Assembly (NCBI GenBank): GCA_963666365.2 | Contig: CAXXNF010000002.1 | Location: 64,001 to 128,000 of the forward strand | Length of the DNA: 64,000 nt | Source: Syntrophales bacterium | GTDB lineage: Bacteria; Desulfobacterota; Syntrophia; Syntrophales; UBA2210 | Direction: 5' to 3' | Part shown: piece after piece, positions 1 to 64,000 of the stretch | How the letters are laid out: every line of letters begins with the position of its first letter | How positions within the stretch are numbered: the first letter of the stretch is position 1 | Notes under the pieces: generated by a model | The model's database searches: none | What the model saw: the letters and a program-made list of their open reading frames with translations, nothing else | What the model was told of the DNA's origin: nothing | Position numbers and translations under genes: made by a program

Positions 1-1
1 G

Positions 2-376
2 TACAGCGGAACCCTTGCGTTGCAGCCGCTGTCGGTGAACAGCGATATCGACATGGCCCTGGCGGAAGGCGACGGCACTGCCCGGTTCTCACTGAGCGCC
101 GCTGAGCTCGATCATATCATCGAGGGCTTCGACGACGGAAGCGGCGCCCGTTTCATCAGGGACGGCGTACTGGTGGTGTTCGAAGGACGGTCCGGCATCA
201 ACATCGGACGGGTGAACGGGCGGCACGACTTCACCGTCGGCAGCTATGTATTCCGCGACACGGTGACCCTGCGGTCGCCGGTACTGGGCGGCAGCTTCGA
301 TGTGGTGGGCAAGATAGAACTCGCGCCGGTTGATGCGGAAGGCCGCGTGGTGGAACTGATATTCCTGGGGCCGTAG
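2..376 (+). CDS. 3' end of a gene (5' end outside window); paralogous to an N-terminal domain of the giant protein
   Basis: Frame is open from nt 2 (YSGTLALQPL...). FSLSAAELDHIIEGF...IGRVNGRHDFTVGSYVFRDTVTLRSPVLGGSFDVVG aligns with giant-protein FALDAEELDFIDGGF...IGREDGAHAFTLGAYTFGFPVLFRAPLEGGAFDVVG (~1590-1880). Confidence 0.8.
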   Translation, partial: YSGTLALQPLSVNSDIDMALAEGDGTARFSLSAAELDHIIEGFDDGSGARFIRDGVLVVFEGRSGINIGRVNGRHDFTVGSYVFRDTVTLRSPVLGGSFDVVGKIELAPVDAEGRVVELIFLGP

Positions 377-393
377 GGTAAAGAAAAATATGG

Positions 394-639
394 CTCGCGC
401 AGAGGCGCGGGGACGCAGGGGAGACAGAAGGATACCTTTGAAGAACCTTATGAAATCATCTATTTCGTCATGCCGGCAGGTCCCGGATCAAGTCCGGGGG
501 GGGTATCCAGTTTTTTTAAGTACTTTCTGGATTCCGGGTCAAGCCCGGAATGACAGAAGAGGGAATTGTGCCAGGTCTCAAGGAGATACACGGGTAATGA
601 AAAGAGTCTTTCTCTGCGGACTCAGCGCCCCAGCGGGAG
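394..639. repeat. Imperfect inverted-repeat pair (CTCGCGCAGAGGCGCGGGGACGCAG / CTCTGCGGACTCAGCGCCCCAGCGGGAG) enclosing a REP-like element
   Basis: 394-421 is an imperfect reverse complement of 612-639. Confidence 0.5.
467..554. repeat. REP-like palindromic element (GTCATGCCGG...CCGGATCAAGTCCGG...TCCAG / CTGGATTCCGGGTCAAGCCCGGAATGAC)
   Basis: GTCAT...ATGAC termini, internal CCGG-xTCAAG-xCCGG hairpins and TCCAG/CTGGA pairing, as in proteobacterial REP-like repeats. Confidence 0.7.
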
Positions 640-679
640 AAAAAGAAGAGAGTTGACGAAACCTGCCAATAATAAGATG

Positions 680-708
680 TTGCGCTGGGACGGCAGGAAA
701 TGTATAGT
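680..708 (+). promoter_or_regulatory. Candidate sigma70 promoter of the giant gene
   Basis: TTGCGC (680-685), 17 nt, TATAGT (703-708); GGAG at 741-744 precedes GTG 753. Confidence 0.35.
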
Positions 709-752
709 AGATAAACTTTTCTAAACCCGATTTTTCTTGTGGAGCACTTTTT

Positions 753-3700
753 GTGAATAAACGGGAATCGGATACTATGTTTCAGCTTGAGGGGCTTGAG
801 CAGAGGATCATGCTTTCGGCTGATCCGCTGGTGGGCGCCCTTGCGTTGGAGCTTGCCACGCTCGATTCCCCAGTCTCCGCCACATATAGTGAATATCCAT
901 CAGAAGTAATCGATATTTCTTGCGATCTGTCGTTCCAGGAAGGGAATCCATCGGGCGAGTACGATCCCGACGCCGGCCTCGACGATCTTCTCGGCGGGCT
1001 TCCCGAAGAGCACATCAACGGCGTCGATGGTGAAGATTCCCTCACCGGGCTCGATGCCGCCGCGGCCGAAGAGGCCGATGCACCGGCGGCACGTTCACCC
1101 TTTGCCGTCACCGAACCGCAGGGGAGTGAAGGAGTTCTCTTTTTTGAAATGCTCGATACGCGGCTGCAAACAGCCGTGTATGAGTTCTACGGCGACAGCC
1201 TCGATCCTCCCGCCGCCGACGTGGTCCTGTCAGTAACACAAGATGGAAGTTTATTAATTGAAATCGGCACGTTACCCATTCTCGTCAGCGTAACGGATGC
1301 GGACAATGGTGGGGTGCATCTTTCGATCATCGCATCCGGTGAAGCGGATGAATTTCTCGTAATATCGGGGTTTTCAGTTGCATATGCCGACCTGATATTT
1401 CCTCTGCCGGCGGCTGAGTCTCTCAGTGCAGTTTCAGGAAAAATTGATATTCAGGGCGGTCTGAGCCTGGAGGGCAGTCTGCGTCTCGAGGCGGATACCA
1501 TCCTTATCGGCGCCCCTGTGCAGGCTTCCGATATCACCCTCACAGCGGGGACAATCGAAATCGATGCCCCCCTCGAAGGAACCGGCGATGGCGTGCTTGT
1601 GCTTCAACCGGCTGATGCCGATGCCGTCATCGATGTCTGCGCCGACACCGGTGCGGCCTTCGCCCTCGACGCAGAGGAATTGGATTTTATCGACGGCGGA
1701 TTCCGGGACGTCATCATCGGCCGTGAGGATGGGGCCCATGCCTTCACCCTCGGCGCCTACACCTTCGGCTTTCCGGTACTCTTCCGGGCGCCTCTCGAGG
1801 GCGGCGCCTTCGATGTGGTGGGAACGCTGCGCACCTCAGACGCCGTAAACGATATCGAACTGGGGATTTCCTTTCTCGGTTCGGGCCATACCAAGACCGT
1901 GCACACCGATACGGTGACTGCCGGCTTCGAAATTAACATCGGCGAAAGCGTTATCGTTGCCGGTGATGCGTCAGGCGTCATGGGCAACGGGGCGGTCTAT
2001 TATGATACCACGAATAACGGCGCCAACCCCACAGGCAATAATATCTATGTGAGCGGTCAGATCGACGGCCAGACGCTCGCGAGTTCCAGCTACAACAATA
2101 TGAACGTACGCATCGTGGCCGATGTGGCTGCCGGCGGGGCGGCCCATGCGGCCTATTCGTCCAGCCTGAACCGGCTCACGATCCATGTGGAAGACGATGG
2201 ATCATCGACCTCGGCCGATGTGGCCGCCGCCATCGGCAGGGTGTACAATTTTTATAATGCCGCTGCTTCAGGCACGGCTGCAGTGGGAACGGACGCGCAG
2301 AATTACCTGTCCGTGACCTCCGGTGGTTCCGCGGCCGCGCTTGCCAACGGATCATTCACACTGGGAAACGGCAACACCATCACCTTCAAGGCCGGTAATC
2401 CCGCCGGGGCGGCCTCCTTCAACGGGTCAGGCGTGCGGGTGATTGCCGACAGCGCGACCGATGCCGGCTATGCCGAATACTCGGTTTCGGATAAAATCCT
2501 TTATGTGCATATTAAAAGCGGTGTGACCACCACGGTGCAGATGAGGGAAGCCATCGCTGCGGTCTTCAATTTCTTCGACGAGACCGGCGGTGACGCAAGC
2601 GTTGTTACACTGAGCAAGACCTTTGCCTATGTGACCACCGGCGGCAAAGATGAACCCGCTGCTGCAGCTTCGGGCACATTCATCCTGTCAGGAGATACAA
2701 TTATCCTTACGGCTGCTGCCACCGGCGCATCCTGGAACGGCGTTAATGTGGTTATCGTGGCCGATGCCGCGGCGGTGAGCGCCATCTACAACGGCGGAAC
2801 AAAAGTCATCACCGTCCATGTAAAAAACGACGGGACATCCACCACTGCCGAGGTGCGTACCGCCATCAACGGCCTGGCGGACTTTACCGCCTCCGGCGGA
2901 TCCACCAACAAGGTGGCGCTGACGAAAGATTATTCCGCGGCCATCACCGGCGGCGACTACCAGACGGCCGCCAGCGGTTCCTTTACCATCGGTGATGATA
3001 CCATCGCCTTCAAGGCGGGTCGCACCATTGACGGGACCGCCTTCAACGGTCTGGATGTCCAGGTTGTCCTCGATGCCACAATCACAACTGGGGCCTGGGC
3101 CGAGTACGATGCTCCCACACGAACCCTGGTTGTGCATGCTCTTGAAACCGCCACCACCGCCGATGTGGCGGAGACTCTGGGAACGCTCTTCAATGTCTAC
3201 GATGCAGTCAGCAGCGGTAATTCGCTGGTGAATCTTTCCGCTGACTTTGACAATGTAACCACTGGCGGCAACCTCAACCAGGCGGCTTCGGGCAGCTTTG
3301 ACTTGAATGGCGACACCATCACCTTCAGCGCCGGCCGCCGGGGACAGGCGCTCTACCTGAATGCGGGGACCGACGGCGACATCACCATCCAGGGGGCTGT
3401 GGGGGTGGGAACGGCCCTGGAGCACCTTTACATCGTCAGTGCCCGCAATGTGATTGTCAACGGTCAGGTTATTCTCAGCGGCGACCTGGTGCAGGTACAG
3501 GGAACGGGAACAAGCGAGTTCGATCTGGATGTGACCGCCGGGCGGCATGTGAATATGAATGTCGAGGCGGCGATTACCTTCCAGGGAACCCTTCAGTCCA
3601 ATCACGGCGATGCGACACTGACGGTCGATCAGAGCAATGCGAGTGGCCTCATTGACATAAACAGCGCCCGCGTGCTTGCCGGCGACCTTATCATCAATGA

Positions 3701-6700
3701 AGCACGCAACGTCAGTTTTCAGGCAATTGTGACCGTTTCCGGTGCGATATACCAGTTCGCCGGTCTCGCGAATACGAGATTCTATGGTCCTGTTTCCGCC
3801 GGCAGTATCGGCATCATGGCCAACAGCCTCATCGATTTCAGAAGCACCGTGGTCCTCACCGAAGGCGATATATTTCTGATTTCGGACGAGATCGATTTCA
3901 ACGGCGGCGCCGCTTCCGTGACGGGCAAGTCTGCCATCGTACTTATGCCCACGACAAACGAGACGAGCATCGATGTGGGCTCCCCCGTGGGAGGGACGGG
4001 AACGCTTTCCATCAGCGACACGGACCTGGCGGCTCTGACCGACGGGTTTCAGTATATCCAGATTGGGTACGAGTCAGATTATGTCCACACCATGGTCGTC
4101 GGATCGAGCGCCTTTCTGGATCCTGTTCGGCTCTATGCGGGTGAAATCATTATAAACGGTAATGTGACGGGGAAGACTTCGGCATTGTTGTATGTCTCCG
4201 GCGTTGTGAGTGAAGGCGATATTCTCGCCGGTTCCCCCGCAGTCACCATCGATACCGCCGAATTCCGTATTACCAACGAGAAGATCGACGATGTATGGCT
4301 TCCCGCCGAGATCAACGTTCTTGTCTACAACGGGGACATTCTTTTGATGAATAACGGTGCGATCAACGCCAGTCTGGACACGGAGAGCACCTCAGAGACC
4401 ACGACGGTTGTCCTCACTGCGGCGAACGGCAATATTTGTCGCCAGGCTGGCTCCGAAGGATTGGTGAGCGGCACGGATCTGCAGGTCACCGCCACGGGCA
4501 ACATCGATCTCAAGACTACCGTCACCACCGCAGAGCTGTCTTCAACGGCATCAGGATCCATAACCATCGTGGAAACCGACGGCATCGACCTTGTTTCTGT
4601 CACCACAGAGAACGGTCCCATCGATATCCGGGCCGGCGGCGCCGTAATCGCGCAAAATGTAGTTTCGGTTACAGACGATGCCGGTAACGATATTACTATT
4701 CTGACCACGACCGGAAATCTTCAGGTGCAGGTGGTTGATGCACAGACCCTGGGCCATGTGGCTCTTACGGCTGAAAACGGAGCGGTGAACGATGCTGCCG
4801 GAGTCGATGCCGCAGGAACGCCAAACGTAGTGGCCAATACCGCCACGATCACGGCGAAAAACGGAATCGGCAGCGTTGCCGCCCTCGGCGATTTCAACAT
4901 GTATCTTACTACCGTTGGTGATGCCGTTGCCGGGCTGGTGGCGGAAAATACCGGTACAAGCGGCGACATCGTCGTCACGCAGGCGGCGGACGCCGGCGAC
5001 ATGACCCTTGCTGCGGCCCAGAGCAACCTTTCCGGCGCCGGTGCGGTGGTCGTATTCGTTCTCGGCGGCAACCTGACCGTGACATCCACGGGGATTGCCA
5101 TTGCCGGTTCGGGAAACACCCTGCTGAGCGCTTCGGCCGGTCTCGTGTTGAATGCACCGGTGGCGAGTACCGGCGGCAATGTCAGCCTGAGTGCCGGGGC
5201 CGGTATTACACAGACTGCCAGCGGCGACATTACGACATCGGGTGCGGGGTCGACCGTTGACATGAAGGCCGACGGCGCGATCGCCATGTTCGACGGCGCC
5301 GTGACACAGACAAACAATGGGAACATCCGTTACGAGGCTTCGACGGGCAACGTTATCCTGGGCGAACTCAAGGCCGGGACGGCGAAGGTTGCGGTGATCG
5401 CCACGGAGGGCAGTATTCTCGATTTGGATACGGACACCTCTGCGACGGACATTGCCGCCGGCGATCTGATTCTGACGGCGGGGACGGCCATCGGGGCATC
5501 GGACAACCACCTGGAAATTTCGGTTGTCAATCTGACCGCCAAATCCACTGCAGGTTCCACCTTTATTAATGAAGCGGATTCGGTCACGATCACAAATCTG
5601 ACCGTGACGGTGGAGCGTGTGACGTCCGACGGGACGCTCGATGTCACGCAACCGTCGAGCACCCAGGAAGACATGACAAGCGGCGGCATCCTTGTGTTGA
5701 CCACCATAAACGGATTCATTACGGTCAACGGTGGTACGGTCACCGCGGCTTCGGGGATCAATGCTGCGGGGAACATCCTTCTTTCGGCGGGAGAGACGAG
5801 CGAGGGGACGGCGACCGACAGCAATATCACCATCAATGGGTTGATCGCGAGTACGGGCGGCCACATCAGTATCATTGGAAAGGACGGCATTACGCAGACT
5901 GCCAGCGGCGACATTACGACATCGGGTGCGGGGTCGACCGTTGACATGAAGGCCGACGGCGCGATCGCCATGTTCGACGGTGCCGTGACACAGACGAACA
6001 ACGGGAACATCCGGTACGAGGCGGCGACGGGTAACGTTATCTTGGGCGAACTCAAGGCCGGGACGGCGAAGGTTGCGGTGATCGCCACGGAGGGCAGTAT
6101 TCTCGATTTAGGTACGGACACCTCTGCGACCGACATTGCCGCCGGCGATCTGATTCTGACGGCGGGGACGGCCATCGGGGCATCGGACGATCACCTGGAA
6201 ATTTCGGTTGTCAATCTGACCGCCAAATCCACTGCAGGTTCCACCTTTATTAATGAAGCGGATTCGGTCACGATCACAAATCTGACCGTGATGGTGGAGC
6301 GTGTGACGTCCGACGGGACGCTCGATGTCACGCAACCGTCGAGCACCCAGGAAGACCTGACAAGCGGCGGCATCCTTGTGTTGACCACCATAAACGGATT
6401 CATTACGGTCAACGGTGGTACGGTCACCGCGGCGGCGGGGATCAATGCTGCGGGGAACATCCTTCTTTCGGCGGGAGAGACGAGCGAGGGGACGGCGACC
6501 GACAGCGATATCACCATCAATGGGTTGATCGCGAGTACGGGCGGCCACATCAGTATCATCGGAAAGGACGGCATTACGCAGACTGCCAGCGGCGACATTA
6601 CGACATCGGGTGCGGGGTCGACCGTTGACATGAAGGCCGACGGCGCGATCGCCATGTTCGACGGCGCCGTGACACAGACAAACAATGGGAACATCCGTTA

Positions 6701-9700
6701 CGAGGCTTCGACGGGCAACGTTATCCTGGGCGAACTCAAGGCCGGGACGGCGAAGGTTGCGGTGATCGCCACGGAGGGCAGTATTCTCGATTTGGATACG
6801 GACACCTCTGCGACGGACATTGCCGCCGGCGATCTGATTCTGACGGCGGGGACGGCCATCGGGGCATCGGACAACCACCTGGAAATTTCGGTTGTCAATC
6901 TGACCGCCAAATCCACTGCAGGTTCCACCTTTATTAATGAAGCGGATTCGGTCACGATCACAAATCTGACCGTGACGGTGGAGCGTGTGACGTCCGACGG
7001 GACGCTCGATGTCACGCAACCGTCGAGCACCCAGGAAGACATGACAAGCGGCGGCATCCTTGTGTTGACCACCATAAACGGATTCATTACGGTCAACGGT
7101 GGTACGGTCACCGCGGCGGCGGGGATCAATGCTGCGGGGAACATCCTTCTTTCGGCGGGAGAGACGAGCGAGGGGACGGCGACCGACAGCGATATCACCA
7201 TCAATGGGTTGATCGCGAGTACGGGCGGCCACATCAGTATCATCGGAAAGGACGGCATTACGCAGACTGCCAGCGGCGACATTACGACATCGGGTGCGGG
7301 GTCGACCGTTGACATGAAGGCCGACGGCGCGATCGCCATGTTCGACGGCGCCGTGACACAGACAAACAATGGGAACATCCGTTACGAGGCTTCGACGGGT
7401 AACGTTATCTTGGGCGAACTCAAGGCCGGGACGGCGAAGGTTGCGGTGATCGCCACGGAGGGCAGTATTCTCGATTTAGGTACGGACACCTCTGCGACCG
7501 ACATTGCCGCCGGCGATCTGATTCTGACGGCGGGGACGGCCATCGGGGCATCGGACGATCACCTGGAAATTTCGGTTGTCAATCTGACCGCCAAATCCAC
7601 TGCAGGTTCCACCTTTATTAATGAAGCGGATTCGGTCACGATCACAAATCTGACCGTGATGGTGGAGCGTGTGACGTCCGACGGGACGCTCGATGTCACG
7701 CAACCGTCGAGCACCCAGGAAGACCTGACAAGCGGCGGCATCCTTGTGTTGACCACCATAAACGGATTCATTACGGTCAACGGTGGTACGGTCACCGCGG
7801 CGGCGGGGATCAATGCTGCGGGGAACATCCTTCTTTCGGCGGGAGAGACGAGCGAGGGGACGGCGACCGACAGCGATATCACCATCAATGGGTTGATCGC
7901 GAGTACGGGCGGCCACATCAGTATCATCGGAAAGGACGGCATTACGCAGACTGCCAGCGGCGACATTACGACATCGGGTGCGGGGTCGACCGTTGACATG
8001 AAGGCCGACGGCGCGATCGCCATGTTCGACGGCGCCGTGACACAGACAAACAATGGGAACATCCGTTACGAGGCTTCGACGGGCAACGTTATCCTGGGCG
8101 AACTCAAGGCCGGGACGGCGAAGGTTGCGGTGATCGCCACGGCCGGGTCTATCATCGATGGCGATAGCGCCGTGGATATAATAGCCGCCGAGGTGCGCAT
8201 GACAGCCGGCTTCGGTATCGGCAACGCCTCAGATCCGCTCGAACTGACGGTGAACACAATAAGCGCCTTCGCGGGACCCGGCGGGATGGCCCTTGCGTCA
8301 ACCGGCGCTGTTACCGTCGGATCGGTCGATATAATTGCCCGAAGGGTGATTGCCAACGGTGGAGACGAACTGGTCTACGACGTGATCCAGAGCGGTCTTC
8401 ATACGGACAATGCCGGATTCATCGTGCTTCATGCCGGCGGAACCGTGACCGTGGTTCCCGGAAAGGCGTCGGCGGTGCTGTTTCCCGACAGTGCCGAGGA
8501 GATCACGCTTGTCGCGGACGAAGGCGGGACCGCTTTCAATGGTTATGTCATCAGCCTCGAAAACGACAGTACTATCGCCGGTGACGATGCGATTGCTTCC
8601 TATAATAGTGACACGAAGACACTCACCGTAAAGGTGAGAAGCGAACAAACCACGGCAGGAACGCTGGTAACTGAGATTAATGCGGTGGACGATCTTCCCT
8701 TCACTGCGATGAGCACCGGGCCGGCCGGTGATGCCCTCGTCGTGACGGTCGGGGCTTCCGGTCTCGATTACTCGTCCCGGAACGGGACCGACGACACGGT
8801 CATCTCTGAAATTTCCACGGTGACCGACGGCGGCGACGAGGCGCTTCCCGCTTCCGCCGTCCTCCTGCCGCCGACGATAGGATTCGGTATCAAGGTGACC
8901 TCAGAAACCGCCGGCGCCGACACCAACGGCATCACCGTCAGACTGCTGGACGACGGAGCGGGTGGATATCTTGCCGACGGGACCGATACGGCGGCCGTGG
9001 TCTATGATGATGTGAACAGACGCCTCAATATATTCATCAACAACGGATTCACGACGGTCGGTGCCGTCGTGGACGAGATAAACGCCGCAGACTTGCCCTT
9101 TGCCGCAGCCATCGAAGGCAACGGAGACGGAACGGTCGTGTTGCACACAGCGCCGGTTGCCACCGTGGTGAATGTCCCCGCCCGTGTATCACTGGCGCCG
9201 CCCGGCGCAAAGAACGATATGATCATTACGGCCGCGGCTGCCGGCACCCCGTATAACGGAGTGACAGTGCGGTTCATCGATGACGGCAGCATTGCCGGAA
9301 GCAATGCCACCGCTTCCTACAACGCCGCAGACAAGATACTGACCGTGTCCATCAGAAGCGGCGCGACAACGGCCAATGCGGTCGTTACCGCCATCAACAC
9401 CCAGGGAACCTTAACGGCAGCGCTCGATACCACCACCGAGACCGTCAACGACGGGTCCGGGACCGTGCAGAGCATGTCGAGTCTGAGTTACGGGGGAGAT
9501 GCCGACACAGTGGCTCTTGCCTTTGTGCGCCCCTCGGGTGCTGAAAACGATATCCAGTTCGAAGCCAAGGACTACGGGACAGGTTTCAACGGCATCCGTA
9601 TCGATCTGATCGACGACGGTTCCTTAATTGACGGTACCGCTCGGGCCACCTACAACACGGGAACGAAGGTGCTGACCATTAACATCCAGAGTCAGTTTAC

Positions 9701-12700
9701 CGATGCCCAGGCGATTGTGGACGAGGTGAACAACGGCGACAACCGATTCGATATGCCCTTTAACGCTTCCCATGACGGTGAAAGCACCGGGGTCGGCGGC
9801 GTGACTGCCTTTGAAGCGACTATTACCGCAGAGGGCGTATCCGATACGGCCAGGGCCGTGATAAGGCCGAAGGGGACGAATAACGATCTCATCTTCACCG
9901 CCAAAGGTCCGGGGACCCAATACGGCAATGTGCTGATACGGTTCATCGATAACGGGGCCATTTCCAACGGGTCAGCCTCAGCGGTTTACAGCTCTAACAC
10001 CAAGATGCTGACGATCAATATCCAGAACGGAATCACCACCGCAGCGGCCGTGATCAGCGAAGTGAACACCGGTACGAACAGTGGCGCCATCCCCTTTACG
10101 GCATCCAGCAGTACGGGGAATGACGGTACCGGGACTATTCACACACCGGCCGTCGCCACCGACGGTGGAAGGGATGCCGTTCCCGCGGGTCTCACGCTGT
10201 CTCCTGCGGGTGCGGACAACGATTTTGTGCTGACCGCGAGTGAACCGGGTGAAGGTATGAACGGCGTCACCGTAATCCTGGTGCACGATGCCGATGTGGC
10301 TGCTGCCGGGCCGGTGGTCACCTACGCCCATACGGATTCCGAAAAAAGAGTTCTGGTAATTACGATTAAAAACGGCGTGACCATCACCGCGCAGGTAGTG
10401 GCGGCGGTCAATGCCGCAAAGGTTGAGGGCACTGCACCATTTACCGCCGTCAATGCCGCAGGCCAGAGCGGCGCCGGAACGGTTCAGGATGCAACCGTTC
10501 CCTACGCCGCCAAAGGCGCGGGCTATGTGGAAGTGGTTGCCACCGCAGGGAATATCGATATGAAGGCCGGGGCAACCGCCGTCGGCGCCCTGTATGCACG
10601 CGCACAGGGCGATCTGATTTTCTCCGCCACGACGGGCAGGATGGAGGCAGTGGCCGGGATAACGCTGGAAACGGTGACCGGTTCGATTGTCAACAGCGCC
10701 TCCACCACTGAAACCACACTGAAGGTGACAGGACAGTACCCGCTGATTCTGAACCCGGCATCGCAGACAACGGCGTCCACCAATGATCTGATAATCGACG
10801 GCCGGGGCGCCGTCACATTTGCAGGTGCAGGACTGGCTTTGAACGGTGCCGACCTGCGGGTGACCGCCGATGACGATATTACGGTACAGGTCGGGGCGCC
10901 TGTCAATGTTACTGATGGATCGGTGTCCCTCTCCTCGGAAGACAATATTGTGGTGAACGCAACGATTACGGCCGATCTGCTTACGTTCAACGCCGGTACG
11001 GATGCGGATCCCGTCCATTCCATTGCAGGCACCGGTTCCGTGACCATTGCTGCCGACCTCACCGGGGCTGTGGCCGTCACCGCCGCCGACGATGTGAACC
11101 AGAACGCCCACATCACCGCTTCCGGTGTTTCTTCAGTAGTCGTGGTTGCCACGGCAGGCGACATTACGATGCTGGACGGAACCATCACCACAGTGGTGAA
11201 CGGAGCGCTTTCCTACACGGCGGGCGACGATGTGAAACTTTCACTTCTGCAAAGCACCGGGAAAAACAATCCGCTGATTGCCGCAGTGAGTGCCGGTGAA
11301 ACGAATAACGACGGTTCCGGGACAATTACGGCGCCTACCGGCCCGGTGACGACGGCGGGAGGCACGGACACGATTCGCGCCTTCGCCACCATTGAAATCA
11401 CCGGGGAGAAGAACGATATTCGGGTTACCGCCGACCGGACGGGCGCGGATCTTAACGGGATACAGGTATCCATCGTAGATGACGGAACCGTCACGGACGG
11501 CGGCGCCGTTGTGGCCTATGATGCCGATACCAGGACTCTTACCATAACGATTGAGAGCGGAATTACCACTGCCTCCACGGTCATTAATGCCGTGAACGTG
11601 GTACCCGCAGCCATAGCGGTGACCGCCGGTGGCGCCATAATCGACAACACCGTGCTTGAGGATCCGAACATCGTTACCGCAGGGGAGGCGATACTTTCGA
11701 CCAAGGCGGGAATGGGCGGTACGGATGAAGGGAACGACATCAACACGGATGTCTTCGATCTCGATGCGGGCAATGAAGGTGCCGGCGATATCGTCATCAC
11801 ACAGGCGGCGGGACGTCCCCTTCTGGTAACGCAGATTACCCAGAAGGCGGCAGCCGGCACGGGTCACATTCTGGTTTCCACCACTGGCGACACCCTCATT
11901 CTGGCCAGCGGACAGAACGGTGTCAGCAACGCCGGGGCGGGAAACATCACCATATCGGCAGCAGACCTGGTGATTCTGGCGCCGGTAACGGCCGCTGGGG
12001 GGCAGGTAAATCTGATCGCTGCATCCCGGGTCGTTCAAAATGCGGAAGTCGCCACTGGCGGAGGATCTCTGTACGTGGCCGCCGCCGCAGGCGGTATCGA
12101 AATGATTGGGGCGGCAGCGGGCAGCAGTGTCGGAAAGGCCGCTCATGCCACGGTCATTCTTCCCGGCGACAACAACGACCTCACAATTACCGCTGTCTCG
12201 ACGGGTACGCTCTACAATGACGTGGCCATTCTCTTTGTTGACGGTTCCGCGCTGAATGCGGTCTATGCGGAAAAGCTTCTGACGATAACGGTAGTAGCCG
12301 GGGTAACTACCGCCGGAGACGTGACCGCTTTCGATTTCGACGGCGCCGGTGTGCCCTTTGCCGTGGTTTTGGCCGATGATGATCCTTCGGGCCCGAATAC
12401 CGGTGCAGGACTGGTCTATCCGCATGATCCGATATCAACAGGCGGCACCGGTATGGATGACGGCAACATCCTCTATTTCGCCCATGCCGATATCGCGGTG
12501 GGGTTGCTCGATGCCACTGCGGGAACGGTGGCGATTGTTTCTGAGAACGGCAGTGTTGTAGACAACGGTTGCAAGAATTCTTTGGGCGAGGATCTGCTGG
12601 ATGTGTCGTCTTCATCCCTGGCGATCCAGGCGGCTATAAGCGCCGGGGAGTTGGGCGCCGGCGCGAATTCCCTGGAAACATCCGTAGAAGCTCTCGCGGT

Positions 12701-15700
12701 TTCGGCAGGCGCCGGCGGAATTAATCTTCTCAATAGCGGTGAAGTGACGATTGGAACTGTCTCCTTCGGTGCGGATTCCCTGAGCGGTCTTGTCACCTCG
12801 CTCAACGGAAGCATCGTTCTCAGAACCCTGGATGGCGGCATTACCGTGGGAACCGGCGGGGTGAGCGCCGACGGGATGGGAAATATTCTGCTTCAGGCGC
12901 AGAGTAACGGGGCCGAGGCCGATCTCGTTCTGAACGCGGCGGTGGAAAGCGACTCCGGTGTCATTTCGCTCCTGGGCGCCCGCAATGTGATCCAAAATGC
13001 CGCGGTGACCACAGCGGGGACGGGGACCATCGATGTCCGGGCCGGGACAGGTGCCGTTACCATGGCCGACGGGATCACGAGCAGCACCGGCGGGGGCAAT
13101 ATACGGTACCGGGCCGCCGGAAATATTACGGTTGGCGTCCTTAATGCCGGTGCCGGGAAAGTGAGCCTCCTGTCCGACAGCGGTTCGGTCCTGGACGGCG
13201 GCGATACAGGCGGCGCCGATATCACGGCGGGCCACATCCGCTTCAATGCCGGTACGGGAGTCGGTCTACTGGGTCTCGTGTCGAATGCGCTCGAGATTGC
13301 AGCAGGCACGGTCAGCGCCTCATCCGGATCAGGGGGGATCAATCTGAATGTAACCGGCGATGTGATCGTTGACGCGGTAGCCGTCAGTCTTTCCAGGGTC
13401 AAGAACGATGGAACGCTTCCGATAGCAACGGATCTCAACGATAATTCCCAGAGCGATTTGACGACAGCCTCGAGCGGCGGGATCGTGCTTGTTTCCACCG
13501 GCATGGTCACGCTCAATGACGGTGACAACGATTATCTTGCCATCAGCGCCCATACCACCGGGAACATACTGGTTCAGGCGGGCGCAGGTATCACGATCAA
13601 TAGCGGGATTTCCACGGGGAGCGGCGCGATTTCGATCATTTCGACCACCGGCACTATTACACAGGGGAGCGGCTCGCTTATTTCCACCACCGGGGCAAGC
13701 ATTGATATGGAGGCCACGGCCGGGGCCGTCGCGATGACCGACGGTTCGCGGGTGCTGAGCACCGGGGCGGGAGATGTGCGTGTCAAGGCCGCGGGCGATA
13801 TTGCACTGAGCCGCATCAATGCCGGGACCGGTAACGCAAGTCTCATTTCCGGCACGGGAAGCATCCTGGACAACGGCGACACCCATGTGGATGTGGCGGC
13901 TGCCGGTCTGAGAATTCAGGCGGGCGGGAGTGTCGGTGAATTGGGCTCCGGAATGGGGGCGGTCGAGACGACCGTCGGCACGATGAGCGTCCTGGCGGGT
14001 GCCGGCGGCATCAGCCTCTATGAAACGGACGATATAGTCATCGGCGCGGTGGCGGCCGGTGTGAAGAGGGTGACAGCGGCGGGAACCGTTGCAGCGCTGC
14101 CTGATGTAAACGATGAAGCCCTGAGTGATTTGACGGCTGCCACGGCGATTGTCCTCAGGACCTATGACGGGTCCGTCACCATTACCGATGGCGCCGATAC
14201 CGAGGTCGATGCGGGCTTCGGTAGAGGGGTGGTGTCACTCGGTGCAGGCAACATCCTGATCAGCGCCGGTGACAAGGACAGCCCGGCCACCAGTGATGTA
14301 ACGGTCAGCGCTGGTGTAATCAGCGCAGGCGGTGCGATTTCAATACTTGCCGCAGACGGTATCGTCCAGGCCGCCATGATCGCCACCGCCGGAGCGAGCA
14401 TCGATGTACATGCCCTAGCGGGCAGTATCACCATGGAAACGACAGCGTCTGCGATGAGCACCGGTGCGGGGAATGTACGCTATGCGGCAGGAACGGCTGT
14501 GCTGATAGGAATCATAGGTGCCGGTACCGGTAATATAGATATTGTGGCGACTGCGGGAAGCATAACCCGTATCAGCTCAGGCATCCTCACAGGCCAGGGA
14601 TTGCGTTTGCATGCGGGAATCAGCATTGGAGAACCGGAGAATACCGGGAACGGTGCCCTGGTGATGTCCGTTTCCACGGTGAGCGCTTCTTCCGGTGCGG
14701 GCGGGATATATCTTGCACAGACAGCGGCGGCTGAAGGAGACCCCGTGCCGGTGCTGACGGTCAGCGCGGTGATCGCGTCGGTTACACGGGTGACTGAGAC
14801 CGGCGCAACTACGCCCGTGACCAGCGGGACGTTGAGCGATCTGACAGCTACCAGCGGGGGCAGCATTTCACTTCAGGCGGGAGGCGCCCTGACGCTGAGC
14901 GACGGCGCCGACGGCGATGCCATCGCGGTGAAAACCGACGGGGACGGGATGATAACGATTATCGCTACCGGCGCTATCACTATCGAGGCTGCCGTTGAAA
15001 GTGATGCCGGCAGCATTGTCATCCTGAGTGTGGAATCGGCCATCGTACAAAATGCAAACGGTGATATTGTCAGTAGGGCGGGAACGATTACAGTGGCCGC
15101 AACGGCCTCGATTACCATGGATCCGGGCGCTTCCGCCACAGCATCAGGCGAAGGCGATATACGATATATGGCCGACGGGAGCATTATCGTCGGATCGATG
15201 GATGCCGGCACCGGGGATGCGAGCATTGTTTCAGTGTCCGGTGACATTCTGGATAATGCCGATGTGTCCGGGATAGTCAGCGCCACCGCGCTTCGTCTGG
15301 AAGCGGCAATGGGAATCGGGCAGCCGACGGATGCGGGCAACGGGCTTATTGAAATCGATGCGGCCACCCTTGCGGCATTGAGCGGCGTCGGCGGAATATA
15401 TCTTGCCGAGGCCGTTGATATCGTTACAGGAACGGCGCCCGCGGTATTCAGCGCCGAAGAAGTGGTTCCTTCCGGTCTAATCGAATATGTGCTGTCGGCG
15501 CTGGGTATCGATGAGAGTGCGGCGGCCCATTATCTGTCCGTCCTGGGTGATATAGAAACGCTGGGTGCGCTGGTGCTGACGGTGGCGGGAACGGTGCTCT
15601 TCAATGACGGGGATGGGGACGATCTGGCGATTGAGGCTGGCGGCCTGATTCATATCAGCCACACAGGCACCGCTACGGTACAATCAGGGATTCAGGGCGG

Positions 15701-18700
15701 TGCAGTGGAGTTCACCGGTGACGGAGAACTGGTCATCAATGCCGATATTACCGGGGCCGCCGGCGTCGCCTTCAAAGGCACGGGCGCCATTTCACTGGGT
15801 GCTGATGTGACGGCGCTTACGCCGGCTGCGGTGATATTCGTCGACACGGCGGCGATCACACTGACGGATGATGTGTCGCTGACCACCAATGCCGGCATGG
15901 TGACCCTGGACGAGGTGCTGACTGACGCAGCCGGGGACCATGTGCTGACGATTATGGTCGGGGATGTGCTGTTCAAGGACAATGTGGGCCTTGATGACGC
16001 CGCTGTGGGCGGTGTGGCAATCACCTCTTCCGGCGATGTGACCTTCATCGATCCTTCGGCCGGTACTGTCGATGTAAACATGCTCACGATTGCGGCTGCA
16101 GGCGCGGTGACCTTCAATGCCGATGTCGATGTGACCGGGCCGGTTTCCCTTACATGTGAGACGCTCAATCTGAACGCACCGCTGAACGCCGGTGGTGCCG
16201 CGGGATCGGTAACCGTGACGAACGGTGCGACGGCCGTCATCAACGGCGGGATCACATCGACGGGCATCGTACGGTTTAACGGTGTAGGGCCGGTGGAACT
16301 GGGCGCCGATATTTCCGTCACAGGACTCGGGGCGGGTGTGGTGATCTCCGACTCTGTGCTGCTGCTGACGGGCGACCGACGCATTGCGACGAACAGCGGC
16401 TCGATTACACTGGATGAAATAGCGACGGACACCGCCCTGGATCATGTGCTGACCCTTGCGGCTGGCTCGGGGGCCCTTACTTTAGACGACAATGCCGGTG
16501 TTGAAGAAACTGCGCTGGGCGGATTGACGATTGAAAGTGCCGGAACGGTGCGGTTCGTCGGCGCCGATGCCGCCATAGACGCGATGGTTCTGGATATTTC
16601 CTGTACGGGAGAGACGCGTTTCGACGGGGTGCTTCGCCTGGGCAGTGCCGACGTGACCACCGGCACACTGGCGCTGAACGCCGCCCTGACAGCAACAGGG
16701 GCGGTCACCGTCACCAACGCCGGACAGGCAGACATGAGCGCGCCGATTACGGCTGGGAGCACTTTATGGGTCAAAGGTCCCGGTACGGTCAACCTCGGGG
16801 CCGATGTGACGGTAATCAATGCCGGTGATTTTGATCTTTTTGCACCTCTGGTGCTGACCGCCGATGTGGCGATATCAACCGCTCTCGGCACCGGATCAGT
16901 GTACCTGCGCGATAGGGTGGACAGCGACGGCGAAGAGCCCGGATGCCGGCTGCTGACGATCGCTGCAAATGCCGAAACTGGAACAATCTCCTTCGCTGAC
17001 GCGGTTGGAGCCGTGGCGCCCCTCGGGGTGATCGTAGTATCGGCGTCCCATGTGGATTTTGCCGGGGCCGTGACTGCCTGCGGCGCGGGAATTGACGTGA
17101 CCACTGGAACGGCTCATTTCGGAGGCCCTGTTGCCACGACTGATGGTGGCACCGTCAGCATCACGAATACCGATGCAGTGACCATCGCCCTATCGGCGCC
17201 CTTCAGCCTTGACGGCGCCTTTACCCAGGTTGGCCCGGGGTCTGTAACCATTGCCGGGTCGATCAGGACCACCGCAGATCCGATAACCTTTGCCGGTGCG
17301 GTCACCTTGAGCGGTCCCGTAACCCTGGATACGGGAGATGGCGGCGATATCGGCTTCGGCGCTGCAATCGGCGGCGGCCATGGTTTGACCATCGATGCGG
17401 GAATGGGTGCGGTCGGTTTCGGCGGCGCCCTGGGCAGTCCGGCAAAAATTACCGGACTTGACGTGACCGGCGGCGATATTGCCTTTATCGGTCCGGTACA
17501 GACGATGTCCGGCGGGGCGGTTTCGATTCAAAACAGCGGAATTCTTGACATCGGCGCCGCAGCCGCAATGACCCTGGACGGACCGTTCACCCAGAGCGGC
17601 GGAGGAACCGTTCGTGCGGGCGCCAATATCGTGACTACAGGCGATGACATCACGTTCAGCGGAACGACTGCACTCGAAGGCGATATAACACTCACCAGCG
17701 CCGGTGGCTCGGTGGCCCTTTCCGGCATTGCCACTGACACGACCGGAACCCGATCCCTGATGGTCAATGCCGGCTCTGGTTCCGTAATCTTCAATGGTGC
17801 TGTGGGCAGTGCAGCCGTGCCCATTGGGCTCCTGCGGGTTGATCGCGCGGGCGCAATCACCGTGAATGAAAATGCCTCGATGTGGACTGCCGGTATCATA
17901 GATTTCAACGCCTATGGTACTATTCTTGTGGGGGCCCCGATGCTAGGCGCCGGCGGCATTGCGCTGCGGGCGGGTACCGGTGCCGCGGAGACAGGCGCCA
18001 TAATAGTGGAAGTGCAGGATCCAAACTACGCCCTCAAGACGAGCGACGAGGGGGGGGACATTGTGCTGTATGCCGGAGACGCGACAGGCGACGTGACCCT
18101 CAGCGGCAACGTACTCGCTGTCGATCGTGTAACCGTCAGCGCACCGGGCGGCGCCATCGCGCAATACGCCGGTGTCCTGTCGGGATCGGCAGTGGGGCTG
18201 GAAGCGGCAGGCGCGATTACCGGGCTGGATGGAGAACATCAGGAGGTGTTTTTTGCGACCTCTACCGCGCTGATCGATGCGCAGAGCTTCGGCGCCGGCA
18301 ATCTTGTGATCCGTAATGTGCCCTGGGGAGTCACCGGCGATCTGGAGATTGGATCGCTTGCCACGCTGGGCGGCGACATCCGGCTGGAACAGTTCTATCG
18401 CGAGACTGGTGGTACGACAACGGTGACCGGCAATGTAACCTCGGGAAGCCAGGATGCCGCTGTGGACGGCGGTTCGATTACCATCATGGGTCCGAACGGA
18501 CTGGTGATTCAGGCGGAGATCAGCACCTCAGGCGGTATCGGTGGATCGGTGACGATCGCAGCTAATGTAAATACGGACTCGCCCAATGCCAGGATCGTTT
18601 TAGGCGCCGGGGACGTGTACCTCTCGGGGGACGAGAGCAGTGATGTGCTCATTGTGTCGGAGAATATTCGTCAGGCCGAGTCAATCCTGTATACCCATAC

Positions 18701-21700
18701 AGGTGACATCATAATCAGGGCGATTGCGGAAACTACTGAGGCGGGCTCGGACATTACCCTTATCGCCGACACTGACGGCGATGGCCGGGGCGGTGTCATC
18801 GTCGAAGCAGCGGGATTCCTGAAATCCGGAGGGAACATCGTCATTGCCGGTTCGGACTGCATTACCACGGCGGAAAGTACCGACAGCGTCGTGATCCGGA
18901 ATGACGGCGCGCTGAATCAGCTCGAGGCCGCAGGCGGTATCCTTATCGAGAGCGGCGTTGCTGCGCCCGAAGCCGCGATAGTGCAGATCGAGGGGAAAAT
19001 CCTGGCGACCGGAACGGCAGGGATTATTGTCTATACCTTCGGAGAAACCCTCACCGCGACCACGATTGCGGCCCGGGGCGGTGATGTGGAATTTGCAGGA
19101 CCGGTTCTTCTTTCGGGCGCGACGACCGTCACTACGGAGAACCCCGGCGGCGACGAGGGAACCGTCTTCTTCTGCGATGCCGTGACGGGAACGGGGGCGC
19201 TGTCGGTGTACACCGGCGCCGGCAACGCAGAATTCGAAGATATCGTGGGTGCCGAGGGGGCCTATCCTTCCTCGCTCTACGTAGAAACGACCGATCTGAC
19301 CCTTCGTGCCGCGGTGAAGGTGAACGGCCCGATCAGCCTGATCGTCGCGGGCGAGCCGAGACTGGGTCCCTACCTGGCGACCGTGGGCAGGGGCGATATC
19401 ATGATCCGTGCTCCAGCCTGCGTCACGCTCCCGGTGCTCAGGGCCGCCAATGGGAAGATTGACATAGAGGCGGGTGAAACCATTACTGCCCACGATGTCC
19501 TGTCGCAGGCCGGGAGTACCGCAAATGCCGTGCAGCTGGTGAGCCTTTCCGGAAATATCCTGGTGGGGGTTATTGACGGTGGCGCCTATGGTCTCGTTAC
19601 GCTCCGTGCGTTGCAGGGGGTGGTGGCAGACGATTCGGAAGGTGAGGAGTTCAATATACGGGCGGGCAGTCTTGTCATCGAGGCGATGGCAGCAGGAGTG
19701 TTTCCCGGAATTGACGATCTTGACATCGCTGTCGGCCGGTTGAATGTAACCACTGCCGGCATCCCTGGAAACATTGCCCTTACCCAGACGGTTTCAGCCG
19801 GGGATTTGATTGTCGAAGCGATTCATGTGACGGGGCAGAATAATCCAGGTTCAGTCTACCTGGTCTCCGAAGGCGGGTCCATCACGGTCGCGCAGACCGG
19901 AAGCGGCGTTGCGGTAGAAGGGCCGGGTCATGTGCTGATCGAAAGTGAAGGTGCCGGAGTCGCTTTGAACGGCGCCGTCGCACTGGCCGGTGGTTCCCTG
20001 TCCTTGAGGGCCGCGGGAGATGTGGCGCTCGGAACCGCCGTGTCAATAACCGTTGCCGATACCGCCACAGTGCAGTTCGAAGCCGTCTCGGGCGGGATCA
20101 CCATGGCCGGTGATGCATGCATTGCCGCGCAGTCAGGCAATATTCACCTGCAGGCCGCGGGAGATATCCTCGTATCGTCCATCGAAACCACCGGCGTAGT
20201 AAGCATCACTTCGAGTTCCGGTTCGGTGCTGGGCGCCGGGGCGTTTCCCGCACACGTGATCGCCGGCGTCCTTGCCATCCGCGCGGGGAACGGCATCGGT
20301 ATCCTCGGGGAGAGCGCGGCACCTTTCAGGATGTCCGTCGATAATGTCGCTGCGCTGTCGGGCCCCGGAGGGATCAACCTTCTCGAAGCAGACAGCCTTC
20401 AGGTGACGAAGGTTCCGGCGGTATTCGTGAACGCCGTATACCGCGATGGCACGGTGGCGCCCCTGGGAGATGGGGAATTCCTGTCGGGATTGAATTCGCC
20501 GGGTCCGGCCGCCATTGTGCTGAGAAGTGCCACCGGCGATATTCATGTACTCAGGGAGATTGCCGTCGGCGGCGCCGGCAACGTACTGCTCCAGACCGAT
20601 GGGACCGACTCCCGTATTGTACTGACGAGCGGTGTTCTCTCTAACAGCGGTGACATTTCGATTCTGTCGGCCGGTGGCGTATTCCAGGGCGCCACTGTGG
20701 CTGAAGGGGGGTCCGTGGCAGTGACCGCCGGCATGCTTCGCTATGTCGACGGAGACAACAGCGACGCCGAGCTTGTCTTTACGCTGACGACGGCGCCTGT
20801 GCACGGCCTTATTACTCTGAGTGGGACAGGGCTCGTCCAGGGTGATGCCTTTACCCAGGCGGACATAGACAACGAGTTGCTGGGGTATACCCACGACGGA
20901 AGCGAAACCGCGACGGATATGTGCGGCTTCAGTGTCGATGACGGCCTGGGGGGTGCGACCGAGGGTTCGCTGACCTTCTTCATCGATCCGGTGAACGACA
21001 GCCCGGAAAACTTCGTGCCGTCCACTTCCGAAAGCGAAAGACTCACCACCAGTCAAGGCGTGAATATCCTCTTCACCGGCGCGCTCGGCATCAGTGTTGC
21101 CGACCCCGATGCCGGGATCGCGCCTATTCTGTGCGAGATCGAGATCACACCTCCCGAAGGGGCAGCAATCATTTCCGTGGTGACGGCCGATGGTGTTGAA
21201 GCCGTCGGGAACGGGACCACCCGTTTGATCCTGACCGGTCCGATCGACGCGGTAAGTGAAACACTGGCCACTCTTGTCTATGAGATTCTCGATGGATCGG
21301 CATTCTACACGGACACCATGACGATTACCACTGACGACAACGGCTTCTACGGTCGCGGCGGCGCTCTCATAGCCGTATCCACCGTCCATATCAAGGTGAA
21401 TGCGGCGCCGGTTCTCGCACACAATGAAGGCCTTACAGTGAATGAAGGAGCTTCCGCCACGATCGGCGGGGATCTGCTGCAGGTGGTCGATCCTGACAGT
21501 GTTCCGGATTTTGTCATGGTAACCGGTCCCGCCTGCGGTATCCTTTCGCTGGACGGCACGGCACTCGCAGCAGGCGATGTCTTCACGCAGGCAAACATCG
21601 ATGCGGGACGCCTGATCTATACCCATGACGGCTCGGAAACAACCTCCGACGGGTTCACGTTTACGATTACGGACGGCGACGGCGGCGTCATTCCCGAGAC

Positions 21701-24700
21701 GGTCTTTACTATTGCGGTAATCCCGGTGAACAATCCTCCGGTACTGACCGCACCGGCTCGCTTCATCGTGAATTTCCCCGACGATCCGCTGGATCCGGTT
21801 GTCCTTCCGATTGAAGGCCTGTCCGTTTCAGATGTCGATGTCGCGGCCGGCGATCCTTCAGTGCTGCATCTGACCATCCAGGGCGCGGGCGTCCTGCGTG
21901 TGGGCCCAGGCGGAACCGACGGTATTGTCATCATGGGGAATGAGAGCGGCGATGTGACGCTGAGCGGCGGTTTTGCCCAGTTGAGTCAGTGGCTCTCCGC
22001 GCTTTCCGGCGATTCGAGCCTTGAATTCCTGTGGAAAGAGCAGACCTACGGGGCCGCGGCGATGACGGTGTCCTTCTCCGATGGCGAGGGTGCGGACGAT
22101 GCCTGCGAAACACAGATCCCGATCAAGATCAATGCCGTACCTCACGTGGTGAATGTGGGTATGACAATCGCCGGTGGAACGCGGGTGGTGATCACCGAAG
22201 ATCACCTGAGATACGCCGATGAGGATAATAGGGCCGATGAGCTCCTTTTCACCATCGAAAGTCTCCCCGTCAAGGGAATCCTCCTTATCGGCGGCCGGAG
22301 CGCTGTGGTGGGCGATGTCTTCAGTCAGGCCAATCTTGATGCGTTTAAGGGTGAAACCGGTCTGGTCTATGCGGGCTCGGGAGAAACGGCCGCCCAGGAT
22401 CAGGATGGATTCAGTTATTCCGTTTCGGACGGTGACGGGGGCGACCTGTCCGGCAGAGGGTTCACGATCCTTATACAGGATACGCAGTCGACGCCCGTAA
22501 TTCATGTGCCCGCGCCAATCATCGTCAATGAGGGCCTGACTGTCAGCCTCGCGGGAGTGTCCGCCGATGCAACGGGAACGGCGATGTACGGGACCCTGTC
22601 TCTGTCTGAGGGAAGTGCAGGCCTGATGTCCTTCGGCGGCGGCGACCCGTGGACCGCGCAGAAGACCATTACGGGAAGCCTTGTGGATATCAACACCGCC
22701 CTTGCCGGACTGTCCTATCGTGCGGGCGTCGACGCGGGCCCCTGCGAGGATACGGTGGTGATTACGCTTCAGTCCGGGACGCTCACGGCGGAGGCAAGAA
22801 TTGCGATTACTGTAAACGACATTCCCATGCTTGCCGTGAATGCGGGGCTTACAGTGTATGAAGGTGCGTCCGCAGTCATTACTTCTGAGTTTCTCAGGAC
22901 CGTGCAGGGAGAGGATTCTCCGCTGACCTATACTCTTGTGACGGTACCGGTAAACGGTGTGTTGAAGATTGAAGGAGTTATACTGTCGGCTGGAATGACC
23001 TTTACTCAGGCCCAGATCGATGCCGGTCTCCTCGTCTATGTCCACGGCGGTGGTGAGAACGTCACCGATGGATTTACCTTTACCGTCTCCGACGGCCTCG
23101 GCGGCGATATCGGCGCTACAGCCTTCGATATCGTGGTGATCCCGGTAAACAACCCCCCCGTAGTGCACGTGCCGGGCGACATACTGGTCAACGAAGGCAC
23201 AACGACACTGATCGGTGGTATATCGGTGACCGATTCTGATGCCTTCGGCACGGATGCCTTTATTGCAGGTCTGGCACTGGCAGAGGGGAGCGCCGGGCAT
23301 CTCTGGATGGTATCCATGGGGAACGCCGTGGTCACGGGAAAGTATTCTTCATCGGTGATGATCACCGGTACCCTGGATGATATCAACGCGACACTGGCGA
23401 CGTTACGCTATGTCACCCCCTTCGGTGCATACGATAGGCCCTTTACCGATGTAGTCACGGTAATCGCGAACGACCTGGGACATAACGGAGAAGGGGGACC
23501 GAAAGAGGGCACTGCGGCAATAGCCGTTACGGTGAATCACATTCCGGAAGTGGCTATCAATACCGGCGCATCGCTGAGTCAACTGGATTCGATGACAGTG
23601 ACGTCGGCGATGCTTCGTGTGATAGATGTGGATGCCGTACCCGATGCGCTTGTATTTACGATTACCGCCATCATGAAGGGAGTGCTGGCAAGGAACGGCA
23701 GTGCCTGTGCGACGGGCGAAACTTTCACCCAGGCCGACATCGATGCCGGGCTCATCAGCTTTACCCATGACGGAAGCCCGGGTTCGGAAGGCGGCTTTAC
23801 CTTCACGGTGTCCGACGGCAGAGGCGGCCTGGTTTCCGAGACCTCCTTCGCGATAACGATCACGGACAACACGCTTCCCTGGGTTGCGTCGAACACCGGA
23901 GGCGCGGTGCTTGAAGGCGGGACGCTTGATCTGACGCAGGCGGCGCTGGAGATAAAAGATCTGGAGCAGGGGCCCGCGCTGCTGGTCTTCACGATGATCG
24001 GGACATCCAGCGGGTATGTCGAGCGTGACGGCGTGACGCTTTTTGCAGGGGATTCCTTCACGCAGGCCGATGTGAACGGCGGCCTGGTGCGGTTCGTTCA
24101 TGACGGCAGACAGGATTCAGAAACCGGGTTTTCCGCATCGGTGAGCGACGGAGCCGGAGGCGCGATTGCAGCGGTTGAATTTTCAATTCAGGTTACATCG
24201 GTGGCGTATAAGACTCAGGCGGGAGCGACTTCACTGGCCGTCTCCGGCGTCACGATTCCCGATCCGGGAGGCGCCTCTGCACAGGTGACGGTGACGCTGG
24301 CGCTCTCTGTCGCAGATACAGTGGCGACGTTGCGCGTCGGTGCGGTGAGCGGCGTAACCATTTCCGGGAACAACACTGCAGTGATCGTGATGACCGGTAC
24401 GCTGGCCGATGTCAACCAGGCCATGACGACCCTCGAAATCAGACCCAGGGTCGGTGTCGGCGCCTGCTGCGGTCATATCGCGATCGAAGCCGACAACGGC
24501 GCGGTGTGGAATGATAATGTATATTTCAAGTTCAACGCAACGCCGGAGTCGGCGGCAGCCGGGACCCTTTCCGTGGATGAAAGCGGAGCGGCGATCCTGG
24601 GGCAGGATGTCCTGCGCACCACTGACAGGGACAACAACCGCTACGAACTGGCCTATACCGTTCTTACTGCGCCTCTGCAGGGCACACTGCTGTACGCCGG

Positions 24701-27700
24701 TTTCACACCGCTGACGGCCGGGGGCGCCTTTACGCAGGCCGACGTGGACAATGGACTCATAAGCTATGTCCACGGCGGGAGTGAAAGCACACTGACCGAC
24801 GGGATTGCGCTCACGGTATCCGACGGCGACGGCGGATCGATCCCCTCGCTTGCACTGCAGATAGCGATTGCGCCGGTGAACAATCCGCCGGTACTGAATG
24901 TGCCCGATACGACGGCGTCGCCTTTGTTAACGAATGTGGGTGTACCTTGTGCCGTACAGGGGATCGTCATAATCGATCGTGATGCGGGGGACGGTACGAT
25001 TACGCTCACGGCGAGTCTCGCTTCGGCCGATCCCGACAGGGCCTTCCTGACGGTTCAGCCGGCGGGAAGCGCCGCGGTCGAGGGACAGGGGACCTGGATC
25101 GTAAAGATTACCGGCCCGCTGGCGGATGTGCAGTGGACAGTGGCCAGTCTGTTGTATACGCCCGTTGCGGATGCGGGATATTTCAATGATGAGATCACTG
25201 TTCTGGTCGAGGATAACGGCAATGTCGGATCGGGCGGTTCGCAGTCGGCCACGGCGTCGATCCGTGTGCAGGTAAACGATGTGCCAGCGCCGTTCAACGG
25301 GATCACGGTAGCGCGGATTGTCACCGGCGGCGGCGCCATTGACGTGGAAGCGGGCAACGGTTCGATCACGATGGCCGCCGGCGCGCTGGTTTCCAGCAGC
25401 GGCGTCTCTCCCGAAGGAATACCGATCGAAGGTGCAGGCGGCGATATCAGACTTGTGGCGCTCACGGATGGGGTACTGGGATGGGTGCATGCGGGGTCCG
25501 GTTCGGTAAGCCTTACCGCGACGGAGGGAAGCATTCTGAACGGCGCCGTTCGGTACGACAGAATATTCGACAGACCCGTCGTGGACACTGAGTGGCGTTC
25601 AAATATGTCGGCCTCTGCTGCCGTAATGAATGCCGGCATCGGCATCGGCGTCATGGGTGATATTTCGAGCATCCTTTACGCTCCTGATCCGGTGCTGACC
25701 TCAATCGGCACAGTGGCCGCCCACGCAGGGGAAGGTGGGATCAACATCCTCGAAAAAGACGACGTAACCGTCGACGATGTCACAACGACCATCGAACGGG
25801 TGCTTCCCGATGGCACAGTCAACGAAATTATCGGCGTCATGCAGTCCGATCTGGTGACGAGCAGTAACGGCGCCATCGTCCTGCGTACCGACGCAGGCGA
25901 CATCACGCTTAATGATGGTGTGGCGGTGGCTGACAACACCGCGGTGCGGGCGGATGGAATGGGTAACGTTCTGGTTGAAACGGTGGGCGCTGGTACGAAT
26001 AGTATCGCCAATGCGGACATGATTTCCGGCATCGGTCATATTACGATGACGGCGGCAGCCAGTGTGACCTTTACGGGTGCGGCCGGTATTTCCACGGGAG
26101 GCACCGGCACAATCTTTGTAAACGCTCTTTCCGGAAGCGTGACGATGGCCGATGGAAGCCGGTTCATGGCGGTGTCCGGTGATATCCGTGTCTGTGCAGA
26201 AGAGGGGATCGCGCTGGGCGGCATCGTGACGACGGCGGGGGTTTCGCTGATCGCGACCACTGGTTCCATCACTGACGGAGGTGAAACCGTTATCGACGTG
26301 ACCGCCGATACAGCGAGAATGAATGCCGGCGTCGGCATCGGAACCGCCTCAGATCACATTGAAATGGCGATTGCAATAGTCTCCGCCCGCGCGGCATCGG
26401 GTGGGATCTTCGTTCTTGAAAACGACACCATGATCGTTGAGAGCGCCGATGCGACGATCCAAAAGGTGCGCATAGACGGCGGTGTTACTCCGATCACGGA
26501 CGCGCCGCAGCGCGATGTCGTGACCACCTCCGGTGACGGTTCCATCGTACTGACGGCGACCCTGGGCGACATCACCCTGAACGACGGCGACGGGAACGGC
26601 ACGGCAGTGAGTGCGAACGGTACAGGCAACATCCTGCTTCAGGCCCTTGCCGGCGCAATCACGGCGAATGCCGACATCCTTTCCGGGACGGGCCACATCA
26701 CGATCAAGGCGGCCCAGGGCATCAGCCTGAGCGCCGATGTGGACGTGACGACGGCATCGCCGGGTACGGTATCGTTCACCACCGGCGACGACCTGAGTAT
26801 GACAGGAAGCGCGACCGTCACGGCCACGGGGAGCGCGGTCCGACTGAGCGCGACGGGTGACCTCACCGTGGGTAACCTCACGGCGACCGACGTATCGCTG
26901 ATATCGGGCGGGGCCCTCATCAACGCGGCCGATTCAGTAACGAACGTGACGGCGGCGCAGCTTCGGATCGCGGCAGCGGGATCGATCGGGACGGCGGCCC
27001 GTCACCTGACGACGGATATCGACACAGTCAGCGCCCAGTCCGAGACGGGGAGCATCTACATAACGGAAGACGACGGCGCGACCGTTGACGGCGTGAGCGT
27101 CACCGTGACGGAGTACCACGCCGACGGGACCACGACGGCCGTGACCGATGCGGTGCAGGCGGACCTGACGACGGAAGCCGACGGCAGCATCGTGCTGGTT
27201 GCGACGGCGGGTGCTCTTACCCTCAATGACGGCGACGGAAACGGCACGGCAGTGAGCGCGAACGGTGCAGGGAACATCCTGCTTCAGGCCCTGGCGGGTG
27301 CACTCACGGCGAACGCCGACATCCTTTCCGGGACGGGTCACATCACGATCAAGGCGGCCCAGGACATCAGCCTGAACGCCGACGTGGACGTGACGACGGC
27401 ATCGCCGGGGACGGCATCACTCACCACCGGTGGCGCCCTGAGTATGACAGGAAGCGCGACCGTCACGGCCGCGGGAAGCGCGGTCCGACTGAGCGCGACG
27501 GGTGACCTCACCGTGGGTAACCTCACGGCGACCGACGTATCGCTGATATCGGGCGGGGCCCTCATCAACGCCGCCGATTCCACAAAGAACGTAACGGCGA
27601 CGCACCTGCGCATCGAGTCGACGGGTTCGGTCGGTGCGGCAGACAGGCACGTGACGACGCACATCGACGTGTTCAGTGTCCAGTCGTCGACGGGCGGCAT

Positions 27701-30700
27701 CTACATAACGGAGGACAGCGGCGCGACCGTTGACGGCGTGAGCGTCACCGTGACGGAGTACCACGCCGACGGCACGACGACGGCCGTGACCGATGGAGCG
27801 CAGGCCGACCTGACGACGGAGGCCGACGGCAGCATCGTACTGGTGGCAACCCTGGGCGACATCACCCTGAATGACGGCGACGGGAACGGCACGGCAGTGA
27901 GTGCGAACGGTACAGGCAACATCCTGCTTCAGGCCCTTGCCGGCGCAATCACGGCGAATGCCGACATCCTTTCCGGGACGGGTCACATCACGATCAAGGC
28001 GGCCCAGGACATCAGCCTGAACGCCGACGTGGACGTGACGACGGCATCGCCGGGGACGGTATCGTTCACCACCGGCGGCGCCCTGAGTATGACAGGAAGC
28101 GCGACCGTCACGGCCGCGGGAAGCGCGGTCCGACTGAGCGCGACGGGTGACCTCACCGTGGGTAACCTCACGGCGACCGACGTATCGCTGATATCGGGCG
28201 GGGCCCTCATCAACGCCGCCGATTCCACAAAGAACGTAACGGCGACGAACCTGCGCATCGAGTCGACGGGTTCGGTCGGTGCGGCAGACAGGCACGTGAC
28301 GACGCACATCGACGTGCTCAGTGCCCAGTCGTCGACGGGCGGCATCTACATAACGGAAGACGACGGCGCGACCGTTGACGGCGTGAGCGTCACCGTGACG
28401 GAGTACCACGCCGACGGGACCACGACGGCCGTGACCGATGCGGTGCAGGCGGACCTGACGACGGAAGCCGACGGCAGCATCGTGCTGGTTGCGACGGCGG
28501 GTGCTCTCACCCTCAATGACGGCGACGGGAACGGCACGGTAGTGAGCGCGAACGGTGCAGGGAACATCCTGCTTCAGGCCCTGGCGGGTGCACTCACGGC
28601 GAACGCCGACATCCTTTCCGGGACGGGCCACATCACGATCAAGGCGGCCCAGGGCATCAGCCTGAACGCCGACGTGGACGTGACGACGGCATCGCCGGGG
28701 ACGGTATCGTTCACCACCGGTGGCGACCTGAGTATGACAGGAAGCGCGACCGTCACGGCCACGGGGAGCGCGGTCCGACTGAGCGCGACGGGTGACCTCA
28801 CCGTGGGTAACCTCACGGCGACCGACGTATCGCTGATATCGGGCGGGGCCCTCATCAACGCGGCCGATTCAGTAACGAACGTGACGGCGGCGCAGCTGCG
28901 CATCGAGTCGACGGGTTCGGTCGGTGCGGCAGACAGGCACGTGACGACGCACATCGACGTGCTCAGTGCCCAGTCGTCGACGGGCGGCATCTACATAACG
29001 GAAGACGACGGCGCGACCGTTGACGGCGTGAGCGTCACCGTGACGGAGTACCACGCCGACGGGACCACGACGGCCGTGACCGATGCGGTGCAGGCGGACC
29101 TGACGACGGAAGCCGACGGCAGCATCGTGCTGGTTGCGACGGCGGGTGCTCTTACCCTCAATGACGGCGACGGAAACGGCACGGCAGTGAGCGCGAACGG
29201 TGCAGGGAACATCCTGCTTCAGGCCCTGGCGGGTGCACTCACGGCGAACGCCGACATCCTTTCCGGGACGGGTCACATCACGATCAAGGCGGCCCAGGAC
29301 ATCAGCCTGAACGCCGACGTGGACGTGACGACGGCATCGCCGGGGACGGCATCACTCACCACCGGTGGCGCCCTGAGTATGACAGGAAGCGCGACCGTCA
29401 CGGCCGCGGGAAGCGCGGTCCGACTGAGCGCGACGGGTGACCTCACCGTGGGTAACCTCACGGCGTCCGATGTATCGCTGATATCGGGCGGGGGCCCTCA
29501 TCAACGCGGCCGATTCGACGAAGAACGTGACGGCGACGCACCTGCGCATCGAGTCGACGGGTTCGGTCGGTGCGGCAGACAGGCACGTGACGACGCACAT
29601 CGACGTGCTCAGTGCCCAGTCGTCGACGGGCGGCATCTACATAACGGAGGACAGCGGCGCGACTGTTGACGGCGTGAGCGTCACCGTGACGGAGTACCAC
29701 GCCGACGGCACGACGACGGCCGTGACCGATGGAGCGCAGGCCGACCTGACGACGGAGGCCGACGGCAGCATCGTACTGGTGGCAACCCTGGGCGACATCA
29801 CCCTGAATGACGGCGACGGGAACGGCACGGCAGTGAGTGCGAACGGTACAGGCAACATCCTGCTTCAGGCCCTGGCTGGCGCACTCACGGCGAATGCCGA
29901 CATCCCTTTCCGGGACGGGTCACATCACGATCAAGACCGCAGCGGACATCACCCTGAACGCCGACGTGGACGCGACAACGGCATCGCCGGGGACCATCTC
30001 GATGCACGCCGCAGGCGCCCTGAGTATGACAGGAAGCGCGACCGTCACGGCCGCGGGAAGCGCGGTCCGACTGAGCGCGACGGGTGACCTCACCGTGGGT
30101 AACCTGACGGCGACCGACGTATCGCTTATATCGGGCGGGGCCCTCATCAACGCCGCCGATTCCACAAAGAACGTGACGGCGACGCACCTGCGCATCGAGT
30201 CGACGGGTTCGGTCGGTGCGGCAGACAGGCACGTGACGACGCACATCGACGTGCTCAGTGCCCAGTCGTCGACGGGCGGCATTTACATAACGGAGGACAG
30301 CGGCGCGACTGTTGACGGCGTGAGCGTCACCGTGACGGAGTACCACGCCGGCGGCACGACGACGGCCGTGACCGATGGAGCGCAGGCCGACCTGACGACG
30401 GAGGCCGACGGCAGCATCGTACTGGTGGCGACCCTGGGCGCTCTCACCCTGAATGACGGCGACGGGAACGGGACGGCAGTGAGTGCAGACGGCGCAGGCA
30501 ACATCCTGCTTCAGGCCCTTGCGGGATCGATCGTTGCCAACGCGGACATCCTTTCCGGGACGGGGCATATCACGGTAGGCGCAGCGACCGATGTAATCGT
30601 CGCATCAGCCGTTGACATTGCAACCGGCGGCGGCGGGACGATCTGTATCAATGCCGAGACAGGGAATGTCACAATGACCGATCAAAGCCGTATTGCAGCA

Positions 30701-33700
30701 ACTTCAGGGGATATACGGGCAGTTGCCAATGAGTCAATCACGCTGGGCGGCATCGTGACAACAGCGGGAGTTTCGCTGATTGCGACGGCGGGATCGATTA
30801 TGGACGGCGGAGACAGTTTCGTCGATGTAACGGCAGAGCAACTTCTGATGTGGGCAGGTATCGGTGTCGGTACAGAGAGTGATTTCATTGAGACGACGGC
30901 AGTGACGCTATCTTCCCGTGCGACGTCGGGAGGAATTTTCATACAGGAAAGCGACGGGTTGATCATTGATGATACGACCGTGACAATTCAGCAGGTGCAG
31001 GCCGATGCCACAGTGACGCCGCGTACCGATGGGCCGCAAAGTGACCTGAGAACCACGGCGGGAAACGGCTCGATCACGGTTGTGGTGGACGGCGATATTA
31101 CGCTGAATGACGGGACGTCGCCGGCGGATGGGACGGCGGTGGCGGCAGACGGCAGCGGTAATGTGCTGATCGAAACATCGGGCGACGCCACTTTGAATGC
31201 CGCGGTGGAGAGCGAGAGCGGAGACGTGGACGTCAATGCCGACGGTGCGGTATTTATGAATGCCGGTATGTACTCAGAAGGCGGTATACTCACCATGTAT
31301 TCCTCCTCGGACATCTTCATTGAAGGGGTGGATACCGAAGGAGGCGATATTAGTATTAGGACCTATGAAAGCGGGTCCGTGTATCTGGGAAGCCTTGAGG
31401 CTTCGGGCGGCCTGGTAACAATACACTCAGCAGCGTTCATAGAGGAACTGGGAGACGACACTGGTATCGATGTCTATGCCGACGGTCTGGTCTGGACGGC
31501 GGTATCCGGGATCGGCACGCTCGGCGCCATTGAGACCTCGGCGATTCTCATGAGTTTCGATACCGCCGGTGGTGCGATTCGTGCAGCCAATGACTGTGAA
31601 GAAGACGCTATACTTGAGAAAGCATCCACGGGCGGCGGCGATCTGGAATTATCCCAGAGGGGAGGCGGGTCCCTGACGGTGGAAGATGCCGCAACATCTG
31701 ATGGTGCAGTGTCCGTCGCGGTTGCAGGACGGCGCACTCACTGCCGTACGGGTGCATGCGGTCGGCGCCGGTATCACGCTTGCCACCACGGGGTCGGGAA
31801 GTGTGTATGTCGGCGATGTAACGGCATCGGGACAGACCGTTTCCATAACATCCGCCGGAGCCATTGAAGAACTCGATGAAGATGTCGATGCCGATGTGAC
31901 GGCGGCGACACTGATCATAGCGGCGCAGAGCGGTATCGGTTCTTCGAATACCATGGAGACCTGCGTCTCGCAGGCTTCACTGGAAACGCTTACCGGCCGT
32001 ATTGATGCGGCGAATGTGTCAGATTCCCCGGTCATCGTACCTGTGATAGCAACCGGTGCCGGTGATATCCTGTTCAGCCAATCAGGCGGCGGCTCGCTCA
32101 CAGTGACCGAGGCTCGCACCGACAGCGGCGCCGTGACGCTCACTGTTGATGACGGAGAACTGAGCGTTGCACACGCCCTGTCTGCCGGCGCTGCAGGGGA
32201 TCTGTATCTGTCTACAGCCGTCTCGGGGAGTGTGGCTGTGGGGAACGCGGATGCCGGTCGCCATGTGTATATCACGACGGAAAACGGCGCCGTCACTGTT
32301 GAGGGGGGTCGTCGAATCCGGTTTCGGAGGGAGCATCCTGCTGAGCGCTGGCGGTGATGCGGGAAGCATAGCGGTGTCGGGCAGCGTGAAATCCACAAGC
32401 GGCCATATCTCAGCGGTCAGCCGGCAGAATCTCACGGTAGAGGGAAGAATCGCCACCGGTGGCGGATCCATCGATGTGGAATCATCGGATGGTTCCGTGC
32501 TGATCAGTAACGGTGCATCACTCTTGAGCAACGGCGGCGCCATAAGGGTCTGGGCTGCGCTGAATGCGGAAGTGACCGCCATCGATGCATCGCTGGGCAA
32601 CGCAAGCATTACCGCCGCCGCCGGTGGCTATCGGGGCTGCGGAAGACGCGGACGGCTACGCCGTGAGAGCGAGTGCTCTGAGACTCAGCGCCGGCCAGGC
32701 CATTGGAGGGACCGATTCATTTTCCGTTAGGATATACCTCGTCGCCGCACAGGCGGGAACAGGGGATGTGACTGTCGATAATCCCGGTTCACTGATGATC
32801 GGAACGGTTGGAGACGGGGAACACCCGGTAACGGTAAGCAGACTCCAGTCTGACGGCGCCGTGGTGTCGCTGTCCGATGGGTCGCTCAGCGGAATCGAAA
32901 CCGGTGGAGGCGCCGTGACGGTGGAAACCGCCGATGGGACGATTACGGTCAGTGAGAATGTGCAGGTAAATGGGACGGGACAGGTAATTCTCCAAGCCAA
33001 CGGAGGCTATGTGGTCCGGGATGCGGCAATCATGACGGGCGGCAATGTGGCGCTTTTGGAGTACGTGAAGGCCACCTTCATATGGAATGCGGTGGCGGAT
33101 GCACTGGCCTATTCGCTTGACATCAAATATAATGGCATTACCTACGATACCCCCTGGGTAGAAGACGGAACCACGTGGAGCAGCTGTGATCTGCCCACCG
33201 GTGACTTTGAGATGACGCTTAAACCCTTTACTTCTCAGGGATTCGGAAGCACAAGCGCGCCGCTGCTGTTTACAATAGGTGAAAGACCAGGTGCGACCGG
33301 TCCGTCGGATGCCGTGGAAACCGATCCGTTGACCTTCGGCTGGGATGCAGTAGATGATGCGCTGATGTATCAAGTGCGGATCGAGCAGGCCGGTGAGATC
33401 ATTGCCTCCCACTGGGTCAGAAATGTAAATGTGTTCACCACCGACTACACCCTTTCCCCGGGTGAGTACCAGTGGACAGTGCGTGCGTGGGCGGTGTCCG
33501 GGTACGGGCTGCGCTCGGCGCCGGCGGCATTTACCGTAACGCCGTCCGAGGAGCCTCTTCCGTTCATTCCTGCCGATGTGGTGATAGTGACACAGCAGCC
33601 CTTTACTCTCTCCTGGGATGCAGTGGAGGGTGCCCTGTGGTATAACCTGCAGCTGAAAAAAGATGGGGCTGAAGTTCTCTCCCAGTGGGTGAACGGAAGC

Positions 33701-33829
33701 AGTAACAGCTGGACTTCCGACTCGCCGCTTTCGTGGGGCAGGTATGAGTGGACGGTTCAGTACTGGACGGATGTATCTTCGGATATGGTTTTGGAAGAAA
33801 AGGTGTTGTATCTTGTGGATTTTTCGTAG
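753..33829 (+). CDS. Giant (~11,020 aa) LEPR-XLL-type repetitive surface protein/adhesin, interrupted by five +1 frameshifts in this sequence
   Basis: N-terminal FQLEGLEQRIMLSADP. The 9638-aa ORF continues through ORFs 29837, 31686, 32167 and 32585 (and 29527 before them), each one frame further on with the repeat sequence continuing. G/A/T/V/D-rich beta-helix-like repeats, 7 FTQAxID cadherin-like (CSPG-type) modules, 3 C-terminal W-x-AV-x-x-A-x-x-Y Fn3-like modules. Confidence 0.88.
5205..8142 (+). repeat. Intragenic tandem array, 684-bp (228-aa) unit, ~4.3 near-identical copies
   Basis: Unit starts (ATTAC[A/G]CAGACTGCCAGC) at 5205, 5889, 6573, 7257, 7941. Confidence 0.97.
26535..30575 (+). 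repeat. Intragenic tandem array, 645-bp (215-aa) unit, ~6.3 copies
   Basis: DGSIVL codons start at 26535, 27180, 27825, 28470, 29115, 29761, 30407; the last two spacings are 646 because of single-base insertions. Confidence 0.96.
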
Positions 33830-33847
33830 GGGAGGAACCCCATAGAG

Positions 33848-35443
33848 ATGTGTAGGGTCATGAGAAACGCGATTGTGACATGCATGGTGATTGCCTTGCC
33901 TGTGCTTATCTACGCGGGGGTCGTCCATGGTCAGACCAGGTTCGTTGCTACCTATGGCGCCGTGAGTACCGGGAATTGCGTCAATACGCACATGGTGGTG
34001 CATCAGACGACCGGAGACATCTCTCTCTGTGGTTATTATTCGGGTTCCAGCGCCTTCGGTGGAAAAGATCTGAATTCCGGAGGGGAGGCATCCCAGGCAT
34101 TCCTCATGAGACTGAACAGCGCCGGAGCGGTCAAGTGGATCAGGGAAATCCAGGGGACGGGCGTGCAGCGCGCCTTCGGCACGGCAGTGGACGGGTCGGG
34201 TAACAGCTATGTGATCGGAGAATCGACGGGTTCCGCCGTGATCCAGGGGGGAGCGAATGATGCGATGGCGCTCGCGCAAGGCGGCACATACATGTTTGTG
34301 GCGAAATACAGCGCCGACGGCGATCTCCTCTGGGCGAGAACGGGTGTGTGCGTCGATGAAAACTCGATAGGGGAGGTATCGGGGAGCGCCGTGACCGTGG
34401 ATACGTCGGGTAATGTGTACGCGACGGGCTGGTTTATGGACTCCGTATCTTTCGGCGAAGAGCCGGAAAAGCAGTACAGCGGCAGTATATTTCCCACCAA
34501 TATTTTTGTAACCAAATACGATGCAACCGGCGAAGTGGAGTGGGTACGGGCGGTAACCGACTCCGACCGGTGCCGCATTCACGGCGTTGCCGCGGCTGGT
34601 GCGGAGTCCGTCACGATAGCCGGAGAATTTTCGGGCACGGCATCTTTTGATGTGAATCATACAATCACTAGTTCAGGGGATAGCGATGTATTTATCGCCA
34701 GATACAGTGCCGCCGGTGCGGTTCAGTGGGCGCGCAAGGCCGGCGGCGCCGGTGCCGACTCCGCATACGGACTCGCCATGGATTCAACGGGTACGACAGT
34801 GGTGTCCGGACGTATCGCTAGGGGCGCCGCTGATTTCGGCGAAGGGGTCGAGGTCGCAGGCTCCGGCGACGGCAGCGGATTTGTCGCCCGCTACGATTCC
34901 CTGGGAACTCCATCCTGGGCGGTGGTGCTCGGTGGCGCAGGTGGAAGTGAAGCCAGGGGGGTATCCCTGGGACAGTCGGGCATCATTGCCGTCACCGGCG
35001 CATTCTCAGGGGAGGTCGTGTTTCCTGGAAAATATCTTGTGAGCCGCGGAGGCACGGATGTGATCGTTGCCTTTTACGAGCCCACGGGCGCCTTTGTTTC
35101 AGCGATATCGGCAGGCGGGGAGAGTGACGATGACAGCGGAAGGGCGGCGGCGTGGCAGGACGCGCTTCTTGTTGTTACAGGTAACCGGGGAACCAATCTT
35201 GAGCCTGAGGGGGGCGTGCTTTTTCTTACTTTTGTAGGCGATGTGTCTCCCGATGGAACAATTCCCGGCGATTATAACCTCGACGGGCATGTCGATTTGA
35301 ACGATGTGATCGGCATGCTTCAAATGATCATTCGCAGCGGCATTGCAGCTGAAGGCGCTATTGCCGGTGATGTGACCGGAGACGGGTATGTGGGTCTTGA
35401 GGATGTTATTGCTGTGCTTCAGAAGGTCGCGCTCCTGCGGTGA
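33848..35443 (+). CDS. Secreted beta-propeller (SBBP-like) repeat protein with C-terminal dockerin-like duplicated EF-hand motif
   Basis: Hydrophobic N-terminus; repeats such as AVDGSGNSYVIG, FVAKYSADGDLLWAR, VTVDTSGNVYATG; C-terminal GDYNLDGHVDLNDVI...GDVTGDGYVGLEDVI. Confidence 0.85.
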   Translation: MCRVMRNAIVTCMVIALPVLIYAGVVHGQTRFVATYGAVSTGNCVNTHMVVHQTTGDISLCGYYSGSSAFGGKDLNSGGEASQAFLMRLNSAGAVKWIREIQGTGVQRAFGTAVDGSGNSYVIGESTGSAVIQGGANDAMALAQGGTYMFVAKYSADGDLLWARTGVCVDENSIGEVSGSAVTVDTSGNVYATGWFMDSVSFGEEPEKQYSGSIFPTNIFVTKYDATGEVEWVRAVTDSDRCRIHGVAAAGAESVTIAGEFSGTASFDVNHTITSSGDSDVFIARYSAAGAVQWARKAGGAGADSAYGLAMDSTGTTVVSGRIARGAADFGEGVEVAGSGDGSGFVARYDSLGTPSWAVVLGGAGGSEARGVSLGQSGIIAVTGAFSGEVVFPGKYLVSRGGTDVIVAFYEPTGAFVSAISAGGESDDDSGRAAAWQDALLVVTGNRGTNLEPEGGVLFLTFVGDVSPDGTIPGDYNLDGHVDLNDVIGMLQMIIRSGIAAEGAIAGDVTGDGYVGLEDVIAVLQKVALLR

Positions 35444-35467
35444 ACGTAAAAAGATAGAATAGGATAC

Positions 35468-37723
35468 GTGAATATGCCCGATCGAAACGTGGGAATTTTT
35501 CTTTTAGCAGGCTTCTGCATCGTACTTGTTACAGTTTTTTGCCACTGCGTGTGTGGAGCAGAGGTTCGCGTTTTTACCGACACCGGGCAGAATCTGGGCG
35601 CCAGCAACAGTGAGGGAATAGCTCTCGCCGACCTCAACGGTGACGGCGCACTTGACGCGTTTGTTGCCAATGCGTCAAACCAGGGGAACCGTGTGTATTT
35701 CGGGGACGGCGCCGGTAATTTTACCGACAGTGGGCAGAACCTTGGTGCCTCTGCGAGCGTGGTGGTCGCGCTCGGGGACCTGAATGGAGACGGTTTTTCG
35801 GATGCAGTTGTGGGCAATAAGACCGGCCAGGCCAACCGCGTGTGGTTCAACAACGGCGCCGGCAATTTTACCAACAGCGGCCAGAGTCTCGGATCCGGAA
35901 ACACCGAAGGCATTGCGCTGGCCGACTTCAACGGAGACGGAAGTCTTGATATTTTTGAGGTGAATAATTTAGGTCTCCAGGGGAACCGGATACGGCTCAA
36001 CGACGGATCGGGAGTATGTGCCGATGCCGGATGGAATCTCGGCTTGTACAGCAGCAGAGATGTTGTTGCGGGCGATCTGAATGGTGACGGTTATCCCGAT
36101 GCGGTGGTGGCTACCCAGACGGACGGCATTCGGGTCTATCTCAATGCGGCCGACGGCAGCGGCCTGCTGGTCGAAAATAGCACCCCCCTTACCGGAAGCA
36201 TCGGTACGAACAGTATGGGAATCGCCCTGGGCGATGTAAACGGCGATGGGTTCTTCGATCTCTATGTGGCCAACTACGCCCAGGGGAACCGTGTGTATTT
36301 CGGTGACGGCGCCGGTAATTTTACCGAAAGCGCACAGAGTCAGGACTATCCTTTGGGAAACAGAAACAGTACCGACGTGACGCTTGTTGATGTCGACGAT
36401 AACGGTACACTCGACGCATTCGTCGCCAACGACGGGCAGGGGAATTGCCTTTGGCTCAATGATGGGAATGGAAATTTTTCCGATAGCGGCCTGAGCATGG
36501 GTGCGGATAAGAGCATGAACATTGCAATGGGTGATTTCAATGATGACCTGTATCCGGACGCCTTTGTCGTCAATACCAGCGGTCAGGCGAACCGGGTGCT
36601 GCTGAACAGTGTCGGCCTGTTTAAGGCCGGTCCCCAGGATCTGATACCTGTCAGCGGCGACAGCAACAGCGTCATGGTGAAACTGGCCGACCTGAACGGA
36701 GACGGTGCGCTGGATGCATTCGTGGTGAATAATCTTCAAGGTGACCTGGTGTGGCTGAATGACGGAACGGGAACATTCATGGACAGCGGTCAGTCACTGG
36801 GCGGCGCCGCGCCTGGCAGCGATGTGGCCTTGGCCGATTTGAACAGAGATCGCCGCATCGATGCCTTCGTCGTAAACAATGGGGCGCCGGACACGGTCTG
36901 GTTCAATGACGGCGCTGGAAATTTTACGGACAGTGGCCAGATTTTGGGTGCGCTTCTGTCCTCGGGTATGGCGGTCGCCCTCGGTGATTTGAATGGCGAC
37001 GGCAGTCCCGATGCCTTCGTGGTGAATGATCTTCAGGACGACCTGGTCTGGTTGAATGACGGAACGGGGATATTCAGCAGCAACGGCCAGGCGCTGGGCG
37101 GTGCGTCGCCAGGCAGAGCCGTAGCGTTGGGCGACCTGAACGGGGATCGCCACATCGATGCCTTTGTCGTCAACGACGGGGCGCCGGACACGGTCTGGTT
37201 CAATGACGGCGCCGGAACGTTCACGGACAGCGGCCAGACCCTGGGCGGGCTTTCGGCGGGCCGGGCCGTGGTTCTCGCGGATTTCAACAACGACGGTTCT
37301 CTCGATGCCTTTGTAACCAATAACGGTGCGAACACCCTGTGGTGGAATGACGGCGCCGGTACGTTCACCGACAGCGGCCTTGCCGTGGGTACGGGAAGCA
37401 GTACCGGTGTGGCAGTGACGGATCTTAACTATGACGGGTACTACGATCTGGTCATCACGAATTCCGGAGCAGGGGAAAACAACGAGGTCTGGCTCAGCAA
37501 CGGCAAGAGCGGCGGATTTACCCTCGCTTCTGAACTGTCATCACGGGGCGCTTCCTCAGTGGCGGTGGGAGATTTGAATGGAGACGGGACCCCCGACCTC
37601 TTCGTGACCAACAACGGCATCCCTTCAGGCAGCGGCGCCCCCGACAAGGCCTATTTCAATTTCCGTCTGCGCCCGCCGAGCGGCGGCAGCGGCGGATGTT
37701 TCATTACGACAATCGCCGAGTGA
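35468..37723 (+). CDS. Secreted FG-GAP/VCBS repeat protein (14 repeats) with C-terminal GGSGGCFI (CFI-box-CTERM-like) tail
   Basis: Signal-peptide-like N-terminus; 14 D(L/F/V)NGDG-type Ca-binding motifs; ends PPSGGSGGCFITTIAE. Confidence 0.9.
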   Translation: MNMPDRNVGIFLLAGFCIVLVTVFCHCVCGAEVRVFTDTGQNLGASNSEGIALADLNGDGALDAFVANASNQGNRVYFGDGAGNFTDSGQNLGASASVVVALGDLNGDGFSDAVVGNKTGQANRVWFNNGAGNFTNSGQSLGSGNTEGIALADFNGDGSLDIFEVNNLGLQGNRIRLNDGSGVCADAGWNLGLYSSRDVVAGDLNGDGYPDAVVATQTDGIRVYLNAADGSGLLVENSTPLTGSIGTNSMGIALGDVNGDGFFDLYVANYAQGNRVYFGDGAGNFTESAQSQDYPLGNRNSTDVTLVDVDDNGTLDAFVANDGQGNCLWLNDGNGNFSDSGLSMGADKSMNIAMGDFNDDLYPDAFVVNTSGQANRVLLNSVGLFKAGPQDLIPVSGDSNSVMVKLADLNGDGALDAFVVNNLQGDLVWLNDGTGTFMDSGQSLGGAAPGSDVALADLNRDRRIDAFVVNNGAPDTVWFNDGAGNFTDSGQILGALLSSGMAVALGDLNGDGSPDAFVVNDLQDDLVWLNDGTGIFSSNGQALGGASPGRAVALGDLNGDRHIDAFVVNDGAPDTVWFNDGAGTFTDSGQTLGGLSAGRAVVLADFNNDGSLDAFVTNNGANTLWWNDGAGTFTDSGLAVGTGSSTGVAVTDLNYDGYYDLVITNSGAGENNEVWLSNGKSGGFTLASELSSRGASSVAVGDLNGDGTPDLFVTNNGIPSGSGAPDKAYFNFRLRPPSGGSGGCFITTIAE

Positions 37724-37855
37724 GGCCCGATCCGGGGGACGGCGCATTCAGGTGACGATCTCAAGCGCCTTCAGAGAATCGACGAATACCGTCGTGTCTG
37801 TGTAAGGATTCTGAAGTAAGTAACCGTACTCTGCAGGGACATCATAACAGTAGTT

Positions 37856-38488
37856 TTGGAAGGGGCACTTGTGAGCGATCAACCTGTCCGTTATGGGGAT
37901 TTCCTCAAAGAGGTCTCCGTCAATTATGTTACCGTAAGTTACAATGACCTTACTTCAAAAGGAGCGCAAAAACGGGGAGAAAAGATTGAACTCAGGCGTA
38001 TCGATGTCTATCGTCTGATTCAGCCGTATGTATCGGTGAGATTTATCGACCAGCTCAAGGCCCTGGCGCCGCTGGCCATCTACCTGGGGATCTTTCAGAT
38101 ATTCATTTTACGGCAGGTGATTCAGGATTCCTATACCATTGTGGCAGGACTTTTTGCCGTGATCGTGGGGCTGATGTTTTTTCTCGAGGGAATCAAACAG
38201 GGCTCGATGCCCTTCGGTGAAGAAATGGGCAACACCTTGCCGAAGAAGGTCACATTGAAGGCAGTGCTGACGGTCGTCTTTTTACTGGGCCTAGGGGTAA
38301 CGTTTGCGGAGCCGGCCATAGGAGCGCTTAAAACCGCCGGCTCCTTAGTGGAATTAGAGCAGGCGCCCTATCGCTACATCCTGCTGACCGATTATGCCGA
38401 TATGCTGGTACTTGCAGTGGGCGCAGGTGTCGGTATTGCCGCAATGCTTGGTACAATGGGTTTTCCATTTATGCAAAGCTTTGCATAA
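37856..38488 (+). pseudogene. Truncated DUF1538-family membrane protein
   Basis: GLMFFLEGIKQGSMPFGEEMG and LGVTFAEPA motifs; ends abruptly in a palindrome-derived MGFPFMQSFA. Confidence 0.7.
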
Positions 38489-38502
38489 GGGGAAAACCCA
38501 TT
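38455..38502. repeat. 48-bp near-perfect palindrome (no loop) at a rearrangement junction
   Basis: AATGGGTTTTCCATTTATGCAAAG|CTTTGCATAAGGGGAAAACCCATT; 22 of 24 positions are Watson-Crick pairs. Confidence 0.95.
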
Positions 38503-38621
38503 TGGCCATCGCCCTTGGCATTGAGGCGGCAAAAGCGCGAAAGAGAGTCCTCTTTCACACGGCGGAAAGTCTTACGAACGAATTGGTGGCAGCAGAAGTG
38601 ACGAATCGCCTGCCTGTTCTT
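38490..38621 (+). mobile_element. istB: Internal fragment of IS21-family helper ATPase (IstB-like)
   Basis: GKTHLAIALGIEAAKARKRVLFHTAESLTNEL is the Walker A end and following helix of IstB/DnaC-like ATPases; no istA or IS ends seen. Confidence 0.7.
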
Positions 38622-38735
38622 CTGGATACGCCCGGCATGGGATTTGTGTATGTGAAAAAGCTCGAGAAGGCGGCCACCTATATCCCGAAAGAAGTACTTG
38701 AAAAAATCAGGAAAAAACGGGGGGTGCATGTATAA
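38622..38735 (+). pseudogene. C-terminal remnant of a P-II-like protein
   Basis: LDTPGMGFVYVKKLEKA parallels LNEPHHGIIYQERLESA in the adjacent P-II-like gene. Confidence 0.55.
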
Positions 38736-39012
38736 GCTTATCACCTGTATGATGAGACGGCATAAAGCGAGAGCGATTGTTGAGGAATTGCATGGAAGAG
38801 GCATCTTCACGGCAAATGCCAACTCGGCCCGCGGGACCAGCCGGACGAACCCCGGAGGGGTGGAAATAGATGTGGTCACGGTACTGGTGGATGACGGTCA
38901 GGCCGACGAGATTTTTGAATATCTTTATTTCGCCGCCGGGCTTAATGAGCCGCACCATGGGATCATATACCAGGAGCGCCTGGAGAGCGCCACCGATTAC
39001 CGAATTTCATAG
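38728..39012 (+). CDS. P-II-like (GlnB-fold) small regulatory protein
   Basis: MYKLITCMM...SARGTS...EIDVVTVLVDDGQADEIFEYLYFAAGLNEPHHGIIY; typical neighbour of DUF1538 genes. Confidence 0.75.
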   Translation: MYKLITCMMRRHKARAIVEELHGRGIFTANANSARGTSRTNPGGVEIDVVTVLVDDGQADEIFEYLYFAAGLNEPHHGIIYQERLESATDYRIS

Positions 39013-39061
39013 CGGTAATGCCAGATAACGCCGGTGAGAACACATAGATACGTAGAGGAAA

Positions 39062-41173
39062 ATGGACACCACACAAGAGACCCCTTTTATCAACCGTCTG
39101 GCACACGAGTCAAGCCCCTATCTGGTATCTCACGCCCACAATCCCGTGGACTGGTATCCCTGGGGAGATGAAGCCTTTGAAAGGGCGACGGCCGAAAATA
39201 AACCGGTCTTTCTCTCCGTGGGGTACTCCACCTGTCACTGGTGCCATGTAATGGCCCGGGAATCCTTTGAAAATGAAGAGATCGCCGCCCTCATGAACCA
39301 GGCCTTCATCTCCGTCAAGGTGGACCGCGAGGAACGACCCGATATCGACAAGCTCTATATGGCCGTCTGTCAAAGGCTCACCGGAAGCGGCGGCTGGCCT
39401 CTGACAGTCATCATGACTCCCGAGAGGAAACCCTTTTTCGCCGCCACCTACATCCCCGGAGAAAGCCGTTTCGGCATGAAGGGAATGCGCGAGCTGATTC
39501 CTCTTATCCGCAGCGTGTGGGACAATGACCGGCAGGAAGTCGACAGGATAGCTGAGCAGATTACGGCATCCTTCCGGGAACCGGCTGTTCCGCAGAAAAA
39601 AGCGGCTGTTGGTGCAGCAACCATCGAGGAGGCGTTCATTCAGCTCAGCCGCATATACGACAGCCACTATGGCGGATTCGGAAAGGTGCCGAAATTTCCC
39701 ACGCCTCACAACGTATCCTTTCTGCTCCGCTTCCGGCACAGGACGAAACGCGAAGAGGCGCTTCACATGGTCGAACATACGCTCACCGCAATGAGGACGG
39801 GGGGCATCTATGACCAGATCGGCTTCGGATTCCACCGCTACTCCACCGATGCAAAGTGGCTCGTGCCCCACTTCGAAAAGATGCTCTATGACCAGGCGCT
39901 TCTGCTGTATGCCTACGTAGAGGCCTATCAGGTGACGAAGAAGGATTTCTACAAAACAACAGCGGAAGAAATCGCCCACTATGTGCGGTCCGCGATGACT
40001 GACGGAGAAGGCGGATTCTACTCGGCCGAGGATGCGGACAGCGAGGGGGTGGAGGGAAAATTCTATCTCTGGACGAAAGCGGAGATAGAGGCGGTGCTCG
40101 ATGAAGCCGATGCGGCCTTTGCCTGTGAAATGTTCGGAATCGAAAAGGACGGCAATTTTCTGGATGAAATCGAAGGCAGGAAAAAAGGCGTCAACATACC
40201 CTGTCTGCCAAGATCTCATGCCGATGCGGCGCGGCACTTCGCCATGACTGAAGAGGCCCTGCGCCGGCGTCTCGAAGCTGTGCGGGAGACCCTTTTTCAC
40301 AAGAGAAGCGCACGGATACATCCGGACAGGGACGATAAAATCCTTCTCGACTGGAACGGGCTGATGATCGCAGCGCTTGCCAAAGCGGGACGGGCTTTTC
40401 ACAATGATGCGTACTGCTGCGCCGCGGAAAGGGCGGCACAGTTCATCCTTGAGCGTATGAGAGATGCCGACGGCCGCCTGCTGCACCGCTACCGGAAAGG
40501 AAATGCCGGTATAGCGGCACATCTGGACGATTACGCCTTTTTTATATGGGGACTTATCGAACTGTACGAGGCCACGTATAAAGAGGACTACCTGCGTATT
40601 GCCTGCGACCTTGCCGAAGATATGATCGATCGATTCTGGGACGACAAGGCGGGAGGATTGTACTTTACGCCCAGGAGCGAGACGGATCTCCTCTTTCGTC
40701 AAAAAGAGATCTACGACGGCGCTGTCCCCTCGGGCAACTCGGTGTCGCTGGCCAATATGGTCCGCCTCGGCATGCTTTCAATGAATCCCCTTTTCATGGA
40801 CAAGGCTTCGGAACTCATCTTGTTTTTTTCTCAGACGGTCATGGCATCACCGGCGGGAAGCACCCATTTTCTTGCGGCCTGCGACCTTGCCCTCGGCCCT
40901 TCCTATGAAATCATTGTGGCAGGCAGGCGGCAATCGGCAGACACGCAAGAAATGCTTGCCTCGCTCGACTCGGACTACTATCCCCATGTAACGGTGCTGC
41001 TTCATCCCGTCGACGAGGAGACCTCTTCCATCAAAAGCATTGCCGATTTTACCCGCAATCTCACGCCGCTTGAGGGAAAAGCGACGGCCTATGTCTGCGA
41101 ACGGGGCGCCTGCAGGCTTCCCACCACAGACATAGGGCGCATGCTGTCTGAATTCCGGGGACAGTATACGTAA
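39062..41173 (+). CDS. Thioredoxin-domain/(alpha/alpha)6-barrel protein, YyaL/DUF255/SPATA20 family
   Basis: [50 protein letters not shown]. Confidence 0.95.
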
Positions 41174-41266
41174 TTCGGGATTCCTGTAAAGAATTGAGGT
41201 CCCCTTCCTCAGTGACTGTGCAACTCGATCAAAAATTTTTGAATTAAGTATGATGCCCTCGTAAAT
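41151..41266. repeat. MITE/REPIN-like element, GGGGACAGTATACTTAATTC family (copy 1)
   Basis: Left arm AATTCCGGGGACAGTATACGTAATTC, degenerate right arm GAATTAAGTATGATGCCC; interior start resembles the reverse complement of the 47656-47767 copy. Confidence 0.75.
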
Positions 41267-41268
41267 AG

Positions 41269-41505
41269 TCAATCGGTTTCTATGATGATGCCGCACTGTT
41301 CGCAGCGGTAGCGGATTTTCTGCGTGCCTTCCGGTTCAATTTCATCAAAATCACAGTGCTTCCTGCCATACACTTCAAAACATTCGGGACAATACTTCTG
41401 TGAGCCAAGTTCGTCGGCATCGATGGTAAGATGACAGTGTCGGCACCGCAGCACAGGTTTCTTTTCCGGCAATAGCACAAGGGTAAGGTGTCTGCATGAA
41501 GTCAT
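41269..41505 (-). CDS. Small Cys-rich (zinc-ribbon-like) hypothetical protein
   Basis: CRHC, CPEC and CEQC motifs in 78 aa, start ATG 41505. Confidence 0.75.
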   Translation of the reverse strand: MTSCRHLTLVLLPEKKPVLRCRHCHLTIDADELGSQKYCPECFEVYGRKHCDFDEIEPEGTQKIRYRCEQCGIIIETD

Positions 41506-41573
41506 AGTACGCGGCGTTTTCTGACGTGTGGGTTCATATAGGCATTGCAATTTCTACAGACTCGTAAAAGACG

Positions 41574-41599
41574 TCACTACGGTGAAAACCGGCGCCCAG
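41574..41599. repeat. Degenerate half REP-like element (GTCACTACGGTGAAAACCGGCGCCCAG)
   Basis: Same GTCA...CGG-loop-CCGG...CCAG layout as the left half of the 467-554 element. Confidence 0.35.
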
Positions 41600-41721
41600 A
41601 GCAACCGGATTTAAAAAAGGGATTTCATTCCCTCTCGAATTGTGAGAAAAATACACTCTTGAGAAAAAATGTCAAGCACTATCAGGATGAAAGACGGCCT
41701 GTTCCGTGAGAGGTTAAACAG

Positions 41722-42264
41722 ATGGACATATGCGACATGCGCTTTCCCCGTCAGTTGGAAACGGAGGGTTCTGATCAAATAATTCGCAGGGAGTTGATGG
41801 TGCACACCTCAAGGCTCTGGTCCGGAAGTAGAATGGATGTGCCGGTCATTTCCATGAGCGAACCGTTGATGACGGCACTGAAAAAGGCGAGTTATGAACG
41901 CCGGATTCGCTATGGCCTCGATGCCATCATTGAAAAACTGGCCGGTGAAAAGCGGGGGATTGCACATGTCAGAAAACGCACCGGCCGTTTCTATGGAGAC
42001 CGGATTTCCCGACTTCTCTTGCTTTCCAACGATGGCGCGGAACGTTTCTATCGCCATATCGAGCAGATGATACTGCAGGTACACGCCCCCAGACTGCTCT
42101 GCTGCCTTCTGAATATCGACAGCAACGCCCTCAGCCAGGCATGTACGGGTAAAGAAGGGGTGATAAAGGCCATTATGGCCGAACATAAAGATGTTGCCTC
42201 CGACATCCTGCGCGCCCTTGTGGCCATAAAGAATTCCGGGGACAGTAGATCCCGACAATTATGA
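41722..42264 (+). CDS. Hypothetical protein, possibly L7Ae/L30e-like fold
   Basis: Open 180-aa frame; pattern ALKKA...YGLDAI...RLLLLSNDG...LSQACTGKEG recalls L7Ae; start codon uncertain. Confidence 0.6.
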   Translation: MDICDMRFPRQLETEGSDQIIRRELMVHTSRLWSGSRMDVPVISMSEPLMTALKKASYERRIRYGLDAIIEKLAGEKRGIAHVRKRTGRFYGDRISRLLLLSNDGAERFYRHIEQMILQVHAPRLLCCLLNIDSNALSQACTGKEGVIKAIMAEHKDVASDILRALVAIKNSGDSRSRQL

Positions 42265-42425
42265 CAGGGTCAATAAAAGAGGTCCGGTTCCTATAGAGAA
42301 GTCAGCCCGCAGCTTTTACGGGGCGACGTTCCTTTTTGACGCCGTTGGCGACAAGCTCGGGATTGCCGCAAAAAAAGTCACTGGTACATTGATCCGGGAA
42401 TTTAGGTGGTAAAGAGAACGAAACC

Positions 42426-43229
42426 ATGAAAAAAGCATATGTTCACGGGTACAATCCTCGAGAGAACATTCGATTGCAGGATCAGGCTACGACCTTGGTC
42501 GACCTGCTCCATTACGATACCACATATCCAGCGGGAAGCTGTGTGTTGGAAGCCGGTTGCGGCGTTGGCGCACAAACGGTGACGCTGGCGAAAAATAGCC
42601 CCGGAGCTTCGATCGTATCCGTTGACATATCAGAACACTCGGTCGCGCAAGCCAAACAGAAGGTGCAAGCGGCAGGGTTGACCAATGTCCGTTTCCAGCA
42701 GGGGGATATTTTTCATCTGCCCTTTGCCCCGCATTCGTTTGATCATGTCTTTGTGTGCTTTGTCTTGGAGCACTTGAAAGAGCCGTGCGTCGCCTTACAG
42801 AAGTTAAAAGCATATCTAAAGCCGGGTCGAACAATTACGGTCATTGAAGGTGACCATGGTTCCGTCTATTTTTATCCTGAAAGCGATGCCGCGCATGCCG
42901 CGATTCACTGCCAGGTTGAATTGCAGTCTCGCGCGGGTGGAAACGCGTTGATTGGAAGGTCTCTGTATCCGTTGCTGGTTGCCGCGGGCTATCGCGAAGT
43001 CCGGGTCTCTCCTCGGATGGTATATGTCGATTCCAGCAAGCCAGAACTGGTCGATGGATTCACAAGAAAGACATTTACGGCCATGATCAAGGGGGTACGT
43101 CAATCAGCGATCGAGGAAGGCATCATAGACTCTGCTACATTCGACAAAGGAATCGAGGATCTATATCGGACGACCGAACCGGATGGTACATTCTGCTACA
43201 CTTTCTTCAAGGCCGAAGGGAACGCATGA
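42426..43229 (+). CDS. Class I SAM-dependent methyltransferase
   Basis: VLEAGCGVG motif I, SVDIS, QGDIFHLPF, SFDHVFVCFVLEHL. Confidence 0.93.
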   Translation: MKKAYVHGYNPRENIRLQDQATTLVDLLHYDTTYPAGSCVLEAGCGVGAQTVTLAKNSPGASIVSVDISEHSVAQAKQKVQAAGLTNVRFQQGDIFHLPFAPHSFDHVFVCFVLEHLKEPCVALQKLKAYLKPGRTITVIEGDHGSVYFYPESDAAHAAIHCQVELQSRAGGNALIGRSLYPLLVAAGYREVRVSPRMVYVDSSKPELVDGFTRKTFTAMIKGVRQSAIEEGIIDSATFDKGIEDLYRTTEPDGTFCYTFFKAEGNA

Positions 43230-43239
43230 AAGCCGGAGT

Positions 43240-43270
43240 AATTCCGGGGACAGAGAATTCCCCCGGAATT
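43240..43270. repeat. Internally deleted copy of the AATTCCGGGG...CCCCGGAATT element; possible terminator hairpin
   Basis: AATTCCGGGG (43240-43249) and CCCCGGAATT (43261-43270) between convergent stop codons. Confidence 0.75.
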
Positions 43271-43276
43271 GAATGC

Positions 43277-43480
43277 TTATGCATCGACTTCGATGTCGAA
43301 GGTCAGTCGGGACACGCAGGCGTAGGTGTAGCCTTTTACGCGTTCCTCATCAGGAAGTTCATTCTCGTGCATTTCGACTGTGCCTTTATTGAGTTTGACT
43401 CTGCAGGCGCCGCACACCCCACTGTCAAGCCTGAACAGAGAGGCAGTCTCGACACCTCCTCGATTCCCCGGTACGCGACG
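43277..43480 (-). pseudogene. Plant-type [2Fe-2S] ferredoxin remnant (not in ORF track)
   Basis: Manual translation: ...SGVCGACRVKLNKGTVEMHENELPDEERVKGYTYACVSRLTFDIEVDA*; first Cys ligand and an in-frame start are missing. Confidence 0.75.
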
Positions 43481-43560
43481 ACCGTATCCCCCTGTTGATC
43501 GGCAGGAGAAGAGAGCATATTCAACGTTGTATCCATATACGATCCTTAATGATCATGGCA

Positions 43561-43584
43561 GCCCCGGATTCATCGATCCGGGGC
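43561..43584. terminator. GC-rich hairpin downstream of hcp
   Basis: GCCCCGGAT-TCATCG-ATCCGGGGC; no clean U-tract on the hcp strand. Confidence 0.4.
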
Positions 43585-43616
43585 GTGCTGGTTTTGTGTT
43601 GATCGTACGAAATTAA

Positions 43617-45263
43617 TTAATTTCCCGCCATCATCGCGGCAATATCCTCCTCGACGGCCCCGATGGGCTTTATATCGAATTTCTCGACAAGCACCTTGGC
43701 CACTGTGAGTGAAAGGAAGCCCGGCAGCGTGGGACCCAGCCGGATGCCCTTGACGCCGAGATAAAGCAGGGCGCGCAGCACGGCCACCGTCATCTGTTCA
43801 TACCAGACGATGTCGTAGGAAATGGGCAGCTCGTTGATGTCGTTGAGGCCGAAGGCTTCTTTGAGTTTCAGGGCGATGACCGCCAGAGAGTATGAATCGT
43901 TGCAGTGGCCCGCATCGAGGACGCGATGAATGCCGCCGATAGCGCCCAGAGAAAGCTTGCTGTAGCGATATTTGGCGCATCCGGCCGTCAGGATCATGCG
44001 TGGTATCGGGGGGCAGCTTCTCGGCCACTTCGGTAAAGTAGCCGCGGGCCTTTTGCCGTTCGTCGCAGCCGGCCATGACGGCAAAGCGCTTAATGGCGGC
44101 GGATTTCACGGCGTCGATTACCTGATCGGCCAGGGCCAGACTCTGATTGTGGGCAAAGCCGCCGACGAGCGTGCCGGACTCGATCTCCTGCGGAGGGGCG
44201 CATTGCTTGGCCCGTTCAATGACTGCGGAAAAATCCTTTGCCCCGCCCGCCCGCCGGTTCGCAATGTGTGCGGCGCCCGGATAGTTGACCACACCGGTGG
44301 TAAACAGCCGGTCCAGATAGGTGTTGTCTTTTCTTACCGGGATCAGGCAGTTGGTGGTGAGGACGATGGGGCCGTTAAAGGATTCGAACTCGTTGTTCTG
44401 GCGCCACCACGCCCCGCCGTAGTTGCCGATAAAGTGACGGTATTTTTTGAAGGCCGGATAGTAGTTGGCTGGCAGCATCTCGCCGTGGGTGTATACATCC
44501 ACTCCGGTGCCTTCCGTCTGTGCGAGCAGTTCCTCCATGTCTTTCAGGTCGTAACCGGAAAACAGGATTCCGGTATTCTTACCCACGCCGATGTTTACCT
44601 CCGTAATTTCAGGATTACCATAGGCGTTGGTATTTGCCTTGTCCAGCAGGGCCATGGTGTTGACGGCGGTTTCTCCCGCCTTCATGATCAGACCAAACAT
44701 CTCATCCGTCGAAAGATCCCTGGTGGTCGACGCAAGCGCCTCCATGAGAAAGCCGTAGACGTCTTCTTCATAGCCGAGAATCGCGGCGCAGTCAGCATAG
44801 GCGGTGATTCCCTTGCTGCCGATGATCAGCAGCTCTTTCAGAGAACGGACATCCTCGTTTTGAACAGCCATGATGCGAACCTCATCGGACATGGCCTTAG
44901 CCATGATTGCTTCCTTGTGATCGGAAGCCCAAGTGGCGCAATCCTTCAGCATACCGCATACATCCGATCCGAGTTTTTCTTTCACCGCGCCGCGCACCTT
45001 GAGGGCCTGTCTGATCCGGTTGATAATTACCTCATCGTCCCAGGCTACGTTGGTAATGGTGATGAAAAGGGCTTCACAGATGAAGCGACCGGCATTTTTA
45101 TCCACCGCCCCTTTCTCCTTCAACAGTTCCCCTACACTGAAATCCCTTTGCACAGGTAAATGAGCAGATCCTGAAGATCGGCGGTTTCTTCGGGCTTGCC
45201 GCACACGCCCCTGACGATGCAGTCGGTGTTCTTGGCCGTTTCCTGACATTGAAAACAAAATAT
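43617..45263 (-). pseudogene. hcp: Hybrid-cluster protein (hydroxylamine reductase) pseudogene
   Basis: GGAGG then [69 protein letters not shown]. Frameshifts near 45135 and 44000; GHDL>GYDL and EQKA>EQMT substitutions. Confidence 0.93.
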
Positions 45264-45632
45264 GATTTTTTCCTCCTGTCTGCTGTTAGTTTCAAACATT
45301 ATGCCTCACTCTATTTCAAAAATTGGTCTGTGTCTTTGCGCCGGCAAAAACAGGGGCGTCAAAGCACGAAAAATTTTAAGTTCCGTCAGAGGACAGGTTC
45401 TCGGAAAAATGTTACATTAAAATGCCCTTATGCATGTGCGGCGTAATTTGATTTTTCAACTGCATCAAATTGTGCTATATTTCGAGACAAACTGACATCG
45501 TGATAGCAGGTTGGGATAGTTTTCGTTTCTGTCGTTCCGGCGGAAATGATGAACAGGGAAAAGCGCAGTTTAAACAAGTGATAACATATCAACAGGATAG
45601 ACCATGCATTATTTGTTTAGAAAGGAAAAGAC

Positions 45633-46394
45633 ATGAAGACACGTATATGGATTGTTGCCGCAGTTGTACTGTTCCTCTTCCCTGTGATGGCGCATGCCGA
45701 GTGGGAGAGAACCATCAGTGCCTGGGACACACGCCTCCCCGACGAGGGGAAGGTGCAGGTGTCGTTCTGGGGAGGGTATTGGGAGACGGAGGTAAGGGGT
45801 GTCGATATCCAGGAAAATACCGGTTACATTGATATTACCTACGGTGTGTCGGATAGATGGTCATTCTGCGTGTCTCCTTCAGTCTATCGATGGAATCTGG
45901 AGCCGGGTCCCGCTGAGTCCGGCCTTTCCGACACCAGCGTCATGACGACCTACCGCTTCCTCGATGAGAATACGGATACGTTTGATGTGGCGATCCAGGG
46001 CGGGGTTAGTCTGCCTACAGGAGATGACGACAAGGGCCTGGGTTCGGGGAAAGTGGAACCGGGCGCAACGTTGCTTATTTCAAAAACGCTTGGGCCGTTT
46101 ATCGCCGTGGCCAACCTTGGCGGGAGGGCGATAATCGATTCCCGTGTCGGCGAAAAGGATTTTGTGGGATGGGCGATTCTCGAAGGTGTCTATCCCCTGA
46201 CCGAGCGACTGAGCCTTAACCTGTCGTTTTCCGCTTCGACGAAACGATATGATAATGCCGATGACGGCGCCGATGTGGGCTTAGGCTTTCGATTCACGCC
46301 GGTGAAGTGGATGTTCCTTGGCGGCATGGCCTATGCGAGTTTTACCGACGCCTACGACTGGGGCGTTAATCTCGCTGTGGGCTTTGAATTCTAA
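45633..46394 (+). CDS. Outer-membrane beta-barrel, COG4313/SphA-like transporter family
   Basis: Signal peptide (MAHA-E), SGLSDT, SLPTGDDDKGLGSG, alternating aromatic strands, C-terminal Phe. Confidence 0.8.
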   Translation: MKTRIWIVAAVVLFLFPVMAHAEWERTISAWDTRLPDEGKVQVSFWGGYWETEVRGVDIQENTGYIDITYGVSDRWSFCVSPSVYRWNLEPGPAESGLSDTSVMTTYRFLDENTDTFDVAIQGGVSLPTGDDDKGLGSGKVEPGATLLISKTLGPFIAVANLGGRAIIDSRVGEKDFVGWAILEGVYPLTERLSLNLSFSASTKRYDNADDGADVGLGFRFTPVKWMFLGGMAYASFTDAYDWGVNLAVGFEF

Positions 46395-46414
46395 GAGATT
46401 GCTTCGTCGCTGTC

Positions 46415-46474
46415 AATTCCGGGGACAGTATACTTAATTCAAGGCGCAATTCCGAATTAAATATCCCCGGAATT
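46415..46474. repeat. GGGGACAGTATACTTAATTC family element (rearranged copy) at the IS110 3' side
   Basis: Perfect left arm AATTCCGGGGACAGTATACTTAATTC (46415-46440), shortened right arm GAATTAAATATCCCCGGAATT; extra IR GGCGCAATTCCG/CGGAATTGCGCC (46443-46479). Confidence 0.85.
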
Positions 46475-47655
46475 GCGCCGGCAAGGCCCGGCGGGAAGAT
46501 CTTCATCTTGGCAGGTGTATATATTTTACAGCTTCTGCTTCAAGCTGCTCTAAATTCAGAGGGAAGCTTGAAATCTGTCCCTTTTCTATCAACGGCCAGC
46601 ATTGCCCTGTTCCGGTTACCTTTCTTCAGTTCCGGTTCATACGCGATTGCCAGTTGCTCATTCCACTGCGGTGCAAGCTTTGCGGCCTCGATGAGCATGG
46701 TCTGCAGGTGCTTGTTGCGTTTCTTGGAGATCGTGCCGCGCTGTTTCTTCCCCGCCGATTCCCTCTGTGCGCTGCACAGCCCGCAGTAACTGACTGCCTT
46801 CCGAATGGATGTAAATCGTCCCGGATCGTCGATCTCCAGCACCCAAGTCAGGGCTGTTATCTCTCCTACGTCTGGGATGTTCATGAGACGCTGCACCCGA
46901 TCACGGATTAGGCTGTGAGTGCGAAGCGTTGCAATAAGTTGCTTCTGGAACGAGCGAAACATCTCATAGCTTGAACGGCTCAGATGTAGAAGTTCCTTAA
47001 CGGAAGGGGGAATCTCATCGACTCGTTCAAGGAGTTCACAGAAATATTTCTTATCATGCAGCCGTTTCTTACTGTATGAAGCACCAACTTCCATGAGCAA
47101 GCCTGACATCTTGTTCTGCACCTTCACTGCCGTTCGAACAATGTGGTTACGATACCGTAATATCCGTCTCAGTTCACGAATTTCTTCTGAAAGCATGTAA
47201 CATTCAGGGAGGAGATTCACCCGCAACAGATCAGCTATCTTCTCGGCATAGGCTTTATCGTTCTTTTTCTTGGCGACCGTTATAGCCTTGAGCATCACAG
47301 GATGAGCCACCTTCAGGGCAAGGGCGTGCGGTTTGAGAAAATCCTATACCCATCCTGTGAACATAGTCGCCTCCATCGCGCCTATCCAGGGTCCCGGCAG
47401 ACCCTTCACCCATCTCTCCAGTGACTGCCTGTCGGCCCCTATCTTTCCCTGGTCAATCAAACATCCGTCAATGGCCTTAATACAATAGGCAATTACTTTC
47501 TTGTGAATGTCCAACCCGATATAATACAACCTGCTCATGGGAAACCTCCTTGTGGTTTATTTCTGGGCGAGGCCGTCTCGTTCCAGCAGTTTGTCTATAC
47601 ACACAATATCAACTGCCGGGAGGTTTCCTCCAATCTTTCTTACTTATGCATTCAA
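46475..47655 (-). mobile_element. Inactivated IS110-family element (transposase 47538-46540)
   Basis: YIGLDIHKK, AMEAT, KKND (DEDD RuvC-like domain); SYCGLCSAQRESAGK (Tnp20 domain). In-frame TAG at 47346-47344; DxxD reads DKAY. Element ends are approximate. Confidence 0.9.
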
Positions 47656-47767
47656 ACAGTATACTTAATTCTAATTAAAAAGCTTTGAGTGTTTTCTGCA
47701 GGTCGAGGCGGAGAGGATTCTTTTGTCTTTATAGGGATTCCGAATTAAGTATACTGTCCCCGGAATT
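47656..47767. repeat. GGGGACAGTATACTTAATTC family element truncated at the IS110 5' end
   Basis: Complete arm GAATTAAGTATACTGTCCCCGGAATT (47742-47767); the other arm starts ACAGTATACTTAATTC at 47656, lacking AATTCCGGGG. Confidence 0.88.
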
Positions 47768-47771
47768 TTCG

Positions 47772-47810
47772 TTGACATGAGTGCAATAAGTGAATAGTAT
47801 TCACTTATTG
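47772..47810 (+). promoter_or_regulatory. sigma70 promoter with overlapping perfect palindromic operator (probable TetR site)
   Basis: TTGACA (47772-47777), 17 nt, TAGTAT (47795-47800); CAATAAGTGAATA-G-TATTCACTTATTG (47784-47810) covers the -10. Confidence 0.85.
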
Positions 47811-47976
47811 AGGGTTTGTCAGCACAAAAGGCAGAGCTGCGCAACATCCCGTGATAGCCGTGATTTACGGTAAGGAGGGGAAAGGGCTGTGTGCGGGTAT
47901 AAATGGCGCCGCCGGTGAGACCGACACCGTGCGCGGGTCAGTGGCGCATGTCTTCAAGGGGAAGGGGGGTACACTC

Positions 47977-48816
47977 ATGGAAGGATCACTCAGGGACAGG
48001 ACCGCCATAGTTACGGGATCGGGAAAGCGGACCGGTATCGGATACGCCATTGCGGAAAAGCTTGCGTCCCGGGGCGCCCACGTGGTGATCGCCGATCTGG
48101 GAGAGTTAGCTCAAAATGGGGGAAATCCGCTCAAGACGGGAACATGGGATGAAATGTGTGATATTGCGTCGGAGCTTACTGACAGCTTCGATGTCAAGAC
48201 GCTGGCCGCGCATCTCGATGTAACCGATCCCGATTCAATTGCCATGATGGTCGAGGCGGTCCGCAAGACCTTCGGCGCCGTCGATATTCTCTGCAACAAC
48301 GCCGGCGCCTCTTTCGGCGTGCCCAATGCCGTAATTTCCTATGATGAAGAGGCCTGGATGAGAACTATCGATGTAAACCTGCACGGTGTGTTCCGTGTGT
48401 CCCGGGCGGTCATTCCGCTGATGAGCGGACGTCCGGCAAGCATCATCAACACGGCATCGCGGGCGGGGAAAAAGCCTCCCCTGTTCAACGGGGCCTACGC
48501 CGTGGCCAAGGCAGGGGTCATCATGTTGACAAAGGTGATGGCGCTGGAGTGCGGAGGCATGGGCATCAGGGTCAATGCCGTATGTCCCGGCCAGATTTCC
48601 ACGGATCTGGAGAAGTGGCGCTTCGGCCTGGAGGCGCAGTTCTATGGGACTACTGTTGAGGAGCGGGAACGGCTGATGTGCGAGACGATTCCCCTCGGGC
48701 GGATAGGCACGCCCGAAGAGGTGGGCGATCTGGTGGCCTGGCTTGCATCGGATGAGTCATCCTATGTGACGGGACAGGCGGTCAATATTACGGGCGGTCA
48801 ACTGATGGAACTGTAG
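47977..48816 (+). CDS. Short-chain dehydrogenase/reductase
   Basis: TGSGKRTGIG, NNAG, YAVAK catalytic motif, IRVNAVCPG; ATG 47977 is the likely start. Confidence 0.95.
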   Translation: MEGSLRDRTAIVTGSGKRTGIGYAIAEKLASRGAHVVIADLGELAQNGGNPLKTGTWDEMCDIASELTDSFDVKTLAAHLDVTDPDSIAMMVEAVRKTFGAVDILCNNAGASFGVPNAVISYDEEAWMRTIDVNLHGVFRVSRAVIPLMSGRPASIINTASRAGKKPPLFNGAYAVAKAGVIMLTKVMALECGGMGIRVNAVCPGQISTDLEKWRFGLEAQFYGTTVEERERLMCETIPLGRIGTPEEVGDLVAWLASDESSYVTGQAVNITGGQLMEL

Positions 48817-48834
48817 AAAGAAGGAGGCATCGGA

Positions 48835-50529
48835 ATGGACGAGATTACCGGTGGAAGGCTTGCGGCCGAGGCCCTTGTAGAGAAGGGTGTTCGCTATGTC
48901 TTTACCATAAGTGGCGGCCATATTACCCCCATTTACGAGCACCTGGAGGCATCACCGGTGACGCTCTTCGACACCCGTCACGAACAGGCGGCCGTCTTTA
49001 TGGCCGAGGCCTGGGGACGGATGACGCGGAAGCCGGGAGTGGCCATGGTGACAGCGGGACCGGGCTTCACGAATGCCCTTTCGGGAATTGCCAATGCGCG
49101 GCTGGCCAATTCACCGCTGATTCTCATTTCCGGGTGCGTGGGACTTGAATCAGCTGAAAAACTCGACCTTCAGGACATGTGTCAGCTTCCGGTCATCAGT
49201 CCCATGGTAAAACGGGCCTTTGTGTGCCACCATGCCGAAAGAATTCCCGAATTCTTCGATCTTGCCTATCGGACCGCCGTGAGCGGGAGGCCCGGTCCGG
49301 TCTATCTGGAGCTTCCCGTAGACGTTCTCAATGCAAAAGCCGATCCAGCAAAGGTGAAGAAAATCAGCACCACTGTACCTTCCCGGCCTGCCGACTCGCA
49401 TCAGGCAGCGCAGCTTCTTGAGATGATTAATCACGCGACCCAGCCGATCATCATTGCCGGAAGCGGTGCCTGGTACGCCGATGCGGCGGGGGAACTGGTC
49501 CGCTTTGTCGAAAAGACGGGCATTCCCGTCTTTACCTCGTCGCTGGGCCGAGGGACCGTTCCCGACACCCACCCGCTCTGCTTCGAGTCATCGCTGCCGA
49601 TTCGTCCCGGTGCGGCCCTGATGGCCGCCATGAGCGCCGATCTCGTTATCTTTCTGGGAGCGCGGCTCGGGCTGTTCTATATTTTCGGGGATATTTTTCG
49701 AAAGGATGCCCGCATTGTCCAGGTGGACATAGCGCCTGAGGAAATCGGGCGAAACCGTTCGGTCGACCTCGCCGTGATGAGTGATGTCGGGGCGTTCCTT
49801 GCCGAATGCAACAGCCTTCCGGTCGCCGGCGGTACCGGCGGTGCGCCGGCATCGCAGTATAACGAGTGGGTTCTGATGCTGAAAAAGTCGGAAGCCGAAG
49901 GGAAGGCGCAGGCCGAACCGGACTGGAACAGCAATCATGTTCCCATCCATCCTCTTCGTCTTGCCCGGGAGATAAATAGTTTTATGAACCGGGATGATGA
50001 CATCGTTGTGGCCGATGGGGGGGACACTCAGATCTGGATGGCGATGACCCGTACGATTCCGCAGCCCGGCCATTATCTCGATTCGGGGCTCTACGGGTGC
50101 CTTGCCGTGGGAATTCCTTACGCCAACGCGGCGAAACTTCTCTATCCTGAAAAACGGGTCTGTCTCGTCATCGGCGATGGGTCGGTGGGGTTCAATTTTA
50201 TGGAATTTGAGGTTGCCATACGGCGTAAGCTCCCCATTGTTGTCGTGATAAGCAATGATCTCGGGTGGGGAATGATCCGCCACAGTCAGGAACTGCGCCT
50301 GGGCCACGCCATCAAGGAGGGAACCTATATAGGAGAGGTGAACTATCACCTGCTGGTAGAGGCCCTGGGAGGCAAGGGCCTGCGCGTGGACAGACCGGAA
50401 GATATACGCCCTGCGCTGGAAGAGGCCTTCGCTTCGGGCGTGACGACCTGTATCAACGTGATGACCGATCCCACCACGGTAAGTCCGGGAAGTGTGGCGC
50501 TTGCCAACCTGGGGTCCTACAAGGCGTAG
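48835..50529 (+). CDS. Thiamine-diphosphate enzyme (acetolactate synthase-like / 2-hydroxyacyl-CoA lyase-like)
   Basis: RHEQAAVFMAEAW, TAGPG, GRPGPVYLELP, GDG...N ThDP-binding motif; no ilvH/ilvC nearby. Confidence 0.92.
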   Translation: MDEITGGRLAAEALVEKGVRYVFTISGGHITPIYEHLEASPVTLFDTRHEQAAVFMAEAWGRMTRKPGVAMVTAGPGFTNALSGIANARLANSPLILISGCVGLESAEKLDLQDMCQLPVISPMVKRAFVCHHAERIPEFFDLAYRTAVSGRPGPVYLELPVDVLNAKADPAKVKKISTTVPSRPADSHQAAQLLEMINHATQPIIIAGSGAWYADAAGELVRFVEKTGIPVFTSSLGRGTVPDTHPLCFESSLPIRPGAALMAAMSADLVIFLGARLGLFYIFGDIFRKDARIVQVDIAPEEIGRNRSVDLAVMSDVGAFLAECNSLPVAGGTGGAPASQYNEWVLMLKKSEAEGKAQAEPDWNSNHVPIHPLRLAREINSFMNRDDDIVVADGGDTQIWMAMTRTIPQPGHYLDSGLYGCLAVGIPYANAAKLLYPEKRVCLVIGDGSVGFNFMEFEVAIRRKLPIVVVISNDLGWGMIRHSQELRLGHAIKEGTYIGEVNYHLLVEALGGKGLRVDRPEDIRPALEEAFASGVTTCINVMTDPTTVSPGSVALANLGSYKA

Positions 50530-50585
50530 GTAACAACAACGTGCACTGGGGCCGAGTTGCATGCCCGCAGAAAAGGAGGCGTATC

Positions 50586-51875
50586 ATGGGACAGGATACC
50601 ACCCCTGAAGGGTATCTGATTTCCAAGAAGTATTCCTACTACGTGTTTCTCCTTTTATTCTTGCTTTACATGTTCAACTATATTGACCGGATGGTGGTTG
50701 TTTCCATCTTCCCCTTCCTCCATGATGACTGGGGCCTTTCCGATACTCAGTGCGGTCTTCTTGTGTCGGCGGCCTACTGGGCCATCTTGATCTTCTCTCT
50801 GCCCTTTTCCATCCTTATCGACCGGTGGAGTCGCCGCAAGGCCATCGGAATTATGGCGGTCCTCTGGAGTGTGGCCACGGCGCTGTGCGGATGCGCGAGA
50901 AATTTTACCCAGCTTTTTACCGCCCGCGCGATAATCGGAATCGGCGAGGCAGGGTTTGCGCCGGGGGGGACGGCCGTCATATCGGCCATATTCCCTCAGG
51001 AAAAGCGGGCGCAGATTATGGGGCTCTGGAACGCCTCCATCCCCCTGGGAAGCGCCCTCGGCATTGCGCTTGGAGCGGTCATCGCCGAACACTGGGGGTG
51101 GCGCTATGCCTTCTGGGCCGTGGCGATTCCCGGATTGATCGCAGGATTTTTCTTTTACAGAATACGGGACTATAAGACGGTGAACCTTACCAGAACACTG
51201 GCGGGGGATGTGCGGGTATCAATGAGGGCGGGCGATATTGTTGCGGAGTTCATGAAAACACCGTCGCTTATTCTCACCTACCTGGCCTTTGCGGGAAATC
51301 TCTTTGTCACCACCTCACTGATGAGCTGGCTGCCCACTTATTTCCACCGGTACGAAGGGGTGTCCATGAGCAGGGCGGGCATGATGAGCGGCGTCGTAAT
51401 GGCACTCGCCGTTATCGGGGCGCCGCTGGGGGGAATGCTGGCCGATAGATGGCAGCAAACACGGTCAACGGCGCGGCTTCTCTTCAGTGCGCTGAGTTCA
51501 ACCCTGGCAGCGTGTATTTTTTTCGTGGCCTTTGCCTTTTTTGAAGGGACCGCTCAGTATGTGCTCTTTTTGCTCGGAGGGGTCGCGGTGGTGGCGTTTG
51601 TGCCCGCAGCGGCGGCGGTGACACAGGATGTGGTGCATCCGGGGCTGAGGGCCGTTTCATACAGCCTCTGCGTCATTGTGCAGCACATTCTGGGAAGCGC
51701 CGTCGGCCCCGTCTTTGTGGGCGCCGTGTCGGATCGGACAGATCTGAAAACAGGGCTTGTGATGGTACCTTCCTTTGCGGTCATCGCCGGTGTATTGTTT
51801 CTTGCGGGGTCTTTTTTCTATGATCGTGATCTGGCCAAGGTGGAAAAGATCGATATCACGGCGGAGGAGCAATGA
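50586..51875 (+). CDS. MFS transporter (spinster/ACS-like)
   Basis: FNYIDR, IDRWSRRK motif A, RAIIGIGEAG, about 12 hydrophobic segments; AGGAGG precedes ATG 50586. Confidence 0.93.
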   Translation: MGQDTTPEGYLISKKYSYYVFLLLFLLYMFNYIDRMVVVSIFPFLHDDWGLSDTQCGLLVSAAYWAILIFSLPFSILIDRWSRRKAIGIMAVLWSVATALCGCARNFTQLFTARAIIGIGEAGFAPGGTAVISAIFPQEKRAQIMGLWNASIPLGSALGIALGAVIAEHWGWRYAFWAVAIPGLIAGFFFYRIRDYKTVNLTRTLAGDVRVSMRAGDIVAEFMKTPSLILTYLAFAGNLFVTTSLMSWLPTYFHRYEGVSMSRAGMMSGVVMALAVIGAPLGGMLADRWQQTRSTARLLFSALSSTLAACIFFVAFAFFEGTAQYVLFLLGGVAVVAFVPAAAAVTQDVVHPGLRAVSYSLCVIVQHILGSAVGPVFVGAVSDRTDLKTGLVMVPSFAVIAGVLFLAGSFFYDRDLAKVEKIDITAEEQ

Positions 51876-53335
51876 TGCGGTCATTCGGGTTCAAAATCGG
51901 ATTCTTCCTGGCCGCCTTTCTGTGCATGACGATCATTATGCTGCTCCCCTCACCCGAACCGCTGCAACGCGCCGGCGAACAGATTCCTCTTGTCTGGCAG
52001 GCAAAGGCAACGCTCGCGCTCCTTATCGCCGCCATAATCCTCTGGATTACCGAGGTCATCCCCTTCAGTGTGACGGCCCTTCTCATTATGCTGCTGATTC
52101 CCGTTTTCGGGATTGAACCCTTCAAGGAGGTCATTCGTACAGGCTTCGGCAATCCGATCATTGCCTTTTTTATCGGCGTGCTTATTCTGTCGTCGGCCTT
52201 CAGCCGCTCCGGTTTCGGAAGCCGCTTGAGCTACCTCATCCTGTTTGTCACGGGATCGAAAACGAAAATGGTTATTCTGGGATTTCTCATTGCGGGCACG
52301 CTGCTTTCCATGTGGATTACCGATATGGCGGTGGCGGCGATCCTTATGCCTCTGGGCGCTGCCCTGCTCAGGAAGACCGGAGTGAAGCCGATGGAGAGTA
52401 ATTTCGGAAAGGCCCTGATGATCTCCTGCGCCTGGGGACCTCTCTTCGGAGGCATCGCCACTCCGGCGGGCTGCGGACCGAATCCTCTGGCCATAGGATT
52501 TCTCAGGGAGCTGGCCAAGATCGACATTACCTTTCTCCAGTGGATGGCGCTGGGGCTTCCCGCCGCGCTGCTGATGATTCCCGCGGGATGGCTTGTGCTG
52601 ATCTTTTTTTTTCCTCCTGAGATAGAGCGAATTCCGTTCGAGCGTCTCGAAATTCGCCATCGGCTTGCCGAGATGGGGCGCCTTCAGGTGAAGGAGCGAT
52701 GGACGCTGGTCATATTTCTTCTGACCATCGCAGGCTGGCTTTTGACCCCCTGTGTCGCATCCCTCACAGGGGGAAAAATTGCCATGCCCATGCAGGCGAT
52801 TGCCCTGGGTGGCGCAGTGCTTCTCTTTTTTCCCGGCATCGAGGTGCTTTCCTGGAAGGAGGCCCAGGCGGATGTGGACTGGGGTGGGATTGTGCTTATC
52901 TGTGCGGGAATTGCCATCGGCATGGCTGTCTATCATACGGGCGCGGCCCGGTGGCTCTCATGGGTGTTTCTGGGACCCCTGGTTCAATTGCCGGGCGTTG
53001 TCAGGGTGTTTGTCATTGTGGCCGGGGTAAGCGTGCTGCATCTGGCCTTTTCCAGCAATACCGTGACGGGAACGATTATTATTCCCCTGTTGATTGCCCT
53101 GGCCGCCGATCTTCACATCAATCCCTGGCTCATCTGTGCGCCGGCGGCCTTTTCGTCGTCCCTGGCCTTTATCCTGGTGACGGAAACGCCTACCAATGTG
53201 ATCCCCTATTCGGCGGGATACTTCGCCATCAGGGATATGGCCCGGGCGGGCATTGCCATGACACTGGCGGCCGCCCTGTGCGTGGGATTTTCCATACATG
53301 TCTTCGGCAGGCTGGGAGGCATATACGGGATGTAG
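51872..53335 (+). CDS. DASS/SLC13 anion:Na+ symporter
   Basis: LWITEVIPFSVTAL, LSMWITD, TPAGCGPN, FSSNT, ETPTNVI. Confidence 0.9.
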   Translation: MMRSFGFKIGFFLAAFLCMTIIMLLPSPEPLQRAGEQIPLVWQAKATLALLIAAIILWITEVIPFSVTALLIMLLIPVFGIEPFKEVIRTGFGNPIIAFFIGVLILSSAFSRSGFGSRLSYLILFVTGSKTKMVILGFLIAGTLLSMWITDMAVAAILMPLGAALLRKTGVKPMESNFGKALMISCAWGPLFGGIATPAGCGPNPLAIGFLRELAKIDITFLQWMALGLPAALLMIPAGWLVLIFFFPPEIERIPFERLEIRHRLAEMGRLQVKERWTLVIFLLTIAGWLLTPCVASLTGGKIAMPMQAIALGGAVLLFFPGIEVLSWKEAQADVDWGGIVLICAGIAIGMAVYHTGAARWLSWVFLGPLVQLPGVVRVFVIVAGVSVLHLAFSSNTVTGTIIIPLLIALAADLHINPWLICAPAAFSSSLAFILVTETPTNVIPYSAGYFAIRDMARAGIAMTLAAALCVGFSIHVFGRLGGIYGM

Positions 53336-53350
53336 GAAGGAGGCGCGGGC

Positions 53351-54376
53351 GTGATGAAAGCCGTTGTCTATGACAAAGAAAAAAAGCTGGTCCTTCGCGA
53401 AGTTCCCATGCCGGAACCTGGTGAAGGGGAGGTGCTGATTCGGGTGGCCGACTGCGGATTCTGCGGGTCCGACCACTCGATTATCGAGAGTGGAAGCCTG
53501 CAGGACGGCGTCATCGTGGGACACGAGGTAAGCGGCATTGCGGTGGAGGAGGGCGGAGGTGCACAAAGGGGTGCGCCGGAAAACCCTGTCATTATCCGTC
53601 CGACCTGGTGCGGTGTCTGCCGGGACTGTCGGGCCGGAAGGCCCTATCTCTGTCAGAGGGATCGGCGAACCATCGGTCTTGGCGATTACCCTGGAGGATT
53701 TGCCGAATACCTGAAAGTGGATCGGCGCATGCTGATTCCCGTTCCTGAGGGTGTGGATTCTCAAAATGCCGCACTGGCCGAGGCATTTGCCGCTTCGCTC
53801 CATGGCATCCGTGTGTCGGGGCGTGAAGGGGGGTCGGCCCTGGTAATCGGCGGAGGGGCCATCGGGCTTGCCCTTGTGCGGCTTCTTGCGCTTATGGGGT
53901 TCGGGCCGATTGTCCTTTCTGAGCCGGTGAAGGGGAAGCGGGATCTTGCCTGCAGTCTCGGCGCCCACGACACAATCGACCCCGTTGAGGAAAACGCGCT
54001 GCTCAAGGTGATGGAGCTTACCGGTGGCTGCGGGTTTGAGGCGGTATTTGAGTGCTCCGGTGCGAATGATGCCGTCGGGACAGCCATCGGTGCCGCCGCC
54101 AACGGCGGAACCGTGACCATCGTGAGCATCATTATGCACAACGTCGAGATTATGCCCCTGGCACTTAACTTCAAGGAGATCTGCCTCAGGGGATCTTACT
54201 CGAACACTCACGAGGAGAATATCCAGTGCCTTCAGTGGATGGCCGAAGGAAAACTTGACGGACGGCCTCTGATTACCGATGTGATCGCGCTGTCCGACCT
54301 TCCACGCGTCTATGATGAGCGCATACATGTGGGAAAGGCCATAAAGGTGATGATTGCAATAGGCGACGAGTTTTAG
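53351..54376 (+). CDS. Zn-dependent alcohol dehydrogenase (MDR family)
   Basis: CGFCGSD, GHE, CGVCRDC...C structural Zn, GGGAIG. Confidence 0.95.
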   Translation: MMKAVVYDKEKKLVLREVPMPEPGEGEVLIRVADCGFCGSDHSIIESGSLQDGVIVGHEVSGIAVEEGGGAQRGAPENPVIIRPTWCGVCRDCRAGRPYLCQRDRRTIGLGDYPGGFAEYLKVDRRMLIPVPEGVDSQNAALAEAFAASLHGIRVSGREGGSALVIGGGAIGLALVRLLALMGFGPIVLSEPVKGKRDLACSLGAHDTIDPVEENALLKVMELTGGCGFEAVFECSGANDAVGTAIGAAANGGTVTIVSIIMHNVEIMPLALNFKEICLRGSYSNTHEENIQCLQWMAEGKLDGRPLITDVIALSDLPRVYDERIHVGKAIKVMIAIGDEF

Positions 54377-54388
54377 GGAGACCGGTGC

Positions 54389-56266
54389 ATGAAGGGGTAC
54401 ATGGGAAAAATTCTCCTTGTGGATCTGACAACGCAACAGGTGGAATCACTGCCTCTTGAGGAGGAGCTTGCTCGGGCCTATCTGGGAGGAAATGGCCTGG
54501 CGGTGCGCCTGCTCCACGAACGTCTTTCCGCCGATGTCGAGCCATTGTCGAGGGAAAACGTAGTGGTTTTTGCGACGGGGCCCTTCAATGAGTCGCCTGT
54601 GTGGGGGACCGGGCGGGGGCACGTAGCGTCGCTTTCGCCGCTGACCGGCTTGTATATGGACTCAAATTTCGGCGGAAATTTTGCCTCCATGCTAAAACGT
54701 TCCGGCTTCGATGCGCTGGTGATCACGGGGGAGGCGTCAGTACCGGTCTACCTGAGAATTATCGCCGGCAATGCTTCCTTTCGGTCGGCACGGGATCTGT
54801 GGGGGATGAGAACGAAGGAATGCCGTGATATGCTGGCTGCACGGGAGGGGAAGGGAATTGAAAGCGCGATAATCGGTCCTGCCGGTGAACGGGGAGTGCT
54901 CTATGCGGGGATCATGTGCAGTGGATCGAGACAGAGCGCGGCCGGACGGGGAGGAATAGGGGCGGTTCTGGGAAAGAAAAAACTCAAGGCCGTGGTGGCA
55001 GGCGGAAAAGGCGCCATTGAGTGCGCCGACGGAGAAGGACTCAGGGCCTGGTTGAAGGAGCGTCTCCCCGGCGTCAGGCAGAAGGCGGCGCCTCTTTCCA
55101 CCATGGGAACCCCCTTTCTTGTCAATATTATAAATGCCAGGGGCATGCTTGCAACGAGGAACAACAGCCGGGAAATATTTGAAAAGGCCGATGCATTGAG
55201 CGGAGAGAGGATCCGTGACCATTTTCGCAGGAAAGACGTGGCCTGCCGGGGGTGTCCCGTCGCCTGCGGAAAACTTGTGAACGATTCCACCGGGAGACCG
55301 GTCAAGATGCCGGAGTATGAAACGCTCTATGCCATGGGATCCATGCTCGATAACGCAGATCTTCTCTCAATAATCGATGCCAATGCCATGTGCGACGAAG
55401 TGGGTATCGACACAATCAGCTTCGGCGTCACGCTTGCCTTCCTGATGGAATGTATGGAGCGCGACATCGTGTCGCCGCAGGAAGTGGACATGGAGATTGC
55501 CTTCGGCAGTGCCAGTGGACTTGCTGAACTGGTGCGCAGGACCGGCTATCGCGAAGGCGCTGCAGGCGAGCTTCTCGCGCTTGGCTCGGAGCGGTTGGCC
55601 CAAGGGTTCGGTGGCGACGCGCATAAATTCCTTTATACGCAGCAGGGTCTCGAAATGGCGGGCCATTCGGCCCGGGGGCTTCGGAATATGGGGCTCGCCT
55701 ACGCTACCTCGAACCGGGGTGGAAGCCATCATGACGCCCGGCCCAATTATGCGGGGGATGCACGAGATACGAGCTTTGAAAGGCAACCCGAATATTGCAT
55801 GGAAAGCGAGCACAACACGGCAATAGGAGATTCGCTGGTCATGTGTCGGTTTATTCAGGAGCGCCTCTTCGGAGCGCACTTGAACGAGGTCTATCTCTAC
55901 CCGCTGCGTGCGGTGACAGGCTGGGATGTGGGGCTTTCGGAGCTGCAACAAATCGCCGAAAGAATCTACACCCTGGAACGATTGATTAATGTGGCGAGGG
56001 GGGCAGATCGTGAGACCGTGCAACTTCCCTGGAGGGTGATGCATGAACCCATACCGGAAGGACCCAGTGCCGGCCGACACGTACCGCAGCATGAGCTTTT
56101 ATGTATGCTTGATCGATACTATGCCCTTCGCGGGTGGGATGGCAGGGGTATTCCCACGGCGAAGAAACTGAGGGAGCTCAATCTCTTACCATATGTACAG
56201 GATCAGTCATGGGATCGAAGGAACGAAGAGAACGGGAACGGGAACAACGGCGCGCTGAAATACTGA
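54389..56266 (+). CDS. aor: Aldehyde:ferredoxin oxidoreductase family (W/Mo)
   Basis: KGYMGKILLVDL, IGPAGE, AGRGGIGAVLGKKKLKA, CRGCPVAC, EYET, DEVGIDTIS. Confidence 0.93.
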   Translation: MKGYMGKILLVDLTTQQVESLPLEEELARAYLGGNGLAVRLLHERLSADVEPLSRENVVVFATGPFNESPVWGTGRGHVASLSPLTGLYMDSNFGGNFASMLKRSGFDALVITGEASVPVYLRIIAGNASFRSARDLWGMRTKECRDMLAAREGKGIESAIIGPAGERGVLYAGIMCSGSRQSAAGRGGIGAVLGKKKLKAVVAGGKGAIECADGEGLRAWLKERLPGVRQKAAPLSTMGTPFLVNIINARGMLATRNNSREIFEKADALSGERIRDHFRRKDVACRGCPVACGKLVNDSTGRPVKMPEYETLYAMGSMLDNADLLSIIDANAMCDEVGIDTISFGVTLAFLMECMERDIVSPQEVDMEIAFGSASGLAELVRRTGYREGAAGELLALGSERLAQGFGGDAHKFLYTQQGLEMAGHSARGLRNMGLAYATSNRGGSHHDARPNYAGDARDTSFERQPEYCMESEHNTAIGDSLVMCRFIQERLFGAHLNEVYLYPLRAVTGWDVGLSELQQIAERIYTLERLINVARGADRETVQLPWRVMHEPIPEGPSAGRHVPQHELLCMLDRYYALRGWDGRGIPTAKKLRELNLLPYVQDQSWDRRNEENGNGNNGALKY

Positions 56267-56820
56267 AAACAGCGAGAGAAATCCTTTTTAAAAAGGGGAT
56301 AGACGCAACTTCCATCAATGCAGTTGCGCGGAAGGCTGAACTCAGCGTCGGCACCATTTACCTTTATTTCGAGAACAAGGAGGCTCTTTTGGCGGCACTT
56401 CAGGAGGAGGGGCTCGATCTTCTCTACGACTGCATACGACAGGCGGAAAAGTCCGAACTTTCCCCTCGCGGGAAACTTCGCGCCATGGGGCTTGCCTATC
56501 TCGAGTTCAGCGAGCGGCACCGGAAGTATTTTGACGTAATCAATTATTTCCTGGTCTCGCCGAAGGTCATCTTTTCGCCTGTGCTTAAGGCACGGGTGGA
56601 CGAGCACGTCTCCTCCATCATCACATTGGTGGAAGAGGTGATGGGAGGAGATAAAACCGCCTGTAACGGAAGAGACCGCCGCCTCTGTGCATTCGTGTTC
56701 TGCACTGCACTTCATGGCATACTGCAATTCAAAAAGCTCCGAGAAACCGTGCTCGGAGGGGAGGAGTTCTGCACTTTCTATAGTTCCTGTCTCGAAAATA
56801 TCATCGACGGCATGCACTAA
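56209..56820 (+). CDS. TetR/AcrR-family transcriptional regulator
   Basis: ILKTAREILFKKGIDATSINAVARKAELSVGTIYLYFENKEAL; overlaps the aor 3' end. Confidence 0.95.
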   Translation: MGSKERREREREQRRAEILKTAREILFKKGIDATSINAVARKAELSVGTIYLYFENKEALLAALQEEGLDLLYDCIRQAEKSELSPRGKLRAMGLAYLEFSERHRKYFDVINYFLVSPKVIFSPVLKARVDEHVSSIITLVEEVMGGDKTACNGRDRRLCAFVFCTALHGILQFKKLRETVLGGEEFCTFYSSCLENIIDGMH

Positions 56821-57043
56821 TGCAGCCGAATCTTACATCAAAATAATCAGGAAAAACATTGTGCCCAGAATAAAACTTTGGCATACAATAGACACAGAAT
56901 CCGTCACGCAGTTCGCGTTAGTGGCTATAGGGGGAATATGCCGATTAATGGAGCGGTATGATGTCAGCATCTCCGTGGCTGCGTCGATATCAAAAATGTA
57001 TAACCAAGTTTCACACTCCAGTCAGTAAGAAAGGAGACAAGGG

Positions 57044-57856
57044 ATGAAACGGAAAAAGGTAGTGTTTGTCGTAAGCATATTGGTTTCGACATGCATAGCA
57101 ATCCTGTTGCAACCGTCCGTGAGGGCTCAGGAGGCAACCGGCACTGATAACACAGGGGTGGCGGTAGTGCGAGCTTATGGTCCCAGTGGTCCCGTTCCTG
57201 CGATGCAGGAAGCCGCAAAGGCATTTGAGAAAAAAAGGGGGATTCCTGTGGAAATCAGAGCTGGCGCTACACCGATATGGAAAGATCGGGCGATGAACGA
57301 TGCAGATTTGATCTTCAGCGGTTCACAGTGCATGATGACCGACTTTGTGCAGAAACAACTCCCCGGGCTGATCGACACATCGACGATCCTTACATTGTAC
57401 CTGCGTCCGTCTGCAATCCTTGTCCGCCCGGGCAATCCGAAAGGGATCAAAGGCATCAAGGATCTTGCCAAACCGGGGATTCGGGTTCTCGTGGTTCAGG
57501 GCGCCGGGCAGGTTGGCATGTGGGAAGATGTGGTCGGCCGAACGGGGAATGTCAAACTTCTAGAATCCGTGCGCCGTAATATCGGTTTCTTCGCATCAAA
57601 CAGTAATGAGGCAAAAAACCTATGGGCCAGCGATCCAACCTATGATGTATGGCTCGTCTGGACCATCTGGCAAAAAGAGAATCCCGATGCTGCCGATTTA
57701 ATTGAGATTGAACCGGGACACACAATCTATCGCTCTTGCGGCATTGCAGTCACAAACCGTTCGGAGAGAAAGGCATTGGGAAAGGAGTTTATCGATTTCC
57801 TTCAGTCTCCGGCGGGACAAACAATATTCGTGAAATGGGGCTGGCTGGCGCCATAG
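57044..57856 (+). CDS. AcfC/Paa/PEB3-like periplasmic anion-binding protein (ModA-like fold)
   Basis: Signal peptide; YGPSGPVPAM, ADLIFSGS, LYLRPSAILVRPGNPKGI, GAGQVGMWED. Confidence 0.85.
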   Translation: MKRKKVVFVVSILVSTCIAILLQPSVRAQEATGTDNTGVAVVRAYGPSGPVPAMQEAAKAFEKKRGIPVEIRAGATPIWKDRAMNDADLIFSGSQCMMTDFVQKQLPGLIDTSTILTLYLRPSAILVRPGNPKGIKGIKDLAKPGIRVLVVQGAGQVGMWEDVVGRTGNVKLLESVRRNIGFFASNSNEAKNLWASDPTYDVWLVWTIWQKENPDAADLIEIEPGHTIYRSCGIAVTNRSERKALGKEFIDFLQSPAGQTIFVKWGWLAP

Positions 57857-58128
57857 ACTGATTGGTTCCCTTTCGCTCAATCGCCGTGTTTCCTCTTTAA
57901 GAATTGTATCTGCCGAACGAGACAGCCGCCTAAGTACCTTTTCCGGCGATATTGAATCGCTTCTGGGTTGCCATGGGGAACATCCTGAAAGAGTGAAAAC
58001 GAATACTATGGTGAAGAGAAATTCTTCAGCTCTTCTGTGATGCAACATTTTCAAATCCGCTTTTTGCATACCCATGATAACCTTTCGTAAGTGTTTTCGT
58101 GGTGTGTGTCAAATACGTATACCCATAG

Positions 58129-59757
58129 TTACGGTGTATAAAGCACCACCAGACAGCGGGTGGTTTCGTCGGAGATGCTTTTCAGCCTGTGAGGGATTTC
58201 TGAGTTGAAACGGATCGATTCATGGGGTTTGAGGCGGTGGTTCTTGCCGCCCAGGGTAAGCTCCAGCGTTCCTTCCATGACGTATATGAACTCCTCCCCC
58301 TCGTGCTTATAGGCCACGGGTTTGTGGGCCTGCCATGGTTCGATGGTCACCATAAAGGAACGGAGGTGCTCCTGTCCGCCATCCGGCGTCAATGTTCGAT
58401 ATGAATAATTCTGTGTTCTCGTCACGAATTCCTGAACCCGCCGTTCCCTGATTTCCTTTTTTTCGCGGTTCGACAGGAATGTATCCGGATTGATCTTGAG
58501 AATCTGGGAGAGCCGAAGGAGAAAGGCAACCGAAGGCGATGTTTCATCATCTTCGAATTGTGCGATGGCTTCAGGCGTCTGCCCGGTGGCCTGTGCCAGT
58601 GATTCCGGTGTGAATCCGTGGGTCTCACGAAGTGTGCGAAGCTTTTCTCCAAAGGTCGCCGGGCGGTCGCCGTCGGCTTCTTTCCGAGCATCCTGAAGGC
58701 TGTCGGCAAGACCGCGCATGACGGTCTGTCTGATCTTGGCCGTCAAAAGGGGCAGAATTGATGCGGCATCGGCGATGATTCCGATATCGGCCAGCTCAAA
58801 AATGGGGGCCATCGGATCGCGGTTGATGGCGATTATGGTTTCCGATTCGGTGATGCCGGCGGTGTACTGCACCGCGCCGGAGGTTCCCACCGAGATGAGC
58901 AGGCGCGGCCTGATCGTCTTGCCTGTCTGACCGATCAGACAGTCCTCCCGAGTCCAGTGCAAAAGGACCGGCGGGCGCGAGGCGCCCAGTTCGCCACCCA
59001 GGGCGGAGGCAAGTTCACGTACAAGGGCAAAGCCTTCGGTTGAACCAAGACCGGCGCCTCCCACTACGACGATGTCGGCATCTTCCAGTTTTTTTTGCGA
59101 TGCCGGTTCCAGCGATCGTTCGATAAGGGTGATCCCGTCGGCCCGGGATGGCGCCGGAAGGGCCATCGGAATCAGGATTCCCTGATGTCCTGACACTTCA
59201 TAAAGCGCCTGTTCCCGAGGCTGCACGGTGGCGAACCCCGGCTTCCGGTAATTTTCAGTATAGGTTATTTCGGCCAGCACTTCCCCTCCCCAGGAGGGGC
59301 AGGCGGCGATGAACCGGTTGTCCCGCAGGGAGATGTCAATACAATCAGCGATCAGTCCCGCATTGCAAAGGCGAGCTGTCCGGGCGGCGAGTTCGCGGCC
59401 GAAATCGCTGAGGGGGAAGAGGACAAGCAGCGGACTTTTCGCTGTGACCGCATGGCTGAGAATCGGTGCAAAGAGATCCGTACGCGCTATGGCAAGGACC
59501 TCGTCATCGAAGAGGTATACATGATCGGCGCCGTGGGCGATCAGGCGTTTTGCAGTGTCATCCATGGGCACTTCATCGCCCGTGAGAAGATCCGCCTGTT
59601 TGCGGTTGTGTTGCGATGAACCCGCAAGGATCGCGCCTGTTTTGGCCGGCAGTGCTTCGCCTAAACGGCGGGCCAGCGACAGAATCCTGAGGCTCTCCGT
59701 GAAGTGCCGTTCGTTCCTCCTGTCGGCGAAAACCCATAGTTCTTTTTCATGCGTCAT
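58129..59757 (-). CDS. etfA: Electron transfer flavoprotein alpha subunit fused to XRE helix-turn-helix and cupin domains
   Basis: VVGGAG, GASRP, IGQTGKTIRP, GTSGAVQY, INRDPMAPIF; then FGEKLRTLRETHGFT...SPSVAFLLRLS (HTH) and HEGEEFIYVMEG (cupin). Confidence 0.9.
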   Translation of the reverse strand: MTHEKELWVFADRRNERHFTESLRILSLARRLGEALPAKTGAILAGSSQHNRKQADLLTGDEVPMDDTAKRLIAHGADHVYLFDDEVLAIARTDLFAPILSHAVTAKSPLLVLFPLSDFGRELAARTARLCNAGLIADCIDISLRDNRFIAACPSWGGEVLAEITYTENYRKPGFATVQPREQALYEVSGHQGILIPMALPAPSRADGITLIERSLEPASQKKLEDADIVVVGGAGLGSTEGFALVRELASALGGELGASRPPVLLHWTREDCLIGQTGKTIRPRLLISVGTSGAVQYTAGITESETIIAINRDPMAPIFELADIGIIADAASILPLLTAKIRQTVMRGLADSLQDARKEADGDRPATFGEKLRTLRETHGFTPESLAQATGQTPEAIAQFEDDETSPSVAFLLRLSQILKINPDTFLSNREKKEIRERRVQEFVTRTQNYSYRTLTPDGGQEHLRSFMVTIEPWQAHKPVAYKHEGEEFIYVMEGTLELTLGGKNHRLKPHESIRFNSEIPHRLKSISDETTRCLVVLYTP

Positions 59758-59775
59758 AATTTTTGTGCATCCATT

Positions 59776-60552
59776 TCAGCCGATGAGTCCGGATTTCCTG
59801 ATGGCGTCAACAAGCGCCGCTGCCTGTGTTTCCACCGGCCCTCCGATAAATTCGCAGTGCCGCTCCCGCGCTGCCTGCTTCAATGAAAAGACCTCTGTGA
59901 GAGAACCGTTCTTTCCGACGCGGTCTTCTTGAAGATCGAGGTCTTCAAGCGACCACGTGATGATTTCTTTCTGTGTGTAGGCCTCTTCGATGTGTGCGAG
60001 CGGGATATCCCGGGGGATGCAGGCGGTGGGATGCACGGTAAGGGCGGTCGGGAAACTCAGCGCGTAGAGTTCTCTAAACTCGTCTATTTTTCGTTCCACC
60101 CGGCAGGAGTCGTCCTTCCATTCACAGACAAGGACGCCTGTGACAATGGGAATGCCCAGGGCCTCCGCCGTCTGCGGTCCCACGTGGCCGGTGTCGCTGT
60201 CGGCCGCTCTGGCCCCGAATATCACCAGATCATAGGGGGCGAGTCTGGTAATTGCTGCGGCGAGCGCCGTGGATGTTGCCAGGGTGTCCGAATCGGCGAA
60301 ACGAGTGTCGCTGAGAAGCACTCCCCCGGATGCGCCCATGGCCATAGCCTCGTAGAGCGCAAAGGCGCAGGACGGAGGTCCCATGGTAATAACCGTCAGG
60401 GCGCCTGCGCGGGTCTCGGCAATGGCCAGCGCCTTTTCAAGGGCTATGCGGTCGAAGGGGTTCAGCACTGCCGTGTCGGAGTTGCGGCCTGCGCCTTTCC
60501 CCGATGCGTGTAACGTGACGGCCTTGATGCACACAATGCAATGAAATTTCAT
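59776..60552 (-). CDS. etfB: Electron transfer flavoprotein beta subunit
   Basis: VCIKAV, LNPFDRIALE, TMGPP, DTLATS, DSDTGHVGP. Confidence 0.93.
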   Translation of the reverse strand: MKFHCIVCIKAVTLHASGKGAGRNSDTAVLNPFDRIALEKALAIAETRAGALTVITMGPPSCAFALYEAMAMGASGGVLLSDTRFADSDTLATSTALAAAITRLAPYDLVIFGARAADSDTGHVGPQTAEALGIPIVTGVLVCEWKDDSCRVERKIDEFRELYALSFPTALTVHPTACIPRDIPLAHIEEAYTQKEIITWSLEDLDLQEDRVGKNGSLTEVFSLKQAARERHCEFIGGPVETQAAALVDAIRKSGLIG

Positions 60553-60563
60553 CCGTTCAAATC

Positions 60564-61715
60564 CTAAGGTGCGTATTCATCGAGAATCCTCCTGGCGATC
60601 ACCACGCGGTGAATTTCCGATGTTCCCTCATAGATGCGCGTGACCCGGGCATCGCGATAGTATCGTTCGACGGCGTAGGCTTTAGAATAGCCATATCCCC
60701 CGTGAATCTGCACGGCTTTGTCGGTTACCGTGCTCGATGCCTCCGATGCGAAAAGCTTTGCCATGGCCGCTTCTTGGGAGAAGGGACTCCCGGTGTCCCG
60801 GAGTATTGCCGTTCGATACACCAGAAGCCGTGCGGCGTCTACTGTCGTTGCCATGTCGGCGAGCATGATCTGAATCGCCTGGTGATTTCCTATGGGAACG
60901 CCGAACTGTCGCCGCTGACGGGCGTAGCGGGCCGATGCTTCCAAGGCCGCTTGGGCGATGCCCAAGGCCTGGGCGGCAATGCCCATGCGCCCCGTATCGA
61001 GGGTTGCAAGGGCGATTTGAAGTCCCGTGCCTTCCTTTCCCAAAAGGTTTTCCAGAGGTACCGGGCAGTCATAAAGGCGCAGGGAGCATACGGGATTTGC
61101 ACGCATGCCGGAAAGGTCTTCCAGATCTCCCACCACGAACCCTGGAGTGCCCCGCTCTGCTATGATGACGCTGATGCCCTTTCTTCCGGCGGCAGGGTCA
61201 GTACGTGCAAAGATGAGACATACATCGGCGACGGCGCCGTTTGATACAAAAACCTTGTTCGCGTTGACCAGGTAGAAGGTGTCCTTTCGCAGCGCCGTTG
61301 CCTCAATGGCTGCGGCGTCGGAGCCCGCATTCGGTTCGGTCAGGCAGAAGGCGCCGATTTTTTCGCCTCGGGCCAGAGAGGGGACCCATCGCCTTTTCTG
61401 GTCGTCAGTGCCGAAGTGCAGAATGGGATAGACTGCCACACTGTTGTGGACGGTCACCGTAAGCCCCATGGCACCGCTGGCGCGGGAGATTTCTTCTATG
61501 GTAACGGCATAGCTGAGAGAGTCGAGATCCGCTCCGCCATATTCCTTCGGCGCCTGCACGCCGAAATATCCAAGTTTCCCCATTATTTCAACTACTTCCC
61601 AGGGAAAGCGGGATTCCTGATCGATGGCGCCCGCGATGGGCGCAAGCTCCCGGTCGCAGAAGGATCTGACCGATCGGCGGACGGTACGCTGCTTTTCTGA
61701 TAAAAGAGTATTCAT
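60564..61715 (-). CDS. Acyl-CoA dehydrogenase (short-chain/butyryl-CoA type)
   Basis: FCLTEPNAGSDA, QIHGGYGY, RIYEGTSEI; ATG 61715 is the likely start. Confidence 0.95.
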   Translation of the reverse strand: MNTLLSEKQRTVRRSVRSFCDRELAPIAGAIDQESRFPWEVVEIMGKLGYFGVQAPKEYGGADLDSLSYAVTIEEISRASGAMGLTVTVHNSVAVYPILHFGTDDQKRRWVPSLARGEKIGAFCLTEPNAGSDAAAIEATALRKDTFYLVNANKVFVSNGAVADVCLIFARTDPAAGRKGISVIIAERGTPGFVVGDLEDLSGMRANPVCSLRLYDCPVPLENLLGKEGTGLQIALATLDTGRMGIAAQALGIAQAALEASARYARQRRQFGVPIGNHQAIQIMLADMATTVDAARLLVYRTAILRDTGSPFSQEAAMAKLFASEASSTVTDKAVQIHGGYGYSKAYAVERYYRDARVTRIYEGTSEIHRVVIARRILDEYAP

Positions 61716-62006
61716 CGGGCGCCTCTGATCATTGTGAAGAATGAAGAAGGAAAGTACCAGAAATAAAACCACAAGTCAATGCGGACTGCGTCAAACTTTC
61801 CCCCGGCAATCAACCGATACTTGCCCGGTATTTATTAGGTATTGCATTTTCTATACCCTTATGTTTTGTAGGTGTTCCAGGCATATCGCAAGGGAACGGT
61901 GCGGAAGAAGGCCCGCAGGTTTCTTTTTCTGCTTTCAATCATAGCGGTAAACGCAGACCCTATCCGCTTCAGGGGATTGCGGAAAATAAAAAAGGAGGAC
62001 AGGCAT

Positions 62007-63659
62007 ATGAAGGGAAGACCTTGGCAGGAATACTATGACTATAATGCACCCACGGCGATACGGTATCCCAAGATACCGGTCCCGGAGCTTTTGCAGATAC
62101 CGGCCAATGTGTTTCCGAATAAACCGGCCATTATGTATGAAGGCGCCGCCATCGGGTTTCGGGAACTGCGCCGCATGGTTATACGTATGGCCAATGTCCT
62201 TCATGACATGGGTGTTCGAAAGGGGGACCGGGTGGGGATGCACCTGCCAAATTGTCCCCAATATACGATTGCCTATTATGCATCACTTTCGCTGGGGGCG
62301 ATCCTGGTCAACCTCAATCCCGCCTATCCGAAGGAGGAGCTTTCGCTGATTATGTCCGATACGGGACTTTCGGCACTCTTCACGATCGACGAGGCGGCGC
62401 CCGTCATCGGGGAGGTATCAAAAGAGAAGCCGATTCCCCGGATCATAGTCACGAACAGGCACGAGTACGCCGAAAAAAAGTCGTCGGGTATCAACGCCGA
62501 ACTCAAGGAAGGATGGTATTCCTTTACGGAACTCCTCAGCCGCTGCACCAATGAAACGCGGCCCCGCGTCCAGGTCGGTCCGAAAGATCCCGCCGTGATC
62601 CAGTATACCGGGGGAACCACGGGGGTGCCCAAAGGGGCGGTCCTCACGCATGCAAACCTTGTGGCGGCCGTCATGCAGGTCTCTCCCCGTATGTTCCCGA
62701 TTATGCAGTTTATCCCCCCTGAACGGCGTTCCGCACTCATAATTATTCCGCTCTACCATGTGTACGGAAACCTGATATCAAACTGGTCGCTCTTCAACTG
62801 CGTGACGCAGATTCAGGTGCCCCGGTTTCAGTTGGACGAAGTGGTCGGTCTGCTTGAGCGGGTCGACGAGATCACTTATTTCCCCGCCGTCCCCACCATG
62901 CTGACGGCGCTCGTCAACCATCCGAAGGTACAGGAACTCGAGCTTCTGCAGAAGATTCACATCATCAATTCCGGCGCAGCCCCCTGTCCCGTCGAACTGA
63001 TAGAGCGTCTTCGGGATATGGGCGTATTTATTACCGAAGCCTATGGTATGAGCGAAACGGCATCGCTGGCGATGGCAAACCCCATCCTGGGCGTCAAGAA
63101 ACCGGGGAGTATCGGCATTCCTGTGCCCGACAACGAGGTAAAGCTCGTTGACATCGATGATGGAAGCACCGAAGTGCAGCGGGGAGAGCCCGGAGAGATC
63201 GTTATCAAGGGGCCTACGGTGATGAAAGAATACTGGAACAACCCGGAAGAAACGGCGGGACAGCTCGAGGACGGCTGGCTTCATACGGGAGATATCGCCG
63301 TGCAGGATGAAGATTATTTTTTCTACATCGTGGATCGCAAAAAGGACATGATCATCGCAGGGGGATTCAACATCTACCCACGGGAAGTGGACGAGGTGCT
63401 CTATCAGCATTCAAAGATTCAGGATGCCGTTACCGTGGGTGTCCCTCATGAATATCGCGGTGAAACAGTAAAGGTCTTTGTAGTGTTGCGAAAGGGGGAA
63501 AGAGCTACTGCAGAGGAGATTATCGCCTTTTGCAGGGAAAAGCTCGCGCCCTACAAGGTGCCGCGGGAAGTGGAATTTCGGGAATCGCTTCCCCAGTCGA
63601 CGGCGGGGAAAATTCTTCGTAAAGTGCTGCGCGAAGAGGAGCTTGCAAAGAAAAAATAG
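62007..63659 (+). CDS. fadD: Long-chain-fatty-acid--CoA ligase
   Basis: YTGGTTGVPKG, AYGMSE, GWLHTGD, DRKKDMII, GKILRK; AGGAGG precedes ATG 62007. Confidence 0.92.
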   Translation: MKGRPWQEYYDYNAPTAIRYPKIPVPELLQIPANVFPNKPAIMYEGAAIGFRELRRMVIRMANVLHDMGVRKGDRVGMHLPNCPQYTIAYYASLSLGAILVNLNPAYPKEELSLIMSDTGLSALFTIDEAAPVIGEVSKEKPIPRIIVTNRHEYAEKKSSGINAELKEGWYSFTELLSRCTNETRPRVQVGPKDPAVIQYTGGTTGVPKGAVLTHANLVAAVMQVSPRMFPIMQFIPPERRSALIIIPLYHVYGNLISNWSLFNCVTQIQVPRFQLDEVVGLLERVDEITYFPAVPTMLTALVNHPKVQELELLQKIHIINSGAAPCPVELIERLRDMGVFITEAYGMSETASLAMANPILGVKKPGSIGIPVPDNEVKLVDIDDGSTEVQRGEPGEIVIKGPTVMKEYWNNPEETAGQLEDGWLHTGDIAVQDEDYFFYIVDRKKDMIIAGGFNIYPREVDEVLYQHSKIQDAVTVGVPHEYRGETVKVFVVLRKGERATAEEIIAFCREKLAPYKVPREVEFRESLPQSTAGKILRKVLREEELAKKK

Positions 63660-63766
63660 GGACACTTCCCTATTTAAAAGCGTTTGGAGCGTTTAGAGTG
63701 TTTTGACAACAGCAACGATCTAAACGTTCATAACGTTACTGACGATTTAAAAGGGAAGTGTCCCTA
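63657..63766. repeat. 110-bp inverted-repeat element between convergent genes
   Basis: TAGGGACACTTCCCT (63657-63671) / AGGGAAGTGTCCCTA (63752-63766), plus inner GCGTTTAGA/TCTAAACGT pairing. Confidence 0.85.
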
Positions 63767-64000
63767 ATAAAGGATTTCGATCCGGCGGGCGAGATTTATG
63801 AGCAGGCCGAGATCATCTTCTTTAAGGGCCAGGTCGCAGAGGGTTGCCTGATCCGCCTTTTCCAGCATGCCTAAAAAGAGGCGCTCCTGGGATGATGCGA
63901 GGGAGGAATCATACACATTTATCATCAGCTCCGATTCCAGATAGGCGCTTCTGATGGAGAGATTGAAGGAGCCGATGCTCAACAAAGCGCCGTCAATGAT
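63764..64000 (-). CDS. C-terminus of phospholipase D/cardiolipin synthase-family protein (partial)
   Basis: IIDGALLSIGSFNLSIRSAYLESELMI matches the tail of an HKD motif (D...GSxN...S...E). Confidence 0.8.
   Translation of the reverse strand: MIDGALLSIGSFNLSIRSAYLESELMINVYDSSLASSQERLFLGMLEKADQATLCDLALKEDDLGLLINLARRIEILY

Follow-up and report, generated by a model that had tools for sequence, protein, structure and literature searches.

To our knowledge, the LEPR-XLL family is a named motif with no function in print. The giant protein addressed in this study (giant-2) is like the LEPR-8K profile (NF012209) in combining an N-terminal motif of ~24 aa above the curated cut-off with a length of many thousand residues, and differs in that this single genome encodes three giants, including a tandem pair. 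LapA, SiiE, and MpIBP are type I secreted giant RTX adhesins. Giant-2 likewise appears to be a giant, repetitive, acidic surface fibre, and its candidate exporter has TolC/HlyD-type parts; however, it lacks RTX nonapeptides, its targeting motif is N-terminal rather than C-terminal, and the exporter block has no ABC transporter. The TpsA exoproteins (EtpA, HMW1, HxuA, and FHA) have the same right-handed beta-helix shaft as the commonest giant-2 module, although neither a Sec signal nor a TPS domain was found in giant-2, and Foldseek with the module model gave no match at E <= 0.001. Duplicated D.N.DG..D loop-helix tails, together with the presence of both domains in the genome, recall the cohesin-dockerin systems, but there are no carbohydrate-active enzymes here, and the predicted dockerins sit on Ig/cadherin/propeller carriers.

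Kamneva, Poudel and Ward (2015; PMC4452313) reported a conserved "secondary SecA_DEAD" locus, a strand-coupled block comprising a C-terminally truncated SecA_DEAD protein, a Peptidase_M50/HlyD fusion, a GAF-HlyD protein, an HlyD protein, and an OEP; the main text names no substrate and contains none of the words "giant", "LEPR", and "adhesin". The same gene set forms a cassette in the present genome, with the difference that this block is situated immediately before a LEPR giant. The available portion of a preprint on Omnitrophota giants (bioRxiv 10.1101/2023.11.21.568195), where "LEPR", "TolC", and "HlyD" do not occur, describes a SecA DEAD and preprotein-binding module that has neither scaffold nor wing and for which a role in exporting the giant itself is proposed; it is fused into the giant, which has transmembrane regions and type II/IV-like neighbours. 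By contrast, the SecA-like protein of the present genome, which also lacks the C-terminal scaffold and wing, is encoded by a separate 678-aa gene within a TolC/HlyD block and is not fused to the giant.

Within the window analysed in this study (64,000 nt of a Syntrophales contig), the locus forms the end of a gene island that exceeds 110 kb and encodes enormous surface-fibre proteins. Our best explanation, to which as a whole we assign a probability of roughly 0.6, is that positions 753–33829 encode one acidic, cysteine-poor giant of about 11,015 aa, which is the second member of a tandem pair of LEPR giants; that this LEPR-XLL class fibre is, as modelled, mainly a right-handed beta-helix shaft of repeated modules, complemented by CSPG/cadherin-like repeats and an FnIII cap; and that it would be exported by the upstream SecA/M50/TolC cassette, the two following propeller proteins being exported separately by Sec.

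Architecture and reading frame of the giant

The features of giant-2 and its 5' side are as follows.

1–376, + strand: 3' end of giant-1, stop codon at 374–376 (ORF C2:42060–64373, sequence, contig join)
377–776, + strand: intergenic region between giant-1 and giant-2 (sequence read directly)
753–29669, + strand: main open frame of giant-2, 9,638 aa, with GTG 753 as start
780–848, + strand: LEPR-XLL (LEPR-8K) leader, then an acidic low-complexity linker (NF012209)
4944–8288, + strand: R2 beta-helix shaft modules, 228-aa units, some copies 97–100% identical
12783–15404, + strand: R2 beta-helix shaft modules, diverged copies (repeat analysis)
20550–25352, + strand: Cadherin_3/CSPG-type repeats with a period of about 230 aa, matched by Pfam in 7 stretches
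25752–30574, + strand: R2 beta-helix shaft modules containing frame breaks 1 and 2, 215-aa (645-nt) tandem units
33053–33829, + strand: three FnIII-like modules and the conserved C-terminal end, stop included (fold model, relatives)

Giant-2 has its own upstream region of 400 nt, in which direct reading revealed two inverted repeats able to form hairpins and, by eye, a weak promoter-like TTGACG...TAAGAT; a promoter consensus scan of this region scored no higher than shuffles. The likelier start codon is ATG 777, MFQLEGLEQRIMLSADP. The LEPR-XLL motif proposed from the first reading was confirmed by NF012209 (cut-off 17), which scored 31 bits when the protein was scanned and 36.5 bits when the genome was. 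The profile scan placed LEPR-8K above cut-off on three giants of the genome, whose aligned leaders share an invariant F.LE.LE.R..LSAD, and the leader with its linker is the sole part that their N-termini have in common.

The Cadherin_3/CSPG profile scored 381 bits over its 7 stretches, and the R2 tandem units at 25752–30574 are 91–94% identical at the DNA level. The R2 fold model (pLDDT 92) matched EtpA (8vba_A; Z 21.8, 353 aligned, rmsd 5.1), the HMW1 secretion domain (Z 17.9), and HxuA (Z 16.4), with 12–20% sequence identity to the matched TpsA structures. The three C-terminal Fn3-like modules were borne out by their fold model, which had a pLDDT of 80 and matched tandem FnIII structures with E values between 1.6e-11 and 1e-9, SiiE being among the structure matches; Pfam fn3 reached 17.8 bits at most, and the FnIII cap is kept at the C-terminal end of relatives. 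About 4,000 aa of giant-2 have no Pfam or PDB match.

The initial annotation had also described giant-2 by what it lacks. There is no hydrophobic Sec leader within the first 40 residues, a single GGxGxD occurs in 9,638 aa, the absence of autotransporter features was upheld, and a Pfam scan gave no TPS-domain match at the N-terminus. The claimed lack of a transmembrane anchor is plausible, yet several A/V/G/I-rich 19-mers inside the repeats reach a KD hydropathy of 1.6–1.9. An extracellular fibre-type giant without Sec, RTX, or autotransporter features is supported.

The size of ~11,000 aa first given for the giant stands in that coding continues to 33829 via five +1 frame changes, but not as a single ORF, which in the record stops at 29669. 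Contigs from other sequencing runs, X1 and X2, were compared with these breaks.

29490–29494, + strand: frame break 1, +1, at a G5 run; one X2 contig is one base shorter at 29492
29904–29906, + strand: frame break 2, +1, at a CCC run; four contigs (three of X1, one of X2) are one base shorter at 29904
31720–31735, + strand: frame break 3, +1, place approximate; X1 contigs stop at 31722 and resume at 31787
32303–32308, + strand: frame break 4, +1, at a G6 run; one X1 contig stops at 32307
32620–32628, + strand: frame break 5, +1, place approximate; X1 contigs meet at 32626/32627

The extra base is accordingly absent from other-run contigs at two sites, and contigs end at the other three. The shorter contigs at breaks 1 and 2 may, however, derive from other repeat copies.

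The five 3' breaks are most likely residual assembly insertion errors and not biology, judging from the sequence context, because all of them look like extra bases within G/C runs and the same defect affects an ordinary gene: the conserved hcp gene in the window carries a +1 at a C6 run. All breaks examined, 9/9 in the three giants and the one in hcp, are +1, and a G or C run of 5–8 is present in 6/10 of the break overlap stretches. On the other hand, the frame of giant-2 is intact for 29 kb and then broken five times in the space of 3.2 kb, and 3/5 breaks are not at runs of at least 5 bases, which makes genuine decay of the 3' end conceivable. Giant-2 would then be a decaying pseudogene that has lost its last 1,400 residues by genuine slippage, and the propeller genes and the cut CFI tail described below would be what is left of a degrading surface-protein island. 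The run X1 depth of ~2 over 30.2–32.7 kb, compared with 7 in the flank, could represent a minority variant; gene debris lies directly 3' of the locus, with fragments of DUF1538 and IstB besides an IS110 transposase; and the CFI tail has no membrane part. We nevertheless regard such decay as unlikely, since a systematic error would produce the single direction of all ten breaks and the shared hcp defect, two of the extra bases are absent from the other runs, and the pieces contain no stop codons besides the frame changes themselves. Moreover, the uninterrupted relative P0253 is collinear with the pieces after breaks 3–5 at 33–41% identity and runs in one frame across the equivalents of breaks 4 and 5.

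The upstream cassette and its association with LEPR giants

Because C1:1–3877 matches C2:393–18592 in reverse at ~97%, the two contigs were joined, the join falling inside an array of 531-nt repeats. Across it extends giant-1, of at least 25,000 aa, which directly precedes giant-2. Before giant-1, domain searches revealed a six-gene set on the same strand, five genes of which form an export-type cassette.

Upstream of giant-1, same strand: cassette of TolC, HlyD, GAF-HlyD, a PqqD-like/M50/adaptor fusion, and a short SecA

The M50 fusion has 7 hydrophobic segments, and the cassette lies ~75 kb from giant-2, given a correct contig join. A search for DUF3467 gave no match. The earlier statement that the export route is not encoded in the window holds, the candidate machine being upstream, elsewhere in the genome. 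A standard secretion signal with a cognate transporter, if it explained the giant alone, was to speak against the initial proposal; this applies in part, as a cognate candidate is found upstream of the tandem giants on their strand, but it is non-standard.

A survey of 300 genomes of the phylum found LEPR-8K in 8/300 and a homologue of the M50 fusion (E <= 1e-48) in 19/300. The fusion occurs in 6/8 LEPR genomes and 13/292 others (Fisher p 7e-7, where kin are not independent and the E threshold was picked after inspection of the list). In G251, G087, G304, and G210, the fusion and the giant ORF share a strand and are ~2–3 kb apart, whereas the fusion was not seen in 2/8 LEPR genomes, and 13 fusion genomes have no LEPR-8K match. 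The C-terminal end of giant-2 had no match in 37 family genomes or the 300 phylum genomes.

Giant-2 might instead leave the cell through an ABC-transporter-based type I system or by two-partner secretion, the SecA/M50 cassette serving something else. TpsA exoproteins have the same shaft fold, the TolC and HlyD components of the cassette resemble those of type I systems, and the giant is a presumed substrate of the cassette. However, we consider classical export very improbable, given the N-terminus without Sec signal or TPS-domain match, the near absence of GGxGxD, the lack of an ABC domain among the six cassette-side genes, and the co-occurrence and adjacency of the cassette with LEPR giants in other genomes.

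The propeller proteins downstream

The following features complete the locus.

33848–35443, + strand: P0007, SBBP beta-propeller with C-terminal dockerin-like module (profiles, hydropathy)
35228–35440, + strand: dockerin-like P0007 tail with two D.N.DG..D loop-helix segments (Dockerin_1, alignment)
35468–37723, + strand: P0008, FG-GAP/VCBS repeats, ending GGSGGCFITTIAE (profiles, hydropathy)
37679–37711, + strand: CFI-box-like motif (NF041763)

The trio does lie on one strand, 18 nt separating 33829 from 33848 and 24 nt separating 35443 from 35468, and a hydrophobic N-terminal segment in both P0007 and P0008 agrees with the signal peptides first proposed. The SBBP propeller of P0007 scored 34.2 bits (cut-off 20.5). 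Its tail falls short of the Dockerin_1 cut-off (17.0 against 22.9 bits) but aligns with 11 tails of its own genome; 5/7 of the own-genome tails that it matched pass the cut-off. The genome has 18 Dockerin_1 matches (14 above cut-off), the dockerin-type tails being carried by large Ig/cadherin/propeller proteins, and two cohesin matches, both on contig C1 (809 kb and 827 kb).

The initial annotation had joined the three genes in one assembly. In such a dedicated trio, the SBBP propeller would dock in a calcium-dependent manner onto modules of the giant fibre, with the FG-GAP protein as third component. Besides the shared strand and close spacing, the third LEPR giant of the genome (giant-3) bears on this, as it carries an internal Dockerin_1 match (34 bits) and is directly followed by P0249, which has a signal peptide and a dockerin-like tail. 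Each of the two giant 3' ends in this genome that precede a non-giant gene thus adjoins a dockerin-tailed signal-peptide protein, for which the chance is ~3e-5 with ~19 such genes among roughly 3,600 (assumed gene number), an estimate that is too small because surface-protein genes cluster anyway. A hidden receptor is also possible, because ~4,000 aa of the giant are unmatched. Nevertheless, we consider the dedicated trio doubtful. Pfam gave no cohesin in giant-2, the cohesins being elsewhere; P0007 has a single close homologue (84%) and no orthologue in 40 relatives; and five other LEPR-giant genomes have 0–1 Dockerin_1 matches each, none on the giant's contig. A link between giants and dockerin-tailed proteins is supported in part, by giant-3 of this genome.

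P0008 likewise counts against the trio, being a generic FG-GAP protein (FG-GAP_3 328 bits, 13 stretches; best identity 52% over part of its length) for which no close orthologue was found; its repeats may form two propellers. The GGSGGCFI sequence is motif-like, but NF041763 scored 14.2/14.4 bits, below the cut-off of 15.9. Compared with the full CFI tail of the ORF at C1:800486, the motif is followed by three residues and the stop, and no membrane helix or basic tail follows in any frame. As the membrane part is missing, the tail is probably not a working anchor.

Most features first observed are real, although the giant is not a single ORF in the record and both tails score below cut-off; of their interpretation, the extracellular fibre-type giant and the two Sec-type secreted propellers are supported, and the conserved trio, the docking onto the giant, and a working CFI anchor are not supported. 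The two propellers are probably ordinary neighbours of giant-2 rather than fixed partners.

Implications for export and surface assembly

P0007 and P0008 would be Sec-exported beta-propellers, probably co-expressed with giant-2 and part of the genome's large dockerin-tailed surface-protein set, whose only recognisable dockerin receptors would be the two cohesin-bearing proteins elsewhere on C1. The organism, a TolC-bearing anaerobe, is for that reason probably double-membrane. In our preferred explanation, the PqqD-like domain would recognise the short N-terminal leader of the giant, the M50 protease would cut it, and the SecA-like ATPase, as the presumed motor, may drive the unfolded chain through the adaptor/TolC conduit to the surface; the giant would thus be exported without Sec and without an ABC transporter.

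Frame breaks in the giant gene

The giant gene at 753-33829 (giant-2, + strand) had been described in the initial annotation as encoding a protein of ~11,000 aa. As a single frame this size does not hold, since the longest ORF (753-29669) is 9,638 aa; nevertheless, ~11,015 aa is reached from the ATG at 777 when five frame breaks are read through. Repeat sequences in the 3' pieces are those of the unbroken frame, and the final piece stops at 33829. The breaks, and a comparable defect in another gene of the window, are as follows:

29490-29494, + strand: frame break 1 of giant-2, G5 run
29904-29906, + strand: frame break 2, CCC run
near 31725 (approximate), + strand: frame break 3
32303-32308, + strand: frame break 4, G6 run
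near 32624 (approximate), + strand: frame break 5
43617-45258, - strand: hcp (prismane; hybrid-cluster protein) gene, split in two ORFs, with a surplus base in a C6 run near 44008-44013

All five giant-2 breaks are +1, i.e., one surplus base each. The same direction was found in 9/9 breaks examined in the three giants of this genome and in 10/10 when hcp is included, and six of the ten overlap stretches at these breaks contain a homopolymer of G or C that is 5-8 nt long. In hcp, the first ORF covers profile positions 49-385 and the second covers 386-512; the split at a C6 run indicates that homopolymer insertion errors occur outside the giants too. Programmed frameshifting or slippage as the source of the uniform +1 breaks was set aside, because this metabolic gene has the identical defect.

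Contigs from two public sequencing runs (X1 and X2), compared with 29300-33900, have one base fewer at 29492 (X2) and at 29904 (three X1 contigs and one X2 contig), other repeat copies being a possible source of these sequences. X1 contigs stop at 31722/31787, 32307, and 32626/32627, namely at the remaining three break sites, and X1 depth is ~2 across 30.2-32.7 kb versus 7 alongside. Further, an uninterrupted relative of 750 aa (P0253) is collinear with all three last pieces of giant-2, the pieces that follow breaks 3 and 4 corresponding to its aa 1-156 and 234-355, respectively, and the last piece to its aa 359-727. Based on the hcp split, the uniform +1 direction, the public-run contigs, and the collinear P0253, the breaks are read as assembly errors rather than as real decay of giant-2, which is the rival explanation; we put at about three in four the probability that they are insertion errors left over where coverage is poor. 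The giant-2 gene is real and very large, encodes a fibre protein of the LEPR class, and looks broken in the record only. In the sediment-labelled metagenome runs, only small or repeat-borne parts were matched, and therefore no habitat is named.

Architecture of the giant protein and its tandem neighbour

LEPR-XLL giants rank among the largest bacterial proteins. The LEPR-XLL-like motif annotated at the start of giant-2 was recovered by the profile NF012209 (31 and 36.5 bits, cut-off 17 bits) at residues 2-24 from ATG 777. The profile name, LEPR-8K, is taken by us to denote a protein size of ~8,000 aa, which giant-2 exceeds both in one frame and read through. What the three giants of the genome have in common is limited to the leader, with F.LE.LE.R..LSAD invariant, and to an acidic linker. 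The absence of a hydrophobic Sec signal also stood, as the leader has no hydrophobic core and no hydrophobic N-terminal segment is present. No TPS (haemagglutination activity) domain was found, the first 4,000 aa giving no match to any Pfam family. Giant-2 has an acidic composition (D+E 11.0%, K+R 3.2%), with 0.3% C.

In the intact frame, a unit of 215-228 aa occurs 17 times, certain copies being 97-100% identical. A two-unit model of this shaft is predicted as an all-beta solenoid (pLDDT 92, pTM 0.88); compared with 48,161 PDB representatives, its best match was EtpA (8vba_A, Z 21.8, rmsd 5.1, 353/430 residues aligned), and further top matches were a curli subunit and the secretion domains of EtpA, HMW1, and HxuA. 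A Foldseek search with the same model gave zero matches at E <= 0.001. The Cadherin_3/CSPG assignment was borne out by seven Pfam repeats at ~aa 6600-8200, and a PDB sequence search with three giant-2 pieces gave CSPG4 as the sole match (E 2.9e-4). Additional repeat families have periods of ~105, 112, and 120-168 aa, and two repeat regions matched only unnamed clusters in the ESM Atlas. At the C-terminal end, where three Fn3-like modules had been annotated, the model is predicted to fold as three FnIII modules, and relatives have this cap conserved at their C-termini. The G+C content of the giant genes is 58-67% versus 52% in the genome, which may reflect an Ala/Gly/Thr/Val-rich composition or a foreign origin.

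This architecture resembles and differs from two known classes. As in TpsA exoproteins, giant-2 has a right-handed beta-helix shaft in the model, whereas the N-terminal Sec signal and TPS domain of those proteins were not found. Type I RTX adhesins have GGxGxD repeats near the C-end, whereas the 9,638-aa frame of giant-2 has GGxGxD once and the full nonapeptide pattern zero times, in agreement with the annotated lack of RTX repeats; they also have a dedicated ABC transporter with an adaptor and TolC, whereas no ABC domain was found in the six genes upstream of the tandem giant that precedes giant-2 (giant-1). This neighbour and the spacer after it are as follows, with C1 and C2 being two contigs of the source genome (G000), of which C2 carries the window:

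G000:C1:1-10792 (minus strand), continuing to C2:1 and window 1-376: giant-1, at least 25,000 aa, from ORFs and a contig join
window 470-560 (around 480-500 and 530-555): two GC-rich inverted repeats that form hairpins, within the 400 nt that separate giant-1 from giant-2

A 531-nt tandem array at C1:1-3877 matches C2:393-18592 reversed at ~97%, so that the giant on C1 runs on into C2 and ends at window 376. The contig break falls within these 531-nt repeats (~97% identical), whose array spans at least 22 kb. Giant-1 starts at C1:10792 with a LEPR-8K match in the profile scan of the genome, and is interrupted by several +1 breaks; its sequence is garbled at C2:39175-42060. Giant-2 begins 400 nt after its end.

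A candidate export cassette

For the export route of giant-2, annotated as not encoded in the window, there is a likely candidate: a cassette upstream of the window, on C1 and on the same strand. The genome's second SecA_DEAD gene (C1:11254-13290) and an M50 gene (C1:13245-15398) lie directly upstream of the giant-1 start. By Pfam and NCBIfam profiles, the cassette consists of the following:

OEP/TolC protein, 522 aa: OEP 134 bits
HlyD protein, 291 aa: HlyD_D23
GAF-HlyD protein, 624 aa: GAF with HlyD_D23
PqqD-like / M50 / adaptor fusion, 718 aa: M50 27.3 bits, cut-off 27.2
short SecA, 678 aa: SecA_DEAD 300.6 bits, SecA_PP_bind 98.9 bits

In the fusion, PqqD (18.8 bits) and RND_mfp (32.3 bits) are both under cut-off. 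The match of the short SecA to full SecA models stops near position 606 of 789, leaving no C-terminal scaffold or wing.

The genome thereby holds, outside the window, the parts of the 'secondary SecA_DEAD' gene block of Kamneva et al. 2015 (PMC4452313), namely a short SecA_DEAD, a Peptidase_M50/HlyD-type fusion, GAF-HlyD, HlyD, and OEP. In the main text of that paper, the SecA-like protein is proposed to supply the ATPase of the locus and the M50 protein its membrane part, and no substrate is named; Methylobacterium extorquens AM1 is named there as a carrier of the cassette. Fused SecA-like domains without scaffold and wing are described for the giants of Omnitrophota in a preprint (bioRxiv 10.1101/2023.11.21.568195), the accessible part of which mentions neither LEPR, TolC, nor HlyD. 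DUF3467 was not found in the genome, which is 94% complete. Our literature search found no published account of LEPR-XLL giant export.

The genome is an unusually clear case, having three tagged giants and one recognisable cassette; the short SecA and the long M50 fusion were each found once. The cassette is likely the export machine of giant-2. Among 300 genomes sampled from the phylum, 8 have LEPR-8K and 19 have a homologue of the long M50 fusion (E <= 1e-48); the fusion is present in 6/8 LEPR genomes versus 13/292 others (p 7e-7, for related genomes and a threshold chosen post hoc). In three of the genomes (G251, G087, and G304) the fusion starts ~2.4-2.8 kb past the giant frame, and in a fourth (G210) it ends 2.2 kb ahead of the giant frame. 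Given the contig join and the 400-nt spacing of the giants, the candidate exporter, two giants, and two propellers thus appear to lie on a single strand over more than 110 kb.

The two propeller proteins and the docking question

Giant-2 is followed by two genes at the annotated spacings of 18 and 24 nt, which were confirmed:

33848-35443: P0007, SBBP propeller with a dockerin-like tail
35468-37723: P0008, FG-GAP protein with a CFI-like tail

The signal-peptide-like start of P0007 is supported by a hydrophobic N-terminus, and its SBBP propeller by PF06739 (34.2 bits, cut-off 20.5). At E <= 0.001 it has 192 relatives, and among the matches listed the majority carry PF06739; one homologue is close (84%, on a 6.4-kb contig), and the others have at most 39% identity. 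The dockerin-like EF-hand pair held in part: two D.N.DG..D loop-helix segments are present, whereas Dockerin_1 (PF00404) scores 17.0 bits on the isolated tail against a cut-off of 22.9. The tail is not among the 18 Dockerin_1 matches of the genome at E <= 0.01, 14 of which are above the cut-off and most of which are terminal in proteins 770-3,900 aa long. It aligns with 11 tails from its own genome, with invariant G14, D15, D26, and D48 and the consensus GDVN.DG.VDL.DAI..LQ ... ADVNGDGRIG..DALY.L.

P0008 matches FG-GAP_3 (328.4 bits in 13 stretches) and FG-GAP (106.5 bits), from the repeat number of which a double propeller may be inferred; it is, as far as homology searches indicate, a generic FG-GAP/VCBS protein without a close orthologue. 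A CFI-like motif is present at its end, whereas NF041763, which we take to be a sorting signal of the CFI-box-CTERM type, scores below its cut-off (14.2/14.4 versus 15.9 bits); this model also gives matches in 10/14 control genomes at E <= 1. No membrane helix or basic tail follows CFITT: the protein stops three residues on, and no hydrophobic stretch occurs in any frame. A full CFI tail exists in the genome in a Big_1/invasin-type ORF of ~1,519-1,526 aa at C1:800486, with the CFI motif, a membrane helix, and RRKN. No repeat or IS boundary was found at the shortened P0008 tail.

Several other features occur downstream. Behind P0008 there is gene debris: at 37856-38735, a partial DUF1538 (positions 3-120 of the 211 in the profile) overlapped by a fragment of IstB, and further on, at 46540-47310, a transposase of the IS110 family. 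A 542-aa ORF at 58129-59757 (minus strand) combines electron-transfer-flavoprotein alpha domains, a helix-turn-helix, and a cupin, and represents either an atypical fusion or two genes read as one.

The trio did not prove to be a conserved unit. A P0007 orthologue was found in 0/40 relatives, and the giant-2 FnIII cap in 0/37 family genomes and 0/300 phylum genomes (E <= 1e-15 in the phylum search). In five further genomes with LEPR giants, dockerin matches number 0-1 each, and none is on the contig of the giant. Promoter and terminator scans gave counts within the shuffle range, which is evidence neither for nor against co-transcription, and one RNA-library contig (227 nt, 1 mismatch, at 32357-32583) is too little for a transcription claim.

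Pfam Cohesin had no match in any giant-2 piece, large parts of which are without an assignable fold. Two Cohesin matches exist in the genome, both on C1, at C1:809258 (45.1 bits) and C1:826688 (33.7 bits); the carriers are P0251, which is 1,002 aa long and has eight CarboxypepD_reg domains, and the 203-aa P0250. The surface-protein island at G000:C1:799000-829500, in which these only two matches lie, also encodes proteins of 1,659 and 2,845 aa and the Big_1/invasin-type protein with the full CFI tail. The third giant is located elsewhere on C2:

C2:2378938 to 2347822, - strand: giant-3, 3,849 + 6,562 aa, with a single +1 break (G8 run)

It is followed directly, with a 4-nt overlap, by P0249 (locus G000:C2:2345238-2378938, minus strand), a protein of 861 aa with a signal peptide, Big_9/cadherin/PKD domains, and a dockerin-like tail scoring 20.6 bits in the whole-protein scan (cut-off 22.9) and 26.2 bits in the genome scan. 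Giant-3 itself carries an internal Dockerin_1 match. Based on P0249 and this internal match, giants and dockerin-tailed proteins appear to be loosely linked in a dockerin-rich genome, rather than forming a conserved three-gene system, and the data weakly suggest that docking modules may decorate LEPR fibres. P0007 and P0008 are ordinary secreted propellers. LEPR-8K is a kind already catalogued and unstudied; new here are this instance and the dockerin observation.

It is improbable, in our estimation, that the >110-kb block forms one system, in which the TolC, adaptor, leader-binding protease, and short SecA would export the tandem giants (at least 25,000 and ~11,000 aa) into a composite beta-helix fibre, and Sec-exported dockerin-tailed proteins, encoded right after each giant, would clip onto the fibre or onto cohesin carriers.

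The case also cautions that assemblies break LEPR giant genes or divide them between contigs, which leads to an underestimate of how large and how numerous they are. With tandem giants behind the sole recognisable cassette, it becomes possible to test whether leader, protease, and SecA-like motor are linked. The one-system block, if true, would amount to a docking network that resembles the cellulosome and serves surface architecture, in an anaerobe with a double membrane.
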